A DNA stretch of 64,000 bases, from the IMG/VR virus record IMGVR_UViG_3300045988_036168. One strand, written 5' to 3'. The notes below the pieces were generated by a model, which had not been told where the DNA came from, did no database searches, and was given only the letters and a program-made list of their open reading frames with translations. The stretch comes from a virus. The position numbers and the translations under genes are program-made. Numbering within the stretch: the stretch's first letter is position 1; every line of letters starts with the position of its first letter. This document shows, one piece after another, positions 1 to 64,000 of the stretch.

Positions 1-250
1 CATTTTCATTGAAGCCGTTGACCACGTGCAACATGGCCTCCTCAATGCTCCGATAGCGCCTGCAGATGGTTTCCGCCGTTCCCTTGTGGTGCCCAGCAAC
101 CCCGAATGTGAACGGCTGGTAGCTGTCGTCCTCCTTGTGAATGCCGAGGCTCCAGTGCTTGTACTCGAAGAGCTCGTTGTGCCCTGCCTCCCAGCCGCCA
201 GCCTCCTTGAGCCACTGCAGTATCAGTTCTTTTGTCAGGCGTCTGCTCAT
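1..250 (-). CDS. hypothetical phage protein, 3' end beyond left edge
   Basis: ATG at 250-248 with GAGGAGGAAG RBS just upstream; frame open to base 1 (MSRRLTKELILQWLKEAGGWEAGHNELFEYKHW...). Absent from the ORF track only because there is no stop in the window. Confidence 0.5.
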   Translation of the reverse strand, partial: MSRRLTKELILQWLKEAGGWEAGHNELFEYKHWSLGIHKEDDSYQPFTFGVAGHHKGTAETICRRYRSIEEAMLHVVNGFNEN

Positions 251-361
251 GCTTCTTCCTCCTCGTCTAAATTGTAGTGATGGATAACGGTCGGCTCGTC
301 ATGCCCAATGTCATATACGGTTGCCCGCAAGCCCCTTCCAAATCGTTAGATTTGGTGGGGG

Positions 362-832
362 TTATTGACCAACAATTTTCGTGACCCATTCCGCCTTGAT
401 GAGCGGGATATGCGTTACTGGCAGCTCAAACATCTTACCGTTCGGCTTCAGCAAATCCCGTTTGGCAAGCGGCAAAATCATCGAATCTCCGAAGCCAAAA
501 ATAAGGTCGCTGAAACGGTAGAAATCTACTGTAAGTGTTGGAATCTCCTCCGGCACATTCACCACCAGCATTTCTCTGCCGGGGAAATATGCCCCGGACG
601 GCATACCGGCCTTTCGGACAGCTTCGCGAAGCGCATTAAGGTTCTCAAAGGCGTAGCCAAAGATAAGCCCCAGAGCACTTGTCGCGTTGTGCTCGTTAAA
701 CGTATCCAATAGATACCGATACGCTTTTGCATTCGGGTCTGCCAGAGGATGCTTCGACCAATCAGGAACGACGTCCTTTCCGCATTTGATTGCGGATACC
801 CTGCTGGCAGGCTGCGCTGTATAAAACCTCAT
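362..832 (-). CDS. hypothetical protein (156 aa)
   Basis: ORF track; ATGA start/stop overlap with upstream gene at 829-832; no family recognised. Confidence 0.6.
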   Translation of the reverse strand: MRFYTAQPASRVSAIKCGKDVVPDWSKHPLADPNAKAYRYLLDTFNEHNATSALGLIFGYAFENLNALREAVRKAGMPSGAYFPGREMLVVNVPEEIPTLTVDFYRFSDLIFGFGDSMILPLAKRDLLKPNGKMFELPVTHIPLIKAEWVTKIVGQ

Positions 833-1044
833 GCCTGCTCTCCTGCGCCAAACAGAAATGTCTCCTGCTGGCGGTAGTAGGCCAGCGCTTCTGAGAAGCG
901 GCTTGCCGTAAACGTCTTCGTCTGCTGGGTGTGCGCCTTCTTGTTCCAGACATTGACGGTCAGCTCGATATACTCCAGCTCGTAGTTGATGTTCAGGTTC
1001 ATACTGATGTTGAAGTCCTGCTCGTCCCGGACTTTCAGAATCAT
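829..1044 (-). CDS. hypothetical protein (71 aa)
   Basis: ORF track 829..1086 trimmed to the ATG (MILKVRDEQ...) that follows a GGAGGGAG RBS and avoids overlap with the upstream gene. Confidence 0.5.
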   Translation of the reverse strand: MILKVRDEQDFNISMNLNINYELEYIELTVNVWNKKAHTQQTKTFTASRFSEALAYYRQQETFLFGAGEQA

Positions 1045-1057
1045 GTCTTCTCCCTCC

Positions 1058-1357
1058 TCAATACTTACACTTGATGCCGAAGTCATTCTCGATACAACTC
1101 TGAATGAGCTGGCCCATTCGCCACACCTGATCCGATACGAGCGTGTAGCCGCCGATGCCCCAGTGCCACGAGAAGCTCTTGCCGTTCTTTCGGAACAACG
1201 TGCAGGTCACATCTCTTCCTTTCGTCAGGCGCATCATCACTTCATCGCCATTGAAGCAGCCGAGCGAGATCAGGTTCATTTCCTGCCCGTCTTTCACCTT
1301 CAGTACCACACAGGCATCGTTGTTTGACAACAGTTCCACCATGTCCTTCAGTTTCAT
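1058..1357 (-). CDS. hypothetical protein (99 aa)
   Basis: ORF track 1058..1390 trimmed to the ATG (MKLKDMVELL...) preceded by AAGGAGG. Confidence 0.5.
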   Translation of the reverse strand: MKLKDMVELLSNNDACVVLKVKDGQEMNLISLGCFNGDEVMMRLTKGRDVTCTLFRKNGKSFSWHWGIGGYTLVSDQVWRMGQLIQSCIENDFGIKCKY

Positions 1358-1370
1358 TTCGCATTCCTCC

Positions 1371-1667
1371 TTATCTCTTATGTACGGCATAGACCGTCAT
1401 CCCTGCGCTGTTCTTCACAACGCGATCCTCGAACTCCTGCTCCGACATCGGTTCAAGATAGAAGCGAACCGTATCCAGATTCCCGTCGCTGTCGTATTCC
1501 TTCACGCCGTACAGGACGTGGTCTGCGCCGGTCTCTTTCAGAATCTTGAGGGCTTCAGCCTCGAACTTCTGAAGCTCCCGCCCAACATCTCGGATCGGCA
1601 TTTGCCCGAACGCTACCAGTCCGTTCTCTGTCCAATGTCTCCACCGAACCCAGCCGCCATTTTTCAT
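1371..1667 (-). CDS. hypothetical protein (98 aa)
   Basis: ORF track; 4-nt overlap with upstream gene 1664..2032. Confidence 0.6.
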   Translation of the reverse strand: MKNGGWVRWRHWTENGLVAFGQMPIRDVGRELQKFEAEALKILKETGADHVLYGVKEYDSDGNLDTVRFYLEPMSEQEFEDRVVKNSAGMTVYAVHKR

Positions 1668-2032
1668 ACCGCATATCTCCTTCCGCTCAGGACATCGACC
1701 ACCGTAGTTCCGGCACCGAAAGCCGATCTCATTTCGTGCATCTCTTCGCTGCTGGGCTGCCGACTGGCGTAACCTTTCAGAGCCTCCCGCACCTCTGCTT
1801 CGTAGGTGGCGCGAGTGGCGGACACGTTCACGCAGTCAGGAGCGACCAGCTCAACCTTTTCGAGCATATCGTCAGCCAGCGCACGGCCAATGCTGTTGCG
1901 GGCAACGCCGTCGGCGTCAATGGTAATCTTGCACGAGTCCAAGTCGGACTTCACGCGCTCAAGTTCCTTCTTGGCTTCGGTCTGCCAGAACTGGCCGAGC
2001 TTCCCGCTGAGTTCCATCTGAAATCTGGTCAT
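1664..2032 (-). CDS. hypothetical protein (122 aa), first gene after promoter cassette A
   Basis: ORF track; AGGAGG 8 nt before the ATG; lies ~50 nt downstream of the cassette A -10. Confidence 0.6.
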   Translation of the reverse strand: MTRFQMELSGKLGQFWQTEAKKELERVKSDLDSCKITIDADGVARNSIGRALADDMLEKVELVAPDCVNVSATRATYEAEVREALKGYASRQPSSEEMHEMRSAFGAGTTVVDVLSGRRYAV

Positions 2033-2060
2033 CGTTATTTCCTCCTACTGGTTATCTTAA

Positions 2061-2116
2061 ATTATCCATCTGGTTATCTTATGAGTATATTATACTGCGT
2101 TACCTACCTAAGTCAA
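2061..2116 (-). promoter_or_regulatory. promoter cassette A: TTGACT-16 bp-TATAAT plus downstream 18-bp operator
   Basis: Minus-strand -35 at 2116-2111 and -10 at 2094-2089. Operator ATTATCCA-TC-TGGTTATC at 2061-2078, 10 bp past the -10. The ~110-bp block recurs at 36.4, 45.3 and 58.8 kb. Confidence 0.65.
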
Positions 2117-2184
2117 TAGATTTACGTTAATTTTTCTATATTATTTCCATAATCATAAATTATTCCGTTAATGTTATCAGCAGG

Positions 2185-2214
2185 CAGAAAAAGAGCAGGC
2201 CGCAAAGCCTGCTC
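2185..2214 (-). terminator. intrinsic terminator after 2223..2741
   Basis: 8-bp stem GAGCAGGC/GCCTGCTC (2193-2200 / 2207-2214) followed on the minus strand by TTTTTCTG. Confidence 0.6.
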
Positions 2215-2222
2215 TCGGTTTC

Positions 2223-2741
2223 CTATTCAGTTTCGTCGTAGTCGTCGGGGTTCCACATCAGGCCGTTATCTTCGATGTACTGGGCCATGCTCAATAAAGC
2301 TCTGCCGTGGAGTTTGAACACCCGCTTGCGGTACATATCCTCCCGTTCCAACAGATCCTCCTCGTCCCCGTACAGCAGATCCACCACATCGCCCCAGCTT
2401 GCCCCGTCGAGGTATCGGCTTCGGATGACAGCCCGCTCGTCGGAGTGTTTCAGCCGACGGATGATTTTCTCGAAGAACATCCTCTCCCGCCGTCTGTGTT
2501 CCAGCGTCGCCCGGATGTCTTCCTCAAGGTCGAACTTCTGCTGCATCAAGTCTGAGATGCGGTCGTTGGATGGGCTCGGCGATTTTGGCATATCCGTGAG
2601 GGCTTGGGCTCCCACGCCTACCAGCTTCGTCTCCAACCGCTCCAGCCTCTCGGACTGATTTTCGATTTCACGCCTCAGATCACGGAGGTCTATCAGCCGT
2701 TGCTTGACGGCCTCGACGTCGTAGTGTTTTTCCTCGTTCAT
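2223..2741 (-). CDS. putative phage transcription regulator (sigma-70 region-4-like / DUF1492- or ArpU-like)
   Basis: C-terminal SDERAVIRSRYLDGASWGDVVDLLY...YRKRVFKLHGRALLSM resembles the region-4 HTH of phage late activators. It is the last gene of the replication arm and is followed by a terminator. Weak RBS. Confidence 0.45.
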   Translation of the reverse strand: MNEEKHYDVEAVKQRLIDLRDLRREIENQSERLERLETKLVGVGAQALTDMPKSPSPSNDRISDLMQQKFDLEEDIRATLEHRRRERMFFEKIIRRLKHSDERAVIRSRYLDGASWGDVVDLLYGDEEDLLEREDMYRKRVFKLHGRALLSMAQYIEDNGLMWNPDDYDETE

Positions 2742-2790
2742 AGAGTTCGGAAGCCCCGTTCACCTCACTTTCGCTCTGGCCCCGCGAGGC

Positions 2791-3123
2791 TCACGCCTGC
2801 TTGACCCACTCATACCTCTTCTCGAAGGGCTCAAAGTCCTTCTCTCCGAGGATGCCCTTCAAGTTCATGTCCATCTTGATCTGCCAATAGTCCTGCTCGT
2901 CACCCTTCTCCAGAGCGCCGTGGTACTTGTCGAAGACCTTGCCCCACGCCTCCACCACGCGGCGGATGCGCTTCTCGCCGAAGACATCCTTCCCCATGAC
3001 GGCTGGGTCGTTCAAGGTGAGAATGAGCGTATCGGTCATAAACTGGATGTACGTCTCTTTCTCAGCCTGCCGGTAGACGTTGACCGTGTTCCTCTGCCGT
3101 TGCAGGTATCCGTTCTTTCCCAT
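2791..3123 (-). CDS. hypothetical protein (110 aa)
   Basis: ORF track; same operon and strand; no family recognised. Confidence 0.6.
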   Translation of the reverse strand: MGKNGYLQRQRNTVNVYRQAEKETYIQFMTDTLILTLNDPAVMGKDVFGEKRIRRVVEAWGKVFDKYHGALEKGDEQDYWQIKMDMNLKGILGEKDFEPFEKRYEWVKQA

Positions 3124-3135
3124 GACTATCCCTCC

Positions 3136-4308
3136 TTATGACGATGCTTTGAAGTTGTAGATGGGCCTGATAATCTCCAGCACGTCGCAGGTCGGGCCGA
3201 TGCAGCCCATGATCTCCTTCGTGTCCTTGTAGGCGAACGGCGCCTCGTCTATGGTGTCGTAGCTGATACAGGAGCTATGCACGTTCCGCATCGTCTCTCG
3301 GTAGGCTCCGAGAGAAATAGACTCTCGGGCTTTGCTGCGGGACATCAGGCGGCCAGCTCCATGCGGTGCCGACTGGTTCCAATCGTCGTTGCCCTTGCCG
3401 ACGCAGATCAGAGAACCGTCGCGCATATTCATCGGAATAATCAGGCGCTCGCCCTTCTTAGCAGACACAGCACCTTTCCGCAGGATCATGCTCTCGTGGT
3501 CAATGTAGTTGTGCACGGTCGTAAACTGCTCCTGCGGGACGATGTGCATAGCTTTCAGGATGGCCTTTGCGATGGCCTGACGGTTGGCCTCCGCATAACG
3601 CTGGATGATCTCCATGTCGTTCAGGTAATCGTCCATCAGTTCGCCGGTCAGGTACGCGAGGTCGGGTGCCCCGAAGTCGCTGTGCTGTTTTCTCAGTTCT
3701 TCCAGCGCACCGGCGATTTCCTTCTGCCGGCCAGCAGCCTTGTACTCGGTGACAACACGGCTGATTTCCTCACTGGTGGGCTTTGTCATGGCCTCCATCG
3801 CTCTGCGCTGGTGCCAGTTCGCCACCTCAAGGCCGAGCTTTCGGCTGCCGGTGTGGATCACCAGCCAGAGGCCGCCGCTCTTATCCTTGTCAACCTCGAT
3901 GAAGTGATTGCCACCGCCGAGCGTCCCGATGCTGAGGAGCGCACGGCTGTTGTCGATGCCGACGCATTTCAGGCCGCTCAGGTCGAACCACTCCTTCGGG
4001 TAGTTGTGAGTACAGAAACCGGCCGGCACATTCCAGCGGATGGCCTTGTCCAGCTCGTCAAGGTCGAGCCTCACCCGCCCCAGCTTGACGGCCAGCATAC
4101 CGCAGCCGATGTCCACGCCCACGAGGTTCGGGCAGACGCGGTCGTGAATGGTCATCGTCGTTCCGATAGTACACCCAGCGCCGGCGTGAACGTCGGGCAT
4201 GATCCGTACCTTGGAGCCGTCACTCACGGGATGGCGGGACAGCTTCTCAATCTGCTCCGTCGCTTCCTGCTCGATGGTCTTCGCAAAAATCTTCACATCA
4301 TTGGTCAT
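3136..4308 (-). CDS. rtcB: RtcB-family 3'-phosphate RNA ligase
   Basis: Motifs MPDVHAGAGCTIG, GVDIGCGM, GGGNHFIE, HTGSRKLG, HNY and APHGAGR in the RtcB order; GAAAGGAAAAG RBS. Confidence 0.85.
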   Translation of the reverse strand: MTNDVKIFAKTIEQEATEQIEKLSRHPVSDGSKVRIMPDVHAGAGCTIGTTMTIHDRVCPNLVGVDIGCGMLAVKLGRVRLDLDELDKAIRWNVPAGFCTHNYPKEWFDLSGLKCVGIDNSRALLSIGTLGGGNHFIEVDKDKSGGLWLVIHTGSRKLGLEVANWHQRRAMEAMTKPTSEEISRVVTEYKAAGRQKEIAGALEELRKQHSDFGAPDLAYLTGELMDDYLNDMEIIQRYAEANRQAIAKAILKAMHIVPQEQFTTVHNYIDHESMILRKGAVSAKKGERLIIPMNMRDGSLICVGKGNDDWNQSAPHGAGRLMSRSKARESISLGAYRETMRNVHSSCISYDTIDEAPFAYKDTKEIMGCIGPTCDVLEIIRPIYNFKASS

Positions 4309-4320
4309 CGTCTTTTCCTT

Positions 4321-5094
4321 TCACTCGCTCCACGGAAACTCTGTGATAATGTCGTCACCCCAAATGGGCTTCATACTGTCTTTCATGAACACCGGCTTCC
4401 CGGTCGAGCGAGCGTATTCGACAACAGCCTCGATCCACTCGCGTTTCGGAGTGACTTTGCCTTTCCGGTTTCCTGTTTCAGCTCCGAGTATGAACCAGTC
4501 GATGTTCTTCATCTCGTCAGCTACAATCTTTCCGTCGAACGAGCCGAGAACCGGCTCCATGCTCGCAAAGGTGTGGTGCCGATCAGACCAGAACATCGGC
4601 ATTTCGTCATCGGTCGCCGTAGATCCGTACCAGTAATCATCCCCCTCCGGCAGCAAGCCAGCTTTGTAGAGGTCGATGTACCGCTGCGGGTTCTTTGTGA
4701 GGAACAGGTATCTGTGTCCGGGAGCTTCCTTGCAGGCGTCGAACACCTTCTTGATCCACTCGTCAGGCACCCAGTCCCCGAACAGGTCGGCCATCGAACA
4801 AACGAAAATGGTCTTTCCAAGCCCCTTCGTCAACGGGTCGTTGAGGCGGTACTCGTGGAACGTCGGCGTAAAGCCGAAGGGGTAGGCCGCGTTTCTGGTG
4901 ACACCGTCCTTGCTGGTGACGGTCAGGCGTTCCTTCAGGTACACCACGTTCTCGTCAGTCTCTCCACCGGCCGCACAGTCGCAGCCTTTGAAGCGGTTCG
5001 CGGTCGATCTGGCATAGCAATACGGACAGGAATGATAGCAGCCGCTCACGGGATTCCATGTGCTGTCGCACCACTCGATCTTACTCTTTTCCAT
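4321..5094 (-). CDS. phage Gp37/Gp68 family protein (DUF5131)
   Basis: N-terminal signature IEWCDSTWNPVSGCYHSCPYCYA typical of the family; length 257 aa. Confidence 0.6.
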   Translation of the reverse strand: MEKSKIEWCDSTWNPVSGCYHSCPYCYARSTANRFKGCDCAAGGETDENVVYLKERLTVTSKDGVTRNAAYPFGFTPTFHEYRLNDPLTKGLGKTIFVCSMADLFGDWVPDEWIKKVFDACKEAPGHRYLFLTKNPQRYIDLYKAGLLPEGDDYWYGSTATDDEMPMFWSDRHHTFASMEPVLGSFDGKIVADEMKNIDWFILGAETGNRKGKVTPKREWIEAVVEYARSTGKPVFMKDSMKPIWGDDIITEFPWSE

Positions 5095-5108
5095 TCGATG
5101 CTCTCCTA

Positions 5109-5546
5109 TCAGAACGGGAGTTCGCCGGCGTCATCATCGGCAATCTCCGAAAAATCTCCGCTTGGCTGCTGGTAGCCGTTGTCGTAACCGCCGCCATAGC
5201 CGCCGCCAGACCGATTGCCGCCGTCCTTGTTGCTGTCCCCGAAATAGACATTGTCAGCCACAACCTCCGCGCTGCGGCGGTTATTGCCCTCCTTGTCCTT
5301 CCAGTCGCGGATCTGGAGCCGGCCTTCCACGACGGCCATGCGCCCCTTCGTGAAATACTTGCTCACGAACTCGGCGGTGTTTCTCCACGCGACCACGTCG
5401 ATGAAGTCCGTTTCTTTCTCGCCGCCCTGCCCCTTGAAGTCGCGGTCAACGGCCAGCGCAAACGAGGTCACGGCCGTCCCGCTTCCGGTGCGCCGCAGTT
5501 CGGGGTCACGGGTCAATCTGCCCATCAAGATTATCTTGTTCAGCAT
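5109..5546 (-). CDS. ssb: single-stranded DNA-binding protein
   Basis: OB-fold N-terminus MLNKIILMGRLTRDPELRRTGSGTAVTSFALAV, Gly-rich linker and acidic tail DDDAGELPF. Confidence 0.85.
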   Translation of the reverse strand: MLNKIILMGRLTRDPELRRTGSGTAVTSFALAVDRDFKGQGGEKETDFIDVVAWRNTAEFVSKYFTKGRMAVVEGRLQIRDWKDKEGNNRRSAEVVADNVYFGDSNKDGGNRSGGGYGGGYDNGYQQPSGDFSEIADDDAGELPF

Positions 5547-6234
5547 TCTCGGTATCTTCCTTTCGTTTCAGTCTGTATAGCTTGCACAGGTGCTTATCCA
5601 GCAGGACGCCTCTCGTGAGGTGGTGCTTCTTCTGGAACGTCAGCCACCCTATTACGTGGACTTCGGAATGGTGCTCCCTGCAAAGCGGGAGCACCTCCAT
5701 TCCCTCGTGAATGATCTCCTCGCGGTCGCGGCCCGCGCCGACATGATCGACGTGGTGCAGGTCGCACGGTTTCCCGCAGATGCAGCACTTCTTGCTCACC
5801 AAGCAAGCGTACACATAGTCCTGAACATCATCCACGAAATCGAGCAGAGAGAAGCTGCACGGAATGTCCCAGTCGAGGATGAACCGCACCAAAAACCGCT
5901 GGAACGCACACACAAGGCTCATAGGGGCGTTGCTCAGGGAGAACATCTGGTCAGCCGTCTCCTGCAGGTCTTCTGCGATGAACTTCAGCTTCATGTACTC
6001 CTTGGTCGGGTCAAGCCCCATGCCGGTGTAGTTCGAGATCTCTCGAATGAGCTTGTAACAGGTGCGCCTCTGCTTATCGGACAGCGGGCGGCTGTCGATC
6101 ATCTGGATATTGCACTCCTTGTACTCGCGCTTCAGGAGCATCGGCCAGTCGTCGTAGCGGGCCTTGATGGTCACGATGCCGTGCTTGTCGATGTCAACGA
6201 TCCTACCTCGCACTATGTCGATTGGGCTTTTCAT
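5506..6234 (-). CDS. HNH-nuclease-like phage protein
   Basis: C-terminal CCICGKPCDLHHVDHVGAGRDR...PLCREHHSEVH (Cys pair plus His-rich HNH core). Overlaps the ssb start by 41 nt. Confidence 0.5.
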   Translation of the reverse strand: MKSPIDIVRGRIVDIDKHGIVTIKARYDDWPMLLKREYKECNIQMIDSRPLSDKQRRTCYKLIREISNYTGMGLDPTKEYMKLKFIAEDLQETADQMFSLSNAPMSLVCAFQRFLVRFILDWDIPCSFSLLDFVDDVQDYVYACLVSKKCCICGKPCDLHHVDHVGAGRDREEIIHEGMEVLPLCREHHSEVHVIGWLTFQKKHHLTRGVLLDKHLCKLYRLKRKEDTENAEQDNLDGQIDP

Positions 6235-6267
6235 GCCAGCCCTCCTCTCTGCTCAAATCGCGGTTCG

Positions 6268-7257
6268 TTACGCCTCGGGTTCGTCGTACTCGTAGCCGTT
6301 GGGCTCGTTCTCGTCAGCAGGCTCCTCGGTGACAGGCTCTTCCTCTGCGGCAGCGTCGGTCGCATCCGTCTCCTCGGTCGGCTCCTCTTCGCCCGAAGCC
6401 TCTTCCTCGGCGGCACCCTCCATGCCGACATGGGGAGAGTCGATGTCGAACAGAACCTCGCTGCAATCCTCACACTCAATGGAGATGTTCACGATCTCGT
6501 CATCGCCGTAGCCGACGCACACGACGGCGTGACCGACATGGGGGCTCAGCTTCTCAGCGGAGCAGTAGAACGGGTTCTCGGGGCTGGTCGCGGAGGACAG
6601 GACAACCTTGTTGCCCTGCGTACGGACGGTGTAATTGCCCATCGCCTCGGTGACGTTCATCGTCTCACCGATGAACTGGCGGAGCCAACCGAAGGGCTTG
6701 GACGGATCATGCGCGGGGTCGATGGCTTTCTCCTCAAACTCGCCAGCAGCGTCAGGAGTGGCATCCTCTGCGTCTGCGGGTGCAACTTCCTCTCCGTTGA
6801 TGACGTGGCTCTCTGAGGCCGCAGGAAGCCCTCTGGGCCCTTCGTCAACGACGTCATATTGGGTGTTGGCGAAGTCAGCAGAATCGCCGTCACCATCAAA
6901 GAGTGTGGTCTGGCCGTTGTCGATGTCGCGGTAGAAATACTGGCCGCTGGCCTTATCGAAGACCAGCTCGAAGTTACCGGAGAAGCTGCCGCTCTTCTTC
7001 TCCTTGCGCTGGATGACGTAGGCGACGGTGTGGTCGAACTTCGGCTTCGTCACCTCTCTGGTCTGATGGCCGCCGGCCACGGTGTAGTCGGGGGCCGAGT
7101 CATCGGTGAGGGTGATTTTGACCTTAATGTTGATCTCGCCGGTGTTCTGCTCCGTCTCGATCATGCCAGCCAGCACGTCGCGGAGCGTGGTGTCGAAGTC
7201 AGCGCACAGGCTGTTGAAAGCCTCGCCTCTCAGGGACAGAGAATAGTCCTTGCTCAT
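6268..7257 (-). CDS. hypothetical strongly acidic protein
   Basis: ORF track 6268..7275 trimmed to the ATG (MSKDYSL...) preceded by AAGGAGG; long D/E-rich middle and C-terminal tracts. Confidence 0.55.
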   Translation of the reverse strand: MSKDYSLSLRGEAFNSLCADFDTTLRDVLAGMIETEQNTGEINIKVKITLTDDSAPDYTVAGGHQTREVTKPKFDHTVAYVIQRKEKKSGSFSGNFELVFDKASGQYFYRDIDNGQTTLFDGDGDSADFANTQYDVVDEGPRGLPAASESHVINGEEVAPADAEDATPDAAGEFEEKAIDPAHDPSKPFGWLRQFIGETMNVTEAMGNYTVRTQGNKVVLSSATSPENPFYCSAEKLSPHVGHAVVCVGYGDDEIVNISIECEDCSEVLFDIDSPHVGMEGAAEEEASGEEEPTEETDATDAAAEEEPVTEEPADENEPNGYEYDEPEA

Positions 7258-7271
7258 GGTATTTTCCTCCT

Positions 7272-7502
7272 TCATTTTGTCGTGTCGCGGATGTACTTGT
7301 TTCGGCAGGCTTCACAGCAGAAGTCGTGCCACTCGCCATCCACCTTCGTCGTGATCCATCCGAGCCGCTCCCGCAGCTCTTTCCGGTGGGCCTTCGAGTC
7401 GATGTCCTCGCTATCGAACGGGAACGAAACGTCCTTGCCACAGCAGTCGCACGAGTACACGGCTTCGCCTTCCCAATAGCCGCTAAACTCCAGATCTCTC
7501 AT
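7272..7502 (-). CDS. small Cys-rich (zinc-ribbon-like) protein
   Basis: ORF track; CDCCGK...CCEACRNKY; 4-nt overlaps on both sides. Confidence 0.55.
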   Translation of the reverse strand: MRDLEFSGYWEGEAVYSCDCCGKDVSFPFDSEDIDSKAHRKELRERLGWITTKVDGEWHDFCCEACRNKYIRDTTK

Positions 7503-8212
7503 TCGTCCGTCCCATCCTCGCCCATGAAGACCGAGCCGGCCCGCATCGCTCTGCGCTGGATCTCCTCCAGCAGCGTCGCCGTGCTGATGCCGTCAAGGCT
7601 GGGCAGGCCATTGCCGCCGCAGCAGTCGCATTCGCCGCAGCAATCTTCCTCAACCTCGTCGTCCAAAGAGACCAAGAGGTCAGAGTTAAGAAGCAAAGCG
7701 GGGCGGATGCCGTTCGAGCTGGATGCGTAGTAGTTGACGTAGTAGCCATCGGTGCTGACGTACCACACGAAGCTGGTGTCGTAGGTGATCGGGGAGCGGA
7801 GCCACCGACACGCCCAAGGCGTGACGAGCCAGTACCAGTCATCCTCGTTCAGCGGGATCAACTCCTTGAACTGGCCGTACTGCCAGAGCGTCAGGGGCGC
7901 CGCCTTGACCGTGATGGTGCCGTAGCTCTTGCTACGGTCGGTGCAGCTCAGATCCACCTCAAACGGGAGAATGGCCGCGGCCTCCTCCGATGTGCGAGGC
8001 AGGGCCTCCACCCACTTGTCGATGCGCTCCTTCAAGGTGGAGCGGGTGTAGTCGTTGCGGTTCTCCGCATCGTCCTTGTCGTTGAACGGGCAGGACTCCT
8101 TGCTCTGAGCCAGCAGGACGAACGTGGAGCCGTCGCGCTGTTCCATAACAACGAACTTTTCACCGGCGAAGTTGAAAATGCGGCCGGGGCTGAGTTTTGC
8201 GAGTTTCTTCAT
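7499..8212 (-). CDS. DUF6273-like protein with Cys-rich tail
   Basis: Pattern FVVMEQ...NDYTRSTLKERIDKWV...GIRPALLLNSDLLVS; the GIRPAL segment is shared with the tail-fibre-like gene at the right edge. Confidence 0.5.
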   Translation of the reverse strand: MKKLAKLSPGRIFNFAGEKFVVMEQRDGSTFVLLAQSKESCPFNDKDDAENRNDYTRSTLKERIDKWVEALPRTSEEAAAILPFEVDLSCTDRSKSYGTITVKAAPLTLWQYGQFKELIPLNEDDWYWLVTPWACRWLRSPITYDTSFVWYVSTDGYYVNYYASSSNGIRPALLLNSDLLVSLDDEVEEDCCGECDCCGGNGLPSLDGISTATLLEEIQRRAMRAGSVFMGEDGTDE

Positions 8213-8221
8213 GATTGCCTC

Positions 8222-8644
8222 CTATTCTGTTTCCTGAATTGTCACGACAACCCTCGGGTCGTCGCTGAAGAACTTTCTTACCTGTGCGTCTACAATCTGG
8301 GCGTCATCGTGATAGGCGATGTCGTTCAGGGAGTCGCACACGATTTTGCCGATGTTGTCGAAGTCGGGCTTCTTCATCGGTCTGATTTTCCGCTCGCGCA
8401 TGAGCTGCGCTCTCTTTTTGCTGACACTTTTGGGGATGCCGTAGTACGCCGTGATGCGCACATCAAGCGGTGTGTCCTTGGGGAACTTGAAGTCGTTGCA
8501 TTGACGGCGGTATTCGAGCCTGACGAGGTTCTCATAGCTGACCGTCTTCTCCGGTGTGTAGGGCTGAACAAACGCGCCAGCGTTTCGGAATCGCGGCCTG
8601 CCTTTGCCCGCCGGTTCTCCAAGGACGGAAAACTTCAGCTTCAT
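8222..8644 (-). CDS. rusA: RusA-family Holliday junction resolvase
   Basis: ORF track trimmed to MKLKFSVLGEPAGKGRPRF...; KPDFDNIGKIVCDSLNDIAYHDDAQIV catalytic Asp motif. Confidence 0.7.
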   Translation of the reverse strand: MKLKFSVLGEPAGKGRPRFRNAGAFVQPYTPEKTVSYENLVRLEYRRQCNDFKFPKDTPLDVRITAYYGIPKSVSKKRAQLMRERKIRPMKKPDFDNIGKIVCDSLNDIAYHDDAQIVDAQVRKFFSDDPRVVVTIQETE

Positions 8645-8835
8645 TTTGGTATCTCCGCCCCCTCCACCATCGTCTCGCCAATCCAATACTTGACGAGGTA
8701 TTCGTTGCTTCTCCCGTCCTTCTTCTGCTTCACGGGCTGGACGGAATACCCGTTTCGGAACAGGATCGAGGCGACCGTCACGCGGTCGGCTTCACTCCCG
8801 ATTTTGAGGTAGAAGACCTCTTTACTCCCCACCAT
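8641..8835 (-). CDS. hypothetical protein (64 aa)
   Basis: ORF track 8641..8880 trimmed to MVGSKEVFYLKIG...; ATGA coupling to rusA. Confidence 0.5.
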   Translation of the reverse strand: MVGSKEVFYLKIGSEADRVTVASILFRNGYSVQPVKQKKDGRSNEYLVKYWIGETMVEGAEIPK

Positions 8836-9007
8836 GTTCAGACTCCTCGCTGAGTTTGAACTGCGGGCCCCACGTTGCAACGATGTGGCGACTCTCCTGA
8901 TCGACGAACGCGAGCTTCCCGTCGTAAATCGTCATGTTCAGCTTGTACTTGATACAGGCTCTCTCGACGTCAGCGATAAGATGCTGTACCCGCTGCTTCA
9001 TTTCCAT
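8822..9007 (-). CDS. hypothetical protein (61 aa)
   Basis: ORF track 8822..9133 trimmed to MEMKQRVQHL... preceded by AAAGGAGAAG. Confidence 0.5.
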   Translation of the reverse strand: MEMKQRVQHLIADVERACIKYKLNMTIYDGKLAFVDQESRHIVATWGPQFKLSEESEHGGE

Positions 9008-9020
9008 TTGGCTTCTCCTT

Positions 9021-9908
9021 TCAGTCAATATCGAACAGCTTCTCCATCTCCGTGAACCGCCGGCTGGCTTCCTTCTTCCGCCAACTCGGGCCGGTGAACT
9101 GCATCGAGTAGCAGGTCTCGAAGATGCGGTCATAAATGCGGCTGTACCGTCTGTCCTTCTCGTCCTTCATCTCGTCGATGGTCAGGTTCGTGGTCAGGAG
9201 CATCGGGAGCTTCCGCCGATACCGGCTGTCGATGATGTTGTAAATCTTCTCAAGCGCATAATCGGTGTTGCGCTCAGCACCCAGATCGTCGAAGATGACC
9301 AGCTTCGCGCTGTTCATCCGGGCGATGATGTCGCTCTCCTTCTCCTCGCCGCCCTGAATGAGTTCCAGCAGCTTCACAAGGGAGGTCATCATCACGGGGA
9401 CGCCGCGGTTCAGCAGGTGGTTGGCGATACAGGCGGCCGCAAAACTCTTGCCCGTGCCAACGCTTCCCCAGAAAATCAAACCCTGATTTTTGGACACCAT
9501 CTCGTCGAACGCCTCAGCGTATCGGCGGCACAGCTTCAGATTTCGGGCGTTGTACTTCGTGACTTGGAAGCTGTCGAAGGATGCCTCGCGGAGCTTTTCA
9601 TCCATGAGGCTCGCCTTTTTCAGACGGGCGACACGCTCCATGTCCTTTTTGTTCTGCTCGGCCTGCTTCTCGGCAGCCTCCTTGTCGCGGTCGCACTTGC
9701 AGGAGCGGGTGGCCTTGAACGTCATCTTGTTCTCGGGGTTGCCCTCCATCGGAGCGGACACCGTCACCATCCCCTGCCTCGGCTCGCCGCACTTCCCGCA
9801 CATGAGCATTCCGTCATCGTCGAACCAATCGCCGTGGCGGATCTCCTGCCGTTCAAGCCCTTGGGCGGCAATACGGGGCAAAATGGTCTGCGGGTCAAAT
9901 CCTTGCAT
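9021..9908 (-). CDS. DnaC/IstB-like AAA+ ATPase (helicase loader)
   Basis: Walker A FWGSVGTGKSFAAACIAN, Walker B LVIFDDLGAER, then LPMLLTTNL; sits directly after the replisome-organizer-like gene. Confidence 0.7.
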   Translation of the reverse strand: MQGFDPQTILPRIAAQGLERQEIRHGDWFDDDGMLMCGKCGEPRQGMVTVSAPMEGNPENKMTFKATRSCKCDRDKEAAEKQAEQNKKDMERVARLKKASLMDEKLREASFDSFQVTKYNARNLKLCRRYAEAFDEMVSKNQGLIFWGSVGTGKSFAAACIANHLLNRGVPVMMTSLVKLLELIQGGEEKESDIIARMNSAKLVIFDDLGAERNTDYALEKIYNIIDSRYRRKLPMLLTTNLTIDEMKDEKDRRYSRIYDRIFETCYSMQFTGPSWRKKEASRRFTEMEKLFDID

Positions 9909-9911
9909 TTG

Positions 9912-10778
9912 TCATTCCTCCCCGTATTCCGCAAACGGATTTTTGTTGTCGGGCACCGCGTCCTCGGGCGGCTGGGCTTTCTTCTTATCTGGCAGATAGT
10001 CAAGGAACGGCCGGCTGTCGCTCAGGAACGTCTTCGGGTGCTTGATGTACTGCTTCTCGGTGCCGAGCCTCTTGCACTGGGTCGCATAGTTCCGAGCGGC
10101 CATCAGCAGCTCCTCCGGGGAGAAGCCCTCATGGATGCGGGCCTGATACTTCTTGAAGGCGTTGCCTTTCTCAGCCTTTTTCGGGTATGCGTCCCAGAAC
10201 TCGTCGAAGGTCGGCGTGTACTTTGGCGTTGCCGGTTCCGCAGGGGGCTTCGGCGGTTCAGGAGGCTCGGTCGGCGCTTTTTCGGCTGCGGGAGTCTCTC
10301 CCCCGTCGATTTTAAGCTGCTTTTCCTCGCCGTCCGCGGGACCGTCCGTGTGACCGTCCTTCGCCGCATCCGCTTTTTCCTCGTTTTGGGCCGCCGCTTT
10401 GCTGTTCCGCCGACTCTCGCGCTTGCGGGCAGCGTCGCGCTCTCGGGCATCCTTGGCCTTTTGCCATTGGGCTTGCCAAGTCTCCCAGTCGTGGATGCAG
10501 ATTCCGCGAGGCGACCAGTCGAGCCAGCCGCTATCGAAGAGTGCATCCACGATTTTCTTCGGATCGAGCACACAACCTGCGCCGACGCCGTACAGGTATC
10601 GCTCGATGTCCTCTTTTTCTGCATACAGTATGAGCCCGTCCCTCTCAGCGTTCGTAAGCCCCCAGAACCACAAGAAGTTCAGGATGCCCGTCGCCTCGAA
10701 CTTTGAGCAACCGAGCTGCTTATACAGATTCCGCAGCTTCGGCCCGTCGATACTTTCGTGTACGCTGATCCATGCCAT
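9912..10778 (-). CDS. phage replisome organizer / DnaD-like replication initiation protein
   Basis: N-terminus MAWISVHESIDGPKLRNLYKQLGCSKFEATGILNFLWFWG, and C-terminal FDEFWDAYPKKAEKGNAFKKYQ motif common in phage replication proteins. Confidence 0.5.
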   Translation of the reverse strand: MAWISVHESIDGPKLRNLYKQLGCSKFEATGILNFLWFWGLTNAERDGLILYAEKEDIERYLYGVGAGCVLDPKKIVDALFDSGWLDWSPRGICIHDWETWQAQWQKAKDARERDAARKRESRRNSKAAAQNEEKADAAKDGHTDGPADGEEKQLKIDGGETPAAEKAPTEPPEPPKPPAEPATPKYTPTFDEFWDAYPKKAEKGNAFKKYQARIHEGFSPEELLMAARNYATQCKRLGTEKQYIKHPKTFLSDSRPFLDYLPDKKKAQPPEDAVPDNKNPFAEYGEE

Positions 10779-10823
10779 TTTCTCACCTGCCTGTCTGTAT
10801 GACGGCTATGCCGTCGGATCGCA

Positions 10824-11753
10824 TCACTCTTTACCGGGGAAATCGGGCTGGTCGCTGGCAGGAACGGTATCGCTTGCTTCCTGCGGAGCTTCGGGTTCAG
10901 GCTTCTTCTCCTGAGCCATTTCCATGACCTTTTCGGTGATGCGGTGATACACAGACGTAGGCAGGCCCTCCGTGGACTCGTAGCCCTCGGCGGCCAGCAG
11001 GGATTTCAGGATGCCGTTCGCTTCCTGTCCGAAGGCGCTCGTCGCCATCTTGAAAAGCGTCTGACGCTGATCCTGCGTGATGGGTTCATCCTTTTCAGCC
11101 TCGGTCACTTCGCCGGTAGCAGGATCGACCACCAGAGCGAAGCCATCCGTCGGAAGCTCGCCCATGTCGAGGACTTCCTCCTGACTGTAAATGCCCATAA
11201 TCATATCGGGGCAGTTCATGCGGCCAAAGAACGAAGCGGCGCGGTACTGGATCATCACGTCGGGCATGGTCTTCCACTTGCTGCCGTTTTTGCTCGTCCA
11301 GCCTTCGTCGTTCGCCATATTCATCGTGATTTTCGGGCCGTAGACCTTGTGGCCGGAGTAATCCTCTGCCCAAGCGCGGCAGCTCAGGCCGCCGTCGGCT
11401 TTGTCGCGGCCGAACTCGAACTGCAGCTCGGTCTTATACCGGCGGCTGCTGTTAATCATGGCGATGATCCACTGGCTCGACCACGCAGGGCGCCCGTTGA
11501 CGATGTAGAGGTTCTGCATCACCATCATCGGACTGGTGTTGATGCGAGATGCCATCTCAATAGCGATCATGCAGTTGCCGACGTTTCCGTGGTACTCCTT
11601 GGGGACTACCGTAGACGACGCAAGGCACTGGGCCATGCGCAGAGCCGTATTGAAGCTCGCGCCGTCAGCGAAGACGCTCAAGGCTCCCCCGCCGGCCGTT
11701 TTCTGAGCCACAGCCCCAGCGGGCGCCGTGCTCAGTTTGTTTTCGTTGCTCAT
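10824..11753 (-). CDS. recT: RecT-family single-strand annealing recombinase
   Basis: FNTALRMAQCLASSTVVPKEYHGNVGNCMIAIEMASRINTSPMMVMQNLYIVNGRPAWSSQW matches the RecT core pattern. Confidence 0.7.
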   Translation of the reverse strand: MSNENKLSTAPAGAVAQKTAGGGALSVFADGASFNTALRMAQCLASSTVVPKEYHGNVGNCMIAIEMASRINTSPMMVMQNLYIVNGRPAWSSQWIIAMINSSRRYKTELQFEFGRDKADGGLSCRAWAEDYSGHKVYGPKITMNMANDEGWTSKNGSKWKTMPDVMIQYRAASFFGRMNCPDMIMGIYSQEEVLDMGELPTDGFALVVDPATGEVTEAEKDEPITQDQRQTLFKMATSAFGQEANGILKSLLAAEGYESTEGLPTSVYHRITEKVMEMAQEKKPEPEAPQEASDTVPASDQPDFPGKE

Positions 11754-11778
11754 GTTGACCTCCTGTTATTCTCCGGTT

Positions 11779-12525
11779 TTACCGGGTGCTGACGCTGGTG
11801 GTGTATGTTTCGCGGAACTTGATACCGGGTATCTCGACCTGGCCCTTGGACATCTTAATCAGGCGGAGCACCGCAGCCTTATCGACCGGGCGCAGCTCAA
11901 TGCCAACGAGGGACACGGGAACCTTAGACCAGTCGCACTCGGACTCGCAGATTTCCCACGTCTTGCTCTGGGAGATGCCCTTGACCTTGGGCGTCTGATG
12001 CTGGACGCCACCGGCGATGGACACCCCTTCCATCATCTCGGCTTCGGCCATAGCGTACTCTGCGCCAACAGCGTCACCGTTAGCCTCAGCTTCGGCAGCT
12101 TCATTCAGGTGGCGGTCGATCTCGGCCTGAGCCAGTCGGCGCATGGCCTCCTCCTGCTCACGGCGCTTGCGCTCCTGCTCCGCGCTGTACTCGTTCACCT
12201 TGGTCTTGACGATCTTCTCCGCCTTTTCCAGAGGCTCAATCATTTCCTTTCTGTGGTTCAGAACCTCGTCGTAGCTCTTCTTGGCGGACACGCGGAGAGG
12301 CTCCCAATAGTCATTGACCTGCTTCTGGGCCTGCTTGATCTGCTTCAGGAACAGGCCAGCGTCCTCGAAATCCGCTCCAGAGGCGACGACGACCGCTTCG
12401 GCCCGCTGCTCAATCAAGCTGACTTCTTTGCCGAGCTTGCTCTCTTCAGCGTTCATCACGGTCACGTTCTCTTCTGCGGTGTCAAGGACAAGGGCATTGC
12501 TTCCGATGGTCTTTGCGTCGTTCAT
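11779..12525 (-). CDS. coiled-coil protein of the recombination module (possibly DUF1351-like)
   Basis: ORF track 11779..12543 trimmed to MNDAKTIG... preceded by AAAGGAG; sits between the exonuclease and RecT. Confidence 0.5.
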   Translation of the reverse strand: MNDAKTIGSNALVLDTAEENVTVMNAEESKLGKEVSLIEQRAEAVVVASGADFEDAGLFLKQIKQAQKQVNDYWEPLRVSAKKSYDEVLNHRKEMIEPLEKAEKIVKTKVNEYSAEQERKRREQEEAMRRLAQAEIDRHLNEAAEAEANGDAVGAEYAMAEAEMMEGVSIAGGVQHQTPKVKGISQSKTWEICESECDWSKVPVSLVGIELRPVDKAAVLRLIKMSKGQVEIPGIKFRETYTTSVSTR

Positions 12526-12543
12526 ACTGACACTCCTTTTCAT

Positions 12544-13161
12544 TTATTTGTAAGACTGTTCATAGTCGTACAGACATTTCAGCGCCCCGACTACGCGGCA
12601 TCTGGCGGGGTCTTTGGCCGGGAACTCGCGGAACGACCACTTCCCGTCCTTTTTCAGATGCAGGATGTGCTTTCTCTGCGGTGTGATGCCGTGGGAAATA
12701 AGTGCCTGCGAGTAGGCTTCAAGCTGGACACCGCAGGCCATTTCCAGCAGCGTGTACGTCGTCTTGAAGTCGATAAGCTCCAGCAGGCCGCCAATCTCGC
12801 AGAGCAGGTCAATCGTCCCGCCGTAGCGCATCAGCTTATGGTAGATGCGCACCTCAGAGCCGAAGACCCGCGGTTTATACTGCTTCCACCACTCCACGAA
12901 GCCGTTGAAGTAGCCGCGATGCTCCGACGGAATATCGTCGATGCCGAACTTGATCCAGTTCTCGATGCTGTTATGCACCGCAGAGCCTTTGATGGCGGCG
13001 TTCTCAAGCGTCCGCTTGCTGATACCGCCGTAGCACTGGTCTTTCAGCGGCTCCATCAGCTTCGACACGCTCGGGATGATGTCGCCGTTCAGCCGGTAGA
13101 TATGGCTGGCCTCGTCGAAGGTCAGCTCGGGCAGTTCAGGAACCTCAACCGTCATACCCAT
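12544..13161 (-). CDS. PD-(D/E)xK exonuclease (RecB/Cas4-like fold), likely RecT partner
   Basis: ASHIYRLNGDIIPSVSKLM N-terminus and GTIDLLCEIGGLLELIDFKT (D...E-x-K) core. Confidence 0.55.
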   Translation of the reverse strand: MGMTVEVPELPELTFDEASHIYRLNGDIIPSVSKLMEPLKDQCYGGISKRTLENAAIKGSAVHNSIENWIKFGIDDIPSEHRGYFNGFVEWWKQYKPRVFGSEVRIYHKLMRYGGTIDLLCEIGGLLELIDFKTTYTLLEMACGVQLEAYSQALISHGITPQRKHILHLKKDGKWSFREFPAKDPARCRVVGALKCLYDYEQSYK

Positions 13162-13393
13162 CGGGAATGTCCTCCTCGCTCGCAGTTCTCCATTCTCCGC
13201 CCAGCTTCGGTATCAGGACGCAGAGCGGCAGGTCTTCCAAGCAGTCCTCGCACCACGCCTCACCGTCGATAATGCCGTATTCGTCGCCGGGAATAATCGG
13301 CTCTCCGCAGGAGCAGCAGTGCGTTACCGGCGTCGGGTCCGGAGCGTTCGGGCAGCCGCTCAGGCAAGGGCTGTGCATACAGATGTCGCACAT
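13145..13393 (-). CDS. small Cys-rich protein
   Basis: ORF track; MCDICMHSPCLSGC...CCSCGEPI...WCEDC. Confidence 0.55.
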   Translation of the reverse strand: MCDICMHSPCLSGCPNAPDPTPVTHCCSCGEPIIPGDEYGIIDGEAWCEDCLEDLPLCVLIPKLGGEWRTASEEDIPDGYDG

Positions 13394-13626
13394 AAGTTTC
13401 TCCTCCCAATCGCATTGATTCTCTCGCGCATCACATAATCTTCCAGCTCGTTTCTGAACAGGAGCGGCACATACGCCTCGTCCTTGCCGTTCAGGTCTGC
13501 CTTGCGGACGGTGTGCTGCATGATGGCGACCATGTCATCCACATCGAACCAGAAGCCGGTCTCGTTCTGGACGTCCACGATGATGTTTCCCAGCTCCTCG
13601 GTGTTCAGCTTCGCCGTGTCGATCAT
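13360..13626 (-). CDS. hypothetical protein (88 aa)
   Basis: ORF track 13360..13743 trimmed to MIDTAKLNTEEL... (ATGA coupling with the SLT gene stop at 13623). Confidence 0.5.
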   Translation of the reverse strand: MIDTAKLNTEELGNIIVDVQNETGFWFDVDDMVAIMQHTVRKADLNGKDEAYVPLLFRNELEDYVMRERINAIGRRNLCATSVCTALA

Positions 13627-14351
13627 GCCAGCACCTCCGCCCATGCGTCCGCGTATTCCATCACCGTGCGGCTGTACGACGTGGTCGTGTAGCCTTTGCT
13701 GAAGACGTGCTCCTGAGCGCCGCCCTCGCCGTAGTTGTAACAAATCAAGGCTTTGTGCCAGTCCCCGTACTTCCCATACAGGTCGCTCAGGATGAACACG
13801 CCAGCGCGGATATTCTGGTACGGGTCAGTCAGATCCGTGACTCTGATTTTCTCGGACAGCCATTCGGAATTGATGCTGTTGATCTGCATATAGCCGTAGC
13901 AGCTTCCGTTTGCGGCTGTGGCCGTGAACGAGCTTTCGGCCTGAATGACGCCCAGAGCCACGTTCTGAGGGACGCCGTATTCTTCGCAGACCGCAATCAG
14001 ATGGCACTGCAGGTCGAAGTCCAGCGGGATCTCCTCATGCAGATAGCCTTGCTCCAGCAGAGCGGCCTCGATTTTCTCGTTCTCGTCCTCTTCCTCTACG
14101 GGTTCCGGTTCCTGAGTAGGCTCTGCCGTCATCTGGACGTGCTGATATGTACTGTCGTGCTCTGCGACCAGCAGAACCGGCTCAGCCTGCAATGCGGGCG
14201 GCTGCGGTGTTGGTTCGGGCACCGTTTCGGCTGCCCCCCCCCCTGTCAGGGCTACGATGCTGGCCGTGGTCATCGCCAGCACGGCCGCTGTGGTCGCCAG
14301 CTTGATTCGCAAGATGCGGCGGCGTCTTCTTCGCCGTTCCATTCGGGTCAT
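13623..14351 (-). CDS. membrane-anchored lytic transglycosylase (SLT domain)
   Basis: N-terminal Arg-rich segment plus hydrophobic anchor; SLT motifs GVIQAESSF, YGYMQIN and ALICYNYG. Confidence 0.7.
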   Translation of the reverse strand: MTRMERRRRRRRILRIKLATTAAVLAMTTASIVALTGGGAAETVPEPTPQPPALQAEPVLLVAEHDSTYQHVQMTAEPTQEPEPVEEEDENEKIEAALLEQGYLHEEIPLDFDLQCHLIAVCEEYGVPQNVALGVIQAESSFTATAANGSCYGYMQINSINSEWLSEKIRVTDLTDPYQNIRAGVFILSDLYGKYGDWHKALICYNYGEGGAQEHVFSKGYTTTSYSRTVMEYADAWAEVLA

Positions 14352-14482
14352 GATGCTTTGTCCTCCTTTGTTTTCTCAGGTGTCGCGCAGAACGGGGCCA
14401 GATCCAACGGTTTCATCCGCCGAATGGCCTCCGCAAGCTCCCGTGGGCTTTTGATGCCATACTCTTCCGCGAGTATAGCCAT
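14348..14482 (-). CDS. small hypothetical protein (44 aa)
   Basis: Not in the ORF track (below 60 aa). ATG at 14482 (MAILAEEYGIKSPRELAEAIRRMKPLDLAPF...); stop overlaps the SLT start (ATGA). Weak RBS. Confidence 0.4.
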   Translation of the reverse strand: MAILAEEYGIKSPRELAEAIRRMKPLDLAPFCATPEKTKEDKAS

Positions 14483-14486
14483 CAGA

Positions 14487-15002
14487 CTACTTTGATCCAT
14501 GGGCATCACCATCTTCGTTCAGAGCCATCTCTCCGATGGTCTTCAGCTCGCTCACGGTCTTTGCCAGATCGTCGAGGTAGGCCAAAACCTCTTGAAGCGC
14601 CGGTTTCTCGTCTTCGGTGATTTTCCCGTCAGCCGCGATGTCAAGGAGCGTGTCCTTGACATCTCCGAGCTTTTCGGTCTTCAGGCTCTTCAGCAGCTTG
14701 ACCGTCACGCGGTCAATGCCCACCACTTCATCGGAGAGCGAATGCCTGCATCCAATCGGGCACTCGTTCAAGCAGTAGTGGTTCAGCAGCCACGGGGCGT
14801 TGTACCTGTCAGCCATGAGCACCGCCTTATCGACCGGCATGAACTTTGTGTTCCCCAGCTCTGCATCTGCCAGCGAAGATACCGACATTCCGAGTTGCTC
14901 AGCCGCGCTCTCACGGCTACATAGCCTGTCATCATATTCAGCAGCCTTTTTTCTGGCTTGATACCACGGATTTCCCGCCGCTTTCGTAGCGTCACGTCCC
15001 AT
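14487..15002 (-). CDS. HTH (XRE-like) phage regulator with C-terminal helical domain
   Basis: SRESAAEQLGMSVSSLADAELGNTKFMPVDKAVLMADRY HTH segment; second gene of the leftward early operon. Confidence 0.6.
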   Translation of the reverse strand: MGRDATKAAGNPWYQARKKAAEYDDRLCSRESAAEQLGMSVSSLADAELGNTKFMPVDKAVLMADRYNAPWLLNHYCLNECPIGCRHSLSDEVVGIDRVTVKLLKSLKTEKLGDVKDTLLDIAADGKITEDEKPALQEVLAYLDDLAKTVSELKTIGEMALNEDGDAHGSK

Positions 15003-15049
15003 TTTCTCTGAGCCTCCAATCGCCTATAATTACCGTAGTGGCAAGATAA

Positions 15050-15067
15050 ATTATCCAATCGGCTAAT
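15050..15067. promoter_or_regulatory. operator O1 (ATTATCCA-AT-CGGCTAAT)
   Basis: 18-bp imperfect palindrome between the Cro-like gene and the second HTH gene; same consensus as O2 and the cassette operators. Confidence 0.55.
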
Positions 15068-15110
15068 CATCGGGCAAAAAAATATACACCGACGCCGATG
15101 ATGGCCTCGA

Positions 15111-15329
15111 TTAACCAGTTGGCAACTTGCCGTCGAAGAAAAAGTCGTTCACCTGCGCATTGTTCAGCGTGAGCAGGCTGGCGACCTCCGGGACTTCATC
15201 CAAGGTAAACTCTACTTCGCCTCTCTCTTTTCTCCCATAGGAGACTTCCGTGAGGCCGAGCTTCTCTGCCATGTACTTCTGCGTAAATCCAAGCCTTGCG
15301 CGGGCTCCCTTGATTTCGAGTGGTTTCAT
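15111..15329 (-). CDS. Cro-like XRE-family HTH protein (72 aa)
   Basis: ORF track 15111..15545 trimmed to MKPLEIKGARARLGFTQKYMAEKLGLTEVSYGRKERGE preceded by AAAGGGGTGA; divergent from the repressor gene. Confidence 0.75.
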   Translation of the reverse strand: MKPLEIKGARARLGFTQKYMAEKLGLTEVSYGRKERGEVEFTLDEVPEVASLLTLNNAQVNDFFFDGKLPTG

Positions 15330-15383
15330 AATGTTCACCCCTTTCAGCCTATCTTTTTTTGAAGATAATTGACCTATGTGATT

Positions 15384-15412
15384 ATTATAATTATCCACGT
15401 GGCTAATGTCAA
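15384..15412 (-). promoter_or_regulatory. leftward early promoter TTGACA-17 bp-TATAAT with operator O2 in its spacer
   Basis: Minus-strand -35 at 15412-15407 and -10 at 15389-15384; operator ATTATCCA-CG-TGGCTAAT at 15390-15407 fills the spacer. Confidence 0.7.
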
Positions 15413-15443
15413 TAGTTTTTTGCAGTTTTATCGCAAAAAATGT

Positions 15444-15479
15444 TTGCGATTTTACCCAAAGAGCTTTACAATGGCTAAT
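15444..15479 (+). promoter_or_regulatory. rightward promoter of the repressor operon (TTGCGA-17 bp-TACAAT) with abutting half-site TGGCTAAT
   Basis: -35 at 15444-15449, -10 at 15467-15472, half-operator at 15472-15479; ~35 nt upstream of the AAAGGAGAAG RBS of 15514..15852. Confidence 0.55.
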
Positions 15480-15513
15480 ACAAACAATCACGCTGGCAAA
15501 GGAGAAGCACATC

Positions 15514-15852
15514 ATGGAACTCGAACTCGATTTTACCGCCTTCAAGAAGAACCTGCGCGACCTAATTGAAAGCAGGGGTCTCTACGCCAAGGACATCGCC
15601 GCAGAGATCAACGTCTCAACGCCTACCCTGTCGAGATACCTTCAGGGCGTCCGTGAACCCGAACTCAAGTACGTCGTTCGGCTCGCCCGCTACTTCGGCG
15701 TTTCTGTTGACTGGCTGCTGGGCCTCAGCAACGACCGCTACGAGGCAGTCCCCACAGAAGTCCGCGAGTTTGCCACTCTGTACGCTCTGGCCTCGCCAGA
15801 TGACCGTACCATCGTCGAAACTGTACTCAAAAAATATCGAGAGGAGAACTAA
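15514..15852 (+). CDS. CI-like XRE-family HTH repressor (112 aa, no peptidase domain)
   Basis: ORF track 15406..15852 trimmed to MELELDFTAFKKNLRDLIESRGLYAKDIAAEINVSTPTLSRYLQGVREP; heads the plus-strand operon that ends in the integrase. Confidence 0.75.
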   Translation: MELELDFTAFKKNLRDLIESRGLYAKDIAAEINVSTPTLSRYLQGVREPELKYVVRLARYFGVSVDWLLGLSNDRYEAVPTEVREFATLYALASPDDRTIVETVLKKYREEN

Positions 15853-15854
15853 CC

Positions 15855-16772
15855 ATGATCTTCGGCAAAGACTTGGGACGTTCTGCCTTCTTTGCCGAAA
15901 TCGGCTCGGAGGTTGAACGTCTGGACAGCATCCCCAGCAACTACACAAGCCTCGTCTGCATTGGGCAGGGCGTCAGCCTCACCGATACCGTAGGACGTGA
16001 GTATCGCATCGACCTGTTCATCTCGCCCACCGGCTGTATCGCCGTTCGGCTCCCCCCTCCCCTTGCCGGTGCGTCGCCGACCGACGCCGATCCCAAGCAT
16101 CTACGCCGCGTTGCCTCCATTGTGCGGGCGTGGAGCGTGGAGCAGCTCAACGAGGTCTGTGCCGACCATTTCTACCACGCCGAAGGACAGGCCGCCGACA
16201 TCATCGACGTCCTCGTTCGCGCCGGTCTTGCGGGTTTCTCCGACAAAGGCAATGTCAGCAAGGCTCTCGCCGCAACGCTGGCCGGTGGCGAATTACTCTT
16301 CGAGGTCATCGACTCAGCCTCCGCACACAAGGTCTTTACCAGCCGTGAACTCATTGACCGATTCTCTGCCGCAAAAGGCGTTGACCCAGACGACGTGACC
16401 GAGTTCATCGGTGCCCTCGAAGTCATGGACGGCTTCAGCGCCGTCTCCATCGGCCGCGAGATCATCGTTCAATATGCTCCGCTCGGCGACGGCCGCCCGT
16501 ACCAGCTCTTCAAGTTCACCATCGGGCAGCATCGCTCGGACGTGGTGGCCGAGCCCCGTGTCACCCGACACCAGCTCCAGAGCAACGGGCGAGGTCCTGC
16601 CGAGGCCGACAGTTTCTTTGAGGCCCTCATTCCCTATGCGGACACGGCCTCAATGCAGCCTGCACCAGACGGCTCCATCAGTGTCTTGCCTCTCAGCATT
16701 GACGCCCTGATGGATGGCACGATGGGGCTTGTGGCAGCGGCCAGAGGCTTCGCAAAAGCAGTCTCGCAATAA
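15855..16772 (+). CDS. hypothetical protein (305 aa) of the lysogeny operon
   Basis: ORF track; GAGAGGAGAA RBS; starts 2 nt after the repressor stop; no motif recognised. Confidence 0.65.
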   Translation: MIFGKDLGRSAFFAEIGSEVERLDSIPSNYTSLVCIGQGVSLTDTVGREYRIDLFISPTGCIAVRLPPPLAGASPTDADPKHLRRVASIVRAWSVEQLNEVCADHFYHAEGQAADIIDVLVRAGLAGFSDKGNVSKALAATLAGGELLFEVIDSASAHKVFTSRELIDRFSAAKGVDPDDVTEFIGALEVMDGFSAVSIGREIIVQYAPLGDGRPYQLFKFTIGQHRSDVVAEPRVTRHQLQSNGRGPAEADSFFEALIPYADTASMQPAPDGSISVLPLSIDALMDGTMGLVAAARGFAKAVSQ

Positions 16773-16820
16773 AAACACATACGGGGCATCGCAGCAGCGG
16801 TGCCCCAAAACTATATCTAA

Positions 16821-16872
16821 CGGTTACGTTACGTTTACGGTATAGGTTACGGTTACGGTATGGTTACGGTTA
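16821..16872. repeat. degenerate tandem hexamer array (CGGTTA-like, ~9 units)
   Basis: CGGTTACGTTACGTTTACGGTATAGGTTACGGTTACGGTATGGTTACGGTTA, between the 305-aa gene and the integrase. Confidence 0.6.
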
Positions 16873-16877
16873 TACAC

Positions 16878-16909
16878 GGAACGTCCGTGGATTTTTGGTC
16901 GGACGTTCC
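16878..16909. promoter_or_regulatory. perfect 10-bp inverted repeat with T-rich centre (candidate attP core or int regulatory site)
   Basis: GGAACGTCCG (16878-16887) - TGGATTTTTGGT - CGGACGTTCC (16900-16909), 31 nt upstream of the integrase ATG. Confidence 0.45.
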
Positions 16910-16940
16910 TATGGAATATCCCGAAAAAGGAGGACTTCGT

Positions 16941-18659
16941 ATGGCTTCTCGCATCGCCGAGAAACTGGCCGCGAAGAAGGCGGCCATCTATATTCGCGTT
17001 TCTACTCATTGGCAGGTGGACAAAGACTCCCTCAAAGTTCAGCGCCGCGAACTTATCGCCTATGTCACGCTGGTGCTGGGCATCACCGACTACGTCGTGT
17101 TTGAAGACCCCGGCTACTCGGCCAAGAACACAGACCGCCCAGAATATCAGGCCATGATGGATCGCATCCGCGCAGGCGAGTTTACCCACCTTGTCGTCTG
17201 GAAGATTGACCGTATCAGCCGCAACCTGATTGACTTCGCCGCCATGCACGACGAACTGCAGTCCCTCGGTGTCACCTTCGTCTCCAAGAACGAGCAGTTC
17301 GACACCTCCTCCGCCATCGGTGAGGCCATGATGCGCATTATCCTGATTTTCGCCGAGCTGGAGCGCAAGACCACCGCCGAGCGCGTCACGGCCGTCATGC
17401 TCTCCCGTGCCTCAGACGGTCAATGGAATGGTGGCCGTGTTCCCTTCGGCTATTCGTGGTCGAAGGAAACAAAGACATTCTCCATCGTCCCCGAGGAGGC
17501 AAAGGCCATCCGCCGCATGGCCGAACTGTACGAGCAGTACCAGTCCTTGCTCTATGTCGCCAAGTACCTCAACGACGCCGGTATCGTCACGAAGACGGGC
17601 GGCCAATGGACGCCAACCACGGTGCGCACCATCCTGACAAACCCGTGGTACATCGGCCAGTATGTCTATAACGTCCACTCAGACGGCAAGGGCATCGAGA
17701 AGCGCGACTCTGACGAATGGATCACCGTCGAGAACCACCACGAACCCATTCTGAACGAAGATGTATTCTGCCGCATGAAGTTCCTGCTGACTCGGAACAA
17801 GCGCGGCGGCGTTCCCTCTCACAAAACATACGTCAGGAAGAACATCCACGTCTTTGCTGGCCTGCTCCGCTGCGGTCAGTGCGGCTCCAACATGACAGCC
17901 AACCTCGACCGGCGGCGAGCGAACGGCTTCCGCCCCTCCCAATACGCCTGCGGCAGCCGGCGGCGCAAAGGAACCTCCTGCACCAACAAGTACATCTCCG
18001 ACACCACGCTCGGCCCGTTCGTCCTGAACTACGTCGCCAACATCATCAGAGCCTCCAAGAACTTTTCTGAGACCACGACGCCCGATGTTCTGGAGCGTAA
18101 GCTGCTCCGCGGCGAAGCGTTCGAGGACGTGGCCTCCGTCAGCACCGACGCTCTGGGCCAGCTTCTCGATGCGTTCCGATCCGCCGGTGACGCCGTGGAG
18201 TACCGCCCGCAAATCGCCTTCTCCGGTGATGACAACTCCATCCGTGAAATTGACACCCTCCGCGCTCGGCGCCGCAAGCTCGACAACGCCCTCGCTCGTT
18301 TGAACGCCCTGTACCTCTACGACGACGAAGCCATGCCAGAGAAAGACTTCGTCATGCAGCGCGGCCAGATCACCAAACAGCTCGAAGAAGTCAATGCCCG
18401 CATTGAGGAACTGCAGAACCAAGAGTCCAGCGAGGAACTGGGCGACGACTTCATCGGCAAGGCCAGCTACTACATCATGGCGAACAAGCTGATCGAAGAC
18501 CGCTACATCGACTACGAGAAGTACATCCGAGCCATTGACCCCTCTATCCCGCGCAGCTTCCTCCAGCAGATCATAGACCACATCGTCGTGAACGATGGCC
18601 GCGTCACCTCCATCACATTCAAGAACGGTGCGACCCACACATTCACCTACAAGACATGA
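16941..18659 (+). CDS. large serine recombinase (phage integrase)
   Basis: ORF track 16860..18659 trimmed to MASRIAEKL... after AAAAGGAGG. Has the resolvase catalytic motif AAIYIRVSTHWQ, a recombinase domain, a Cys cluster CGQCGSNM...C and a C-terminal coiled coil. Confidence 0.85.
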   Translation: MASRIAEKLAAKKAAIYIRVSTHWQVDKDSLKVQRRELIAYVTLVLGITDYVVFEDPGYSAKNTDRPEYQAMMDRIRAGEFTHLVVWKIDRISRNLIDFAAMHDELQSLGVTFVSKNEQFDTSSAIGEAMMRIILIFAELERKTTAERVTAVMLSRASDGQWNGGRVPFGYSWSKETKTFSIVPEEAKAIRRMAELYEQYQSLLYVAKYLNDAGIVTKTGGQWTPTTVRTILTNPWYIGQYVYNVHSDGKGIEKRDSDEWITVENHHEPILNEDVFCRMKFLLTRNKRGGVPSHKTYVRKNIHVFAGLLRCGQCGSNMTANLDRRRANGFRPSQYACGSRRRKGTSCTNKYISDTTLGPFVLNYVANIIRASKNFSETTTPDVLERKLLRGEAFEDVASVSTDALGQLLDAFRSAGDAVEYRPQIAFSGDDNSIREIDTLRARRRKLDNALARLNALYLYDDEAMPEKDFVMQRGQITKQLEEVNARIEELQNQESSEELGDDFIGKASYYIMANKLIEDRYIDYEKYIRAIDPSIPRSFLQQIIDHIVVNDGRVTSITFKNGATHTFTYKT

Positions 18660-18664
18660 GAAAA

Positions 18665-18693
18665 GCCCCGGCCTCATATACTGAGGTCGGGGC
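18665..18693. terminator. bidirectional terminator-like hairpin after the integrase
   Basis: 11-bp stem GCCCCGGCCTC / GAGGTCGGGGC with one wobble pair; AAAA before it and a weak T-run after it on plus, so TTTTCTC follows it on minus. Confidence 0.5.
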
Positions 18694-18855
18694 CATCTTA
18701 TGCAGTCTATGCAGTATCGCCGCAACATTATGCGTCAAAAAAGTTGTTCAATTTTATAAGCATCCCCTCAAAGCTAACGATGCGTGATGCTTTCCGGTTA
18801 TCCACGCGGCTTTTTCTGCTTTTTGCGCCGGTTAAGCCGTTTTCCTCGAAAACCT

Positions 18856-18972
18856 TTATTTTTCGGGCTTTTCGCCGTTTTCAGCCTTGGATGGCATCAC
18901 GTCTCCAATGAACATCGCATCACCGATGCTCACGCGAAGTGTGATTTTCGGATTTTCTGCATAGTAATTCAT
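18856..18972 (-). CDS. small hypothetical protein (38 aa)
   Basis: Not in the ORF track. ATG at 18972 preceded by GGAGGGAACG (MNYYAENPKITLRVSIGDAMFIGDVMPSKAENGEKPEK); last ORF of the toxin-antitoxin operon. Confidence 0.35.
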   Translation of the reverse strand: MNYYAENPKITLRVSIGDAMFIGDVMPSKAENGEKPEK

Positions 18973-19050
18973 CGTTCCCTCCATACTTTGCAGATGCAAG
19001 GCGCAGCAGTCAAGACCGCCGCGCCACATTCTGCAATCTTTCTCGTATTT

Positions 19051-19254
19051 TCAGACGGTGGGTGTCTGGGGCTGCTTCCCTATTTCGGAGCAGAACGCCA
19101 GATAGTCGTCCACTGCCTTATGAAACTCTTCCTCCAAGCCCTCTGCATTTGCGGACTCGAAGTTCACTAAGTCGTTGATGCCGAGGAGCCTTCCGAAGAA
19201 GGCCCCGTCCTCGGCGGAGTATTCGGGCCTTGCCGAATACCCCTTGTACGTCAT
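19051..19254 (-). CDS. HicB-family antitoxin-like protein (no HicA partner seen)
   Basis: MTYKGYSARPEYSAEDGAFFGRLLGINDLVNFESANAEGLEEEFHKAVDDYLAFC matches the HicB N-terminal domain pattern. Start trimmed to the second ATG, which has a GGAG upstream. Confidence 0.55.
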   Translation of the reverse strand: MTYKGYSARPEYSAEDGAFFGRLLGINDLVNFESANAEGLEEEFHKAVDDYLAFCSEIGKQPQTPTV

Positions 19255-19272
19255 CGCTGCCTGCTCCATAGT

Positions 19273-19548
19273 TCAGAACAGGTCACTGTGGGTTCCAGTT
19301 CTGGACAGCAGCAGCAAAAGCTCCTGCTCCCTGTACTGGTACACCAGCAGCCAATCGGGCGTGATATGGCACTCACGGAAACCGCCGTAATCGCCGGTCA
19401 GGAGGTGGTCTTTGTACTTCTCGTCGAGCTTCATGCCGTTGGCAAGCAATTCGATCACCTCGAAAATAAGCCTCTGGTCGTACCCACGTTTCTGCACCAG
19501 CTTCATATCCTTCTTGAAGCGGGTGGACATCCTCACATCGTACTTCAT
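19273..19548 (-). CDS. yafQ: YafQ/RelE-family type II toxin (mRNA interferase)
   Basis: MKYDVRMSTRFKKDMKLVQKRGYD...YKDHLLTGDYGGFRECHITPDWLLVY...LLLSRTGTHSDLF, a near-textbook YafQ pattern; 4-nt overlap with the antitoxin gene. Confidence 0.85.
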   Translation of the reverse strand: MKYDVRMSTRFKKDMKLVQKRGYDQRLIFEVIELLANGMKLDEKYKDHLLTGDYGGFRECHITPDWLLVYQYREQELLLLLSRTGTHSDLF

Positions 19549-19820
19549 GCCTCCAAAGCCCTCTTCAGGTCTTCCATACTGTGGAAGGTCTCATACTGCT
19601 CAGGGTGGTTTACCATGTCATCAGCTTCCCGCATAGCGGCGATGGTGTCCGCATTGGGAACCTCGCGCTGAATGGAAAACGGGATGCAATTCTCGCGGAT
19701 CGACTGCCGCAGAAAGATGTTGATTGCGGTGGACAGGTCAAGGCCGAAGTCTGCGAACAGAGCTTGAGCCTGTGCTTTCACATCGGCGTCAATGGAAATG
19801 CTGGTTGATACTTTCGCCAT
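19545..19820 (-). CDS. relB: RelB/DinJ-family antitoxin
   Basis: MAKVSTSISIDADVKAQAQALFADFGLDLSTAINIFLRQSIRENCIPFSI ribbon-helix-helix pattern; sits upstream of and overlaps the toxin gene. Confidence 0.85.
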   Translation of the reverse strand: MAKVSTSISIDADVKAQAQALFADFGLDLSTAINIFLRQSIRENCIPFSIQREVPNADTIAAMREADDMVNHPEQYETFHSMEDLKRALEA

Positions 19821-19851
19821 CTGAAATCACTCCTTTAATTTCTTTGAGTAT

Positions 19852-19879
19852 ATTATATCATATTATACCTCGAAGTCAA
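19852..19879 (-). promoter_or_regulatory. promoter of the relB-yafQ operon (TTGACT-16 bp-TATAAT)
   Basis: Minus-strand -35 at 19879-19874 and -10 at 19857-19852, ~30 nt upstream of the relB ATG. Confidence 0.55.
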
Positions 19880-19943
19880 TATGTTATACATATTTTGTGG
19901 CAAGAAAGCAAAGAGGCCGGGAAAATCCCGGCCTCTCCCCTAC

Positions 19944-20216
19944 TCAGTCTTCGGTTTTCAAGGTGCCAACGCACCGCCGAACATCGTTGACGGCGTAGAT
20001 GGCATCCACCACTCGGCAATCTCCAGCCAGACGGTCGAGGTCATCCGACACCTTCCTGATGGCGTCCCAAAGGGCATAGAAGGCATCCGTTGCCATGTCG
20101 GCTCGCGCTCTGTCAGCCGGCGCCACATCCAGCTCCAGATAGGTATTCTCGAAAGCAAACATGATGGCCTCCACCTTTGCGATGTCGAAAATTGCCTCGT
20201 TCAGATTTCTGTTCAT
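19944..20216 (-). CDS. hypothetical protein (90 aa), paralog of 46010..46282
   Basis: ORF track trimmed to MNRNLNEAIF... after GAAGGAG. Shares FENTYLELD / AFYALWDAIRKV...VVDAIYAVNDV with FESTYFYFLD / AFYEIKDRVHAL...VCNAIFAVNFA. Confidence 0.6.
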   Translation of the reverse strand: MNRNLNEAIFDIAKVEAIMFAFENTYLELDVAPADRARADMATDAFYALWDAIRKVSDDLDRLAGDCRVVDAIYAVNDVRRCVGTLKTED

Positions 20217-20377
20217 TTTCTTTACTCCTTCGTGATGTATTGGCACTCGTACACCGGGGTAAAGACTTCATTCATAGCGGCACTGTCGGCTGCTCTCATG
20301 GGTGGGGAGTTGTTACGGGCCCTGTGCGAGCGTCGAGAGCAACGTCCGTGCCTCTTTTTTGCTTTCCGCTTCTGTAT

Positions 20378-20808
20378 TTACTTTGCAACGTGAGCCGTCA
20401 CGAATCGGCCCAGCATTTCTCTCGCGTCCTCCACCCTGCCGGCAGCACAGACGTCGAAGATGTACGCGCAGTCCTTGGCTGACATGATATGCTCTGGTAG
20501 CGTGTCGTCGCGGATCGTGTCGAGGAACAGCTCCTCGCGCTCATGGAGTGTCAGGTGCGTCTCCCGAACTATGCGGCAAATCTGCTTTGCGAGGCGATCC
20601 GCAATGACTGGCTCAGCGTACACGCCGCTCGTGACGAAGTAGAACGTCAGCATTCCCAGCTTCAGGGCATCGGTGTATCGCTTCTCACTCTCAAGGATCT
20701 CAGCCATCTCCATCAGCCATTCGACAGCCTGCGCGATCTGGCCGGCGCGGATGCAGTCGTTGTACTGTCGTGCGGCGGCCTCGTAGCCACCGTGCTCGCC
20801 TGTTGTCA
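20378..20808 (-). CDS. hypothetical helical protein (~143 aa)
   Basis: ORF track 20378..20851. Start placed at the ATG 8 nt after GGAGG (alternatives at 20814 and 20851); no family recognised. Confidence 0.5.
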
Positions 20809-20867
20809 TAGTCATTCCCTCCGTTATCAAAGAGGCCAAAAGCGTTCGCAAAGCCTCTGTATTTGTG

Positions 20868-20896
20868 ATTATACCACCAGTAAATGTGATTGTGAA
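20868..20896 (-). promoter_or_regulatory. promoter TTCACA-17 bp-TGG-TATAAT (extended -10)
   Basis: Minus-strand -35 at 20896-20891 and -10 at 20873-20868 with TG at -15/-14. The leader carries an AGAGGC/GCCTCT hairpin before the RBS of 20378..20808. Confidence 0.5.
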
Positions 20897-20908
20897 GTCA
20901 GGACACCG

Positions 20909-21133
20909 TCAGGAATCGCCTGAAGCCGTCAGTAACGTGTCCGTTTCATTTCCGTGGGTGTGTGGGTGGGTATCTGTAAAATCGTCGCACGCGGCCTCTA
21001 CGCCGCTTTTACGCAGGCCGTCTATGATGGCCTCTTCCGATGGGAAGAAACGGAGAGCTGCCGACTCGTTTCCGTTGATACGCACCGACAGCTCTCCAGT
21101 ATCAGGCCACGAAAACCGCAGCTCACTTTTCAT
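20909..21133 (-). CDS. hypothetical protein (74 aa)
   Basis: ORF track; overlaps the upstream gene end by 11 nt. Confidence 0.5.
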   Translation of the reverse strand: MKSELRFSWPDTGELSVRINGNESAALRFFPSEEAIIDGLRKSGVEAACDDFTDTHPHTHGNETDTLLTASGDS

Positions 21134-21872
21134 CAGGGTCGTCCATCACGCACTGCTCCCCGTTGGGGAACATCTGACTTCCAATGCGATTGTACTCCTC
21201 GAAAATCTTGTCGAACGCCTCCTGCCAGACCTCGTCGTGGTCGTGCTCAACGCCGACCGCTACATGGGCAAGTTCGTGTGCAAGGATTTCGACCGCGTTG
21301 GCGACCTCAAGGCTCGGCTTGACGAAGACAGCATCAGATCCATCATCGGCAAAGTCAGTCAGGCCGTACACGGGCTTGCCATCCTCTTCGTCGCGGATCT
21401 GCGGCTCCCAGTAAATCTCGCAGTCCTTGTCTGGGTACAACTTCTTGAACGCTCCCCAGACCATAGCGAACATATCGTTCTGGAACGGCGCGATCAGCCG
21501 GTTTTTCAGATCCAGCGGAGAGAGCCGCGTCTCCTCGTACATCCGCAGGCGCTCTCTGGTCTCTGCGAAGGCCCACGCCATCGTGTAGAGCAGGGCAACC
21601 ACGCCCTCAATCGTATCAATGCCGTCGAACAGCCACTCAGAGGTCGCACACGAAAGCTCCAAATCGTCTTTGAGGCGTACATTCTCCAAGGTTTCGGGGC
21701 TGTACTTCTGCAGAATGTCCCGCGTCACGTTGCTCAGGGTCGCGTCTGAGAAGTCAGGCGCCGGCCCATAGCCGCGGACGTAAACCTCTTCGTCCTTGAT
21801 GAACACCAAGTTCAGCGCCGCCTCCACATTGTCCTGCGGGTCGTCGGTCACAATGGGCACATACTTTTTCAT
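21123..21872 (-). CDS. putative zinc metallopeptidase (HExxH)
   Basis: C-terminal EILAHELAHVAVGVEHDHDEVW contains HELAH followed by further His/Asp/Glu residues; the N-terminal 170 aa are unassigned. Confidence 0.45.
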   Translation of the reverse strand: MKKYVPIVTDDPQDNVEAALNLVFIKDEEVYVRGYGPAPDFSDATLSNVTRDILQKYSPETLENVRLKDDLELSCATSEWLFDGIDTIEGVVALLYTMAWAFAETRERLRMYEETRLSPLDLKNRLIAPFQNDMFAMVWGAFKKLYPDKDCEIYWEPQIRDEEDGKPVYGLTDFADDGSDAVFVKPSLEVANAVEILAHELAHVAVGVEHDHDEVWQEAFDKIFEEYNRIGSQMFPNGEQCVMDDPDEK

Positions 21873-22135
21873 TTCGCTTCCTCCTTCTCCTGCTCCCAGC
21901 GCAGGAACTCAACGCTTCCGATGACCCACTTCAGGGTCTTCCCGCCGTACATTTTCTGCAACTGCTCAAACACGTTTTCGGGGACGCTGAAGCTGTCGCA
22001 GACGCAGACCGCCGGCACCTCGCCACGGCTGTTGCGCACCAGTACCAGATCATCCTTCTTCAAGTCTCTCTCCTCGGGTACTCCGAAAAGGTAGTGCTGC
22101 GCATCGTTCAGGTGATGCACGATGACGATTTTCAT
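21869..22135 (-). CDS. hypothetical protein (88 aa)
   Basis: ORF track; 4-nt overlaps on both sides. Confidence 0.55.
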   Translation of the reverse strand: MKIVIVHHLNDAQHYLFGVPEERDLKKDDLVLVRNSRGEVPAVCVCDSFSVPENVFEQLQKMYGGKTLKWVIGSVEFLRWEQEKEEAK

Positions 22136-22473
22136 TTGAAATCACCTCCTTCGTCGCGGATCAAGCCTTGCATACGGGCCGCAGACAGCAGTTCTCCGAG
22201 CACCGCCTGCATCTTCCGAGGCCGATCCTCTTCGCTGGCACGGTTTGCCTCCGCAGCCCGCCACGCCAGTTGGCTGAGCACCCCTCTCAGGTGGATCATC
22301 CGGTCGTGGTCTTCCTTGGCAGAGGCAGCCATTCGCAACGCCTCCGCCATATCCTCGTTGTTCCGTCTGGCCGTGTCGTAACGGGTAATGCCAGTCTCCT
22401 GATAGTTCTGGAACGCCGTGTCAGCCTTGCGCTGATACCGTTCCGCCAGCTCCAACAATTTCTTTTCGTCCAT
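22132..22473 (-). CDS. hypothetical helical protein (113 aa)
   Basis: ORF track; coupled to the downstream gene. Confidence 0.55.
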   Translation of the reverse strand: MDEKKLLELAERYQRKADTAFQNYQETGITRYDTARRNNEDMAEALRMAASAKEDHDRMIHLRGVLSQLAWRAAEANRASEEDRPRKMQAVLGELLSAARMQGLIRDEGGDFK

Positions 22474-22486
22474 GTCTTGCTCCTTT

Positions 22487-24349
22487 CTACACCGCCACCA
22501 TGTCCAGCAGGGCGGCCATTGTCGTGATGGTGTCGCCTACTTTGGCGACGTATTCGGGGAAGTTTGCCCTTGCAACAGCCGCAGCCATCGGCGGGCAGAC
22601 GGCGTTGCCACAGCGGGCGACCTGTTCGTTCTTCGGGTACGGGTTGCCCATGTAATCGCGGTCGATGATGTAATCGGGTGGGAACCCCATCGCATTGTAA
22701 AGCTCTCTCGGGGAGAGCATCCGCAGGCCGATGTCTGCGATGAAGTAGAGCGTCCCGCCGATGCTCAGAAGCAGCAGGTCGTCATCGGCCAGCTTATAAC
22801 CGCAGTAGCGGTTCAGCAGTTCGCGGATCAGCGGCCAACGATACAGGTTCTCGTCCGGGCCAGCCTTGCAAAGCAGCGTGTCGCAGAGGGCGAAGGTTCC
22901 TCCGCCGCAAGCCTTTTTCTGGCCCGCGCCTGCCGTTACGGTCTGCATCGGTTCTGCAGGGCTGCTCCCCAAGTTGTCTCCCTTGAACTTCACCACATGG
23001 GCCGCGCACACCGCATTGTGGTCGATGGCCGTCACCGTCGGAAGCGGCTCTTCCATCTTCTCGCCGACCACACCGCTGTAATACTTCACCAGATTTGCGC
23101 AGGTCAGACCGTAGCGGTTCGAGGCATCCACGGTGGGGATTGGAGCGCCGAGGCCAGAGGCTCGGACGTTTTCTGTCTGCTCGGTATGGTACTGAATGAG
23201 CGAGGGCGCCACGATACCGCCCGTATGCTTGGCGGTAATGGTTTTGTATGGGCCACGCACATCGGCGACGTGGCCGCCTCCTGCGTGATTACATTCGGCC
23301 AGATATGGGGTTACAAGCATCTGGTTCCCTGCTGTCGTCACGGTATGTACCGGATCACCGGCAGGCGCTCCGACGCTGTTGCTGGTGTTCGTCGCCGTGA
23401 ACGGTGCCAGCACCGGCTTGCAGAGGTTGTGCTTGCCGCTCCCGACCACCGTAGGCAGCGGTTCCTCAATGTCGTGTACCCGTGGGGCCTGTCCCTTTCG
23501 TTCTCCATAGCCGGTCGGGACGATATACGGCTGGCCGCTCTTGATGGTGAATTTATCCACGCCGCGGATGATGCGCCGCATGGTGTTGTCCGCCAAAGGC
23601 CGCACCGCCTTCAAATTGTACCGCTCCTTGATTTCCTCCTTGGTGTCGAAGATGGACGGGCAAGGTAGGCTCCAGTCGATGATTTCCGCCGCACTGCGCC
23701 ACGGTTTCAGCCTGCCGCTCTTCACGGCTTCGCTGTCCCGCGGAGCGTGGGTCGGTTCGGGCCACACAATGGGCTTTCCGTCGCAACGGGCAATCAGGAC
23801 AAACCGCTTGCGGCTGGTCGGTGCGCCATAATCAGCCGCCACCAGCTCACGCCATTCGACCTCGTAGCCGAGATCCCGAAGCTGACCGATGAACTTTCTG
23901 AACGTCGTGCCTGCCAACTTCTTTACAGGCTTGCCCTTTCTGACCGGCCCCCATGTCTGGAACTCTTCGACATTTTCGAGGAAAATCACTCGTGGCCGCA
24001 CCAAAGCGGCCCATCTCAGGGTGATCCACGCAAGGCCGCGGATTTTCTTGTCAACGAGAGCTGCGCCCTTAGCCTTGCTGAAATGCTTGCAGTCGGGCGA
24101 GAACCACGCACCGCCCACGGGACGCCCGCGGCATACGTCACGCGGGTCAACATCCCAAACGGACGCCTGATAATGCTCCGTGTACGGGTGGTTCGTCTTG
24201 TGCATCAGGATCGCCGCAGGGTCGTGGTTGATGGCCGCCGCCACCGTAATGCCGAGGCCGACCTCCATGCCCGTCGATGCGCCGCCACCGCCCGCGAAGC
24301 TGTCAACGAAGATTTCGTCGTCGATGCCGATTTGTGCGCAATTTCTCAT
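22487..24349 (-). CDS. DNA (cytosine-5)-methyltransferase with an unusually long target-recognition region
   Basis: Motif I DSFAGGGGAS, IV SPDCKHFSKA, VI FLENVEEF, VIII TSRKRFVLIA, IX SPRELYNAMGFPPDY, X CGNAVCPPMA. About 350 aa lie between motifs VIII and IX. Confidence 0.85.
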   Translation of the reverse strand: MRNCAQIGIDDEIFVDSFAGGGGASTGMEVGLGITVAAAINHDPAAILMHKTNHPYTEHYQASVWDVDPRDVCRGRPVGGAWFSPDCKHFSKAKGAALVDKKIRGLAWITLRWAALVRPRVIFLENVEEFQTWGPVRKGKPVKKLAGTTFRKFIGQLRDLGYEVEWRELVAADYGAPTSRKRFVLIARCDGKPIVWPEPTHAPRDSEAVKSGRLKPWRSAAEIIDWSLPCPSIFDTKEEIKERYNLKAVRPLADNTMRRIIRGVDKFTIKSGQPYIVPTGYGERKGQAPRVHDIEEPLPTVVGSGKHNLCKPVLAPFTATNTSNSVGAPAGDPVHTVTTAGNQMLVTPYLAECNHAGGGHVADVRGPYKTITAKHTGGIVAPSLIQYHTEQTENVRASGLGAPIPTVDASNRYGLTCANLVKYYSGVVGEKMEEPLPTVTAIDHNAVCAAHVVKFKGDNLGSSPAEPMQTVTAGAGQKKACGGGTFALCDTLLCKAGPDENLYRWPLIRELLNRYCGYKLADDDLLLLSIGGTLYFIADIGLRMLSPRELYNAMGFPPDYIIDRDYMGNPYPKNEQVARCGNAVCPPMAAAVARANFPEYVAKVGDTITTMAALLDMVAV

Positions 24350-24675
24350 ATCTTCAACTCCTCCTCGTGCGGCTGAAGGAACCGGAAGGTCGCCGAGAGC
24401 TGCAGATCGTTGTTTTTTTCTTCCTGCCTCTCGTAAACGACAGCGTCGTGTTCCATCACATATTCCGCAATGTTGTGCGCAGTCTCCGCTCGGAGCATCT
24501 TCTCCATTTCAGCCTCGTGCGTTCTGGCAAAGGCAGGCACGATTTTCACCGTCCTGACTGTCTGGATGTCGTAATGGAGAGCCTGCACGATGGGCGCAGA
24601 AAACATCGCCTCTGCGCGTGTCAGGCCGCCGAGCGCATGGATGATTTTTGCCTTCAGCCTGTCAATCCATTTCAT
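24346..24675 (-). CDS. hypothetical protein (109 aa)
   Basis: ORF track; ATGA-type overlap with the methyltransferase stop. Confidence 0.55.
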   Translation of the reverse strand: MKWIDRLKAKIIHALGGLTRAEAMFSAPIVQALHYDIQTVRTVKIVPAFARTHEAEMEKMLRAETAHNIAEYVMEHDAVVYERQEEKNNDLQLSATFRFLQPHEEELKI

Positions 24676-25183
24676 GTGCGGCCTCCTTCATCAGCTTCCC
24701 GTTCTGAACTCGGTATGCTTTGTCGTCCCAATACTCAGTCGCGCCGACCTTGCGGGTTTCATTACCGTAAAACTTCTTCCACGACGGCAAGCTGTCGTTC
24801 ACGGCGTCGAAATGCAGGCCCCATCTGGCACAGGCTTCGAGCGCGTTCTCAAGCAGCTCTCCCTCTCGGCACGTCCAGAGAATGAGTCCCGCGCCAGCGA
24901 TCTGCTCTGCCGCCGCTGCGACGATAATCTCCCAGTTCGGAGCGCCAATGTCTGGGTATGCGTTTGCGCAGAGGCAACCGTCAAAGTCGATGGCGATTGC
25001 CTTCTGCAGCGTCTGCGCGTACTGTTTCCGACGCTCTTCGTCGTCTGCCCGCATCTGCTCCAATACCTCCTTTGCCAGTTTCGTCGTGCATCCTCTGCCC
25101 TCTCTTAATTTCTCCAGCGGGCATTCCCTGCAGTTCGGCTCAGCACAGCACCTCAGCGCCTTCACGATAACCCCTCGTCTCAT
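24662..25183 (-). CDS. HAD-like phage hydrolase-fold protein with Cys-rich N-terminus
   Basis: ORF track trimmed to MRRGVIVKALRCC... (ATGA coupling at 25180-25183). IAIDFDGCLCANAYPDIGAPN...LILWTCREG...FDAVN matches the phage HAD-like pattern. Confidence 0.5.
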   Translation of the reverse strand: MRRGVIVKALRCCAEPNCRECPLEKLREGRGCTTKLAKEVLEQMRADDEERRKQYAQTLQKAIAIDFDGCLCANAYPDIGAPNWEIIVAAAAEQIAGAGLILWTCREGELLENALEACARWGLHFDAVNDSLPSWKKFYGNETRKVGATEYWDDKAYRVQNGKLMKEAAHEMD

Positions 25184-25866
25184 GCCAGCGCCTCCTCTCT
25201 GCCGATCTGCTGGAACTTGTAGACGAAGACCCACGGGTTCGCATACCATCCCAACTCGTCGAGTTGGTCTGCAGAGATTGTGCTGTTCCAGAGATCCCGA
25301 AAATCCATGCGCATCGCTCTGTACGGCTGGTTCCGGTCAATGCCTTCAGCCTTTAACCCGCCGCCGTTGATGTCTCCGAGCCTCTCCACGGAAACGTCCA
25401 CGATTTTCAGGAATGTCCTCGCCGCCTCTTTTGGCATGAAAATCGAGGGGTTCCACTTGGAGTCGGTACTCCACTTAGCGATAAACTGGTCAAATGCCTC
25501 TCTGGATTCCGAGTCGGAGCATCCGCCGGGGAACTGGATTTTCCCGAGCGGGCCACCTGCTCGGAACTCGATCTTTGCATCCGCCTCGAAGCGGTGCGCA
25601 GACTGAACGTGCCACGTCTCTCTGATATAGAGCACGTCGCCGAACCAGAACTTCGGCTTGACGGTCTCCGCCCAGTCGCAGAAGACGCCGCCGGCCCCGT
25701 TGTTTCCGCACATCAGGTCGAACGTCCGGTTCTCTTCATCGCAGTCGAGGACGAACCGTGCGCCCTCGGGCTGCGGGAGAACTACGCGCCGCGTCTCAGT
25801 TTTTTTGCCGGCCATGATTTTCTGCACCATCTCCGTATTGAACAGGATCGGTTTCAGCTTTGCCAC
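25180..25866 (-). CDS. ASCH-domain-like protein
   Basis: N-terminal PILFNTEMVQKIMAGKKTETRR and later WNPSIFMPKEAARTFLKIVDVSVERL resemble phage ASCH/PUA-like proteins. Confidence 0.45.
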   Translation of the reverse strand: MAKLKPILFNTEMVQKIMAGKKTETRRVVLPQPEGARFVLDCDEENRTFDLMCGNNGAGGVFCDWAETVKPKFWFGDVLYIRETWHVQSAHRFEADAKIEFRAGGPLGKIQFPGGCSDSESREAFDQFIAKWSTDSKWNPSIFMPKEAARTFLKIVDVSVERLGDINGGGLKAEGIDRNQPYRAMRMDFRDLWNSTISADQLDELGWYANPWVFVYKFQQIGREEALA

Positions 25867-25869
25867 TTG

Positions 25870-26100
25870 CTATCCCTCCTTCTTGTAAAGCGGGTCATCC
25901 TTGCCGAGCACGGGGTAGTCTACCTGCCCGCCTTTTTTGATGACGACCCGATATTTTTTGTTGATCCCCCGCCGCGCCCGGTTTGCCAAGACGTAAAAGC
26001 CGTCGAGGCTGGCGCATCCAAGGGCTTTCCGACACTCGGCCGCGTTGCCTCTGGTCAGCAGTTCGCCGCTGTATCGGTCATAGATTTCGTAATAATTCAT
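25870..26100 (-). CDS. hypothetical protein (76 aa)
   Basis: ORF track; 4-nt overlap with the upstream gene. Confidence 0.55.
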   Translation of the reverse strand: MNYYEIYDRYSGELLTRGNAAECRKALGCASLDGFYVLANRARRGINKKYRVVIKKGGQVDYPVLGKDDPLYKKEG

Positions 26101-26489
26101 CGCTCCACCTTCTCAATGCTGTCCATCGGCACCAACCGCTTCTTGTTCTCGGCGTAGTAAACGATGGCGAACGGCTTCGGGTTGATTGAGCTACATTGAA
26201 AGCCGCTTCTTCCGTACGGAGGGTCATTCCACTCACAAAAAAGTTCCGTGCAGAGCCATGTCACGCCGACGAAGACTCCGGTGAACAAAGCCGTTTTCGT
26301 GACGAACTTCTCGCAGGACTCGTAATCTTCAATCTCCTCGCCCTCCGTTGCGTCTTTCCTCCACAGTAGCGCCTTTCCTGCGTCTCCGTTGTCGATCTCG
26401 AAGTGATTGCCGCTCGGTCTGATGTATGCGCTGCATGATACTCGATCTCCGAGCCGCAGCTTCGACATTTCAGTCGTACTCGTAGTCAC
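26097..26489 (-). CDS. hypothetical protein (130 aa)
   Basis: ORF track; same operon. Confidence 0.55.
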   Translation of the reverse strand: MTTSTTEMSKLRLGDRVSCSAYIRPSGNHFEIDNGDAGKALLWRKDATEGEEIEDYESCEKFVTKTALFTGVFVGVTWLCTELFCEWNDPPYGRSGFQCSSINPKPFAIVYYAENKKRLVPMDSIEKVER

Positions 26490-26664
26490 CCAGTTTCACC
26501 TCCGTTTCGCAGTCGGGGCATTCGACGTAGCCCCAGTCGTCGCCCCAGCACTCAGGGACATCGAGTTCTCGCCACGGAACCGTGACTTCTCTGCCACAGT
26601 GCGGGCAAGTAAATGTGACCGATACCGGCTTCACGTCGATGTGGAAGCCTACCGCTTTGCTCAT
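26470..26664 (-). CDS. small zinc-ribbon protein (64 aa)
   Basis: ORF track 26470..26727 trimmed to MSKAVGFHIDV... after AAAGGAGG; CPHCG...CPDC. Confidence 0.55.
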   Translation of the reverse strand: MSKAVGFHIDVKPVSVTFTCPHCGREVTVPWRELDVPECWGDDWGYVECPDCETEVKLGDYEYD

Positions 26665-26802
26665 GGCCACGCCTCCTTTCTCTGTGGTATTTTGAATTAG
26701 CCAAGCGGCAACCAGAGGGTAGAGCAAGGCTCTACATCCTCTGGAGCATCACGCAATGATGAAAGTATTGCCGTCCACGGCTGGAATCGCTCTATTCGGG
26801 TC

Positions 26803-27564
26803 TTACATCGGCTTTCTGATCTTGACGATGCGGGTAACGACATCTGTGCCACTTTCGCGGAACGCCCCCGGCTCCAGCTTGATCGTCTGAGCATACACGC
26901 TGCCGAGGAAGTCTCTGAACTCTACGGACTTCTTATCGCTGCGGAAGAACGTGCTCTCGCACATGATTGCAACCAGAACGCCGCCGGCATCCAGCAAATC
27001 GTAGGCATGGCGCACATGGTCGATGTCCTGATGGCGCGTAAAGGGCGGGTTCATCACGACGCGGTTGATAGCGCCGATTTCCTTCTTCGTCACGTCCAGA
27101 AAATCGCGGTAGCTCACGCCATAGGGCTTCTCGGACAGATACCGCTTCATGTCGGTGTTCAGCTCGAAACAGCACATACCGGCGGGCAAATGCTCCCAAA
27201 TGACATCCGCCAGTTGGCCGTTGCCGCAGGACGGCTCCAGTACCTCGGATGCGCTGTCGATCTCTGCCATCTCGCACATTCGCTCGGCGACGGCGCGGGG
27301 CGTCGGGAAGAACTGATACTCGCGCTTCAGGTCTTTCACTTCCTGCGTGAGCATGACGTTCTCCAGCATCTCCGCCACATTGTCATCCTCAGCGAAGACG
27401 TGGGCCTTTGCCTTTCGGTTCCACTTGCCGCCCATGTTCTCCAGAACCTTGTTGACCTCCGTGTAGGTCTTGCGGTCAAGCTGAACACTCGGCAGGTAAA
27501 GCAGGTTTCCGTCCGCTCTGCACTCGCCCAGCACGTTCAGCACATTCTCAGGGATCTTTGCCAT
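26803..27564 (-). CDS. N6-adenine DNA methyltransferase (motif I before NPPF, gamma-type order)
   Basis: SAM motif VLEPSCGNGQLADVI and catalytic VVMNPPFT; N-terminal LDRKTYTEVNKVLENMGGKWNRKAKAHVF module. Confidence 0.65.
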   Translation of the reverse strand: MAKIPENVLNVLGECRADGNLLYLPSVQLDRKTYTEVNKVLENMGGKWNRKAKAHVFAEDDNVAEMLENVMLTQEVKDLKREYQFFPTPRAVAERMCEMAEIDSASEVLEPSCGNGQLADVIWEHLPAGMCCFELNTDMKRYLSEKPYGVSYRDFLDVTKKEIGAINRVVMNPPFTRHQDIDHVRHAYDLLDAGGVLVAIMCESTFFRSDKKSVEFRDFLGSVYAQTIKLEPGAFRESGTDVVTRIVKIRKPM

Positions 27565-27578
27565 TTGTTTCGTCCTCC

Positions 27579-27917
27579 TTATTTTTTCACCGGCCGCGCT
27601 CCGATGAACTCCTCGGCCAGTTGTTGATACTCTTCTGGCGTGATATACCCACGCCGCTTCTGCTGCTTCCAGTAGGCCATGATCTCGTCGTACCGAGTCT
27701 TCAGCGAGGCGTATCGTCCATAGGCGCCGTTCAGCTCATGGCAGATCCGCTCCAGCTCAACTCGCTTCTCCGCGAAGTTCTCAGCCAGTTCAAGGCTCGG
27801 TGCCCGTCCAAGTCTCGCAGACCCACAGGCGCAACACATCTTCGGCGCTATGCCCTGCACGGCAAAGGCAGCTCCGCAGTCAAGGCATATCCACTTTTGC
27901 TGCCGTCCTCTTGCCAT
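27579..27917 (-). CDS. zinc-ribbon plus coiled-coil protein (112 aa)
   Basis: ORF track; CLDCG...CCACG. Confidence 0.55.
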   Translation of the reverse strand: MARGRQQKWICLDCGAAFAVQGIAPKMCCACGSARLGRAPSLELAENFAEKRVELERICHELNGAYGRYASLKTRYDEIMAYWKQQKRRGYITPEEYQQLAEEFIGARPVKK

Positions 27918-27932
27918 TCAGGCTACCTCCTA

Positions 27933-28172
27933 TCACACAGGTTTTTTCCACCGGCATCCGCGGCAGGCTCCTTCGTGTTCCTGCTTGTACTTACCGCACA
28001 TATAGCACAGTTCATTGACAGCCGTGCGGTACTCTTGCTCCAGCTTGCGGATCTCGGCCGGTTCGCGTTCTGTGTCTTCATAGTCGGCCAGCCGGTAAAA
28101 CACAGCCTCAACCGTCGTGCTGGTCGGCTGCGATACCGTGCCGTCGCTGTTGCGTATCGTCAGGCGTTCCAT
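27933..28172 (-). CDS. hypothetical protein (79 aa), Cys-rich C-terminus
   Basis: ORF track 27933..28355 trimmed to MERLTIRNSDGTV... after GGAGGTG. Confidence 0.5.
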   Translation of the reverse strand: MERLTIRNSDGTVSQPTSTTVEAVFYRLADYEDTEREPAEIRKLEQEYRTAVNELCYMCGKYKQEHEGACRGCRWKKPV

Positions 28173-28174
28173 CG

Positions 28175-28618
28175 TCACACCTCCTGATACCGGATGGGCC
28201 TCTCGCCGCGTTCGTCGAAGTCGAGGCAGGCTTTTTTCGACTGGCAACAATAAAGCGGCGTCCCAGCTCGCGGGTAATGCTTGTTCTTGCGAACCTCGCA
28301 GATGCCTGACGCCTTCATAGGCTCTCTGAGGAAGTGATGGCACTGCCCGCAACATTGGCCGAGGCTCTCAGGTCTGACCTTCAGCCGCCCCTCCTTCTCC
28401 GCTTTGAGCAGGTCGAGAACGTGCTGAAGGCTCATGCCGTCGCGGATCAGCTCGTCCTCAAACTTCCTGTACTCCGCGCAGGCTTCAGCCGGGATGTTGG
28501 CATCCTCGTACATTTTCAACACTCCGAGCGCCTTTTCAACCGTTTTGATCTCCTCAGGCTCAAAGCAAAAATCCTGCTCATTGATGATGTCTTGCAGCCT
28601 CTTCGCGTATTTCTCCAT
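28175..28618 (-). CDS. hypothetical protein (147 aa)
   Basis: ORF track; Cys-rich C-terminal half. Confidence 0.55.
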   Translation of the reverse strand: MEKYAKRLQDIINEQDFCFEPEEIKTVEKALGVLKMYEDANIPAEACAEYRKFEDELIRDGMSLQHVLDLLKAEKEGRLKVRPESLGQCCGQCHHFLREPMKASGICEVRKNKHYPRAGTPLYCCQSKKACLDFDERGERPIRYQEV

Positions 28619-28619
28619 C

Positions 28620-28961
28620 TCAATACTCCTTTACTTCCGGTTCGTCGAGCCGTGCGCCGCAATGCTGGCAGAACGGCTCTGTGCAATTCACTTCTTCTCC
28701 GCAGTTGGAACAATGCGCATCTCCCAGCCAGTCGATGACGAGGTGTGCGTGGATCTGCTCCGGTCGGCACTCAATGATACTGCCGCCCTTGCTCGCTCTC
28801 CTGTTCCACACTTCGATTTTGTCCGCCTTAATTACAAAACCGGAAAGAACGCAGCCGTTGTACCAGTGCTTCCACTCCCCACGGTTTGCCGTTCTCATGA
28901 TTGCGCCCATAGGCTTATTGTCTGCGCCACAGAACGGGCAGGGCTTCAGTTTTACTTCCAT
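28620..28961 (-). CDS. Lar-like (restriction alleviation family) zinc-ribbon protein with an extra C-terminal zinc ribbon
   Basis: ORF track trimmed to MEVKLKPCPFCGADNKP...KIEVWNRRA (the KPCPFCG...WNRR pattern of Lar-family proteins) after GGAGG; C-terminal CSNCG...CQHCG. Confidence 0.45.
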   Translation of the reverse strand: MEVKLKPCPFCGADNKPMGAIMRTANRGEWKHWYNGCVLSGFVIKADKIEVWNRRASKGGSIIECRPEQIHAHLVIDWLGDAHCSNCGEEVNCTEPFCQHCGARLDEPEVKEY

Positions 28962-29182
28962 TGTTCCGCCTCCATCTGCTCTATCTGGGCGCACAGTTCA
29001 TCCGTTACGTCATTACCGTAGCTGAGTTCTTCGTAACCCCAGCCACCGCCATCGCTCAATTTCTCCACATCTATCCCGTTCCGTTCCAACCAGAGTCCCA
29101 CTTCACGGTCAAGATTGCTTGCCATTCCTGCGTAGAGTGCAATCCGGTGCATCTTCTCGCGGATATGCTTCGGCACTTTCAT
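28952..29182 (-). CDS. hypothetical protein (76 aa)
   Basis: ORF track 28952..29341 trimmed to MKVPKHIREKMHRIALY... Confidence 0.45.
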   Translation of the reverse strand: MKVPKHIREKMHRIALYAGMASNLDREVGLWLERNGIDVEKLSDGGGWGYEELSYGNDVTDELCAQIEQMEAEQWK

Positions 29183-29202
29183 TCCGTTTCTTCGCACTCC
29201 TC

Positions 29203-29877
29203 TCAATCGCAGTCCACATACCACCATCCGGTGCATCTGTCTTCTTCGCCAGACCGTGCATCTTCTACCGGGTCGTAATACCCGGTATGAAAAACAACTT
29301 CTTCGCCCTGTGCGGCGTAGAGCTGGAAAAGCAGGTCGCACATGGCGTCCACAATGGCTTCCGTCTTACACATCAGCTCGTCGCCGTTTCCCCAAACCTC
29401 GCCATCTGAATAGTCCCGCATCCGACTCAGGAACAACTCGAACCAGTCGATTTTTTCCCGCGCGTCAATGTGTTTGACGGGCGGATGGTCTGCCGCCCAG
29501 AAGTCAACTCCTTGGAAGTTATCAGCGTCGAGGATATACTCGCCATTTTTCCAGCGGCGTTCAACTTCGCGCAGGGCCGCCTCCTCGCTTTCTGCCTCCA
29601 CCGCCACCTGTGTCTCAAGTGTCTCGCGGATGTTGATGCTGAACTCTTTCTTCTGCGGCTGATTCTTCCAGCACTCAGGGCAAAGCACGTTGTCCGTTTC
29701 GGACAGCATCTTTCTGAAATCCTCTTCGCCGCAGGCTTTCTTGAAACAGTTCGTGCAGAAGTGTTTCCCGCACCGTTCGCACTCCCACACATCCCCGCGG
29801 TGGTCGTCGTGCGCGTCCCACTTTTCACGGAACCCGCAGATGTCGCACTCGTATTCGTCACTTCCCATTAAGTACAT
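29203..29877 (-). CDS. hypothetical protein with N-terminal double zinc ribbon
   Basis: ORF track 29203..29928 trimmed to MYLMGSDEYECDICG...CERCGKHFCTNC... after GAGGAGG. Confidence 0.5.
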   Translation of the reverse strand: MYLMGSDEYECDICGFREKWDAHDDHRGDVWECERCGKHFCTNCFKKACGEEDFRKMLSETDNVLCPECWKNQPQKKEFSINIRETLETQVAVEAESEEAALREVERRWKNGEYILDADNFQGVDFWAADHPPVKHIDAREKIDWFELFLSRMRDYSDGEVWGNGDELMCKTEAIVDAMCDLLFQLYAAQGEEVVFHTGYYDPVEDARSGEEDRCTGWWYVDCD

Positions 29878-29887
29878 ATCGTCCTCC

Positions 29888-30163
29888 TCAGTAATCGAAA
29901 CAGGCCATATAGAAGTGAATTTTCCCATCCTTGATTTCGTGGGTGCAGCACTTCCACAGGTCGTGGTAGAGGAACCACACGGTTCCCATCTCGTTCAGGT
30001 ATTCCAGATTGAAGTCCTTCAGGTACTTTCTGAGGACGTCGTTCACGCTCTCGCTGCCCTTCTGCAGTTCCAGAGGAACATTGAACCACGGAACCTCTGC
30101 GGTGATGGGGCCACGGGGCTTGCGCTTCTGGAAGTCAGCGCACAGATCATCAAACCTCGCCAT
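29888..30163 (-). CDS. hypothetical protein (91 aa)
   Basis: ORF track. Confidence 0.55.
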   Translation of the reverse strand: MARFDDLCADFQKRKPRGPITAEVPWFNVPLELQKGSESVNDVLRKYLKDFNLEYLNEMGTVWFLYHDLWKCCTHEIKDGKIHFYMACFDY

Positions 30164-30446
30164 CGTCCCCGCCTCCGCAATATTCGTTGTAGATGCGCTT
30201 CAGCTCTCGCGCAACGATGCCGTCCTCAATGTCCTCCAACAGATCATCGAGATTCCACCGCGCCAACTCAAGCCGCTGCCTTACCTGCTCTTTGTTGGCG
30301 CGGCGGTATTCCGCTGGCAGGTCGGGGGCATTTTTGAGGATGCTCTGGCACAGCTCGATTTCGCCGCAAAGCTCTTCGAGCCGATGGGCCACCCGCGAAA
30401 CCATGCAGTCGTCATGCACGAGCAGGGTCTTTCCTTTTCCAATCAT
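30150..30446 (-). CDS. hypothetical protein (98 aa)
   Basis: ORF track; ATGA coupling upstream. Confidence 0.55.
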   Translation of the reverse strand: MIGKGKTLLVHDDCMVSRVAHRLEELCGEIELCQSILKNAPDLPAEYRRANKEQVRQRLELARWNLDDLLEDIEDGIVARELKRIYNEYCGGGDDGEV

Positions 30447-30751
30447 TCCGCATTCTCCTTTCCTACGAAAATGCCGGCGTACACAGCGCCGTCAATCAGG
30501 TAATGGTAGAACTGATGTCCCTCAGGAACCTCGTCTACCGCCAGCTTCGTCTTCCGCATCACCAGCGGATGGGTGCCGACCATGACAACATACTCGCCAT
30601 CTGGCACGAGCTGCTTCATCCACTCGCTCGGCTTTTCCGAGCTGTGCGTCGTGTGGTCGAACAGGCTGATAGCCGGTGTTCCCGTAATGGGCAGAGGTGC
30701 AAAGAACGTCATCTGTTCCCACGCTCCACCGGCAATCATGCCGTTACTCAT
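30443..30751 (-). CDS. hypothetical protein (102 aa)
   Basis: ORF track 30443..30886 trimmed to MSNGMIAGGAWEQ... (8-nt overlap with the upstream stop). Confidence 0.45.
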   Translation of the reverse strand: MSNGMIAGGAWEQMTFFAPLPITGTPAISLFDHTTHSSEKPSEWMKQLVPDGEYVVMVGTHPLVMRKTKLAVDEVPEGHQFYHYLIDGAVYAGIFVGKENAE

Positions 30752-30995
30752 ACTGCGCACGTCCCTTCTTGGCCTCGGCCATGATTTCCTCGATGTTGTT
30801 TCGGAGCAAGAAGCGGTAGTCCTGCATCCGCTCCTCCAAAATCTCGGCCGCCTCTCTGCGAACAGCCTCAGGTGTGATGCTCTCACAGTTGCAATGTACG
30901 GCCAGAATCAGATCCTTGAACGTGAACCCGTCGAGGATGTTGTCCTCGGCGCTCACATCGTCGCCCAGCTTCCATCTCTTGCTTTCAGTCTCCAT
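30744..30995 (-). CDS. hypothetical protein (83 aa)
   Basis: ORF track 30744..31022 trimmed to METESKRWKLG... after GGAGGAAACAGGG. Confidence 0.5.
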   Translation of the reverse strand: METESKRWKLGDDVSAEDNILDGFTFKDLILAVHCNCESITPEAVRREAAEILEERMQDYRFLLRNNIEEIMAEAKKGRAQYE

Positions 30996-31356
30996 CCCTG
31001 TTTCCTCCAAATACCGCCTCAATGGCTTCGTACCAAGTCGTATTCTCGCCGACGTTGCAATCGGTCTTCTGGAAGAAGTAGCTCACGATCTCAGGGATGC
31101 TCTCCTTAGCCTCCTCGAAGGTGATGCCGTAACTGGTTTCAAACTCTTTCTCGTATTCGGCTCGGTCTTCGTCGGAAACGGCGTCCAGATCTTCGATACC
31201 GAACGCATACGAGGTCAGCATACGGAGCGCGTCCGCTTTGCGATACTGCATCTCCTGATACCGGTACGCCGCCTCGATTTCTTCCGGGGCCATCCGGTAG
31301 GACTTGCCATAATACTCGAAGTCGATCAGCTCTCTGGTGTTTTCCATCGTAATCAT
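30985..31356 (-). CDS. hypothetical protein (123 aa)
   Basis: ORF track 30985..31506 trimmed to MITMENTRELIDFEYYG... (ATGA coupling at 31353-31356). Confidence 0.5.
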   Translation of the reverse strand: MITMENTRELIDFEYYGKSYRMAPEEIEAAYRYQEMQYRKADALRMLTSYAFGIEDLDAVSDEDRAEYEKEFETSYGITFEEAKESIPEIVSYFFQKTDCNVGENTTWYEAIEAVFGGNRDGD

Positions 31357-32315
31357 TTTGCTTCCTCCTGAATTACCTTCTGAACCAGCTCGTTCATGCA
31401 GTCGAAAAACCGCTGTGAGCAGGCAGCGCCTTTGGCCTTGTAATACTGCAGACCGTCGCACCTGCCGTCTTTGATGGTGACGTTCGCCAGCTTGCTGCAG
31501 ATCCAACCCTGCGTTCTCAGGGGAACGCCCACTTTGTACCGGCGCATGAGGAGCAAAACAATCGGCTCGTTGTGTCCGACATCCCCCACGCGGTAGTCGA
31601 TGCGGTCGTTGTTCAGGCGCCCACCCTCTCGGATGATTTTGACGGCTGCCTCGATCTCCTGCTTTGCCTTTGCATTTATCTCCTCGGCCTCTCGGTGCCG
31701 CTTCTCCGCCTCTTCTGCGGCTATTTTTTCTTTCTCTTTCTGGATGTACTCCTGATGGGCCTCAGACAGCTTCACGCACTCGTCTAACTTGTTCAAGACG
31801 CAGGCTCCGACATAATCGGGATGTGTCAGGCCGCCGTTCTTCTCGCTCTGGAGATAGAACTTAACGTGGCTTGCAAGTTGCTTACTGATGCTGGCAACCC
31901 ACCTCTCAGGCTGGCTCCCAAGGCGCGTAACGACTTCTTCCTCTCGCTTCATTGCCTCGGACACGCTGGTCGGCTGGTTCCACCCATCCCGTTCTCTCAG
32001 CTCATTGAAGAAGGCGATCCGCCCCTCTTTGCTGCCGTACAGTTCGTTCACCGCGGGCAGGTAGCCGCAGTTGTCGATCATCTGGAACTCCGTCATGCGC
32101 AACGGAATCAGGTAATTGTTCACCTCAACGTGCAGTATATAGCGGTCATTGTCGCACCGCGGGTACTCTATCTCAGGCTTTCCGTCCTTGCGCCACAGCC
32201 GATAGGTCGTGGTTCCGTCGGCAACCTCCTTGATGAACACAGCTCGCATCCGACGGCCGGTGCGATTATACATACCGCCGTCGAACAGCGGTGTCATCAA
32301 TTTTACTTCAGGCAT
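31353..32315 (-). CDS. hypothetical protein (320 aa) with central coiled coil
   Basis: ORF track; no family recognised. Confidence 0.6.
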   Translation of the reverse strand: MPEVKLMTPLFDGGMYNRTGRRMRAVFIKEVADGTTTYRLWRKDGKPEIEYPRCDNDRYILHVEVNNYLIPLRMTEFQMIDNCGYLPAVNELYGSKEGRIAFFNELRERDGWNQPTSVSEAMKREEEVVTRLGSQPERWVASISKQLASHVKFYLQSEKNGGLTHPDYVGACVLNKLDECVKLSEAHQEYIQKEKEKIAAEEAEKRHREAEEINAKAKQEIEAAVKIIREGGRLNNDRIDYRVGDVGHNEPIVLLLMRRYKVGVPLRTQGWICSKLANVTIKDGRCDGLQYYKAKGAACSQRFFDCMNELVQKVIQEEAK

Positions 32316-32317
32316 CT

Positions 32318-32869
32318 TTATCCCTCCCTAAAATTCGGATTGAAGGTGTCGCTGTACGCGGCTGTTTCATTCCAGTCGTCGTACCGCACCTTCTCGGTTT
32401 GCTTCCCATGTCGGAACGTGATGTTCGGGCGGATGTGGTTCCCATCTTCCCACCAGCCCTGATGCTTATAGCAGGTCAGCCAGCGGGCAAACGGTTCTCT
32501 GCAAAGCTGCCGCATGAGGTATCCGCCATTATCCATTCTTCGCCAGATCTCTGTATCTGTACCTTCCAAGACGCACACAAACTCGACATCAACCGTCTTT
32601 GGCGGATTCCGGGTCGTGTCATTCTTGTAGGCGTTCCATGACACCTTCGGGAACCATTCGTCGCAGAGCTTGCTATACTCCATCGTCGAGTTCTCAGCGA
32701 TATACCGCTCACCGAGTACGTCGATTTCTTCCTCTTTCATGTAGAGCTTGCCAGAGTTGCCGTCGGCGTCGGTGAATACGACCGTCTTGCGCCCCGTCAA
32801 AACGGCGCTGTTGTTGCCTCCGTACGGGGCCGCCTCTTCGGGCGTGATGTCTCTGATCTCGATTTGCAT
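32318..32869 (-). CDS. hypothetical protein (183 aa)
   Basis: ORF track. Confidence 0.6.
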   Translation of the reverse strand: MQIEIRDITPEEAAPYGGNNSAVLTGRKTVVFTDADGNSGKLYMKEEEIDVLGERYIAENSTMEYSKLCDEWFPKVSWNAYKNDTTRNPPKTVDVEFVCVLEGTDTEIWRRMDNGGYLMRQLCREPFARWLTCYKHQGWWEDGNHIRPNITFRHGKQTEKVRYDDWNETAAYSDTFNPNFREG

Positions 32870-32873
32870 ATCC

Positions 32874-33278
32874 TCACCTCCATTGAAGCGAACGCATAAA
32901 CGGAAGGGCTTTCTTCATTCGTTCAACCTCTCTCCACCTCGAACTCCCCGGCTGCGCCGTCTTATTCTTCTCAACGTAGCGTTCCATTTCCTCCAGAGTT
33001 CCGGGACCGTATCCAATAGCGTCGAGGATGGTCTTGGCTCCATCGCAACGTATGGCCTTCAGCGAATCGAGGTCGATGCTCCGACCGCCCGGAAACGGCT
33101 GATACTGTGACAGCCGGCACAGTGGGAGATACTTTCCTGCTATTGGATAGCGGATGTTCCAGACCATATAGCCATGCGGTACGGCGTTCACGATCTCGTA
33201 TGTATGCTCAGGGAACGTGCCGAGCCGTTCTGTGACGCGCCGGCCGTCCGCAGAGAACGTTACTTCATACTCGTTCAT
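32874..33278 (-). CDS. hypothetical protein (134 aa)
   Basis: ORF track 32874..33545 trimmed to MNEYEVTFSADGRRV...; the longer form would overlap the upstream gene. Confidence 0.5.
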   Translation of the reverse strand: MNEYEVTFSADGRRVTERLGTFPEHTYEIVNAVPHGYMVWNIRYPIAGKYLPLCRLSQYQPFPGGRSIDLDSLKAIRCDGAKTILDAIGYGPGTLEEMERYVEKNKTAQPGSSRWREVERMKKALPFMRSLQWR

Positions 33279-33291
33279 CTTCCGCTCCTCC

Positions 33292-33732
33292 TTAGAACGA
33301 AAATCCCGCCGCTTCGCGTAGCTCCTTTGCCGCCACCTCAAGCCCGTGTCGGAGCCGCTCGTCGTTTTCGATCCGCTCCATCGTAAAGCCGCAGGCTTCC
33401 ACGGTTTCCTCGACCTCACAGGTGTAGGTGTACTCGTGATCGCGAAGCTCGTACAGAAACATATCCTTGATGAACCCATCTCCGGTTTCATCTGCCTGGA
33501 TGGCGTCCTCCACTTCCTTGAAGTTTCGGGCCAGCGTATCGGCAATCATCTGCGCATCTTTGGCGAGGCAGAAGCCGCCGCCAAAGGTATTGCAGAGCTT
33601 ATCGGTGTCGTTCTTCGTAAGCCCCAGTTCCTTCAGGACTTCGTCGAAGCGTTCCTCTGTGAACGCCCAGTAAATCGGAAGTGCGTTGACTTCCTCCTGA
33701 TGGCGTTTCTTCATTTCTGCGTATGTGTTCAC
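33292..33732 (-). CDS. hypothetical protein (~146 aa)
   Basis: ORF track 33292..33888 trimmed to the GTG at 33732 (GTGA coupling, AAAGGAGG 10 nt upstream); alternative ATG at 33714. Confidence 0.45.
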   Translation of the reverse strand: MNTYAEMKKRHQEEVNALPIYWAFTEERFDEVLKELGLTKNDTDKLCNTFGGGFCLAKDAQMIADTLARNFKEVEDAIQADETGDGFIKDMFLYELRDHEYTYTCEVEETVEACGFTMERIENDERLRHGLEVAAKELREAAGFSF

Positions 33733-33920
33733 CGTTCGATGGCCTCCTTTGCATTTTCGTTGACCGTTATCGGCGTCGTATGGTGAAGCCGCGTCCGCTT
33801 CACCATGAACTTCTTCTTGCAGTAGAAACACGGAACCTTGTAGTTCCCGTTCCATCCTACCATGTTCGCTCTCCCGCAATGTGGGCAATCAATGATGCCA
33901 AGCACCGGCTTGTTCGCCAT
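33729..33920 (-). CDS. small zinc-ribbon protein (63 aa)
   Basis: ORF track 33729..34034 trimmed to MANKPVLGIIDCPHCG...CFYCKKKF after GAGGAGGGA. Confidence 0.5.
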   Translation of the reverse strand: MANKPVLGIIDCPHCGRANMVGWNGNYKVPCFYCKKKFMVKRTRLHHTTPITVNENAKEAIER

Positions 33921-33934
33921 AGCTCGTTCCCTCC

Positions 33935-34711
33935 TCAATACCAAATCAGGTTGATACCGCCGAGCTGCTCCACGCGGCCGGTCATCGCCTCCACGTCCAC
34001 AAGTTTCTTTGGCAGCCGCTCGTCTTCGTTCCACGCTCGGATCAGTTTCTCCAACTCCTTATCGGGAGCTGGTACGGCGAAGTCGCACCCGAAATTGTAG
34101 ACCATCTGATCGAGCAACTCCTCGTAGATGCCTTCCTTGCCGGCCACAACCTTCTTTCTCTGGTCGCCGTGAAAATTGATGCTGCCGAGGAACAGTCGCC
34201 CGTGCATCATCTTCAGCGCCCGCAACTGTTCGCGGTTCCAGTCGTTGTATGTGGCATCAGCTTCTCTCGGTTCCAGATACCCGCCGGTGCTGCGGATGTA
34301 ATCGAACTGCATCTTTCTGGCGAATGCGAACGTGATGCTGCCCTCCAGCTTGGTCTTCCAGTCCAGACTTCTCAGGTTCAGTTTTCCGTTGTTTGCCCAG
34401 CCCATGTCGAGCTGGCCGTTTGCGTCGCTGTTCTCGAACGACCAGAAATGGTCACGATACACGCACTCGCTGTTGACGTTCACGCCCCTGTCCTTGGCCT
34501 CAGAGCGGGAATAGCGAACCGGCTGACGGTCAACCTCGCGGTTGTGCTCCTCGTCCTCCTTCAGATAGAACAAAACCGTGTTCTTATCTCTCTCGGCCCC
34601 GTGATAGCTCGGGCGATAAGCGACCACGCCCAGCTTCTCCGCGATCTCGTCGAGGGTTTTCTGCTGCTGCGTGTACCAGACGTCAGCCGCCGTTACCAAC
34701 TTCATCGTCAT
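33935..34711 (-). CDS. hypothetical protein (258 aa)
   Basis: ORF track; no family recognised. Confidence 0.6.
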   Translation of the reverse strand: MTMKLVTAADVWYTQQQKTLDEIAEKLGVVAYRPSYHGAERDKNTVLFYLKEDEEHNREVDRQPVRYSRSEAKDRGVNVNSECVYRDHFWSFENSDANGQLDMGWANNGKLNLRSLDWKTKLEGSITFAFARKMQFDYIRSTGGYLEPREADATYNDWNREQLRALKMMHGRLFLGSINFHGDQRKKVVAGKEGIYEELLDQMVYNFGCDFAVPAPDKELEKLIRAWNEDERLPKKLVDVEAMTGRVEQLGGINLIWY

Positions 34712-34838
34712 CCTCTCCTTTCAAGGTCATTTCGTCTGTGAATATCAGTCGGCCGCATCCGTTGCAAACGAACCCGCCGCTGTCGAGCCTGATCCAATCA
34801 GTGCAACCGCACTCCGGGCAGGCCGCGAAAATCTTCAT
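34683..34838 (-). CDS. small zinc-ribbon protein (51 aa)
   Basis: Not in the ORF track. MKIFAACPECGCTDWIRLDSGGFVCNGCGRLIF...; ATGA coupling with the upstream stop at 34835; its 3' end overlaps the next gene's start. Confidence 0.45.
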   Translation of the reverse strand: MKIFAACPECGCTDWIRLDSGGFVCNGCGRLIFTDEMTLKGEDDDEVGNGG

Positions 34839-35092
34839 GCCGCCATCCTCCGTTCGTAGTCCTTGATTTCCTCAAGCGTCAGCCACTCAGGCTTGCCGCT
34901 TTCTGGGAAGCTCCACCAAAGGGCTTTCATGTACTCGATATGGTCGGCTACGTTGCCGGCCCAAAGATACTTCGTGACTCGGTTGCCGCACCCGAGGAAA
35001 TACTCGCAATCCTGCTTCATACGGTCGAGCATCTGGTATCTGAGCTGCAGGCTCCACGCCAGAACCGTGCCGACCTTATCAGCCACGGCCAT
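34835..35092 (-). CDS. hypothetical protein (85 aa)
   Basis: ORF track 34835..35122 trimmed to MAVADKVGTVLAWS... (TAATG 1-nt overlap with the upstream stop). Confidence 0.5.
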   Translation of the reverse strand: MAVADKVGTVLAWSLQLRYQMLDRMKQDCEYFLGCGNRVTKYLWAGNVADHIEYMKALWWSFPESGKPEWLTLEEIKDYERRMAA

Positions 35093-35739
35093 TACTGTTC
35101 GCCTCCAACCAGTGCTTTCCACCCCGGCTCCTCACCGAGCCACATCGCCCGCAGCCAGTCGTTCTCGCAGAAGTACCGGCGATAGTGGCTCGGCATCGAG
35201 TTCACCGCGAAATTGCGGATCTGGCGCTTGCGCTCCTTGCCGGTCTGCAAGCGAGCCTCCCAGCCGATAAGCTCGGCCTGAGACTCGTTGATGAACTGGC
35301 GGTTTCCGTCGACCTCAATACCGATGCGCTCCTCCGTGCAACCGGAGTATGGATTGCGGCAGGTGCCGCACCAAAAGACCTTGCCAACACTTCCCTTCTT
35401 AAACTTGCGGCCGGCGATCACGCGCACTGTATCGCCGACGTGGATTTTCATGGCCTGCATCCGGTTCGTGCGCCCGTCAAACAGGGACTTGCCGAGCGTC
35501 TTCCAGTAGTGGTAGACCTTGCGGAGCACCTCAGGCGTGGCGTCGATCTCAGCGCGGCCACTGCAGGCGCAGCGGGTGGTGTCGAATAGAACCTTGTCGA
35601 TGGTCTGCTTCTCTTCGTTCCAGCAGATTGCGTACCAGTCGGAATCGTCGTAGCCGTTGTGCTCGTACCAGTCGAGGACGCAGCCCTCGTAGTCAGGGGT
35701 GTGACCGTCCCCGTAGACGTTGGTGAAAATAGCCATCAC
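35092..35739 (-). CDS. hypothetical protein (215 aa)
   Basis: ORF track. Confidence 0.6.
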   Translation of the reverse strand: MMAIFTNVYGDGHTPDYEGCVLDWYEHNGYDDSDWYAICWNEEKQTIDKVLFDTTRCACSGRAEIDATPEVLRKVYHYWKTLGKSLFDGRTNRMQAMKIHVGDTVRVIAGRKFKKGSVGKVFWCGTCRNPYSGCTEERIGIEVDGNRQFINESQAELIGWEARLQTGKERKRQIRNFAVNSMPSHYRRYFCENDWLRAMWLGEEPGWKALVGGEQ

Positions 35740-36287
35740 TTGCCCTCCTTCATCATCAGGTCGTACAGCTTAGCCTTCAGCTCCATGATCGTCATGTCGC
35801 GGTCGTGAACCTCCGCTTCGAGCTGGCCGATTTTCTTCTGAGCGGCCTGCTCAGCGTCAACAGCCTCCCGGCATCTTCTGTGTTCCACATCGCGGTCATC
35901 CTTGGCCCGTTTCAGTTCTCCGTTCAGCTCCTTGACCTGCTGGTGAAGCATCTTGTTCTCTTCCAGCGCATCAATGACCGGGAAGTTGCTGTGCTGATTG
36001 TAGAAGCGGGTCGCATCCTCCCAGCTCCAGATCTTAAAAGCTACCTGATAGAAATACTTGCTCAGTCCAACGCGGCCAGAGGAATAAGTACCACGCGGAT
36101 CAGGTTCGCCGTCGAACCCATTCAGGCGGCCGTTGTCATTGGCGAGCCGAATAAGCTCTTTCACTTCGCTGCGACCGAAAATGTCTTGCGCTCTGCAAAT
36201 GTCCTCAGGCTTGGTGCTCAGACCGTGTGCCGCTACTTCCTTCAGAAGTTCCTCTGCGGTTTTGATGCTGTCATACTGGCTTGCCAT
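35736..36287 (-). CDS. hypothetical coiled-coil protein (183 aa), first gene after promoter cassette B
   Basis: ORF track; ~90-nt leader after the cassette B -10. Confidence 0.6.
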   Translation of the reverse strand: MASQYDSIKTAEELLKEVAAHGLSTKPEDICRAQDIFGRSEVKELIRLANDNGRLNGFDGEPDPRGTYSSGRVGLSKYFYQVAFKIWSWEDATRFYNQHSNFPVIDALEENKMLHQQVKELNGELKRAKDDRDVEHRRCREAVDAEQAAQKKIGQLEAEVHDRDMTIMELKAKLYDLMMKEGK

Positions 36288-36354
36288 ATCGCTGTCTCCT
36301 TTTCTTTGTAAGAAAACCGGAGACTTTCCTGAACTGTTGCTCTGGCTATCTCCG

Positions 36355-36410
36355 ATTATCCATCTGGTTATTTTGTAACTTTATTATACTGCGATACCTA
36401 CCTATGTCAA
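36355..36410 (-). promoter_or_regulatory. promoter cassette B: TTGACA-16 bp-TATAAT plus downstream 18-bp operator
   Basis: Minus-strand -35 at 36410-36405 and -10 at 36388-36383; operator ATTATCCA-TC-TGGTTATT at 36355-36372, 10 bp past the -10. Confidence 0.65.
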
Positions 36411-36593
36411 TATGTTTTCGTTAATTTTTATGAAGAAATTTTCTATCTATATACGTTTCGCGATATGCCCGTAAACAGCCCGTACAGGGCCTATACCGCC
36501 TCGTAGCGTCAGCGGTGTGAATGGATGCAGAGGGCCGTGACGGTCGTGTGCGTGGCCGTACGGGGTGCAGCGGGTGTACGGGGCATTTGGGTA

Positions 36594-36630
36594 TAAAAAA
36601 TCACCCTCCCGGTCGTAACCGAGAGGGTGG
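36594..36630 (-). terminator. intrinsic terminator after 36644..37141
   Basis: Stem CACCCTC/GAGGGTG (36602-36608 / 36623-36629) followed on the minus strand by TTTTTT. Confidence 0.6.
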
Positions 36631-36643
36631 CTTCATCGTGCGC

Positions 36644-37141
36644 TTATTCTTTTTTCGGCCCCTTTTCGATCTGGGTGCCATACTTCTCCACGAATGCGGC
36701 GGCGACGCTGGATTGGACTGTCCGCAGCCTGTCCTTGGACGTGTCCGTGTGATACTCCGCCATGAAATACCGGCCTTCGCTGTCAACGTACAACTCAGCG
36801 GCTTCGCCGTCTGCATTGAACTCGTTGACGCCGTCCTCATAAAAGCTGTTCGAGATGGCCTCCGCAGCCGCGGTATCGAACGTAATCTTGTCGCAGTTAC
36901 CGCACAGCCTGCGGCCGTGCCCGCTGACGTGAGGCTTCAGGATCTCGCCAGTCTTGCGCATCGTGAAGGTCACATCGACGCCGAGAACGTCCATGAGTGC
37001 CAAAAACTCGTCAGCCCTGATGCTGTTCCGGTTCAAACGCAGGTTGAAGTTCTGCGGAGTCCAACCCATTTGACGGGCGAGCCACGCCTGCGAGTTCTTC
37101 GTTTTCGCCAGAGCTGCATCCATAAGTTCTCTCGATGTCAT
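36644..37141 (-). CDS. HTH-domain protein (XRE-like N-terminus) with unknown C-terminal domain
   Basis: ORF track 36644..37240 trimmed to MTSRELMDAALAKTKNSQAWLARQMGWTPQNFNLRLNRNSIRADEF after GGAGGTG. Confidence 0.55.
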   Translation of the reverse strand: MTSRELMDAALAKTKNSQAWLARQMGWTPQNFNLRLNRNSIRADEFLALMDVLGVDVTFTMRKTGEILKPHVSGHGRRLCGNCDKITFDTAAAEAISNSFYEDGVNEFNADGEAAELYVDSEGRYFMAEYHTDTSKDRLRTVQSSVAAAFVEKYGTQIEKGPKKE

Positions 37142-37259
37142 ATCTTCACCTCCGTTTCGAGTATCTCTGTGCTTGCTATGATACATCGAAACAGATGCAA
37201 AATCAAGATTTTCTTTGCCAGCATTATCGTTTCCGTTCATATCGTGGAAATTACTCCCC

Positions 37260-37616
37260 CTAAATCTTCGGAATAGTGCCGCCGTACACGCCGGCCATTT
37301 TCAGTTTCCGCAGCGTCCCAATCTGCTTCCGGTTAATGCTGAGGCCGTAGCAGCAGTCGTTGTTCCACACAGCCACAGCATTTGCCTGCATACAAAGCCA
37401 CGTCAGGAAGTCGTAGTAATACTCCCGAGGGCACAGGTCGTTCAGTTCTTGCCGCGATACGCCCTTCTTCTGGCAGGCTAAGGCGATCAGCTTCTCTTGG
37501 TGCGACGGAACCGCGTATTCCACAGTCCCATCCTCCAAAATCACGACCTCCAAATACTGCACATACGTCTGCTTGTGCTTTTCGAGATCGAACGCGCAGT
37601 AGATGTCATAGGCCAT
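37260..37616 (-). CDS. hypothetical protein (118 aa)
   Basis: ORF track; immediately downstream of the MazF-like gene. Confidence 0.55.
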   Translation of the reverse strand: MAYDIYCAFDLEKHKQTYVQYLEVVILEDGTVEYAVPSHQEKLIALACQKKGVSRQELNDLCPREYYYDFLTWLCMQANAVAVWNNDCCYGLSINRKQIGTLRKLKMAGVYGGTIPKI

Positions 37617-37620
37617 CGTG

Positions 37621-38151
37621 TCAGGCCCCCGCCGGTGCCGTCGGGATGAACCCGCGGATCAGATCCTCGTACAGTCTGCGGTATGTATCACGTTCAGCCT
37701 TTACCGTCGCCAGTTCCAAAGCGGCCTTTGTATCGGTCTCCTTGCTGACGACAGCTTCCCGCTTTTCGACCTGCTGTTCGCGTTCCTTCAGGCGCTCGAT
37801 CAGGCCGGGGTACTTCTTGAGGCCCAGAGCCGTCGCAACCGCGATGTCGATGTCGCGCATCTCCTCCGCCGTACAGCGCCCGATGTAATTGCCGAGCCGT
37901 TCCAGCGATACCGTATTGATCTGCTCACACATGACCGTGCTCGCCCTTCCTGTACTCAGGATCTCAACGTGGGTCGGCAGATTGCTCTTCGGCTGCGTCG
38001 TGCAAAAGGCCACCTGCACGGTTTCGGAGTAGCGGTTCCCTTCGTCACAGGAAACAACCACGCCGGGACGCCCCGTATGTTCCTCGCTTCCGACCTGAAT
38101 GCCGAACTTGTGGACATAGAAGATGTCGCCACGTCTGATGCTGAAGCTCAC
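37621..38151 (-). CDS. MazF/PemK-family toxin domain fused to a ~60-aa C-terminal coiled coil
   Basis: RRGDIFYV...GSEEHTGRPGVVVSCDEGNRYSETVQVAFCTTQPKSNLPTHVEI...STVMCEQINTVSLERL matches the PemK fold pattern; residues ~115-176 are helical and charged. Confidence 0.65.
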   Translation of the reverse strand: MSFSIRRGDIFYVHKFGIQVGSEEHTGRPGVVVSCDEGNRYSETVQVAFCTTQPKSNLPTHVEILSTGRASTVMCEQINTVSLERLGNYIGRCTAEEMRDIDIAVATALGLKKYPGLIERLKEREQQVEKREAVVSKETDTKAALELATVKAERDTYRRLYEDLIRGFIPTAPAGA

Positions 38152-38558
38152 ACTCCATCTCTCCCTTCAAAATATCGGCTTCGCTCTTCCGGTGTAGGCC
38201 AGTCTGGGTCGATGCCACGCTTGCGGCGGTTGCGTCGCCAGCCGTTGTAGACCTTCACATCGCGTTCGTCAATGCTGTACCCGACGCCGCGTTCGGCGCG
38301 GTCGTGGACTAACAGCGGGCGCGGATAGTTCGGGTTCCGCGCCCTCAGAACCTCGTATGCGCCAACAGGCTCTTCGAGCTTCCATCCGCTTTGCTTCAGG
38401 TATGTTTTGAGGTCGGACAACATCCCGTGCCTGACCGTCACTCTGTTCTTCATCTGCTCCTCCATTTCCTGCTTCCGGTAAAACCGCTCTCGGTCGAGGA
38501 AGCCTTTCGTGGCGTAGTATTCGCCAGCATCCATGCCGCAAAAATCAGCCTCGCTCAT
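38148..38558 (-). CDS. hypothetical protein (136 aa) translationally coupled to the MazF-like gene
   Basis: ORF track; stop overlaps the MazF-like start (ATGA); no antitoxin fold recognised. Confidence 0.55.
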   Translation of the reverse strand: MSEADFCGMDAGEYYATKGFLDRERFYRKQEMEEQMKNRVTVRHGMLSDLKTYLKQSGWKLEEPVGAYEVLRARNPNYPRPLLVHDRAERGVGYSIDERDVKVYNGWRRNRRKRGIDPDWPTPEERSRYFEGRDGV

Positions 38559-38662
38559 TCGTCATCCTCCATCGGGTGCCAATGGTAGCTGCAGTCCGGG
38601 TTCTCGCATTCTCCGTTGAACATGAGTTGTCCACACAGCGGGCAGGTCGTCACTTCATACAT
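38555..38662 (-). CDS. mini zinc-ribbon protein (35 aa)
   Basis: Not in the ORF track. MYEVTTCPLCGQLMFNGECENPDCSYHWHPMEDDE; overlaps both neighbours (ATGTATGA upstream, ATGA downstream). Confidence 0.4.
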   Translation of the reverse strand: MYEVTTCPLCGQLMFNGECENPDCSYHWHPMEDDE

Positions 38663-38876
38663 CTGAGATTCCACAGCTTTTCTCCTCCTTGTCCGTCAGC
38701 CGCTTCAACGCGGCCGCTTGCTCTTCGATAAGGTCTGCGGCAGCCTTTGCCACCGTGCCGGCGCATTTGAACCGTGCTGGCCGCTCAAACGCAGGGCATT
38801 GCTCCTTCGGGCAGCGTCCTGTTTCGATGGCCGATTGATGGCATCGAAGCGCCAAAAGAACTTCTTGCGGTGTCAT
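38655..38876 (-). CDS. hypothetical protein (73 aa)
   Basis: ORF track 38655..38939 trimmed to MTPQEVLLALRCHQ... (TGATG overlap with the methyltransferase stop). Confidence 0.5.
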   Translation of the reverse strand: MTPQEVLLALRCHQSAIETGRCPKEQCPAFERPARFKCAGTVAKAAADLIEEQAAALKRLTDKEEKSCGISDV

Positions 38877-39649
38877 CAGCCCACCTCCTTGCTGTGGCTT
38901 CTGCAGCACTCGCGGAGGCGGGTGCGCATCACGTCGCAATACTGCTTTTCATTCTCAATGCCTATGTACTGCCGCCCCGTTCTGCAGCAGGCAACACCGA
39001 TGGAGGCACTTCCAGCGCAGCAGTCGAGCACGACCTCGCCGGGGTTGGTATATGTGAGCACCAGTCTCTCGCACAGCCATACCGGCTTCTGCGTCGGGTG
39101 CAGGTGGCTCGTCTGCTTATCGCTGGGGCCTTTGACAACACTTCGCGGGTAGCGGTCTGTGTTGCCGCCGCCCTTGACTTCCTTCGTCGCCTTCTGGTAG
39201 ATCTCAGTGCGGTTCTGCGTGTCGATGTAATGGGTGTAGCTGTTCACCGGCTGATGGCCGTCCGTCTTCTGCGGGTTGTACGTCGGCTGGCGGCGGTAGA
39301 AAATCAGGATGTTCTCATGCGCCCGCATGGGCATTCGCTTCGCATTTAGATGGCCGGTGGCGTTGCTCTTCTCCCAGATCCACTCGTACCGCAGATTTCT
39401 CAGGTTGCTGCATCCCAGCACCTTGTCGAACGGCGTCTGCGCAAACAGAGCTACCGCTCCATCCTTTTTCACGACGCGGTCGGCTTCGCTCCAGAACGCA
39501 TCAAGGTCAATCGGCGTGTCCCACTTGCAGTTTGTTCGCCCATACGGCAGATCCGTGAAAAGGAAATCCACGCTTCCCGCCGGCAGGAGCCGCATCCCGT
39601 CGATGCAGTCTCCCAAATAGGTCTTATAGTTCCAGTCTTTGCGCTCCAT
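38876..39649 (-). CDS. beta-class N4-cytosine/N6-adenine DNA methyltransferase
   Basis: Catalytic FTDLPYG (DPPY-type) precedes HPTQKPVWLCERLV...GEVVLDCCAGSASIG (the SAM motif), which is the PF01555-like order. Confidence 0.75.
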   Translation of the reverse strand: MERKDWNYKTYLGDCIDGMRLLPAGSVDFLFTDLPYGRTNCKWDTPIDLDAFWSEADRVVKKDGAVALFAQTPFDKVLGCSNLRNLRYEWIWEKSNATGHLNAKRMPMRAHENILIFYRRQPTYNPQKTDGHQPVNSYTHYIDTQNRTEIYQKATKEVKGGGNTDRYPRSVVKGPSDKQTSHLHPTQKPVWLCERLVLTYTNPGEVVLDCCAGSASIGVACCRTGRQYIGIENEKQYCDVMRTRLRECCRSHSKEVG

Positions 39650-39661
39650 GTGGCACCACCC

Positions 39662-39895
39662 TCACTCGAAGTACCCGCAGGGCGGCTCGTCACAGTAAGC
39701 CTCGCGGTCGTGTTCTTCACACCACCCGACACCGTTTGCGTCCTCGTCCCCGAATCGCTGGCATCCACCGCAGCACATCTCCCGCGGCTCTTTCAGGGCG
39801 TGTAAGGCAATGCCGATTGCTGTGTCCAGCTCAGACTCAAAGCAGCCCTTGCTCTGCTCTCGTTCAATGATGGCGATTGCGTCGCTTCGTTTCAT
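39662..39895 (-). CDS. small Cys-rich protein (77 aa)
   Basis: ORF track; MCCGGCQRFGDEDANGVGWCEEH... Confidence 0.55.
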   Translation of the reverse strand: MKRSDAIAIIEREQSKGCFESELDTAIGIALHALKEPREMCCGGCQRFGDEDANGVGWCEEHDREAYCDEPPCGYFE

Positions 39896-39898
39896 CCA

Positions 39899-40066
39899 TC
39901 ACGCCTCCTTCGCGTCGTAGTGCTCGCACCCTACCGATACGTCGAGGCTTTTCTTGGCGTTCTCGACCTCGTTGTAGCGCCCGGTGACGATGAACATATT
40001 GAAGATCGCCAACGACCGCTTCAAGCAGACGTCAACGTGGCGGCAATTCTGACACTTTCGTTCCAT
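39899..40066 (-). CDS. small Cys-rich protein (55 aa)
   Basis: Not in the ORF track. MERKCQNCRHVDVCLKRS...; ATG follows GGAGGCGGAGTAA, which contains the stop of the upstream gene. Confidence 0.45.
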   Translation of the reverse strand: MERKCQNCRHVDVCLKRSLAIFNMFIVTGRYNEVENAKKSLDVSVGCEHYDAKEA

Positions 40067-40732
40067 TTACTCCGCCTCCTTGTAGCAGTAGTCGGTGCAT
40101 CCGTCATCGTTCAGGCCCGGAGCCCTGCCGGTGACGAACGGCGCTTTGCAGATCCCGTCAGGATTGAACACGCAATGCTCGGAATCGCACTCGCAGCACA
40201 AGCTCGTCAAGAACAATGCCTGTGCAACCTCTCGATCCTTTGGCTCGCCCACGAGCAGCAGCTTTGCAACGCCGCGGCTGTATCGTTCGTCGAACCATTC
40301 CCAGACCTCCTCCCGGTTCGTTCCAGCCGGGAAGCAAAGGAACTGAGCCTCGATTTCTTCCGTCTCGGGGTTCATTGGCACATCCCCAAACTCAGCCCAG
40401 AGCCGCTCCAGCCGCTTGTCTCGCTCTTTCAGCGTCGGGATTGCCTTTGCTCTCTGCTCGTTCAGGTAGGCTTCATAGTATGCGTACTCGTCCTCGAAGG
40501 TTTCGCCGCTCTTTCGGAACTCGTCAAGCGTGTTGCAAATCAGGCCGACCACATCAGCCTCGGGCGTTGCCTTGACGTATTCGTCAGGGTCGAGTTCCTC
40601 CGCTTTCAGGTGCCCAAAGTAGAACCAGTTGTCGCCGATCTGGCAGACAGTCCCATGATCCATATTCGGATCTTTGACGAAGCGAACGCTTCCGTTGCGG
40701 ATGCCTTCGCGCACCATATCCTCAGTAATCAT
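40067..40732 (-). CDS. hypothetical protein (221 aa)
   Basis: ORF track; ATGA coupling upstream. Confidence 0.6.
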   Translation of the reverse strand: MITEDMVREGIRNGSVRFVKDPNMDHGTVCQIGDNWFYFGHLKAEELDPDEYVKATPEADVVGLICNTLDEFRKSGETFEDEYAYYEAYLNEQRAKAIPTLKERDKRLERLWAEFGDVPMNPETEEIEAQFLCFPAGTNREEVWEWFDERYSRGVAKLLLVGEPKDREVAQALFLTSLCCECDSEHCVFNPDGICKAPFVTGRAPGLNDDGCTDYCYKEAE

Positions 40733-41124
40733 CCAAACGTCACCTCCCCGAACAAAGCGAGCTGCACAATCTCGTCAGCGCAGGCAGCGTCGATTTGGCA
40801 GCAGTCAACAGTGCCGTCTTTCTGCACAGCCCCGTATTCGTCGAGGCCCTGCTCGACCCACAGCTTGAAGCCATTCAGGAACTTCTCCAGATCCAGCTCC
40901 CACTTCTCGTCGATGTCCTCGACGTCGTGGAGAACCAGGGCGCCGCCGCGGGCAATCTGCTCATGCCCCCAGTCGGCACAGCGCCGTTCTTCCACAACCT
41001 CGGCTTCGGAGCACCAGTAGTTGATGCCGCCCTCCAAAGCCGCAACCATGATGTCGTCGATGTCCTCGACCGTCAGTTTGACATCGCGCTCAGTGTGAAC
41101 GCTGAAGGTTTGCTTCTTCTCCAT
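40729..41124 (-). CDS. hypothetical protein, tandem paralog 2
   Basis: ORF track 40729..41139 trimmed to MEKKQTFSVH... after GAGGAGGGA; shares ...DIDDIMVAALEGG...ADEIVQLALFGEVTFG with its neighbour. Confidence 0.55.
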   Translation of the reverse strand: MEKKQTFSVHTERDVKLTVEDIDDIMVAALEGGINYWCSEAEVVEERRCADWGHEQIARGGALVLHDVEDIDEKWELDLEKFLNGFKLWVEQGLDEYGAVQKDGTVDCCQIDAACADEIVQLALFGEVTFG

Positions 41125-41135
41125 GTTGTCCCTCC

Positions 41136-41504
41136 TCAAAACTTCGTTTCTCCGAAAAGGGCGAACTGCACGATCACGTCCGCCTCGTTCGTTGTCAGGT
41201 CATCCAGAACCAGCCGTTCATCCTCAATGCGGATGTGGCAGCTCTCCTCTATGTACTGCTTGATTCCAGCGGTCAGCTTCGCCTTGTCCAGCTCATACCA
41301 CGTTCCATCGGTTCCTCGGATGGCAATTTCGCCGCCGTTGGACACCTGCTCGCAAACTCGCTTGCCCAGAATGTTGCCAACGGCCATCACGCGGTCGGCC
41401 CAGCCAGCGATGCCGCCGGCGTTCAGAGCCTCAAACAAAATGACGTCAAGATCTTCCTTCGTGATCTGTACCGCCACTTCCGCTCTCAGGTTGATGTTGT
41501 TCAT
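41136..41504 (-). CDS. hypothetical protein, tandem paralog 1
   Basis: ORF track; strong GGAGGT RBS; ...DLDVILFEALNAGG...ADVIVQFALFGETKF. Confidence 0.6.
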   Translation of the reverse strand: MNNINLRAEVAVQITKEDLDVILFEALNAGGIAGWADRVMAVGNILGKRVCEQVSNGGEIAIRGTDGTWYELDKAKLTAGIKQYIEESCHIRIEDERLVLDDLTTNEADVIVQFALFGETKF

Positions 41505-41796
41505 CCAGATACCTCCTCATTTCTTCCGCATCATCGCGGACTTGTTCGTTGAGCCACCGCTTCAACTCAGATCGCTCCCACGATTGCTTCTGCATCGGGC
41601 GTACCGGCACCATCGCAGCAATGCCGCCCGTATCTCTGGCAAGCCCTTTAAGAGCGTCGCACCTTTCCTGTGTGGCGGGTACATCCTCAAAAACCAGCGT
41701 TGTGCTGCCGCCAGATGTATATACCGACTTTACCGTGAACGGTTGGTCACTGATGTTGACGATGTCGCCCGGTTGCAAATCGGCTACCGTCTTCAC
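41446..41796 (-). CDS. hypothetical protein (~116 aa) with SWERSELKRWLNE motif
   Basis: ORF track 41446..41907 trimmed to the GTG at 41796 (GGAGG 9 nt upstream, just after the upstream stop); 59-nt overlap with the next gene. Confidence 0.4.
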   Translation of the reverse strand: MKTVADLQPGDIVNISDQPFTVKSVYTSGGSTTLVFEDVPATQERCDALKGLARDTGGIAAMVPVRPMQKQSWERSELKRWLNEQVRDDAEEMRRYLDEQHQPESGSGGTDHEGRS

Positions 41797-41797
41797 G

Positions 41798-42142
41798 TCA
41801 CTCGTCCTCCTCGTCGTCGATTTCAGGCAGAGCCGAACTCGGGTGCTGCCAGTCGCAGTACCAGAACAGGTGTCTGGCCTTCTCCACGTCCCCGCCGCAC
41901 TCTTCAATGAAGTCGTTGCCGGTGTAGCAGCAACCGACGATTTCCTCCACGTCCTCCGGGCCGTTCGCGGGTTCCGTGACCGGAATCAGGTTCAGGGCAA
42001 GGTCGGGAATGTAAATGATGTCGTCGCCCTGTTCAAATCGAGCAGCCTTGAAGATTTCACAATCCTGACCGTTTCTGAACGCGAACAGGTTGTCCATGAT
42101 GGCTCCGCCGAGCAATTTCTCGCGCAATTCTGCCTTTGTCAT
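41798..42142 (-). CDS. hypothetical acidic protein (114 aa)
   Basis: ORF track 41798..42163 trimmed to MTKAELREKLLGG... (ATGA coupling at 42139-42142). Confidence 0.5.
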   Translation of the reverse strand: MTKAELREKLLGGAIMDNLFAFRNGQDCEIFKAARFEQGDDIIYIPDLALNLIPVTEPANGPEDVEEIVGCCYTGNDFIEECGGDVEKARHLFWYCDWQHPSSALPEIDDEEDE

Positions 42143-42648
42143 TCCTGAGTGCCTCCTCTGCAAAGACTTTCGCCACAGCCGGGGCAGTAGTCGGGGTAAT
42201 CGGGAGCGTCGCAGTCCTCATACCAGATGTGGTTGCACCGGAGGCATCTATACTGCCGCAGTTCCACGTCCTCGGCAGGCCCGTCGCCTGTCTCGTATTT
42301 TCTCTGTGCTTTTGCCGCCTGAGCGGCTTCCTTTTCCCCGGCCAGCCACATCATGCACTCGGTCAGGTCGGGGAACTCTTCCGTCCAAGCGTCGCCGGTG
42401 CTATTGTCGATGCCGATGTACTCAACGCCAGTCTCCAGCACGAACAGGCCACGAGGCCCGCGGTGTTCGATGATGGCGTTTGCCTCCTGCTGGCTGACGT
42501 ATTTGAACCACCGATAGTCCTCATGTACCACGCCGCAGTTGGGGCAAACCCAAAGTGGGACGTTGTTGCGCTTCCCGAACCTGCCAAAGTAGATGTCCCG
42601 TGAAACGTAGCTTCCGCAGTCATAGCATCTTGTAGCCTGAGCTATCAT
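42139..42648 (-). CDS. hypothetical protein with three CxxC zinc-ribbon pairs
   Basis: ORF track 42139..42714 trimmed to MIAQATRCYDCGS... after GAAGGAGGTG. Confidence 0.5.
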   Translation of the reverse strand: MIAQATRCYDCGSYVSRDIYFGRFGKRNNVPLWVCPNCGVVHEDYRWFKYVSQQEANAIIEHRGPRGLFVLETGVEYIGIDNSTGDAWTEEFPDLTECMMWLAGEKEAAQAAKAQRKYETGDGPAEDVELRQYRCLRCNHIWYEDCDAPDYPDYCPGCGESLCRGGTQE

Positions 42649-42661
42649 TTCCACACCTCCT

Positions 42662-42880
42662 TCAGTTCCAGCACAAGTTTCGGATCTCTCGATCAGAAAG
42701 TCCAATCGTTCCATCCAACATCTCGGTCAGGAAGTCGTACTGTTCGTCGCCTCCCATGCGGTCGGCGTACTCCAAAACGTTTCGGAGGATGCGAGCCGCA
42801 GCGCCGTCAATGTCGAACTCTTCCAACAGCCACTCATACGCCTTTTCCATATTAGCGGCCACCAGCCCTTTCGTATTCAT
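42662..42880 (-). CDS. hypothetical protein (~72 aa)
   Basis: ORF track 42662..42913; start uncertain (ATG at 42880 or 42850); weak RBS. Confidence 0.4.
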   Translation of the reverse strand: MNTKGLVAANMEKAYEWLLEEFDIDGAAARILRNVLEYADRMGGDEQYDFLTEMLDGTIGLSDREIRNLCWN

Positions 42881-43772
42881 GCACCGTCCGGTGCTCGCCG
42901 TCGTCTTCAACATAGGGGCGGTGGATGTCGAACCCGTGGTCGAGCATCACCTGCTGCACCGCATCGACAGCCTCGCCGATGTGGTACATATCCCAGTCGA
43001 ACTCGTCCTCGTCCTGTTCCAGAAGAACCAGCAGGAACCGGTACATAGCGTTGTCGATCTCGTCCAGACGCTCAATCTGGCGAGGCGACAGCTCTGCTCG
43101 GTCATCTTCGTCATCAGACTTGCCTTGCAGCACATCCTCCATCGCAGACGCCAGCTTGTTCAGCATCAGTTTGATGTCATCAGCATCCTTCACAAGCGTC
43201 TTGAGGTCAGGGACGCCGGACACCCGTCCCTGTGCTTCAATCCACATCTTGGCGTGTTCCTCAGCGTCGAAGCCATTCGCATAGGAACGAATCTCGCGCA
43301 CCATGTCGTCCGCGTTGCGGACGTCGCTCGCGCTGATGTCGAAAGAGAAATCTTCACCGGCGGGGCTGTTCTGGATGAACTCCCATTCGGTGTCGCTTTC
43401 GCGGACGCACCAGCCAAGCTCCTCGGCTTTATCGAGCAGATCGTCGATGTTCACGTCGTTCCCCAACTCACCGAGGTCAATCTCGATGACGGGCATCTCC
43501 TGGCTGAGGCCCACACAGTATTCGCACCAAGCGTCAGTCGGTTCGTCCGTGTCTTCGTCGTAATCGCAGAGGGCAAGGCTTTCGATGCCAGCGGCCTGCG
43601 CAATCTCGCGCATCACGTCTCCATAGCAGGAGCCGTTGCGCTCGAAGCCACGCATCCGCTCTTTGATGCTCTGCTCAATGTCGTCGGCCTGTTCCTGCGG
43701 AACGACCATAACGCTGTCCATCCAGCGGTTCATTTCGGATTTGCACCGAATGGCTACCATGTTTTCACTCAT
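42852..43772 (-). CDS. hypothetical strongly acidic protein (306 aa)
   Basis: ORF track; AGGAAAGGA RBS; D/E-rich runs (DYDEDTDEPTD, SDDEDDRAE, EQDEDEFDWD). Confidence 0.6.
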   Translation of the reverse strand: MSENMVAIRCKSEMNRWMDSVMVVPQEQADDIEQSIKERMRGFERNGSCYGDVMREIAQAAGIESLALCDYDEDTDEPTDAWCEYCVGLSQEMPVIEIDLGELGNDVNIDDLLDKAEELGWCVRESDTEWEFIQNSPAGEDFSFDISASDVRNADDMVREIRSYANGFDAEEHAKMWIEAQGRVSGVPDLKTLVKDADDIKLMLNKLASAMEDVLQGKSDDEDDRAELSPRQIERLDEIDNAMYRFLLVLLEQDEDEFDWDMYHIGEAVDAVQQVMLDHGFDIHRPYVEDDGEHRTVHEYERAGGR

Positions 43773-43955
43773 ATCGTCTGTCCTTTCCTACACATCCGCA
43801 TTGACGCGGACGTAATTTCAAATTAGCCGCATGGAAACCAACACCCGTAGAAGCCCCTGAGAGGCTCTGTATGGCACGTTTCCGTGCGGTGGTGAAAGTG
43901 TATGCTTTTCGCCGTAGAGCACGTTCTCGGTCTTGTGCGTCGGTTTTGGCAGGTG

Positions 43956-44240
43956 TTACGCCTTGCTGTTGGGACTGCTCAGTAGCTCCAGCTCTCTCTC
44001 GATGGTCTCGTCGAGCCTGTGCGAGAGGTTCTGGGTGAGCCACAAATCGGTCGGCGTGTACTCCGTAACATCTTCCCCAGTCTGCCGGTAGAAGCCATCC
44101 ATCGCCGCCTGACCCATGCCGTACTCAGCTCTGCTCTCTCGCCAAGCATCAGTCAGCTTGACCCGATGCCTCTGAAGCTGTTCGAGCGTCATCCGCCCGA
44201 TGTCCTCGGTAAGCAGCTTCCTCGCCTGTGCTATCTTCAT
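43956..44240 (-). CDS. hypothetical protein (94 aa)
   Basis: ORF track; AGGAGGAAG RBS. Confidence 0.6.
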   Translation of the reverse strand: MKIAQARKLLTEDIGRMTLEQLQRHRVKLTDAWRESRAEYGMGQAAMDGFYRQTGEDVTEYTPTDLWLTQNLSHRLDETIERELELLSSPNSKA

Positions 44241-44252
44241 CTGTGCTTCCTC

Positions 44253-44432
44253 CTACAAGATGCCGAGCTGCCGGTTACGGTTATGTACGTCAACGCCGAT
44301 CTCACCGATGGCGGCGAGCAGGTCGCGCTTCTCTTCTGTGTCGTTGGACTTCTCCCAGCGGTCGATAGCCTCCTTCAAGGCGTCGATGTAGCTGGCATTC
44401 GTGCGGAGCAACTCCACCGCCGTCTTATTCAT
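44253..44432 (-). CDS. small hypothetical protein (59 aa)
   Basis: One residue below the ORF-track cutoff. MNKTAVELLRTNASYIDALKEAIDRWEKS...; ATGA coupling with the upstream stop at 44429. Confidence 0.5.
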   Translation of the reverse strand: MNKTAVELLRTNASYIDALKEAIDRWEKSNDTEEKRDLLAAIGEIGVDVHNRNRQLGIL

Positions 44433-44803
44433 TCCGACGCCTCCATTTCATCGACCAGTTCCCACCGGGTCTTGTACTGCTTCTGGATTTTCCAGTCAAC
44501 GATGCGCATATCGTTGGCGGTGTCCTCGTCAATCACAATGTCGATGCCGAAGCCGCCACACATCTGCGTCTGGGTATGGGTGCCTTTGCTGCGTTCGCGG
44601 ATCAGCGCGTTCAGAGCATCGACTGCGGCCTGCTGGCTCTTGAACGTATGGCGGCCGACCCAGTTCATTTCCTGCCAGCCCTTCGCCATGTTCTCCAAAA
44701 TCCAGAACCCGCGGCCGCTGCGCTTCATCCACGCATCCTGATAGAGAACGCGCCATACCGGAATCAGTTCCACGCCGTCAACAACGATCTTCTTGTCTTC
44801 CAT
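44429..44803 (-). CDS. hypothetical protein (124 aa)
   Basis: ORF track 44429..45022 trimmed to MEDKKIVVDGVELIPV... after AAAGGAAG; the longer form is Arg/His-rich and overlaps the upstream gene. Confidence 0.5.
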   Translation of the reverse strand: MEDKKIVVDGVELIPVWRVLYQDAWMKRSGRGFWILENMAKGWQEMNWVGRHTFKSQQAAVDALNALIRERSKGTHTQTQMCGGFGIDIVIDEDTANDMRIVDWKIQKQYKTRWELVDEMEASE

Positions 44804-44805
44804 GT

Positions 44806-45066
44806 TTACGCTTCCTTTCTGGAGCAAAGCTCCGGTTGATACTGCAGAACCTCTTCGATGATGTGCTTGGCCTTGACGATGCCGAACTCCTGAAGAAGCT
44901 GCTGCGGCGTGTAGATGTCCGCCATCCTGACCGACCGGCGGCCGGTCGTGTACGCTTTCTTGAGCGCCGTCTTGCTGGTGTACTCGGTGCTGAACGCCCA
45001 GCGCATATACTCGGAACCGCACTGGTTGTTGCCGCTACGCTTGACGAAGTAATACGCCTTCCCCAT
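44806..45066 (-). CDS. hypothetical protein (86 aa)
   Basis: ORF track. Confidence 0.55.
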   Translation of the reverse strand: MGKAYYFVKRSGNNQCGSEYMRWAFSTEYTSKTALKKAYTTGRRSVRMADIYTPQQLLQEFGIVKAKHIIEEVLQYQPELCSRKEA

Positions 45067-45077
45067 AGCTGTTCTCC

Positions 45078-45305
45078 TTATCCGTAAATCTGAGTGACGA
45101 TCTCAACGCCGGCATTGATGGCTGCCGGGATGTCCGTCCCGAGCTGCCGGTAGAAGTCAGGATGAACAATGCACTCATAAGCTCTGCACATCGTATCTCT
45201 CTGCTCCGCCGTGATGTTGATGCGGAAACCCTTTGCAATCCGAAGGGCCTCTTTGAAGTTGCCCGCGGCTACGGCTTCGCGCACGATGTCAGATTTACGT
45301 TTCAT
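45078..45305 (-). CDS. hypothetical protein (75 aa), first gene after promoter cassette C
   Basis: ORF track; ~40-nt leader after the cassette C -10. Confidence 0.6.
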   Translation of the reverse strand: MKRKSDIVREAVAAGNFKEALRIAKGFRINITAEQRDTMCRAYECIVHPDFYRQLGTDIPAAINAGVEIVTQIYG

Positions 45306-45323
45306 GGTCTCCGTCCCTTTCTA

Positions 45324-45379
45324 ATTAGCCGGTTGGTTAATTTGTAACTTTATTATACTGCGATACCTACCTATGTCAA
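45324..45379 (-). promoter_or_regulatory. promoter cassette C: TTGACA-16 bp-TATAAT plus downstream 18-bp operator variant
   Basis: Minus-strand -35 at 45379-45374 and -10 at 45357-45352; operator ATTAGCCG-GT-TGGTTAAT at 45324-45341, 10 bp past the -10. Confidence 0.65.
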
Positions 45380-45447
45380 TATGTTTTCGTTAATTTTACA
45401 AATTATTTTTCTGTATCATATTCACATACGTTTATATTCGACAGGCA

Positions 45448-45479
45448 GAAAAAGACGGCCCCGGCACAAGGCCGAGGCC
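45448..45479 (-). terminator. intrinsic terminator after 45486..46013
   Basis: On the minus strand, a 9-bp stem GGCCTCGGC/GCCGGGGCC (one G-U pair) with a 5-nt loop, followed by G-TCTTTTTC. Confidence 0.55.
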
Positions 45480-45485
45480 GCCCAC

Positions 45486-46013
45486 TCACGCTTCTGCGGT
45501 CACTATGTACTTTTTGAGCTCAAGCAGCTCCAACAAAATCGCGTCGATTCGCCGGTTGATGGCGTCGCTTCCAGCTTTAGGGGGAGGTGTCGGCTTCTCG
45601 GGGACAGCTACCTGCGTCGGTGCTGGCAGCTCCGTCGGCGTCTGCTCGTCTGGCTTTCCCAGCTTACAGGCGAACACCTTGCCCTCGATCCATGCCCTCG
45701 TTTCCTTGCTGCATCCGAAGATGTCCAAAATCATCCGCCCGCAGCGTTCGGTCACGAAGTACATCGGCACAGACCGGCGGGATGCGCCACCCGTCTTCCC
45801 GTTGACCGGAAAAGGCAGTTTCACCAGCTTCACGTCGCTCTCGCTCTTTGCTTCGCGCTGGCACCACTTGGTCGGATAGGCGCAGCCACAGGCGGCCAGC
45901 AGATCCCGTGCCGCATACATCGTCTCGCCTTCGTTCAGGAGAACGCGGACTGCGCTTCCCTCCTGCTCCACAACGGCTACTCTGCCAATGAAGCTCTTGA
46001 CGGTCTCGCTCAT
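45486..46013 (-). CDS. hypothetical protein, possibly Bro-N/KilA-N-like (antirepressor-family) DNA-binding domain
   Basis: AVRVLLNEGETMYAARDLLAACGCAYPTKW...MYFVTERCGRMILDIFGCSKETRAWIEGKVF loosely follows the Bro-N/P22-Ant N-terminal pattern; Pro-rich linker and short C-terminal helix. Confidence 0.35.
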   Translation of the reverse strand: MSETVKSFIGRVAVVEQEGSAVRVLLNEGETMYAARDLLAACGCAYPTKWCQREAKSESDVKLVKLPFPVNGKTGGASRRSVPMYFVTERCGRMILDIFGCSKETRAWIEGKVFACKLGKPDEQTPTELPAPTQVAVPEKPTPPPKAGSDAINRRIDAILLELLELKKYIVTAEA

Positions 46014-46282
46014 ACCGCACCGCCTTTCTCCGCTTCACGGTTCGCAAAGTTCACCGCGAAGATGGCGTTGCAGACCTCCATGTGGCCGGCGAACTCTTCC
46101 ATCTCACCCATCAGCGCGTGAACTCTGTCCTTGATCTCGTAGAAGGCCAAGGCGCCTCTGTCCCTCTTCTCTGCCTCTCCCTCGGCCATGTCGAGGAAGT
46201 AGAAGTAGGTGGACTCGAACATCTCCAGAAATACATCCAGCTTTGCCGCGTCCGCTCTCAATTTGTCGGGGGTCGTCATCAT
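46010..46282 (-). CDS. hypothetical protein (90 aa), paralog of 19944..20216
   Basis: ORF track; GAAAGGAG RBS; preceded by a ~150-nt structured leader. Confidence 0.6.
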   Translation of the reverse strand: MMTTPDKLRADAAKLDVFLEMFESTYFYFLDMAEGEAEKRDRGALAFYEIKDRVHALMGEMEEFAGHMEVCNAIFAVNFANREAEKGGAV

Positions 46283-46307
46283 AAGTGTATTGCTCCTTTC
46301 GTCGTTC

Positions 46308-46336
46308 TTGACAGCGGCCGGCAGCCATGTTACACT
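46308..46336 (+). promoter_or_regulatory. plus-strand promoter TTGACA-17 bp-TACACT with extended TG, inside the leader of the minus-strand operon
   Basis: -35 at 46308-46313 and -10 at 46331-46336, preceded by TGT. Confidence 0.45.
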
Positions 46337-46342
46337 TACCTT

Positions 46343-46427
46343 GCTCAGAGGTGTGTAACGCAGTCACAGGTGGCTGCCGAACCGCCGGAACCCTTGGTGT
46401 TGCAAGCACTGAGGGTTCTTTTTTGTT
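46343..46427 (+). ncRNA. candidate ~85-nt cis-antisense RNA opposite the 5' leader of 46010..46282
   Basis: Starts ~7 nt after the plus-strand -10. Ends at the 7-bp hairpin GAACCCT/AGGGTTC (46388-46394 / 46412-46418) followed by TTTTTTGTTT. No plus-strand ORF with an RBS. Confidence 0.4.
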
Positions 46428-46439
46428 TCCTGTGATTTG

Positions 46440-46467
46440 ATTATAACATTTTACCTACCTAAAGCAA
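46440..46467 (-). promoter_or_regulatory. promoter E: TTGCTT-16 bp-TATAAT sharing the cassette spacer TAGGTAGGTAA
   Basis: Minus-strand -35 at 46467-46462 and -10 at 46445-46440; the spacer is homologous to cassettes A-D but there is no downstream operator. Confidence 0.5.
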
Positions 46468-46488
46468 GATAGGTGCGCGGTAATAACA

Positions 46489-46506
46489 TTTAACCGTTCG
46501 GATAAC
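46489..46506. promoter_or_regulatory. operator-like site TTTAACCG-TT-CGGATAAC upstream of promoter E
   Basis: Fits the 18-bp operator consensus with mismatches at the two outermost positions; lies ~22 bp upstream of the promoter E -35. Confidence 0.4.
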
Positions 46507-46509
46507 AGC

Positions 46510-46548
46510 AAAAACGCGAAAAAGCCCTGCGTCAGACGACGCGGGGCT
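46510..46548 (-). terminator. intrinsic terminator after the HTH gene 46578..46931
   Basis: 11-bp stem AGCCCTGCGTC/GACGCGGGGCT with one mismatch, followed on the minus strand by TTTTTCGCGTTTTT. Confidence 0.6.
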
Positions 46549-46577
46549 ATGCTCGTTTTTACGCTCATATACTTTGC

Positions 46578-46931
46578 CTATCTCTCTTTCAGAATGACCC
46601 CGGCCATCTCCGCAAGCATCTCAATCTGGGACGGTGTCGGATCGGACTCAGAAAAAATTTTTTGAATTTTTTCGGCCTCCGTGCCTTCCACGAGGTCTGG
46701 CAGGATATAATTCGGTGAAACTCGTAATTCGCGGCATAAAGTGGCGAATACCGGCAGGCTCGGCAACTTCTTTCCGCCCTCAATCTGGCGCAGATACGTC
46801 GAATTGATGTTGCAAGCCTCTGCCAGCTTCTCAGCCGTCAGGCCGCGGTCTTTTCGGGCTTTGTTGATTCTCGTTCCAAATAGCTTCTTGTCCACTTTTT
46901 GCTCCTCCAATAATGTATGCCGTCGGTTCAT
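46578..46931 (-). CDS. XRE-family HTH regulator divergent from the nuclease gene
   Basis: ORF track 46578..46946 trimmed to MNRRHTLLEEQ... after AGAGGTGG. HTH segment: LFGTRINKARKDRGLTAEKLAEACNINSTYLRQIEGGKKLPSLPVFATLCREL. Confidence 0.7.
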   Translation of the reverse strand: MNRRHTLLEEQKVDKKLFGTRINKARKDRGLTAEKLAEACNINSTYLRQIEGGKKLPSLPVFATLCRELRVSPNYILPDLVEGTEAEKIQKIFSESDPTPSQIEMLAEMAGVILKER

Positions 46932-46960
46932 ACCACCTCTTCTCATAGCTTACAGCCCCG

Positions 46961-46989
46961 TTGACGCTCACGAAATCCACTGTTAGAAT
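46961..46989 (+). promoter_or_regulatory. promoter of the nuclease gene: TTGACG-17 bp-TGT-TAGAAT (extended -10)
   Basis: -35 at 46961-46966 and -10 at 46984-46989 with TG at -15/-14. A divergent minus-strand TGG-TATAGT element for the HTH gene lies in the same 90-bp gap. Confidence 0.55.
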
Positions 46990-47037
46990 ATAGGCCATGA
47001 GCCAGTAGACTATACCACATGAACGGAGGATATTTTC

Positions 47038-48123
47038 ATGGGTCTTTCAGGGTCTAAACTCTACCGCCTTTCCGGTGGCACCGTCATCCCGGCCAGCGAG
47101 GCTCTATATCCCGCAGAGGCCGATCTTCAGCAGCTTATTGCAGAAAATCCGCAACTGCTGCTCAGCTCCCCCAATGAGGGCCAGCGCCTTTACCTGTTGC
47201 GTCGAGAACAGCCCGTGCGCGATGCTCCAGATGGGCCAGCCCTTTTCTCCATTGACCATCTCTTCATTGACCAAGACGGTCTTCCCGTGCTCGTCGAGGT
47301 GAAGCGGAGCACCGACACCAGAATCCGCCGCGAGGTCGTAGGCCAGATGCTCGACTACGCCTCCCGTATGCGGGCGTGGAGCGCCAGCGAACTCAGGTCG
47401 TCCGCGTCGCTTCTGGATGTTCCAGATGATCTATGGGCCGCTCTCGACGGCAATCTGAAGGCCGAGCGGATGCGGCTGATTTTCGCGGCAGACTCTATCC
47501 CTGGCTCCTTGGCCTCCATGATCGACTTCCTCGACCGCAGCATGGACGCTATCGAGGTCTGCGGCGTCGAGATTAAGCGGTACGTTTCCGAGGACGGTGC
47601 CGAGCTGATCTCCTCCACGATTGTCGGCGGTGGCAATTCGCCTGTCAAGCGGGCTGCCAGATACTCCACTATCTGGGACGCCGACAGCATGGCCGAGCAG
47701 CTCAACCAGCGCGAAAACTCAGCCATCGTTCCGGTTGTCGCCGCTCTCACATCGTTCGCCTCCAGCGCCGGTCTGCAGATCAGTTATGGCCGCGGGACGA
47801 AGTTTGGCGTGTGCAGGGCGCTTCGGAACGGCCGCAAGGTATTTAGTGTGACCTCGTGGGAAAAGGGCCATACGGGTCTCAGGACAGCCGTTGAGGTATC
47901 TTTACCGTCGTTGGTAGACCAGACCTGCGGCACGTTCGAGGAAGGTGCGCTACGCTCCATGCTCCTGACGTTCCCCGACGCTTCCCCAGCCGACGCCGAG
48001 CAATTCATCTTCGGCTCCAGCCAGTTCCAGTATATCGACCTGCGATTACTTGCAGAGCCATCAAACCTCTCGCATTTCCAGAACGCCATCACTCAAATCG
48101 TTCAGGCCATCCCTGAAGAATAA
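47038..48123 (+). CDS. NucS/DUF91-like PD-(D/E)xK nuclease-domain protein with unknown ~165-aa C-terminal domain
   Basis: SIDHLFIDQDGLPVLVEVKRSTDTRIRREVVGQMLDYA gives D73...E87-x-K89...Q103...Y107, as in NucS-type nucleases. ACGGAGGAT RBS. It is the only substantial plus-strand gene in 40 kb of minus-strand genes. Confidence 0.6.
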   Translation: MGLSGSKLYRLSGGTVIPASEALYPAEADLQQLIAENPQLLLSSPNEGQRLYLLRREQPVRDAPDGPALFSIDHLFIDQDGLPVLVEVKRSTDTRIRREVVGQMLDYASRMRAWSASELRSSASLLDVPDDLWAALDGNLKAERMRLIFAADSIPGSLASMIDFLDRSMDAIEVCGVEIKRYVSEDGAELISSTIVGGGNSPVKRAARYSTIWDADSMAEQLNQRENSAIVPVVAALTSFASSAGLQISYGRGTKFGVCRALRNGRKVFSVTSWEKGHTGLRTAVEVSLPSLVDQTCGTFEEGALRSMLLTFPDASPADAEQFIFGSSQFQYIDLRLLAEPSNLSHFQNAITQIVQAIPEE

Positions 48124-48127
48124 GAAA

Positions 48128-48168
48128 AGCGGCTACGCCCCGAAATGGAGCATAGCCGCTATTTTACT
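48128..48168. terminator. bidirectional terminator between the convergent nuclease and GIY-YIG genes
   Basis: 8-bp stem AGCGGCTA/TAGCCGCT (48128-48135 / 48153-48160); ATTTTACT after it on plus and TTTTCTTATTC after it on minus. Confidence 0.55.
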
Positions 48169-48245
48169 GCCCTCTGGAGCCGCTGGAACGTCGCAGAATG
48201 ATGGATTGTATGCCGGCGGCAACGTAAATCGACCTACGCTGGTCT

Positions 48246-48761
48246 TTACCGATGCCACAGCTCCTCGGAAACCTCGACCGACTCTTCTTTGAGTGCAGAG
48301 AGCCGTTCCTCGAACTCGTATTCCGTGATTTCGCCCGTCTTCCGCAGGCCGCGGAGTATCGAGATCTCCTGCGGGATCTCCGCATAGCGTTTCCGCAGGT
48401 GGTCAATGCGGGAGTCCTGCTTCGCAATCTCCTGCCGCCACCCTTCCCAGAGCGGCGTCGTGAACTCCTTCCATTCCAACTCAGGCAGCGTCACGCTCAG
48501 GTCATCCCTCGCCTTGTCGTCCACGTTCAGTGGCGGATGGAGCCGCAGGATGTAGTAGATCTCGTACAGGTTCATATCCGCTTCGCTCCCCAACTCCGCA
48601 TACTCGATCTTCGTCACCTGCTCTATGTTGACGGTGCGGTGCATCGGCTTGCTGAACAGGTGGCCGCGTATTCTGCTCTGCAGCGGCTGCTTGGTGCGGC
48701 CAACGTACACGAGGCAGCCCCCGTACCAGATCCGATAAATCAGGAACCCTTGCACCCTCAT
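48246..48761 (-). CDS. GIY-YIG nuclease-domain protein with C-terminal helical domain
   Basis: ORF track trimmed to MRVQGFLIYRIWYGGCLVYVGRTKQPLQSRIRGH...NLYEIYYILRLHPPLN (GIY...YVG...R..H...E...N pattern); ATGA coupling at 48758. Confidence 0.55.
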   Translation of the reverse strand: MRVQGFLIYRIWYGGCLVYVGRTKQPLQSRIRGHLFSKPMHRTVNIEQVTKIEYAELGSEADMNLYEIYYILRLHPPLNVDDKARDDLSVTLPELEWKEFTTPLWEGWRQEIAKQDSRIDHLRKRYAEIPQEISILRGLRKTGEITEYEFEERLSALKEESVEVSEELWHR

Positions 48762-48991
48762 TTGACGCACCTGAAACCAGCAAATTGTGCCAGACCCGCA
48801 CTCCCGTCCGGGCATTTGCAGGGAATGTGCATCGGCACGTTATTTCGCGTGAACGGGTTCGCTGCGAGCTGCTGATGCTGGATCACTTTGCCGAGCAGGG
48901 CCGGGAGCATTTCCGTCGGCACCTCCTGAGGCTGTGATCTGGACAACAGCCGACCGCACAACGGGCATTTGTAAACCGGCTGATACTTCAT
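48758..48991 (-). CDS. small Cys-containing protein (77 aa)
   Basis: ORF track 48758..49021 trimmed to MKYQPVYKCPLCGRLL... (ATGA coupling at 48988). Confidence 0.5.
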   Translation of the reverse strand: MKYQPVYKCPLCGRLLSRSQPQEVPTEMLPALLGKVIQHQQLAANPFTRNNVPMHIPCKCPDGSAGLAQFAGFRCVK

Positions 48992-49782
48992 TCCGCATAC
49001 CCCTCCGGTCGTTGCTCCCAATACGCAGAACGCTGCGCAATCGCCATGTCGATCAGCCAGAACTTTTCACGTTCATCCATCAGGACATCGACCGACCATT
49101 GCCCTGTCAGTCCTTGCACATCCCGCATTGCATCAGCGACCTTATCCTGAATGGCGTCCTTGAAGTGCGCGTACACGCCTTCCAATCTCTCTCGCTCATG
49201 CTCAAAAACGATCTTGTCGGTGGCATGGTACAGGTGCGGGTAAACGTAGTCGTAGTCCCAATAGTTCGCGGTGAAAATCGGCTCTCTGGTGTCGAAGTCG
49301 TAGAACACGCGGAACTCGGGCCGTAAGGGTAGGCCGTTGTAGATGCAAGGCGTCATCCCCACGGAACTTTCGATGAACTTTCGCACCACGATTTCGCCCG
49401 CGCCTTCTGCTCCGCAGCATATCGCCTCGTAGTTGATTAGGATGATCGCCCGGTACAGCTCATGCAGGCCGTACAGGTTGCACGTCCCATTCGCATTGAA
49501 CTTGTTGCTGAAGCGGCCATTCTTGACGAACACATGGCCGGTCAGCCCCATCTCTTTCAGCTTCGGGATGACGCGCTCCTCCAGATACACCTTGACAACC
49601 TCTTCGTCCTCCTTCGGGTGCTCCATGTAGAACGCCTCATAGAGCCGTTTCGCGTATTCCGGTTCCTTCTCCGCACTCGGCAGTTTCGTGTAGAACGTCA
49701 GCGGTGTCGGGATGCCGCAGTCCTTAATTTTCGGATACCAGAAGCTAAAGTCGTTCTCGTGTTCTCTCGTGTAGTCAAACAT
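48988..49782 (-). CDS. ATP-grasp-fold protein (phage R2K-like clade)
   Basis: ORF track trimmed to MFDYTREHEND... after AAAAGGAGGAGA. HVFVKNGRFSNKF, EIVVRKFIES, PEFRVFYDF and WSVDVLMDEREKFWLIDMAIAQRSAYW follow the ATP-grasp pattern. Confidence 0.5.
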   Translation of the reverse strand: MFDYTREHENDFSFWYPKIKDCGIPTPLTFYTKLPSAEKEPEYAKRLYEAFYMEHPKEDEEVVKVYLEERVIPKLKEMGLTGHVFVKNGRFSNKFNANGTCNLYGLHELYRAIILINYEAICCGAEGAGEIVVRKFIESSVGMTPCIYNGLPLRPEFRVFYDFDTREPIFTANYWDYDYVYPHLYHATDKIVFEHERERLEGVYAHFKDAIQDKVADAMRDVQGLTGQWSVDVLMDEREKFWLIDMAIAQRSAYWEQRPEGYAE

Positions 49783-50029
49783 CTTTTGTCTCCTCCTTTT
49801 CGTATTCGGTGAACTCCTCCGGCGTGTCGAGGAACTGCACTTGCTGGGCCTCCACCAGCCCAACCGTGCCATCCCGGCTTTCCAGTACGGCATAGGCGCC
49901 AGCAACAACACCACCGCCATGCCCGCCACGTAGGGGCGACGGCGGCACGATCTGCGAGATTTGCGTGAACCCGTGGAACAGGTAGAGCTCTTCGCCCACT
50001 TTGCACGGGCGCAGCTTGTTTGTGTTCAT
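49775..50029 (-). CDS. hypothetical protein (84 aa)
   Basis: ORF track. Confidence 0.55.
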   Translation of the reverse strand: MNTNKLRPCKVGEELYLFHGFTQISQIVPPSPLRGGHGGGVVAGAYAVLESRDGTVGLVEAQQVQFLDTPEEFTEYEKEETKDV

Positions 50030-50040
50030 TCTTGCCCTCC

Positions 50041-50436
50041 TCAGTATTTCAGTCGCACACCCTCAGGCAGCGGCGGCATCTCACGCCAGAACCTCGGCAC
50101 CCACACAAACGGAACGAACGTCGGGCGTTCAGAGCCGCAAAGCCTTTGCCACACGCAGCTAAAGATGTGACCGTACGAGTCCTTCGTCAAGACCTCTTGC
50201 CCCTCCCGTGGCTTTTGTTCTTTGAGCGTGTGCCATCCATCCTCCAGCATTGGCATCCACCATTTCACATGAACGTCCGGTTCCAAACCGTCCGGACGGA
50301 AGAGCGGCGGTTCCTTCGGGTCGTATACCACGAGGGAGCCATCGGTCACATGGCCCCATTTGCTGATAATCAGAACCCTCTCGCCAGCGGGAGGCAACGC
50401 CTCCTTTGTGGCCGTCCATCCGTTTGCCATCATCAA
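50041..50436 (-). CDS. hypothetical protein, possibly DUF551-like
   Basis: ORF track; W..T.EALPPAGERVLII pattern; ATGA coupling upstream. Confidence 0.45.
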   Translation of the reverse strand: MMMANGWTATKEALPPAGERVLIISKWGHVTDGSLVVYDPKEPPLFRPDGLEPDVHVKWWMPMLEDGWHTLKEQKPREGQEVLTKDSYGHIFSCVWQRLCGSERPTFVPFVWVPRFWREMPPLPEGVRLKY

Positions 50437-50852
50437 CCTCCATCGCCGAGCATAAGCTGGCCGGTCTGGAACACCTCATAGAGTGTCTTCTCATTTCGGT
50501 CAATCAGCTTCGGGAAGAACAGCTCGTCCATCGTGGCCTGCTCCGTCTCCACGAGGGCGACCTGCGCGGCGATCCAGTCCTTCAGGTTGCGCCACGCGAT
50601 GCGCTCGGCTTGTTCGTCGTCGCACTTGGTACGCTCTTTTGCCATCACTGCCTTAACGCCGTCCGGTCGTGCTTCCAGTCGGAAACCATGCAGGGAGCCG
50701 CAGCAGTCCAGCGCGAATGTGACTGCCGTGACTTTGCCGTTTTCGGCGTAGTCCATCATCACCTTTCGTGCTCCGTGCGCGGCGAGGATGCCTTGGATCT
50801 CGCCGACGGTCTGAACCGCCGGCACCTTGGTCGTGTAGTTCTTAATCGGCAT
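50433..50852 (-). CDS. hypothetical protein (139 aa)
   Basis: ORF track 50433..50906 trimmed to MPIKNYTTKVPAVQTVGEIQ... Confidence 0.5.
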   Translation of the reverse strand: MPIKNYTTKVPAVQTVGEIQGILAAHGARKVMMDYAENGKVTAVTFALDCCGSLHGFRLEARPDGVKAVMAKERTKCDDEQAERIAWRNLKDWIAAQVALVETEQATMDELFFPKLIDRNEKTLYEVFQTGQLMLGDGG

Positions 50853-50866
50853 CTGCAGTCCTCCTC

Positions 50867-51466
50867 TCAGTCGATGAACCGGATGTTCTCCGCCGCCGTG
50901 CTCCACACCTTGCCGTGCTCGTCCTCGACAATGCCCGTTGTGACAGGGACGGCCCCATTATCGAACTCCTCGAACGTGCTTCCCCATGTGTGGAACCATG
51001 CGACAAATTCATCCTCGCGCCACCCGTCGTTCGTGCGCTCATACACATGGGCGATGCACTTACGGCAGGTCGGCACGGGTGGCTTCCCGCGCAAAGGCCC
51101 TCCCTCCTGCCACGGGCGGAACTGCTGGATCTTTTCCAGCAGGCCCTTCGGATTGCCGTCGAAGAGCAAGGCTCGGTCATCGACATAGACCTTCGCAGGT
51201 GGCTTTTCCGCCGCCACATCGTCAACCTCAATGCCGTTCTCCCGAAGGTAGCGCCGCACCGCTCCCATGCCCTCAGGCGTGGCGCATCTGGTGGACACGA
51301 CCACCACTCTGTACCCCGCGGCTCTGATCCGCTTGATTTCTTCGTCAATGAGCGACACGGGCGGGTCGGGTACAACGCCTGCGCCCTGCCAGCCACTCAC
51401 ATAGGAATGGATGACGCCGTCAAAATCCAGCACCACATTCGGCTGATACTTCATCTCCCAAGCCAT
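50867..51466 (-). CDS. HAD-like phosphatase-fold protein with extra C-terminal domain
   Basis: VVLDFDGVIHSY (DxDxV/T motif), VVVVSTR, KPPAKVYVDDRAL. Confidence 0.5.
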   Translation of the reverse strand: MAWEMKYQPNVVLDFDGVIHSYVSGWQGAGVVPDPPVSLIDEEIKRIRAAGYRVVVVSTRCATPEGMGAVRRYLRENGIEVDDVAAEKPPAKVYVDDRALLFDGNPKGLLEKIQQFRPWQEGGPLRGKPPVPTCRKCIAHVYERTNDGWREDEFVAWFHTWGSTFEEFDNGAVPVTTGIVEDEHGKVWSTAAENIRFID

Positions 51467-51894
51467 TACTGCGCCTCCTTGCCAGTTCCAGTGCTGCCCC
51501 AGCCGCCGCGGTTCGGGTTGCCGAGATCCTCGACCTGCTCGAACTCAACAGGCTCGTCCTGCTTCACGAGGCGGAACTGGCAGATGCGCGTCCCCTTCGG
51601 GATTTCCGTATGACGGATGGCAACCGCCGGGAAGCCCCAGATGTCATCGTTACCGCAGTAGCTATGCTCGATGATGCCCACGCTGTTCGCCATGATGACG
51701 CCGAAGTTCTTGCAGGTCGAGCTTCTGGGAACGACCTGCGCATAGTAGCCGGCAGGAAGTTCCATCGCAATGCCGAGCGAAATGATTTTGCAGTCCAACG
51801 GCTCCAGAACGATGTCCTCGGCGGTGTAAAGGTCAACCCACTCGCCATGTGACTCGGGCAGCGGGTTCCCGTGCGTGTTGATTTTGACTTTCAT
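51466..51894 (-). CDS. dut: dUTP diphosphatase (trimeric dUTPase)
   Basis: ORF track trimmed to MKVKINTHGNPLP... after AAGGAGGG; VPRSS, GIIEHSYCGNDD and C-terminal NRGGWGSTG motifs. Confidence 0.8.
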   Translation of the reverse strand: MKVKINTHGNPLPESHGEWVDLYTAEDIVLEPLDCKIISLGIAMELPAGYYAQVVPRSSTCKNFGVIMANSVGIIEHSYCGNDDIWGFPAVAIRHTEIPKGTRICQFRLVKQDEPVEFEQVEDLGNPNRGGWGSTGTGKEAQ

Positions 51895-51895
51895 G

Positions 51896-52444
51896 TTAAG
51901 CCCTCCTTGATGTTTCGTATCTGTAATCGTAGCCATCGAGCCTGTACGGGTCTTTCACTTCACCCGTACATCTGGCCCAGATGGCGTTTTGACTGATGTA
52001 GTTCTTCTTGGCCGCCTCTCGTCCAGAAGAGTAAATGGCGACCACTTGACCGTCCTGATCGACCTTCATCACGGCCTTGCGCCGGTTTGCGCTGGAGATT
52101 TTGCCGCTGACCTGCTTGCTGGCGAACGACAGGTTCACCAGCTCGCAATCCATCTTTGCGCCGTTTCGATGGATGATGTTGTACCCCGGCCTGCGACCTC
52201 CCATGAAGGCGTCGGCCATGAGCCACACAACAGGCACATCTACTTTTCGGTTGTCCGCTGTCCGCATCTTCACGCAGGCGCGGGTTCGTCCGCTGATGTA
52301 CGGCTTCAGGACGTACCACTCGCCACTCTCCAGTTCCTTTCGGACGACTGCCTCGCGGTTGATTTGGTATCGGAAGCGATAGCCGGGGATTTCTACCCAT
52401 TCCGCGCTGTCAGGAGTTTGGCTTTTACACCGCTTCGCGCTCAT
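51896..52444 (-). CDS. HNH homing-endonuclease-like protein (NUMOD4 plus HNH_3-like)
   Basis: EWVEIPGYRFRYQINREAVV (NUMOD4-like), NIIHRNGAKMDCELVNL (HNH core), C-terminal DNA-binding-like repeat. Confidence 0.6.
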   Translation of the reverse strand: MSAKRCKSQTPDSAEWVEIPGYRFRYQINREAVVRKELESGEWYVLKPYISGRTRACVKMRTADNRKVDVPVVWLMADAFMGGRRPGYNIIHRNGAKMDCELVNLSFASKQVSGKISSANRRKAVMKVDQDGQVVAIYSSGREAAKKNYISQNAIWARCTGEVKDPYRLDGYDYRYETSRRA

Positions 52445-53034
52445 GCCTTGTCTCCGGTTTCGTCCAGATAGGTCGCCTGCAGATCGGCGATGTGCAGCAA
52501 GACGGCCAGCGGGAACTTGTCAAAGGCGTTGCCAACGCTGTACCCGCCGCCTTGGAAGTCGTTATCCGAGAACCCCATGTGCCAACGGATTGCCATAGCC
52601 TCCTCGCGGCTCAGGCGCATAAACCCAGAGATGATGTAGACGCTCTTCTCACCATGCCCGTAGGGCAGCTTGTCATCGACCACATAGAACGGGTACTGTT
52701 CCCACCTGCCCTGATCGTTCTTGCGGTTGCGCATCTCGACCGCGTAGAAGTTCGCCTTGCAGATGTCGTGAAGCAGACCGCAAACCGCAATCGTCTCCAT
52801 CGACGGCTCATTGAAGCCCGGAGTGATGGTCGCCTCGTTGGCACAAATTGCCTTCATCCGTTCAAATACATGGAGGCTGTGCTCAAGCAACCCGCCGGGG
52901 CTGGACAGGTGGAAACGGGTGCTGGCCGGTGCCGTAAAGAAGTCCGAGGACTCGATCCACGCCAGCAGCTTGTCAGCGCCCGGTCGCGTGATATTCTCTG
53001 TGTACGCCTTGATAAACTTGTCTTTCATGCTCAT
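52441..53034 (-). CDS. HD-domain phosphohydrolase
   Basis: GGLLEHSLHV...VCGLLHDICKA...YGHGEKS...WHMG (H...HD...H...D-type metal ligands). Confidence 0.6.
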   Translation of the reverse strand: MSMKDKFIKAYTENITRPGADKLLAWIESSDFFTAPASTRFHLSSPGGLLEHSLHVFERMKAICANEATITPGFNEPSMETIAVCGLLHDICKANFYAVEMRNRKNDQGRWEQYPFYVVDDKLPYGHGEKSVYIISGFMRLSREEAMAIRWHMGFSDNDFQGGGYSVGNAFDKFPLAVLLHIADLQATYLDETGDKA

Positions 53035-53041
53035 ATCCTCC

Positions 53042-53200
53042 TCAAAAATACATCATGCTCAGTGCCCAAGACGCCAGATGCAGAACGCCCGCAGCCGCGA
53101 ACAGCGCGATATAGACGTGCTTACCTCTGCCGCTCTCGCCGATGACGCCGACGGTTGCCAGCACCATCACGATCATCGTAAACACCTGAAAGAACCTCAC
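53042..53200 (-). CDS. small two-TM membrane protein (52 aa)
   Basis: Not in the ORF track. GTG at 53200 overlaps the upstream stop (GTGA). ...MIVMVLATVGVIGESGRGKHVYIALFAAAGVLHLASWALSMMYF; alternative ATG at 53176. Confidence 0.4.
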   Translation of the reverse strand: MRFFQVFTMIVMVLATVGVIGESGRGKHVYIALFAAAGVLHLASWALSMMYF

Positions 53201-53556
53201 TTCACATACGCCCCCTTCCATGCTTCGATTGCTTCATCGCAGAACTCGCCGTCGCACTGACCGACAACGCCCTTTCTGCCCTCGCAGTATTCGCACAGAT
53301 CCGTTTCGAGCATATCGACGATCTGGTCATCGGTCATGTCCCCGTAATACTCGCCATTGGTGAGCTTCACCGCTATGAAAACGCGCCCGCTGTCGATAGC
53401 CTGCTGGCAGGTCCTCAACTTCCATTCCAACAGCACAGCCTTGTGCATCGTCTTCGTTGTGCGATGACCACAATGGACGATGAACCAGTCATGCTCCAGA
53501 AGTTCGGCCACGCTGTCAACGCGGTCTCCCTGTTTGTACTTTCTCTTCATTTTCAT
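53197..53556 (-). CDS. hypothetical protein (119 aa)
   Basis: ORF track 53197..53607 trimmed to MKMKRKYKQGD... after TAGGAGGTAAC. Confidence 0.55.
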   Translation of the reverse strand: MKMKRKYKQGDRVDSVAELLEHDWFIVHCGHRTTKTMHKAVLLEWKLRTCQQAIDSGRVFIAVKLTNGEYYGDMTDDQIVDMLETDLCEYCEGRKGVVGQCDGEFCDEAIEAWKGAYVK

Positions 53557-53564
53557 GTTACCTC

Positions 53565-54413
53565 CTAAAATCCGTTCCATATTTGCTTGCCGTGATACTC
53601 GAAGCATTCGGCATCGCAGCAGTCTTCGGGAGTCAGATCCGCAAGCCGCTTTCGGCTGCGGGAGATGAACAGGTCGGAGTCCATAGGCGGCTTCGGGTTC
53701 TTATCCCTCAGCAGCTCGTCTACCTCCAGCAGCTTCGCGTAAGTCTGCGGCTGGTGTTCCTTGAGGTTCTCGAAGAAATAGTTTCGGTGGAACGGGCAAA
53801 AGCAGCAGGCGGACGCCTTGGTGTCCAGCCCCCAGACATCCAGTATGTAGGCGTAGTTGTCAGCCCTCGTCAGCTCCATGTCCACCAACGGGAAACGGTT
53901 CACAAACATCGGGTTCGGGCTGTCCTTGCACCGCTGTTTTTCCTCGAAGCTGAACCCCATGTGCATCTCGTGGGCCTTCTTGTCCTCGTCGCGGAGCCGC
54001 TGGCCTTTCTTGTAGCCGAGCACTTCCCAGCGGACGAACTTTGAGATGCGCTCCACCTTGTAGTCGAGGGTGCAGTTTCGCGGCATCCTTGACTTGTGAC
54101 CGTCATCCCGCAGCGTCCACCATGGGATGCTGACCGTGCGGCGTCTCCCGAAGTTCTGCATCAGATCCCGATGCAGCAGCGCGTCCAGCATCTCATATCG
54201 AATACCGGCGGCGTCGCAGGCTCGGTGTACGAACTCGGCCTGTTGCATGACCCACGGCGGCTCGAAGCCGAGGTCGCAGAAGACGACCAGATCGTAAACC
54301 GGAACCAGCGGGTACGGGCGTTCGTGGCCTTTGCGCTCGGCGTCCACATTCTCACAGGACATCAGGGCCAAGGCCGTCGATTGCATTCCCGCACCGAAGG
54401 ACAAAATCTTCAC
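53565..54413 (-). CDS. PAPS-reductase-like PP-loop ATP pyrophosphatase family protein
   Basis: GTG start. N-terminal MKILSFGAGMQSTALALM (an SGGxDS-type PP-loop variant common in phage PAPS-reductase-like proteins); Cys-rich C-terminus. Confidence 0.55.
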   Translation of the reverse strand: MKILSFGAGMQSTALALMSCENVDAERKGHERPYPLVPVYDLVVFCDLGFEPPWVMQQAEFVHRACDAAGIRYEMLDALLHRDLMQNFGRRRTVSIPWWTLRDDGHKSRMPRNCTLDYKVERISKFVRWEVLGYKKGQRLRDEDKKAHEMHMGFSFEEKQRCKDSPNPMFVNRFPLVDMELTRADNYAYILDVWGLDTKASACCFCPFHRNYFFENLKEHQPQTYAKLLEVDELLRDKNPKPPMDSDLFISRSRKRLADLTPEDCCDAECFEYHGKQIWNGF

Positions 54414-55066
54414 GTTTGCCCCTCCACGCTTTCCCCGCGCCGGAACTCAGCGGCCATCATGTCGGCAGCCTCGCGGCTGATGCCGATTGCCTCGAACTGC
54501 TGGTAAATCTCCTCGCAGTCTTCAGGGGCCGCAGAGACCAGCGCAAAGGTCAATTCAGCATCCGTCGGAGCAGGCTTCTCGGGTTGTTCCTCAGCTTCAG
54601 CCTCAAGGTGCCGTGCTACCCTCTCCATGTATTCCTCGATCTTCGGCTTTCCGAACTCGACCACAGCCGTCATATAGTCCTCGTGCTCGGAAGCGTTTTC
54701 CTCGAACTCGCGGCTCCAGTTCAAAATGTGGTGGAACAGGTCGCGGCTGTCGATTTCTGCGCCGTTCGAGCCGAGCATCTGCGCCGCCAGCGCAGAGAGG
54801 TCATAGACGCACTCGCAAAGGCGGATCTCGCTGTCTTCACCCACCGTGGTCACGAACTTCTCGCCGGCGTCGCTGTAACCACAGGTCTTGCAGTCCCAGA
54901 CGTCTTCCCTGTCCGGTTCGTGCGTGACCTCGATGCAGTCATTCAGGCACCGAACGAACGTGCCGCTGTCATCCAGTTCCCAGTCCTGCGTAACGTGCGC
55001 CGTCGCGCAAAAGGTCTTTCCGCCGCAACGTGGGCAGCGCAGAACCTCATTTTCTTTCAAAATCAT
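54410..55066 (-). CDS. hypothetical protein with N-terminal zinc ribbon
   Basis: ORF track 54410..55084 trimmed to MILKENEVLRCPRCGG...CKTCG after GGAGGAGC. Confidence 0.5.
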   Translation of the reverse strand: MILKENEVLRCPRCGGKTFCATAHVTQDWELDDSGTFVRCLNDCIEVTHEPDREDVWDCKTCGYSDAGEKFVTTVGEDSEIRLCECVYDLSALAAQMLGSNGAEIDSRDLFHHILNWSREFEENASEHEDYMTAVVEFGKPKIEEYMERVARHLEAEAEEQPEKPAPTDAELTFALVSAAPEDCEEIYQQFEAIGISREAADMMAAEFRRGESVEGQT

Positions 55067-55412
55067 CACTTGCTCCTCCATCACTCAGGCGCTTTTTCAG
55101 CCCTGCATATACTCCCTCAAGGGTTTCAACGAGTCCATCTGCCTCAAGGCTGTCCGTCGAAACCAGCCTGCAATCGCTCATGCTGATGTCGTCGATCAGA
55201 TGGACGCCGTAGAACTGTTCGTCAGGCTCCAAACCGGCCTTGTTCTCAATCAGCGCCGCCGTTATCTCTCCGTTCTGTTCTTTCTCGGCCTTTGCCACGA
55301 GGAAGTAGGTCGAAGAGCGGTCGCCGTTGACCGTGGTTGGGCCGTTGCCCAGATCCGCCATCATCGCCTCTGCCAGTTCTTTCGGGGCGATTGCAAAATT
55401 GAACCTTTTCAT
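55047..55412 (-). CDS. hypothetical protein (121 aa)
   Basis: ORF track 55047..55424 trimmed to MKRFNFAIAPKEL... (ATGA coupling at 55409). Confidence 0.5.
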   Translation of the reverse strand: MKRFNFAIAPKELAEAMMADLGNGPTTVNGDRSSTYFLVAKAEKEQNGEITAALIENKAGLEPDEQFYGVHLIDDISMSDCRLVSTDSLEADGLVETLEGVYAGLKKRLSDGGASDDFERK

Positions 55413-55801
55413 CCCTGGAGCCACCCTTCCATTTCTTCCTTGAAGTAGTCCTCGTCGCCATCATCGCAGGCACCGGACATAATCTGCTTGCCCTTGTAGA
55501 GCACGAAGTACCACATTCCGTCGGGGTTCCCCACCATCTTGCGCCACACCGCTGCAAAGTCGGCCACGCTGTTGAAGACGTAGCAGGTGCGGATCGTGGC
55601 CGCATCTTTGAAGTCGTCCACGAAGTTTTCCGCATCCTTCTCGGGGTTGCTGTCATCCGCGAACATCATCACGACCAGCCCCCTCGGGATAGCCACATCG
55701 AAGGACTGCCCGCACTTCGGGCAAATCCCTTTCCAGCCGAGGCCGTCACGCACGATGGACTCTTCAAACTCGAACCCGCAGTCCGCACAGGTCAATTTCA
55801 T
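55409..55801 (-). CDS. hypothetical protein with N-terminal zinc ribbon (130 aa)
   Basis: ORF track; CADCG...CPKCG. Confidence 0.55.
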   Translation of the reverse strand: MKLTCADCGFEFEESIVRDGLGWKGICPKCGQSFDVAIPRGLVVMMFADDSNPEKDAENFVDDFKDAATIRTCYVFNSVADFAAVWRKMVGNPDGMWYFVLYKGKQIMSGACDDGDEDYFKEEMEGWLQG

Positions 55802-56154
55802 TTCAAACCCTCCTCAAACATTTCGATGTAACTGTCCGCGCTCTGAAGCTGGCGCTCCACCTCCGCATCCGTGTTTGCTGTGAAGCAGTACCGCGCCACC
55901 GCGTAACCCTTCTTGCTGATCCACCAACTTGTCTTGCTGTTGAACGCATTTCTGACCGGGGAGAAAACGTAGTCCCCGAAAATCCGTTGCTCCGGTGTCG
56001 TCTTTGCCGCTGCTTCTGCGGCCTTGGCCTTCGCCTGCCACCATTTCAGCTTGCGGTCGAGCGAGTCAAACGCTCGGGCGAAGTCACAGGGAGCATCGCC
56101 GTAGCAGACATCTCTGCAGTGCTTGCGGTACGGGCAAAGTCTGCATCTTTTCAT
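55798..56154 (-). CDS. hypothetical Cys-rich protein (118 aa)
   Basis: ORF track; MKRCRLCPYRKHCRDVCYGDAPC. Confidence 0.55.
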   Translation of the reverse strand: MKRCRLCPYRKHCRDVCYGDAPCDFARAFDSLDRKLKWWQAKAKAAEAAAKTTPEQRIFGDYVFSPVRNAFNSKTSWWISKKGYAVARYCFTANTDAEVERQLQSADSYIEMFEEGLK

Positions 56155-56402
56155 CAGAACGCCCTCCGGTACACACGCTTGACGCTGATGAACGCCGCCT
56201 CCGGGTGCTTCAGCAGGTAGAACCGCCGCTGGCTCTCGTTCGGGTAGGTGTTCCCGTTTTCGAGGCGGCCGAGCAGATGGTGGTTCTCGTCGAAGAGTTC
56301 CACGAAGTAGGCCGTCTCCACGCCCATGTTCGGGTCATCCTTGGCGTAATCGTCGAGGACGGGCAGGTGCTCAACCCGTGTTCCATCTCTTTTCAGGTAC
56401 AT
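56154..56402 (-). CDS. hypothetical protein (82 aa)
   Basis: ORF track. Confidence 0.55.
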   Translation of the reverse strand: MYLKRDGTRVEHLPVLDDYAKDDPNMGVETAYFVELFDENHHLLGRLENGNTYPNESQRRFYLLKHPEAAFISVKRVYRRAF

Positions 56403-56413
56403 ATCAGATCCTC

Positions 56414-56644
56414 CTATTCCATCGCGGCCCTCAGGACCTCGATTGCTTCCGTGATGTTGTCGTGCGCCGTGTCCAGATTGTCGGCCGCGGCTTCAATGGC
56501 CGCATAGCGTTCGCTGCCTTCCAACCCCTCAGGAGCATTGTCGAACTTCTCCTGCTCGTCGTCGTGCAGGCTCTCCACCTCGTCGCCGAGGGTTTCAAGG
56601 GCGTTGACGATTTTCTCAATGGCCGCCCGCGTTGCTTTGTTCAT
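56414..56644 (-). CDS. hypothetical helical protein (76 aa)
   Basis: ORF track. Confidence 0.55.
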   Translation of the reverse strand: MNKATRAAIEKIVNALETLGDEVESLHDDEQEKFDNAPEGLEGSERYAAIEAAADNLDTAHDNITEAIEVLRAAME

Positions 56645-56653
56645 GACTCCTCC

Positions 56654-57100
56654 TCAATAGTCGGCGTCGAGGTTTTCATCTCGCTCGTCGTACTTGACTC
56701 CGTCGTAGCCGGTGGTCGTCATGATGTGCTCGTAGCACTTCGCACAGACACGGCGAAACGGGATGCCGTAGTAGTCGCGGGTGCCGTACATCTCGAACGG
56801 GCGCGCCTCCTTGCCGCACTTCGGGCAGGTCTCTTTCACCAGCCGATAGCCCGGAAGCGACGTCAGGTGGCCGCCGTCGTCAATCAGGAAGTCATCCCAT
56901 GTGCCGTCATCGAACAGTTTGCAGGCGGCCTCATACGCGCTGTCGAAGCTGTCGTGCTCAGACAACGGCTTGTGGTAGCGGCAACCGGCGGCCACATCTT
57001 CGACCTTCAAAATCACGCCGCCGCGCCCGCACTTCGGGCAGTCTGCGCCGATCTGCTTCTCGTAGCCGCAGAACGGGCAATTCACGTTCTTCTTTTCCAT
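56654..57100 (-). CDS. hypothetical protein with multiple zinc ribbons (148 aa)
   Basis: ORF track; CPFCG...CPKCG, CPKCG...CAKC. Confidence 0.55.
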   Translation of the reverse strand: MEKKNVNCPFCGYEKQIGADCPKCGRGGVILKVEDVAAGCRYHKPLSEHDSFDSAYEAACKLFDDGTWDDFLIDDGGHLTSLPGYRLVKETCPKCGKEARPFEMYGTRDYYGIPFRRVCAKCYEHIMTTTGYDGVKYDERDENLDADY

Positions 57101-57345
57101 CAGTTCTCATCCTTGCCGAGCCAGACCAGCAAACGGATCTGGTCGTGCATCGCTACAAGCCTGCGCTGGGCATCTGCCAGCTCCTCGATCATGGCGGGGA
57201 CGAACTGGATGATGTCGTCCACATCGGAGTTGGCGATGTAATGCCGCAATTCGATTACCTTCCGAGCCTGCCAGCACCCCGTCTCCCCGATCTTTTGGCT
57301 CAGTTCCTCAACCTTGCGGTCGATGGACTTCTTCAGGTCGCTCAT
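57100..57345 (-). CDS. hypothetical protein (81 aa)
   Basis: ORF track. Confidence 0.55.
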   Translation of the reverse strand: MSDLKKSIDRKVEELSQKIGETGCWQARKVIELRHYIANSDVDDIIQFVPAMIEELADAQRRLVAMHDQIRLLVWLGKDEN

Positions 57346-57357
57346 TTCAAAACCTCC

Positions 57358-57597
57358 TTACCGTCTGCTTGCTCTGCGCCGCTGACGGGCAAGCCGTCTC
57401 TGACGCTGTTCTTCTCTGTACTGACGCTCTACCTCTTCGTCGTCCTCGTAATCAGGCAGGCGGTCGAGGTATCGCTGGATGAACGGGATATGCGGAAAAA
57501 CATAGTCGGCGATCAGAGCGCCGATACCGAGAACCACGAGAAAACCAGCCAAAATCATCAGGTCGACGACGGCCTCTCCGATCAGATCAGGTGTCAT
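57358..57597 (-). CDS. small membrane protein with Arg-rich tail (79 aa)
   Basis: ORF track; hydrophobic segment VVDLMILAGFLVVLGIGALIADYVF. Confidence 0.55.
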   Translation of the reverse strand: MTPDLIGEAVVDLMILAGFLVVLGIGALIADYVFPHIPFIQRYLDRLPDYEDDEEVERQYREEQRQRRLARQRRRASRR

Positions 57598-57610
57598 TTC
57601 CTTTCCTCCT

Positions 57611-57829
57611 TCATTTTAAGAACAGCCTTCTGGGCAATGCGTCCAGAGTGCATCGGTTCTTAAACCACTTCTCGTAGCTACTGTACTTGAAGGCAATTTC
57701 ATTGGCTTTCACGAGGTAGCGGTTCATGGCGTCAAATCCTCCGTCGCCTATCTCTGCAACGAAAATCGGCTCAGCGGTCCTTGGGTCCAGTCTGTCGTTT
57801 CTGCGACATACAATCCACAGTTCCGTCAT
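57611..57829 (-). CDS. hypothetical protein (72 aa)
   Basis: ORF track; ATGA coupling upstream. Confidence 0.55.
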   Translation of the reverse strand: MTELWIVCRRNDRLDPRTAEPIFVAEIGDGGFDAMNRYLVKANEIAFKYSSYEKWFKNRCTLDALPRRLFLK

Positions 57830-58155
57830 CTCGTTTCCTCCTTCAGATACGGAAGCTCGTTCTTCACAAAATCCTCCGCCAAACAGCTCTCTTCCTCACT
57901 CAGCTCACTTGCCCACTCGCTCAGGTACTCCTTTCGAGCGGCCGTGTTCATCCAATTTTCTTTTCTCAACCCGGCGGATGCGAGAACAATGCAGCCGTCT
58001 GCTCCCACACCGTACAGTTGAGAGCCGTGCTTTTGCTCCCACTCAATCTCCGCGTCGATGGTTTCCGCATCAGCCTTGATGATGTACTCGACCACCGAAT
58101 GGTCGAAATCGTATCGGAACAGCTTGCCGCTGACCTTGACTGGATTACTTTTCAC
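57826..58155 (-). CDS. hypothetical protein (~109 aa)
   Basis: ORF track 57826..58185; start placed at the GTG at 58155 (GTGA coupling, GGAGG 10 nt upstream); alternative ATG at 58185. Confidence 0.45.
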   Translation of the reverse strand: MKSNPVKVSGKLFRYDFDHSVVEYIIKADAETIDAEIEWEQKHGSQLYGVGADGCIVLASAGLRKENWMNTAARKEYLSEWASELSEEESCLAEDFVKNELPYLKEETR

Positions 58156-58412
58156 AGGTTGTACGCCTCCTTGCCCGCTTTCCATTCCTTCATGAAGTCC
58201 TTGTAGTCTTCCTTGCCATCCACGGCCACTTCCGCCCAGAGGAACCCCGGTTCTCCAAAGATGTCGAAGCCGTAGCCCGTCTCCTCCAGAATTGCTACCA
58301 CCTTGTCTTCCTCTTCTTCGGTGAAAGAGATAATTGCCGCCGGTTCAAGCGGTCTCACCAGCTTGTCGCCGAAGGAGTTCACCGTCTGGCGTCCCTTGTA
58401 CTGCACGTTCAT
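58152..58412 (-). CDS. hypothetical protein (86 aa)
   Basis: ORF track 58152..58463 trimmed to MNVQYKGRQTVNS... after GGCAGGAGAC. Confidence 0.5.
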   Translation of the reverse strand: MNVQYKGRQTVNSFGDKLVRPLEPAAIISFTEEEEDKVVAILEETGYGFDIFGEPGFLWAEVAVDGKEDYKDFMKEWKAGKEAYNL

Positions 58413-58428
58413 GTTCTTGTCTCCTGCC

Positions 58429-58752
58429 TCACATCTGAATTTCAAACCGGCTGAAATCATCATTTGCGGTCAGCACGTACTCTTTACGGTTGACAGCCAC
58501 GGGAACGCGCTCGCCGTCTCTATATGCTGACGTTTCCATGTAGCCAGCCCAGCGGTCTTCGCTCTCTTTGCGGGTCAGGGTCACGCGGGCATGGGGAGAA
58601 ACGCTCAGCATATTCTCGGCTTCATACACGGTGAACGCCGTCATGTGGCGCCCCTCTGCTTTGAGCTGCTTCGCAAGCTCTCTGGTGTTGTCGCTTGCAG
58701 CGTTCAGAGCGTCCAGCAGATCCATGAGAGGATAGGTCTGGTTCAGCTTCAT
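58429..58752 (-). CDS. hypothetical protein (107 aa), first gene after promoter cassette D
   Basis: ORF track; ~57-nt leader after the cassette D -10. Confidence 0.6.
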   Translation of the reverse strand: MKLNQTYPLMDLLDALNAASDNTRELAKQLKAEGRHMTAFTVYEAENMLSVSPHARVTLTRKESEDRWAGYMETSAYRDGERVPVAVNRKEYVLTANDDFSRFEIQM

Positions 58753-58786
58753 AGTTGCCTCCTGATTTGCCGTCTGGCTTCTTTCA

Positions 58787-58842
58787 ATTATCCATGTGGT
58801 TATCTTATGTGTTAATTATACTTTATTACCTACCTATGTCAA
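58787..58842 (-). promoter_or_regulatory. promoter cassette D: TTGACA-16 bp-TATAAT plus downstream 18-bp operator
   Basis: Minus-strand -35 at 58842-58837 and -10 at 58820-58815; operator ATTATCCA-TG-TGGTTATC at 58787-58804, 10 bp past the -10. Confidence 0.65.
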
Positions 58843-59061
58843 TAGGTTTTTGCATATTTTTACGAATATTTTTACCATATATCATTATATCCGTTTACGC
58901 TTTTGAAACAAATTCAGAACCTTTCTGTACGGCCCGTAGACGGCCTCTGGCGGCGTTTTGGCGGAAGGGGTGAAAGTATATAAGAAAAGACGTAGCGCAT
59001 CGTAGCGGTCTTGTAGGCGAATTTGGCGGTATGCTGGGGCCGTTGCGAAGAGAAACCTCCT

Positions 59062-59109
59062 GAAAACGCAAAAACACCCCCATCCCGGCCGAAGCCGAAA
59101 TGGGGGTGT
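59062..59109 (-). terminator. intrinsic terminator closing the lysis operon
   Basis: 10-bp stem ACACCCCCAT/ATGGGGGTGT (59074-59083 / 59100-59109) with an inner CGGC/GCCG stem, followed on the minus strand by TTTTTGCGTTTTC. Confidence 0.7.
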
Positions 59110-59199
59110 TCAATCTATCCGCTATGCAGTTGTCAGGGCCAGCGAGGGGGCGCAAGCCCTCTGCATGGCGGGCGTATCGGGCCGGAGGTCGAAGCCCGT

Positions 59200-59697
59200 T
59201 TACGCTTTCTTCAGGACAGCCTCCATGATGGCTCGCAGGATTTCGTCCTTGCGGGTCAGACCGTCCAGCTCAATGCCGTATTCCTCCGCTTTCTTTTTCA
59301 GCTCGGGAACGGTCAGCTTGAGCAGCTCGATTGCGAGGTCAGCGGCGGCTACCGCCACATCGGTTTTCACCTCTTCGGGCGTCTTGACCACGCCTGCCTC
59401 GCTGTTCGCCTTGTATTCGTCGGCATACTTCCGCATCCAGTCGAAAATCGTCTGGGCGATGCTCTGAAGGCGCTCGGGGGTGAAGATTTTCTTCAGAGGG
59501 GCCGGGATCTTGAGATACAGGCCGTTGACGACCTGAGACATCTTTTCCGCGCCGGTCAGACCGGACGCCTCAGCCAGTGCAATGAGTTCGCTCACCGCAC
59601 CGAGGACGTTGCCTCTGACCTTGAAGAAAAGCATGAAGCCGTAGGTGATCGCACAGATGGCGACCACAATGATTTCGAGTACGCTGAGAAAATCCAT
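59200..59697 (-). CDS. membrane-anchored lysis-cassette protein (LL-H-holin-like N-terminus, HeH/Rho-N-like C-terminus)
   Basis: N-terminal TM segment FLSVLEIIVVAICAITYGFMLFF; C-terminal LTVPELKKKAEEYGIELDGLTRKDEILRAIMEAV helix-extension-helix motif. Confidence 0.45.
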   Translation of the reverse strand: MDFLSVLEIIVVAICAITYGFMLFFKVRGNVLGAVSELIALAEASGLTGAEKMSQVVNGLYLKIPAPLKKIFTPERLQSIAQTIFDWMRKYADEYKANSEAGVVKTPEEVKTDVAVAAADLAIELLKLTVPELKKKAEEYGIELDGLTRKDEILRAIMEAVLKKA

Positions 59698-59731
59698 TGC
59701 ATTTTCCTCCTGACTTGCGGCTCAGGGCCGC

Positions 59732-59905
59732 TTAATATTGTTCCTGCTTCGGGTGCCGCTGGTCATACTCTGGACACGGAAAAGGCTCCGTGTCGTGGCA
59801 TTTCTCGCAACACTCTTCGCAGGTGGGACCGTATTTCTGGTTGTAGATGCACGGCTTGACCTCTACGATCTCTTTTCCGCAGACCGCGCATCTCAGGGTG
59901 CTCAC
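59732..59905 (-). CDS. small Cys-rich protein (57 aa)
   Basis: Not in the ORF track. GTG at 59905 overlaps the endolysin stop (GTGA). STLRCAVCGKEIVEVKPCIYNQKYGPTCEECCEKCHDTEPFPCPEY...; no SD sequence. Confidence 0.4.
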   Translation of the reverse strand: MSTLRCAVCGKEIVEVKPCIYNQKYGPTCEECCEKCHDTEPFPCPEYDQRHPKQEQY

Positions 59906-61407
59906 GACGGCAGCTTGAGCTTCTGGCCGGGACGGATCACGGTCGAACTCAAGCCGTTCAGCGTCATGATTTCCTTGTAGCGGTTGCCATTGCCGAGACG
60001 CTTCTGGGCGATGCCCCAGAGAGAGTCGCCGGCGACCACCGTATAGACCGACTGCTCCGCGCCAGAGTCGGTGCCGATGTCGGCAGCATTGACCCAGCCG
60101 TAGACGGTGCAGCCGCCGCCCTGATTGACAAGATGGTACGGATGCTTTGCTCCCTTCGCAATGCTTGTTACCTTCGCCTTGCCAGGTTTGCAGGGCACTC
60201 CGTTCATCGCCTGACTGCTGACGTAGTGCGTCTTGCCGTTGAACTGGACGATGTCACCGATCTTGTAGTCTGCGCCGCTTGTCTGACCGCCGGCGCTTGG
60301 CTTCGTCGGCGTGACGGGCGTGGTCGTTCCAGCGCCGTCGTACTTCGGGCGGCCATAGCCGACGATCTTCGCGCTGTTCAGCGCATAGCTGCGACGCGCA
60401 CACTTGTTGCTGGTATTGCCCTCGATTGTGTAGACCTTCGAGGAATCTGCCTTCTCCACGAGGCCGGTGTGGGTGCAGTTGTCAATCGACGTTCCGAAGA
60501 AAATCTGATCGCCCACCTGCGGGTTGGACGTGAAGAACTGCCCCTTCTGCTTGTAATACTTCGCAGACCAAGTGCAGCCAGCGCCGCAGGAGCGCTCGGG
60601 CTGGCAGAGCAGCCGCAGGGCGTTCTCATAGCCAAACGCGGTCACGAAGCACCAGTCCACGAACATATCGCACCATTCGTAGCCGTTCTTCTTGCCGTTG
60701 TACCACTTCGGGTACTTCTCGTCGAAGTCTCTGGCGTATTTTGTCCAGTTCGCACGACCGGGGTTGGCGGTCTTACTGTCGAGCTGACTGTTGGACGCCT
60801 TTTCGACATAGCCGAGTTCGCCGATTGCGACGGCGATCACGGCGGAAGCGTAGCATTTGCTCACTCCAGACACTCCTTTCTGGGCCGTGGAGTCGGTGGC
60901 GTACTTGTCGTAGAACTTCTTGCCAAACCCAGCGCGGCGGGCCTTCGCCGCATCGCTTTGGTCTGCCGGTCGCTCGAAGTTCAGCAGGACGCTATCGGAT
61001 GCAGCCCGCACGGTCTTCGCCGTTTTCAGTGTCGAGATGACGACCGTGTAGCCTTGCAGCTCGTTCCAGAGGAAATCGAGCTGCATCTCCAAGTCGCCGA
61101 TGCTCTTGCCCTTCTTCTTGGCAAAGTCGAGCAGGTTCTTCTTCCGACTCCAATATGTCCACTGCGCCAGACCGTAGCCGGCGCTATCTTTCACGAAGTT
61201 CTGGTACGTCCCGTTGTCCACCGCAGCCGTGTAGGCGGCGTCGGTGAAGCTGAGGGCCTTCTCGTAGCTGTTTTGCAGGTTGGTGGGAATCAGGCAGCTT
61301 TCCGCATACAAGTTCCCCATCAGACCGGCAATCCCGCAATCGGGTAGTCCCTTGGCTTTCAGGTAGTTCCAGATCTTCTCTTCATTTGTGCTTCCAATCA
61401 GCGACAT
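59902..61407 (-). CDS. multidomain endolysin (lysozyme-like + CHAP + SH3-like + LysM)
   Basis: N-terminal GIAGLMGNLYAESC...GYGLAQWT, a phage-tail-lysozyme-like domain. CHAP Cys/His region (YEWCDMFVDW ... CTHTGLVE). C-terminal LysM YTVVAGDSLWGIAQKRLGNGNRYKEIMTLNGL. Confidence 0.8.
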   Translation of the reverse strand: MSLIGSTNEEKIWNYLKAKGLPDCGIAGLMGNLYAESCLIPTNLQNSYEKALSFTDAAYTAAVDNGTYQNFVKDSAGYGLAQWTYWSRKKNLLDFAKKKGKSIGDLEMQLDFLWNELQGYTVVISTLKTAKTVRAASDSVLLNFERPADQSDAAKARRAGFGKKFYDKYATDSTAQKGVSGVSKCYASAVIAVAIGELGYVEKASNSQLDSKTANPGRANWTKYARDFDEKYPKWYNGKKNGYEWCDMFVDWCFVTAFGYENALRLLCQPERSCGAGCTWSAKYYKQKGQFFTSNPQVGDQIFFGTSIDNCTHTGLVEKADSSKVYTIEGNTSNKCARRSYALNSAKIVGYGRPKYDGAGTTTPVTPTKPSAGGQTSGADYKIGDIVQFNGKTHYVSSQAMNGVPCKPGKAKVTSIAKGAKHPYHLVNQGGGCTVYGWVNAADIGTDSGAEQSVYTVVAGDSLWGIAQKRLGNGNRYKEIMTLNGLSSTVIRPGQKLKLPS

Positions 61408-61419
61408 TTCATGTCTCCT

Positions 61420-61866
61420 TTACTGGTCGCGGTTCTTCTGTTCAGCGGTGAACGATGGCTCGAAGTCCTGCGCGGGCTGCTGTGCCTCGCGCTCCATTCT
61501 CTGCCGGTCTTCCTCCGCCCATTTCCGATCCTGCTGCTTGTCTTTGGTGGTCTTGATCCAACCCATGACGCCGCACTCGCCGCCGAGCAGCGCGAACACA
61601 CACTGGCACAACGTATCAGGAATACCGCCAGTCGTTTCGTACAGCGTGAGCATACGGTGCGTAAACCAGACGAGCGACACGCCGATGATGACCAGAATCA
61701 AGTCCATCGTTTTGATGCCTTTCTTCTTGCCGGTCGCCTGCGGCTCGGTGCAACGCCGCGCCGTGCGATTGCGAATGCGCGACGCGATGTTGCTCACCAG
61801 CCACGAAATGACGACGCCAAGCAGGAAGCCGGCGGCGCAGAACAGGACGATGTTCAGGGCGCTCAT
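61420..61866 (-). CDS. putative holin (three hydrophobic segments)
   Basis: TM-like LNIVLFCAAGFLLGVVISWLV, MDLILVIIGVSLVWF and CQCVFALLGGECGVMGWI, then a charged tail; sits directly upstream of the endolysin. Confidence 0.55.
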   Translation of the reverse strand: MSALNIVLFCAAGFLLGVVISWLVSNIASRIRNRTARRCTEPQATGKKKGIKTMDLILVIIGVSLVWFTHRMLTLYETTGGIPDTLCQCVFALLGGECGVMGWIKTTKDKQQDRKWAEEDRQRMEREAQQPAQDFEPSFTAEQKNRDQ

Positions 61867-61878
61867 GCAACCGCCTCC

Positions 61879-62301
61879 TTACTTTTTCAGTGGCAGAGCA
61901 TCGACGCCCTCAACGATAATGTCGGCATCTCCGTTTCCACCGAGTCCCTTGTGGTAGCAGTCGTGCATGGCATGGAAGCGGCGTCTGTCGTCGTAGGAAA
62001 TCTCCCCCTTGGCGATGTATCCCTGCCCAAGATAAAGCACCCTGTCGAGCAGGATCTGTTTCAGTGCCTCAGACTGTGCGGCGTCGCTGCTGCGGAGGCT
62101 CTTGATGTCCTCCTGCAGACCGGCGATCGTCTTTGCCAGTTCAGCGGTCTTATCCGCTTTCTCCTCCTCGCGGTCTTCCTTCGCCGCCTTCCGTCCAGCT
62201 TTGAACTTCCACCGTTCGTTGATGCCGTTGATAACGGCTGCTCCCGCCGCACCGCCAGCCACAGCCAGCAGCACGGCGGTCAAGATTTCTCCGATATTCA
62301 T
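61879..62301 (-). CDS. N-terminally anchored coiled-coil protein of the lysis cassette
   Basis: ORF track 61879..62382 trimmed to MNIGEILTAVLLAVAGGAAGAAVING... (TM segment) followed by a charged coiled coil. Confidence 0.5.
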   Translation of the reverse strand: MNIGEILTAVLLAVAGGAAGAAVINGINERWKFKAGRKAAKEDREEEKADKTAELAKTIAGLQEDIKSLRSSDAAQSEALKQILLDRVLYLGQGYIAKGEISYDDRRRFHAMHDCYHKGLGGNGDADIIVEGVDALPLKK

Positions 62302-62445
62302 ACTCTCGTACCTCTCTTCAACAGTTTTTTGGTTGGACTCGCTCTCTGCCGTTGAACCGGGAAACTGCATGGCGAGAGGCATCCAGATTTATTTGTGATG
62401 TAATACGGGGGCCAGCCGCATCGGCCAGCCCCCGCCGCCCGGAGA

Positions 62446-62562
62446 TTAGATCTCGACCTCGCAGTCCTTCAGGATCTCCTCGACCTGCTTACGCAGCAGA
62501 GGGGGGACCTGATCGATGGTCTTCTTGCCCTTGATAATCAGGGTAGCGTACACAACAGCCAT
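62446..62562 (-). CDS. small phage protein (38 aa), tandem paralog
   Basis: Not in the ORF track. MAVVYATLIIKGKKTIDQVPPLLRKQVEEILKDCEVEI after AAAGGAGGAAAAAG; this YATLI.KG.KT.D.VP pattern is common in Clostridia phage tail/lysis regions. Confidence 0.55.
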   Translation of the reverse strand: MAVVYATLIIKGKKTIDQVPPLLRKQVEEILKDCEVEI

Positions 62563-62615
62563 TTCTTTTTCCTCCTTTCTCAGTAAGATTTTTAGACAAA
62601 ACTCACGGAGAACGC

Positions 62616-62726
62616 TCATACGGCGCCCTCTGCGAGCAGAGCCTCCACGGCAGCCCGCAGCTTCGGCGGGACATCCTCGACGGTCTTTTCGCCCTTACGA
62701 ATCAGGGTCGCGTAAATTCTTTCCAT
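62616..62726 (-). CDS. small phage protein (36 aa), tandem paralog
   Basis: Not in the ORF track. MERIYATLIRKGEKTVEDVPPKLRAAVEALLAEGAV after GGAGGGATAAAGCT. Confidence 0.55.
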   Translation of the reverse strand: MERIYATLIRKGEKTVEDVPPKLRAAVEALLAEGAV

Positions 62727-62730
62727 AGCT

Positions 62731-63312
62731 TTATCCCTCCGTAGCCGAAGTCACTGCGATGACCTGCTCGTAGACATCGCACAATGCCATCTGAGTTTCA
62801 GTCATCTGCTTCTCCAGAGACGAGATCTTATCCGCAAACGCACCGTCGCTGACCGCAGCGGTGATGCTGGTGAGCTGTGCCGTCGCGGCATCGAGGATCG
62901 TCTTCATCTGCGCGGTCAGGTCTTCCGGCAGATTGTCACCATACTGGATGGCGCCAATGACGGCGTTGTCCGTCTCGCGCTTAATCCACTTCTTCAGGAG
63001 GTTGCAGTAGGTCGTGTGCTTCGTGACGTAGTTCTTATAGGCTGCGTACAGCACAACGACATCGGCGGCAGAGTAGGTCTTGACCTCCCCACCGTCGCAA
63101 TGGTACTGCTGCTCCTTCGCGCCGAGCGTGACGGCGGTAAACATGGATTCGATATTCGCCTGATCGTGCGTCTCCAGAGAAAAATGCTCCGTCCCACCGC
63201 TCAGTTCTACGTCGATACCGGCGTAGATCTTCTGCTGGCAGGTTTCGTTCGCCATGCTGATCTGCTTCTCGGACAGCGTCAGCAGGTCATCCTTTCTCCA
63301 TACGAGTCCCAT
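62731..63312 (-). CDS. tail-fibre-associated protein (possibly DUF4376-like)
   Basis: ORF track; sits directly after the tail-fibre-like gene; C-terminal coiled coil. Confidence 0.5.
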   Translation of the reverse strand: MGLVWRKDDLLTLSEKQISMANETCQQKIYAGIDVELSGGTEHFSLETHDQANIESMFTAVTLGAKEQQYHCDGGEVKTYSAADVVVLYAAYKNYVTKHTTYCNLLKKWIKRETDNAVIGAIQYGDNLPEDLTAQMKTILDAATAQLTSITAAVSDGAFADKISSLEKQMTETQMALCDVYEQVIAVTSATEG

Positions 63313-63324
63313 GACTTTCCCTCC

Positions 63325-64000
63325 TTACTGGAACGCGCCACTCACGCCGGAGATATATCCGCCGGCGGACGTGCCGCGCTCCACAGTGATGCGGAAGTTG
63401 AACGCCGCGCCGTTTACCGCGGTCTTATTCTTGAACACGATGTTTGCGCCGCTCTTGGCCTCCGCGGTGACGTCCTGCCACACTGGGCTGGTGTCCTTCG
63501 CGTTGTTGGTTGCCTCGACCTTGTAGACCGCGCCGGCCGGGATCTGCCCCACGACCGACATGACCGCCGCCGTGATGTCGCCGGAAACCGCCAGCGGCGT
63601 CTTCAGCGTGATGGTCGCCTTGTGGACGGCTTTCGTGAAGGTGGCCGTGAAGGTCGCACTCGCCTTTCCATCGCTCACTTCGATGGTGATGGTGTGCGTT
63701 CCGTTGAGAATCTTCTGGAACTCCGCCGCGGTGCTGACGCACTCGAAGGTGAGCTGCGTACCGCTGGTGACATTCGTGCGCGTCTTCTTCACGACACTGT
63801 CCAGCTTTTCCGTGACCGTCAGCTTGTCGCCGTCGGCATCGTTGGGCGTGTACTTGAAGCTGAACGCCGCCGTCTTACTGCCGAGGTTCACGCCACTCGC
63901 ACCGCTGGTACTGGTGATGGTCGGGGGCGTATTCGTGGATACGGTGCCGTCATCAGAGACCAAGAGTGTAGAGGGAAGAACCAAAGCGGGGCGGATGCCG
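63325..64000 (-). CDS. tail fibre / receptor-binding-like protein, 5' end beyond the right edge
   Basis: The ORF-track entry starts at a TTG (63984) but the frame stays open to base 64000 (..GIRPALVLPSTLLVS..). Thr/Ser/Val-rich beta-strand repeats typical of Ig-like tail-fibre domains. Confidence 0.6.
   Translation of the reverse strand, partial: GIRPALVLPSTLLVSDDGTVSTNTPPTITSTSGASGVNLGSKTAAFSFKYTPNDADGDKLTVTEKLDSVVKKTRTNVTSGTQLTFECVSTAAEFQKILNGTHTITIEVSDGKASATFTATFTKAVHKATITLKTPLAVSGDITAAVMSVVGQIPAGAVYKVEATNNAKDTSPVWQDVTAEAKSGANIVFKNKTAVNGAAFNFRITVERGTSAGGYISGVSGAFQ

Follow-up and report, generated by a model that had tools for sequence, protein, structure and literature searches.

A palindromic operator shared by the immunity switch and distant promoters of a common gut prophage points to a probable dispersed-operator repressor regulon

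The immunity switch of the phage studied here contains an 18-bp palindrome that recurs at distant promoters, raising the question of whether one phage protein controls transcription units spread along much of the genome. The window, by which we mean the whole stretch of 64,000 nucleotides that was analysed (IMGVR_UViG_3300045988_036168), belongs to a temperate phage of roughly 100 kb in attP configuration. Integrated copies are located in the 3' end of queA, and the prophage is very common in gut bacteria and among the most prevalent human-gut prophages. On its sequence, the phage is a relative of the Brigit-like Faecalibacterium/Oscillospiraceae temperate phages, and its genes follow the Brigit-like order of integrase, hypothetical gene, repressor / Cro-like gene, 171-aa regulator and exonuclease/RecT/replication genes. 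The immunity region and the adjoining integrase and attachment site carry the following features.

14487..15002, minus strand: 171-aa regulator, kept across lineages (54% identity to Brigit)
15050..15067: operator O2, between the Cro-like gene and the 171-aa regulator gene
15110..15127: weak operator copy, 3-4 mismatches, overlapping the last Cro-like codons (L-P-T-G-stop)
15111..15329, minus strand: 72-aa Cro-like protein, HTH_3 (E 2.6e-6, 27.8 bits; 50% identity to Brigit gp04), a candidate second operator reader
15384..15412, minus strand: Pcro, TTGACA-17-TATAAT, a 12/12 match to consensus
15390..15407: operator O1, ATTATCCA-CG-TGGCTAAT, filling the Cro-side promoter spacer, one mismatch from the ideal palindrome
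15444..15479, plus strand: rightward promoter-like site TTGCGA-17-TACAAT (15444-15472) with half-site TGGCTAAT
15514..15852, plus strand: 112-aa XRE/HTH_3 repressor (E 1.8e-12, 47.5 bits; transcriptional-regulator/repressor PHROGs; 34% identity to Brigit gp03)
16860..18659, plus strand: large serine integrase (52% identity to Brigit), followed by the attP core at about 18905-18925
18797: 'degenerate' operator-like copy between the integrase gene and the attP core

A reading made from the sequence alone had placed O1 inside the spacer of a perfect leftward promoter and a half-site against the -10 of the rightward one. Both placements held, with Pcro at 15412-15384 and TGGCTAAT abutting TACAAT. 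O2 overlaps a weak promoter-like site (15077-15050) and is preceded by a terminator-like hairpin (15087-15100). An operator copy lies at the equivalent position at the end of the Cro-like gene in most lineages examined, L083 excepted. The HTH_3 matches of the repressor and the Cro-like protein both exceed the Pfam gathering cut-off of 23 bits. The repressor shows distant similarity to the ICEBs1 Xre-family regulator, the TP901-1 CI N-terminal domain (E 3e-4) and DdrO, and a Pfam domain search found no S24 peptidase domain in it.

The operator is 18 bp long and is built on the half-site ATTAnCCA, with a 10-bp centre-to-centre distance. A scan of the whole window with ATTAKCCRNNYGGYTAWY gave six exact matches where none was expected, all at positions named in the sequence-only reading (15390-15407, 15050-15067, 2061, 36355, 45324 and 58787); a seventh copy lies at 46490. 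Because this consensus was drawn from the sites themselves, the scans were repeated with patterns not so derived, and the recurrence and enrichment of the motif were borne out. The ideal palindrome ATTATCCANNTGGATAAT with up to three mismatches found six sites against 0.095 expected, and the loose core TTANCCRNNYGGNTAA with up to one mismatch found seven over 57 kb against 0.21-0.23. At up to three mismatches ATTAKCCRNNYGGMTAAT, a pattern built from the two immunity-region sites only, found 12 sites against 1.02 expected and recovered every cassette site described below, the promoter-E site and both copies that had been called degenerate. The degenerate copy at 18797, between integrase gene and attP core, is mutated in an otherwise near-identical prophage and is therefore probably not functional. 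Outside the immunity region, the window contains these features.

2061..2116, minus strand: cassette A (-35 2111-2116, -10 2089-2094, operator 2061-2078); terminator hairpin 2193-2214 upstream; first gene 1664-2032
19273..58752, minus strand: post-lysis accessory arm of ~40 kb, with leftward transcription predicted from D, E, C and B
26696: weak operator-like site in an intergenic gap inside a long operon
36355..36410, minus strand: cassette B (-35 36405-36410, -10 36383-36388, operator 36355-36372); terminator 36602-36629; first gene 35736-36287; heads ~16 kb of minus-strand genes
43822: weak 'degenerate' operator-like site, likewise in an intergenic gap inside a long operon
45324..45379, minus strand: cassette C (-35 45374-45379, -10 45352-45357, operator 45324-45341); terminator 45453-45483; first gene 45078-45305, ortholog of Brigit gp19
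46440..46505, minus strand: promoter E, TTGCTT-16-TATAAT with the TAGGTAGGTA spacer; operator copy 46490-46505, upstream of the -35
58765..58842, minus strand: cassette D (-35 58837-58842, -10 58815-58820, operator 58787-58804); weaker second palindrome 58765-58782, 22 bp centre to centre; terminator 59072-59111; first gene 58429-58752

Cassettes A-D are near-identical TTGAC(T/A)-16-TATAAT promoters with 11-12/12 consensus matches. The gap of exactly 10 nt between -10 element and operator, claimed in the sequence-only reading, was confirmed at all four. Other parts of that description needed adjustment: all four cassettes point leftward on the minus strand, the terminator said to precede each lies directly upstream for A and C but 190-230 bp upstream for B and D, and the conserved AT-rich upstream block is well kept in A, B and C but not in D. 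The TAGGTAGGTA spacer occurs only in the five arm promoters in a scan of the window (5 against 0.5 expected). Promoter E does share this spacer and has its operator copy upstream, as had been proposed; at ~25-40 bp upstream of the -35, that location is not a classical repression position.

Since A-D are paralogous copies forming a 110-nt repeat family, we did not count them as four independent events. What supports the operator independently is the pair of immunity sites, the operator type common to A, B and D, the distinct operator of C and the E site with its different placement. Cassettes B and C share 57 identical promoter bases, yet 5/17 operator positions differ, four of the five being degenerate in the consensus. 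Among near-identical relatives, variation in O1 and O2 is confined to the central R-NN-Y positions. The cassette operators are imperfect palindromes, with halves agreeing at 6/8 positions and 2-3 mismatches to the ideal, and their affinity may therefore be low or tuned.

The evidence that one operator type links the switch to distant promoters and the 40-kb arm, as the sequence-only reading held, is its co-variation across phage lineages. The switch operator of Faecalibacterium phage FP_Brigit is TTACC-N5-GGTAA and that of MT835491 is ACTCA-N6-TGAGT. When all three genomes were scanned with all three operators, each was enriched only for its own (window, 7 against 0.23 expected; Brigit, 9 against 0.17; MT835491, 10 against 1.4), and the off-diagonal counts were near chance except for five Brigit-type matches against 0.9 in MT835491. 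Copies in both relatives lie in or just after post-lysis-arm promoters. The Brigit type occupies spacers or leaders of promoters at 13.0, 13.2, 51.35, 52.4 and 57.56 kb, and in MT835491 three arm promoters (46.6, 49.5 and 51.9 kb) have the resident type immediately behind their -10. Furthermore, promoters at orthologous positions bear different operators, each matching the resident immunity type. Brigit gp19 and the first gene behind cassette C share 60% identity, and both follow a promoter with the resident-type operator; similarly, the gene lying immediately upstream of cassette B has its match in Brigit gp84, itself just upstream of the 57.56-kb promoter.

All lineages have the motif filling their Pcro spacer. 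Of the further lineages, at least three (L085, L105 and L112) have a repeat of their own Pcro spacer sequence 7-10 kb downstream, within or close behind a recognisable promoter, and L088, L089 and L138 repeat it without a clear promoter; the one in L097 looks like a chance match. IMG/VR contigs and GTDB MAGs yielded 38 distinct TAGGTAGGTA cassettes, of which 35 hold the operator at the same offset, although the 10 nt between -10 and operator, and the leaders, differ. The cassettes of relatives head differing gene sets.

Three HTH proteins had been put forward as readers. The likely binder, from sequence comparison, is the 112-aa XRE-type repressor, its sites probably shared with the 72-aa Cro-like protein. 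Both are HTH_3 proteins with homologues in Brigit, and from one operator class to another they differ in the recognition-helix region; because the two co-vary together with the operator, the sequence data cannot separate them. The operator geometry, with 8-bp half-sites 10 bp centre to centre, would fit an XRE dimer on a palindrome whose half-sites lie one helical turn apart. The candidacy of the 171-aa regulator (14487-15002) has weakened: its HTH stays the same in phages whose operators differ, which makes a role in setting specificity unlikely.

We therefore propose a regulon, and consider it probable, in which the 18-bp palindrome is the operator of the immunity module and one repressor silences the early operon, the cassette-A unit and the 40-kb arm in the lysogen. 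A dimer of the 112-aa repressor would sit on two ATTAnCCA half-sites. At Pcro it would occlude RNA polymerase, and at the cassettes, where the motif lies at about +4 to +21 from the predicted starts of four consensus sigma-70-type promoters, it would cover the transcription start region. Operator-less promoters would stay on in the lysogen, namely that of the YafQ/DinJ module at the arm's distal end (19852-19879) and that of a defence-like, PDC-S11-like island (46961-48123, plus strand). On loss of the repressor, all silenced units would fire together as immediate-early transcripts, and later the Cro-like protein would probably read the same sites and turn them down, as in lambdoid switches. 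The arm encodes C5 and N6/N4 DNA methyltransferases, a third methyltransferase-like protein, PAPS-reductase-like, HD and DpnD/PcfM domain proteins and many unknown proteins; the DNA methyltransferases and the PAPS-reductase-like and DpnD/PcfM-like proteins fit early anti-restriction or host-takeover functions.

Alternatively, the main or sole reader of the sites might be the Cro-like protein or a different phage HTH protein, acting in early shut-off during lytic growth while the arm is expressed in the lysogen like lysogenic-conversion genes. The Cro-like protein co-varies with the operator class just as the repressor does, and operator copies cluster around and inside its gene. With lysis on one side and att on the other, the arm occupies the usual place of morons, and accessory genes there are often lysogen-expressed, which counts against our prediction that it is silenced. 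Against this, the Pcro spacer is filled in every lineage, a position required of a lysogenic repressor, and it is the operator-less promoters that look like true lysogen-expressed units. A second XRE protein (46578-46946) is encoded in the arm beside the promoter-E site, but it is only 26% identical to the 112-aa repressor and, unlike the repressor, Cro-like protein and 171-aa regulator, has no counterpart in Brigit or MT835491 by protein comparison. We regard this account as unlikely. An origin of the cassettes as duplicated or gene-converted promoter modules at moron or module boundaries, resembling the switch operator through chance or ancestry and with no regulatory meaning, would suit the repeat family, the identity of B and C over 57 nt and the different gene sets behind the cassettes of different relatives. 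It is already disfavoured, and in our view very improbable, since in three lineages, with three operator specificities, operator and switch change together, the B/C operator differences beside an identical promoter avoid core positions, the offset is fixed in nearly all of the diverged cassettes, and Brigit arm promoters of unrelated sequence hold Brigit's own operator.

The position of the motif near the start of the predicted A-D transcripts would also allow it to work as RNA, as a 5'-leader element for stability, processing or translation. The cassette B leader does have a strong fold (-22.6 kcal/mol, z -4.6), including a hairpin in which the ribosome-binding site is paired, but the structured part is downstream of the motif. 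In leaders A, C and D the motif forms no RNA hairpin (z -0.4 to +0.3), and at Pcro and Brigit's arm promoters it lies in the untranscribed spacer; we give an RNA role scarcely any weight. Equally improbable is a host transcription factor as reader: phages of related hosts differ in the motif according to their immunity module, a pattern to be expected if the reader is encoded by the phage.

Within the proposed regulon, conservation of TAGGTAGGTA points to a possible second input at the arm promoters. This spacer is kept in rabbit and mouse Oscillospiraceae phages, and MT835491 arm-promoter spacers hold a partial reverse complement of it (ACCTACC, or shorter CCTAC-containing versions). A bolder and doubtful extension is that the arm promoters are two-input devices, with TAGGTAGGTA read by a second factor and tandem operators in the start region, which together with stoperator-like sites gate the 40-kb arm as an immediate-early anti-defence/host-takeover arm. 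On this extension, the operator/repressor pairs of the lineages, of at least three and probably eight or more specificities, would make up a natural collection of orthogonal switches.

The local layout resembles lambdoid and TP901-1 switches (the TP901-1 CI/MOR switch is described in PMC7250872) in its divergent repressor and Cro-like genes, its operator inside the lytic promoter and its additional downstream operators, where the Cro-like gene ends and beyond it. The repressor of the window phage is shorter, at 112 aa. Operators of classical CI/Cro switches are generally confined to the immunity region, whereas here the same operator recurs 13-43 kb away. Palindromic repressor sites at many dispersed loci, beside highly similar early promoters, are found in the Streptomyces phage phiC31, which differs from the window phage in host, repressor family and promoter type.

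Mycobacteriophage L5 and cluster A have more than 20 repressor sites genome-wide, in promoters and short intergenic gaps (PMC9283540). Each L5 site is an asymmetric 13-mer to which a monomer binds, with an orientation-dependent effect on elongation, whereas the main sites here are palindromic and occupy a constant position over the start region of consensus promoters; an L5-type stoperator system was therefore rejected. The weak sites at 26696 and 43822, in their intra-operon gaps, could act like stoperators in a minor role.

Phage P1 has 22 C1 operators dispersed on its genome (PMC8546580). As we propose for the window phage, operators scattered through a temperate phage genome, of roughly 94 kb in P1, answer to a single immunity repressor. 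P1 C1 operators head scattered early and accessory operons, and here too the switch operator recurs at distant promoters, as it does in Brigit and MT835491 with their own operators. The P1 operator is asymmetric and 17 bp long (ATTGCTCTAATAAATTT), whereas ours is a palindrome with 8-bp half-sites and unrelated sequence. The candidate binder here is a 112-aa HTH_3 protein, and to our knowledge P1 C1 is not an XRE-type dimer. P1 is also a plasmid prophage, whereas the window phage integrates by a serine integrase. Membership in the P1 C1 family proper was rejected on operator symmetry and sequence and on the HTH_3 nature of the candidate binders.

In SPbeta, a 15-bp element, SPBRE, lies in about ten promoter regions of the 134 kb prophage and is bound by the lysogeny repressor MrpR (PMC10516654). 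A repeated element in the promoter regions of many operons is likewise found here, in a large prophage rich in genes of unknown function, and the resemblance drawn in the sequence-only reading was a fair one, though architectural only. MrpR has a tyrosine-recombinase-like fold, whereas the candidates here, which belong to a divergent CI/Cro-type switch, are small proteins of the XRE HTH type. A binder of the MrpR type finds no support in the Pfam domain search, in which the immunity-module proteins are HTH_3 and the sole recombinase found is a serine integrase. Together, the results describe a layout that is real and conserved, but known in principle from P1, L5 and SPbeta: that of a probable dispersed-operator repressor regulon.

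The operator of the immunity switch was confirmed to recur at promoters of the accessory arm, and comparison of this phage with its relatives supports the interpretation that one operator type links them to the switch. The window has a G+C content of about 57% and carries nearly all of its genes on the minus strand, and the gene order of its early operon is that of Faecalibacterium phage FP_Brigit (Brigit).

Main features of the window
15.4-18.7 kb, plus strand: lysogeny module with an HTH_3 repressor (112 aa, 15514-15852), a 305-aa protein and a large serine integrase
Leftward from 15.4 kb: early operon with a Cro-like HTH protein (72 aa), a conserved 171-aa regulator, a lytic transglycosylase, an exonuclease, a RecT-like protein and replication genes
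19.3-58.8 kb, minus strand: accessory arm of small genes for the most part, with C5 and N6/N4 DNA methyltransferases, a third methyltransferase-like protein, and PAPS-reductase-like, HD and DpnD/PcfM domain proteins among its products
59902-61407: endolysin

The 305-aa protein, encoded 3' of the repressor gene, matched nothing in Pfam or PHROG and lacks an HExxH motif, and its assignment as an ImmA-like protease is thus unsupported. Rfam and tRNA scans of the window returned no match.

The sequence-only reading had placed one palindromic operator at two positions in the switch, namely 15390-15407 in the spacer of Pcro, the promoter of the Cro-like gene, and 15050-15067 between the genes for the Cro-like protein and the 171-aa regulator, and at four dispersed leftward promoters, cassettes A to D (operators starting at 2061, 36355, 45324 and 58787). 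All six are exact matches to its motif, and Pcro is indeed a 12/12 consensus promoter with the operator as its spacer. Because the exact consensus came from the sites themselves, three less circular patterns were also counted in the window.

Operator patterns counted in the window
Ideal palindrome ATTATCCANNTGGATAAT, up to 3 mismatches: 6 observed, 0.095 expected
Pattern derived from just the two switch operators, ATTAKCCRNNYGGMTAAT, up to 3 mismatches: 12 observed, 1.02 expected
Loose core TTANCCRNNYGGNTAA, up to 1 mismatch: 7 observed, 0.21-0.23 expected

The motif was rejected as an RNA hairpin, since it forms none in the leaders of cassettes A, C and D. A degenerate copy at 18797, flanked by the integrase gene and the attP core, was rejected as a functional site; it carries three substitutions in an otherwise near-identical prophage and is unlikely to be a working operator. 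Weak operator-like sites at 26696-26713 and 43822-43839, which each have a single good half-site (GGCTAAT), occupy two of the rare intergenic gaps within long operons; a start codon follows some 30-50 nt later, and neither site has a promoter close by. These sites could serve as stoperator-like roadblocks.

Cassettes A to D were confirmed as near-consensus promoters (11-12/12) on the minus strand. Each consists, in order, of an AT-rich block, TTGAC(A/T), TAGGTAGGTA plus 6 nt, TATAAT, 10 nt, the operator, a ribosome-binding site and ATG. A terminator precedes every one of them, as had been claimed, with the qualification that those of B and D lie 190-230 bp upstream. The four cassettes are paralogs and therefore do not represent independent events. 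Promoters B and C share an identical 57-nt stretch (36372-36428 versus 45341-45397). Their flanking operators and leaders differ, the operators at 5/17 positions, four of which are degenerate in the consensus; the 57-nt identity suggests gene conversion or recent spread of a promoter module. The operator copy of promoter E (46440-46467) is placed unlike those of A to D. Cassette D has a weaker second palindrome at 58765-58782, 22 bp further downstream, and AGCCAGACGG is kept at this position in several relatives, which together suggest cooperative tandem binding.

Within the window, TAGGTAGGTA is found in the five arm promoters only (5 versus 0.5 expected).

Positions of TAGGTAGGTA
2101-2110, cassette A
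36395-36404, cassette B
45364-45373, cassette C
46452-46461, promoter E
58827-58836, cassette D

Rabbit and mouse Oscillospiraceae relatives, picked with a probe that contains this element, retain it, and a cassette at L214 position 1301, chosen without that probe, retains it in part. Arm-promoter spacers of MT835491, a second related phage, hold a partial reverse complement of it (ACCTACC in one, a shorter CCTAC-containing form in two), and it is absent from the arm promoters of Brigit. The spacer element may be the site of a second regulator.

Three further observations concern the surroundings of the arm promoters. A noncoding element about 100 nt long is present in three copies, one 5' of cassette D, one 5' of B and a third at 43.9 kb (58890-59060, 36440-36600 and 43840-43960, respectively), which have common blocks such as GGTGAAAGTRTAT and GGTCTTGT; the element had no Rfam match, and its 4-bp hairpin shows compensatory changes (GGCC/GGCC, AGCC/GGCT, GCCC/GGGC). 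The leader of cassette B (36288-36354, minus strand) is strongly structured (-22.6 kcal/mol, z -4.6), with a long hairpin and, after it, a second one in which GUUUUCUU base-pairs with the ribosome-binding site AAGGAGAC, and this structure may exert translational or attenuation control. Opposite the leader of the promoter-E transcript, a plus-strand promoter-like site (46308-46336, TTGACA-17-TACACT with TG) is followed by a strong plus-strand terminator with a T-run (46387-46419), and the pair (46308-46427) could be the source of an antisense small RNA some 85 nt long.

The claim that one operator type links the switch to the dispersed promoters gained strong in silico support from co-variation across lineages. 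The Pcro spacer of Brigit holds a palindrome unlike that of the window, TTACC-N5-GGTAA, which occurs 9 times in the whole Brigit genome versus 0.17 expected (about 0.6 by the tool's own shuffles). Among the copies are one at the end of the Cro-like gene, those at a site and a leader before gp19 (13.0-13.2 kb), and those in the spacer or leader of each of three post-lysis-arm promoters (51.35, 52.4 and 57.56 kb). Similarly, the switch operator of MT835491, ACTCA-N6-TGAGT, directly follows the -10 element of arm promoters at 46.6, 49.5 and 51.9 kb that have a common conserved core. A 3x3 cross-scan of motifs and genomes was strongly diagonal, with off-diagonal counts near chance except for the Brigit-type motif in MT835491 (5 versus 0.9 expected). 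The window arm and the 10-kb Brigit arm are partially syntenic. Brigit gp19 and the gene that cassette C heads are 60% identical, with the resident operator in the promoter before each, and the gene upstream of cassette B matches Brigit gp84, itself upstream of the 57.56-kb Brigit promoter.

Across viral contigs, 80 immunity loci had the same switch layout, and their spacer palindromes were of many lineage-specific types. In three (L085, L105 and L112) the locus's own spacer sequence appears again 7-10 kb downstream, within a recognisable promoter or immediately after it, and in three others (L088, L089 and L138) it appears again in intergenic sequence with no clear promoter; a distal match in L097 looks like chance. 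When distal hits in 18 lineages were scored with whole 17-nt Pcro spacers, allowing up to 3 mismatches, the matrix was noisy and structured at class level only, because the central bases vary; half-site motif scans and inspection of context were more informative. Among close relatives, the two switch operators vary only at the central R-NN-Y positions.

A 16-mer promoter core recovered cassettes in about 20 viral contigs, in genomes labelled Clostridiales bacterium CCNA10 and Oscillibacter sp. UBA8280 (a MAG), and in the rabbit and mouse Oscillospiraceae MAGs; in the genome collection most matches were chance hits in unrelated phyla, and only contigs with several matches, those of the genomes and MAGs just named, were useful. 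The cassettes of CCNA10 are almost identical to those of the window. A window-type site lies at offset 11-12 after the -10 element in 35 of the 38 distinct cassette sequences, whose flanks differ. Cassettes of the window type were also sought alongside a heterologous switch; many cassette contigs have no detectable switch and are shorter than the full genome of about 103 kb.

Three proteins had been put forward as readers of the operator. The HTH region of the 171-aa regulator (14487-15002) is invariant across phages with three different operators, and this protein is therefore unlikely to set specificity. The repressor and the Cro-like protein are each homologous across the family, and in both the recognition-helix region differs between operator classes; for the repressor, TTETTISRYVSG is common to all Brigit-class proteins while that of the window has STPTLSRYLQG. 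Sequence comparison does not separate the two as binders. By analogy with CI/Cro switches, both probably read the sites, with the repressor acting in the lysogen. Solved relatives of the repressor are distant only (an ICEBs1 Xre-family regulator, the TP901-1 CI N-terminal domain and DdrO), and a domain search found no peptidase domain in it.

The final codons of the Cro-like gene (Leu-Pro-x-Gly/Arg, stop) double as an operator copy, at 15110-15127 in the window (TTG CCA ACT GGT TAA) and 3228-3242 in Brigit (locus L001; TTA CCG AAA GGG TAA). The copy is present in L082, L085, L092 and L095, with a few more codons before the stop in L085 and L092, and absent from L083. Coding sequence and overlapping operator appear to co-evolve across lineages.

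We propose that a repressor dimer binds half-sites 10 bp apart; it would occlude the promoter spacer at Pcro and cover about +4 to +21 at A to D. Two promoters lack the operator, that of YafQ/DinJ (19852-19879) and that of a plus-strand PDC-S11-like gene, and these units would stay on in the lysogen. The YafQ toxin (19273-19548) and an antitoxin read from its sequence as DinJ/RelB-like (19545-19820) lie at the att-proximal end of the arm behind their own consensus promoter. The second unit belongs to an island (46578-48123) that interrupts the arm, with a 122-aa XRE regulator (capH/control-protein-like, minus strand) and a divergent 361-aa plus-strand gene. This gene has matches to two candidate defence families of PADLOC, PDC-S11 and PDC-S18, and is preceded by a promoter-like site of its own (46961-46989).

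Host queA lies no more than about 200 nt after the integrase gene in integrated copies, and the match between the window and these prophages ends at about 18923, with divergence beyond; together these indicate that the window is in the attP (circular or excised) configuration, in which the integrase gene abuts the post-lysis arm. The attP region (18660-18972) includes a 38-aa ORF (18856-18972) that is a replacement queA 3' end (C-terminus). A related viral contig is 103.6 kb long, which puts the probable size of the whole phage at about 100 kb. The exact repressor sequence occurs in 12,624 indexed blocks of a public assembly collection, and contigs that bear it (L228-L233) are chromosomal, up to 945 kb, from human-gut metagenomes and adjacent to queA. 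These data indicate a very widespread prophage of human-gut Oscillospiraceae, kin to a Faecalibacterium phage.

If this model is correct, the arm would be a repressor-gated early arm rather than a set of lysogen-expressed morons, and its methyltransferases and genes of unknown function would need to be reinterpreted. Lineage-specific operator/repressor pairs, together with the conserved consensus promoters, are also candidate parts for inducible and mutually orthogonal expression in gut Clostridia, for which genetic tools are, to our knowledge, currently lacking.

The principle of dispersed operators is established in other phages. P1 has 22 dispersed, asymmetric C1 operators (PMC8546580), L5-like mycobacteriophages have more than 20 asymmetric repressor sites, stoperators included (PMC9283540), and in SPbeta a 15-bp element, SPBRE, is bound by the recombinase-fold protein MrpR in about ten promoter regions (PMC10516654). 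A literature search gave no paper on how Brigit-like phages are regulated. The regulatory logic is familiar, but the human gut carries this phage at very high prevalence, its arm is unusually large and its family holds several natural operator/repressor specificities. The phage studied here belongs to none of the P1, L5 and SPbeta families and resembles them in its predicted dispersed immunity-repressor operators. Unlike those of P1 and L5, its operator is palindromic, and unlike MrpR its candidate binders are small XRE proteins of a divergent CI/Cro-type switch. It would thus add an XRE-dimer, palindromic example to the principle known from P1, L5 and SPbeta.

Follow-up and report, generated by a model that had tools for sequence, protein, structure and literature searches.

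The 5′ leader of a two-gene operon in a gut phage contains, on its opposite strand, a predicted promoter and a predicted intrinsic terminator that would together yield a discrete cis-antisense small RNA of ~85 nt. We put at about 0.6 the probability that this RNA is made from positions 46343–46428 of the window (the whole stretch of DNA analysed, 64,000 nt) and that it represses the operon, whose products have 90 and 175 aa. The evidence at the level of sequence and comparison covers the promoter, the terminator, the fold, the asymmetry between strands, the conservation and the geometry of the locus, and from it we infer the production of the RNA, the repression and the two layers of control by which it may be exerted.

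A predicted promoter and terminator opposite the operon leader

The window belongs to a phage or prophage of Oscillospiraceae, and encodes an endolysin, RecT, RtcB and several DNA methyltransferases. Its plus strand is almost wholly non-coding, with a single gene at 47038–48123. Near-identical contigs are present in IMG/VR, and the completely sequenced Clostridiales bacterium CCNA10 carries another copy (AP018533, prophage near 1.753–1.758 Mb). An index of public assemblies has ~11,500 blocks containing the exact 90-aa protein. Searches of phage and plasmid DNA gave only a short match, to Faecalibacterium phage FP_Brigit, located in a neighbouring gene. The features of the locus are the following:

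46308–46313, plus strand: −35 hexamer TTGACA of the putative antisense promoter (promoter scan); TTGACA or TTGACG in 22 of 22 distinct long-leader sequences
46328–46336, plus strand: extended −10 TGT-TACACT of the same promoter (TG 46328–29, TACACT 46331–46336), at a 17-nt spacer from the −35
46343–46428, plus strand: predicted antisense RNA, ~83–86 nt, with its 3′ end within the U-tract
46350–46386, plus strand: stem-loop 1 (SL1) of the predicted antisense RNA, outer helix GGUG/CGCC, inner helix GCAGUCA/UGGCUGC
46387–46429, plus strand: intrinsic terminator of the antisense unit, a 12–15 bp hairpin plus UUUUUUGUUU (terminator scan)
46283–46433, minus strand: structured 5′ leader of the 90-aa/175-aa operon, ~150 nt (fold z = −2.35)
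46440–46467, minus strand: sense promoter TTGCTT-16-TGT-TATAAT, read from the sequence
46476–46505, minus strand: operator-like repeats TTATCCGAACGGTTAA (46505→46490) and TTATTACCG (46486→46478), upstream of the sense −35
46010–46282, minus strand: first operon gene, 90 aa, acidic two-helix hairpin protein (AF2 pLDDT 89, two long helices)
45486–46013, minus strand: second operon gene, 175 aa, remote Bro-N-like protein (phrog_34000, function unknown)
45483→45453, minus strand: strong operon terminator after the 175-aa gene (terminator scan)
46578–46895, minus strand: XRE-family HTH gene, 105 aa from the GTG at 46895 (Pfam HTH_3/HTH_19)
46542→46529, minus strand: the HTH gene's own terminator, 3′ of this gene

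The antisense promoter is near-consensus and sigma-A-type, with a score of 10/12 plus the extended −10 in the promoter scan. Transcription from it would start at the G at 46343, the 7th base past the −10. The predicted RNA folds with an MFE of −36.8 kcal/mol into a short single-stranded 5′ tail, SL1 and a terminator stem-loop, the hairpin of the latter occupying 46387–46419 (core GAACCCT/AGGGTTC, at most 15 pairs) and being followed by TTTTTTGTTT up to 46429. The distance between promoter and terminator is 51 nt. A previous sequence-only reading of this DNA had proposed such an antisense RNA, and when we re-read the sequence its promoters, terminator, stems and genes were all found where it had placed them, including the exact nested stems of the sense leader (GGCAGCC/GGCTGCC at 46320–26/46372–78, enclosing GTTACAC/GTGTAAC at 46329–35/46353–59). 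Folding of the two RNAs gave z = −3.0 for the antisense RNA and −2.35 for the sense leader.

The same reading held that no plus-strand ORF explains the promoter-terminator pair, and indeed the only overlapping one (46327–46440) begins upstream of the predicted antisense start and continues through the terminator. There is no ORF with a Shine-Dalgarno (SD) sequence starting inside 46343–46428, and the lengths in the different lineages differ by non-multiples of 3. No Rfam 15 family reached the gathering score anywhere in the window, and at a permissive E ≤ 10 only chance-level matches to unrelated families appeared, so that at both thresholds no curated covariance model of a known riboswitch or cis-regulatory leader was matched. 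ARAGORN detected no tRNA at the antisense unit. At the sequence level the unit has the generic attributes of a cis-encoded antisense sRNA, i.e., its own promoter opposite the target, an intrinsic terminator and lack of coding capacity.

The layout of promoter and terminator inside a minus-strand leader is far from chance. In the 64 kb there are only two plus-strand promoter-like sites scoring at least 10/12, the antisense promoter and that of the single plus-strand gene (which also has a 17-nt spacer and the TG), and one single strong plus-strand terminator-like site, the antisense terminator. When 4,261 windows of 86 nt were compared, 46343–46428 ranked in the top 0.75% by plus-strand fold energy and in the top 0.4% by its margin over the complementary strand (−13.7 kcal/mol). 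The terminator directly precedes the sense promoter, and plus-strand read-through would otherwise enter the regulator gene in antisense, features that would suit an insulator shielding the sense promoter and the HTH gene next to a promoter-like site that is silent or irrelevant. We regard a purely insulating role as very improbable, given that no other upstream plus-strand promoter of at least 10/12 exists in 46 kb and that the conserved promoter, start purine and SL1 located between promoter and terminator would be left unexplained.

On the minus strand, the sense promoter (TATAAT 46445→46440, TG 46448–47, TTGCTT 46467→46462, 16-nt spacer) was missed by the promoter scan because its −35 matches the consensus at 3 of 6 positions only. 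It is kept, including the TAGGTAGGTA-like spacer, even in distant relatives with short leaders. The repeats upstream of it have counterparts in the relatives, with TTA[AT]CCG / TTACC motifs at equivalent positions, and may bind a protein. No LexA (Cheo) box was seen by eye at this promoter. The 105-aa HTH protein, which gave a weak match to an RstR-family repressor, probably regulates it; the gene order HTH, 90 aa, 175 aa is common to nearly all the relatives checked. The operon leader is complementary to the predicted antisense RNA from +6 to +91. The SD (GGAG 46293→46290, within AAAGGAG 46296→46290) and the AUG (46282–46280) lie beyond the overlap, which ends at 46343, and the predicted RNA thus stops ~47 nt short of the SD.

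The two genes of the operon overlap by ATGA and are translationally coupled. The 90-aa protein had no match in Pfam, phrog or further family searches, and the fold search with its AF2 model retrieved only generic helical hairpins (WXG100-like, E > 0.2, non-significant). Its paralog at 19944–20216, which the sequence-only reading had described as devoid of the antisense arrangement, is real (28% identity) and has no copy of the element according to the covariance model described below. For the 175-aa protein there was no match in Pfam, NCBIfam or PADLOC, and the PDB profile searches were empty; its AF2 model (pLDDT 51) is unreliable and too poor for a fold search. A library-wide profile search recovered 77 relatives of this protein, of which 63 were scanned. 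Weak matches to Bro-N (PF02498) were found in 33 of the 63 remote relatives scanned (best E 8e-5), while the query and 17 close homologues had none even at E ≤ 10. The Bro-N/Ant likeness suggested from the sequence therefore survives as a reasonable remote assignment to Bro-N, because of these weak matches in the relatives, and not as a Pfam match of the protein itself; a role as antirepressor is speculative. The targets, an acidic soluble helical hairpin of 90 aa and a Bro-N-like protein of 175 aa, include no small hydrophobic peptide of the kind that defines type I toxin-antitoxin systems.

Conservation among lineages and the strand that carries the structure

Homologous loci were collected by protein-profile search of viral, genome and metagenome collections. 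Six lineages have the long leader (the window group, L043/83/84, L080–82, L045, L056 and L055), and their 90-aa proteins are 59–65% identical to that of the window. All the 22 distinct long-leader sequences from these six lineages have on the antisense strand the succession TTGAC[AG]-17-TGnTA[CT]ACT, 60–90 nt, a hairpin and a T-run. The spacer never departs from 17 nt, the TG is present throughout and the −10 hexamer is always TA[CT]ACT. In five lineage representatives the invariant positions amount to 5/6 in the −35, 5/6 in the −10, 2/2 in the TG and 6/7 in the SD, compared with 39% of the leader columns overall and only 0/6, 2/8 and 1/10 in the linkers flanking the hexamers. The 7th base past the −10 is a purine with pyrimidine flanks in every lineage.

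A covariance model (R1, 81 positions) built from the alignment matched each long-leader locus exactly once, on the strand opposite the 90-aa gene in every case, and in the window it detected no second copy. Relatives whose leader is short or missing had no match, and the antisense element is therefore dispensable for the module, since close relatives with short leaders do without it. When IMG/VR was scanned for the pattern of the promoter core, the matches belonged to the same phage family except for one on an unrelated contig (L115), which was put down to chance because it corresponds to the ordinary promoter of a small membrane-protein gene.

To judge from its base pairs, the structure of the segment between promoter and terminator is selected on the antisense strand, because the G·U pairs of its hairpins would be C·A mismatches on the strand of the genes. 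Antisense folds were computed for 11–17 sequences across the lineage representatives and shared one architecture, with a short 5′ tail, a composite SL1 and a terminator hairpin. The antisense orientation gave −33.6 to −40.5 kcal/mol, with z from −3.0 to −5.3 in the six lineage representatives, where the complementary sense segment gave about −23 to −26 kcal/mol (z from −0.65 to −3.6); among other variants this segment reached up to −36.6 kcal/mol. The gap in fold energy arises because the G·U pairs, 2–6 per antisense fold, become C·A on the other strand. In the 12-bp core of the terminator, 98.2% of 168 cells (14 sequences) are paired and 21 of them are G·U, although these pair counts are not independent events because the six lineages are related. 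The G·U cells are found at five different pair positions, varying by lineage, and reading the stem in the sense orientation would turn just one unpaired cell into G·U. There is only one double-sided compensatory pair in the terminator stem.

The inner helix of SL1 differs by lineage (GCAGUCA/UGGCUGC, UCGCAG/CUGCGG, UCACGG/CCGUGA, CCGUU/AACGG), with the same architecture in the six of them; the support for SL1 comes from per-sequence folds and not from column statistics, because MAFFT could not align it structurally. The population variants of the window lineage differ by changes that replace G·U with Watson-Crick pairs, widen loops or lie in the 5′ tail. Taken together, the comparison of six lineages strongly backs the predicted ~85-nt antisense RNA through its conserved hexamers, spacing, start purine and U-tract, and also through the covarying two-hairpin fold and the G·U asymmetry between strands.

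The sense leader is structured as well, since its own helix covaries: the long-range helix GGCAGCC/GGCUGCC, which lies partly outside the antisense RNA, has a compensatory CG→UA change in 5 of 13 sequences. The complement of the antisense −10 is the 3′ arm of the sense hairpin GUUACAC/GUGUAAC and that of the −35 pairs in the outer helix, so that part of the conservation of both hexamers could derive from the sense RNA. Adding that the shorter leaders of distant relatives also have a 5′ hairpin, one could consider the leader alone as the functional element, a structured 5′ UTR serving as a stabiliser of the mRNA, a binding site for a protein or a riboregulator of unknown type, the plus-strand promoter and terminator likenesses being by-products of the hairpins and of an A-rich 5′ end. 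We find this unlikely. A structural constraint would permit covariation, but the hexamers and the TG retain their exact letters and the spacing its 17 nt; the hairpin G·U pairs would be mismatches in the sense RNA; the sense segment is weaker by ~10 kcal/mol in most sequences, and by 11–16 kcal/mol in the six lineage representatives; and the conserved A-run would serve no evident purpose in the sense RNA, whereas its complement is the antisense U-tract.

The conserved 5′ tail of the antisense RNA, AUCUGGUGUG, could also pair at a second site. In L043/L083, L045, L056 and L055 it is complementary to codons 2–6 of the 90-aa gene, and in L045 and L055 adjacent bases of the tail pair with the SD. 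The predicted duplexes have −21.6 to −26.7 kcal/mol, compared with about −13 ± 3 for shuffled tails, at most 0.8% of the shuffles being as good. In the window lineage such pairing is at the level of chance (−12.5 vs. −11.0 ± 3.0; 28% of shuffles as good), and it is absent from L080/L081 (9–14% of shuffles as good). A real small RNA acting mainly in trans or at this second site, on the translation-initiation region of the 90-aa gene or on host or phage mRNAs, with the pairing to the leader being incidental, would account for the conservation of the tail in the four groups with second-site pairing, where cis complementarity alone would not constrain it. This seems to us quite unlikely as the principal function, since the window lineage and L080/L081 lack the second site and a BLAST-short search for trans targets gave only chance 9–10-mers in the 64-kb window.

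Predicted modes of silencing

If the antisense RNA is produced, two layers of negative control would act on the operon, transcriptional interference and RNA pairing. The sense and antisense promoters converge, with predicted starts ~90 bp apart, and the antisense U-tract ends ~5 nt from the predicted sense start (~46433). With such proximity, the two transcription complexes could not avoid collision or mutual occlusion: a polymerase completing the antisense RNA would meet the footprint of the open complex at the sense promoter, and sense transcription would in turn pass over the antisense promoter.

Regarding the second layer, the predicted antisense start falls within the loop of the sense hairpin GUUACAC...GUGUAAC, which makes the 5′ tail of the antisense RNA complementary to that loop. 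A tail complementary to an exposed loop is a classical arrangement for nucleation. [quoted passage not shown] A threshold would result: leaky sense transcription under control of the HTH protein would be silenced, while strong induction would prevail over the antisense promoter.

Two other modes of action were considered and rejected for the window. The sense mRNA of nine lineage representatives was folded with the antisense target forced to be single-stranded, and no consistent change in the accessibility of SD or AUG was found among them; in the window, sequestering the target made no difference to the in silico value for the SD-AUG region (0.69 vs. 0.67). With this modelled accessibility unchanged and a duplex that excludes SD and AUG, occlusion of the ribosome-binding site (RBS) is discarded as the main mechanism in the window, and for the same reason of unchanged accessibility the repressive step is not evident from the sequence. 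Transcription attenuation is discarded too, as there is no sense-strand terminator in the leader: the terminator scan gave no minus-strand site in 46283–46433 and the constrained folds had no hairpin plus U-run. The rejection of occlusion and attenuation leaves interference plus duplex decay as the favoured combination, one that relies on what is already known of convergent promoters and of antisense duplexes (PMC5001618, PMC3181467).

Relation to known systems and significance

In the immI region of phage P22 the expression of ant is controlled by the repressors Mnt and Arc plus the antisense RNA sar, as described in PMC2629481 and PMC13397905, in which Liao et al. 1987 and Schaefer & McClure 1997 are cited as the sources for sar; according to PMC13397905, the RNA base-pairs with the ant mRNA and blocks the translation of Ant. 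The unit predicted here resembles sar in being a small, hairpin-rich antisense RNA ending at a terminator, with a promoter within the transcription unit of a phage regulatory gene that converges with a repressor-controlled promoter; the target operon also encodes a protein with possible antirepressor-type ancestry. The target of sar includes the ribosome-binding region of ant. The RNA described here would cover the leader from +6 to +91, short of the SD, has no sequence or structure similarity to sar (no Rfam match) and belongs to a phage whose host is a Gram-positive member of the Clostridia. Unlike Ant of P22, the target proteins have no P22_AR_N or ANT domain, with remote Bro-N signals only. 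The analogy with sar drawn by the sequence-only reading holds in its logic, a repressor-controlled promoter facing a convergent antisense RNA, and fails in the overlap with the RBS, the change in accessibility and the similarity in Rfam. The predicted RNA is, by these comparisons, not homologous to sar and is like it in logic only.

A further comparison is offered by the prgQ/prgX system of plasmid pCF10 of Enterococcus faecalis, where one operon is restrained jointly by an HTH repressor and a small antisense RNA and the RNA duplexes are substrates of RNase III (PMC3181467). The locus studied here also pairs a probable HTH repressor with a predicted convergent small antisense RNA, and in a Firmicute setting. 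The pCF10 promoters are convergent, a design thought to yield switch-like behaviour, and a longer prgX transcript is the precursor of Anti-Q, which favours a terminator in the nascent prgQ leader. Unlike in pCF10, the predicted RNA has its own terminator, there is neither an attenuator in the leader nor an opposing protein-coding operon, and no homology was found.

In plasmids pIP501 (RNAIII, CopR) and pT181, antisense RNAs act by transcription attenuation of the rep genes. The order of elements is similar, i.e., a small HTH repressor gene, a promoter, a long structured leader with a convergent promoter for an antisense RNA of ~100 nt and the regulated gene, but the antisense-induced terminator upstream of the RBS is absent here, and the element is in a phage and not in a plasmid replicon. 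There is also a likeness to OOP of Lambda and P22 and to coliphage 186, where short antisense transcripts or convergent promoters set the thresholds of developmental switches (the theory of interference between convergent promoters is treated in PMC5001618). However, OOP overlaps the 3′ end of cII while the RNA described here would overlap a 5′ leader, and the pR/pL pair of phage 186 works without a dedicated terminated sRNA. Given the absence of similarity, of overlap with the RBS and of an attenuator, the element does not belong to the pCF10, pIP501 or sar families, and it can be taken as a well-supported candidate, on sequence grounds, for a new family of cis-antisense sRNAs in gut Oscillospiraceae phages.

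A more ambitious proposal is that the HTH repressor, the leader and the antisense RNA form an independently built equivalent of the P22 immI immunity switch, which would set the threshold of a Bro-N-type antirepressor and of induction and would be dual-site in several lineages. We hold this only tentatively and rather doubt it. If true, the switch would be hosted by one of the most prevalent families of Oscillospiraceae prophages in the human gut, and in the dual-site lineages the conserved 5′ tail would, on top of the cis duplex, also lock the target's SD and its first codons.

Silencing of phage genes by antisense RNA is already familiar and no new principle is revealed here. In phages of strictly anaerobic gut Clostridia, regulatory RNAs are to our knowledge an almost unexplored subject. 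The element is absent from Rfam, the phage that carries it is very common and a cultured lysogen exists (AP018533). The 81-position covariance model could serve to annotate it in gut viromes, and the locus offers a clean natural case of convergent promoters in which the terminator of an sRNA would abut the opposing start site. If the RNA is real, it would provide a compact handle on how such prophages silence a regulatory operon.

Transcription of the operon and its probable operators

On the minus strand, i.e., the gene strand, four perfect promoters (12/12, TTGACA-16/17-TATAAT) were found, at 45352-45379, 36410, 15412 and 58842. The one at 45379 comes directly after the strong terminator at 45483-45453, a position from which we infer that the pair formed by the 90-aa gene (46010..46282) and the 175-aa gene (45486..46013) is an insulated transcription unit. 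The region of the sense promoter that drives this pair lies at window 46440-46510 (minus strand); its TAGGTAGGTA-like spacer is kept at equivalent positions in the homologous loci L048, L051 and L057, as are the TTACC/TTAACCG repeats or palindromes upstream of the promoter's -35. Spacer and repeats are conserved even in distant relatives with unrelated leaders. The repeats or palindromes are probable operators of the adjacent XRE-family protein, the product of the HTH gene, whose mechanical ORF is:

46578-46946, minus strand, 122 aa from ATG 46946

The actual start is probably GTG 46895, giving a protein of 105 aa; this codon is preceded by a GGAGGAG Shine-Dalgarno sequence and is the start taken by public gene calls.

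Possible second pairing site of the antisense RNA in relatives

Among the related loci with a long leader, the conserved 5' tail of the antisense RNA, AUCUGGUGUG, is also complementary to codons 2-6 of the 90-aa gene in L043/L083, L045, L056 and L055 (at about 2350-2520 or 1350-1520, locus coordinates), and in L045 and L055 to the Shine-Dalgarno sequence as well. The presence of this second site suggests dual-site pairing with the target in those relatives; it is absent from the window lineage and from L080/L081. A pattern scan of IMG/VR for the antisense promoter core gave a 29-nt match, GCAGC spacer included, in an unrelated viral contig (L115, 749-777). In L115 this stretch is a promoter, that of a gene for a small membrane protein, and the match was judged coincidental.

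Toxin and antitoxin genes and a candidate defence gene

Toxin-related proteins are encoded at two places:

19273-19820, minus strand, a pair of RelB antitoxin (Pfam E 5e-11) and YafQ-ParE toxin (Pfam E 3e-33)
37621-38151, minus strand, a protein with a toxin domain of the PemK/MazF-like kind (E 1e-21 in Pfam), inside the early-gene array

The former lies immediately downstream of the paralog of the 90-aa gene (19944-20216) and is preceded by an 11/12 TG-extended promoter near 19879. Upstream of the latter, a 136-aa ORF (38148-38558) with no family match could be its antitoxin.

The sole plus-strand gene of the 64-kb window has its own promoter:

46961-46989, plus strand, near-consensus, TG-extended promoter
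47038-48123, plus strand, 361-aa gene
48128-48160, minus strand, terminator-like hairpin just past its stop

The hairpin may act bidirectionally between convergent genes. In PADLOC the 361-aa protein matches a candidate defence family, PDC-S11 (E 1.9e-9), and it bears a weak resemblance to nucleases of the NucS/SduA type. The relatives with long leaders also keep its gene, in divergent orientation to the HTH gene; the gene is possibly a prophage-encoded defence or moron gene.
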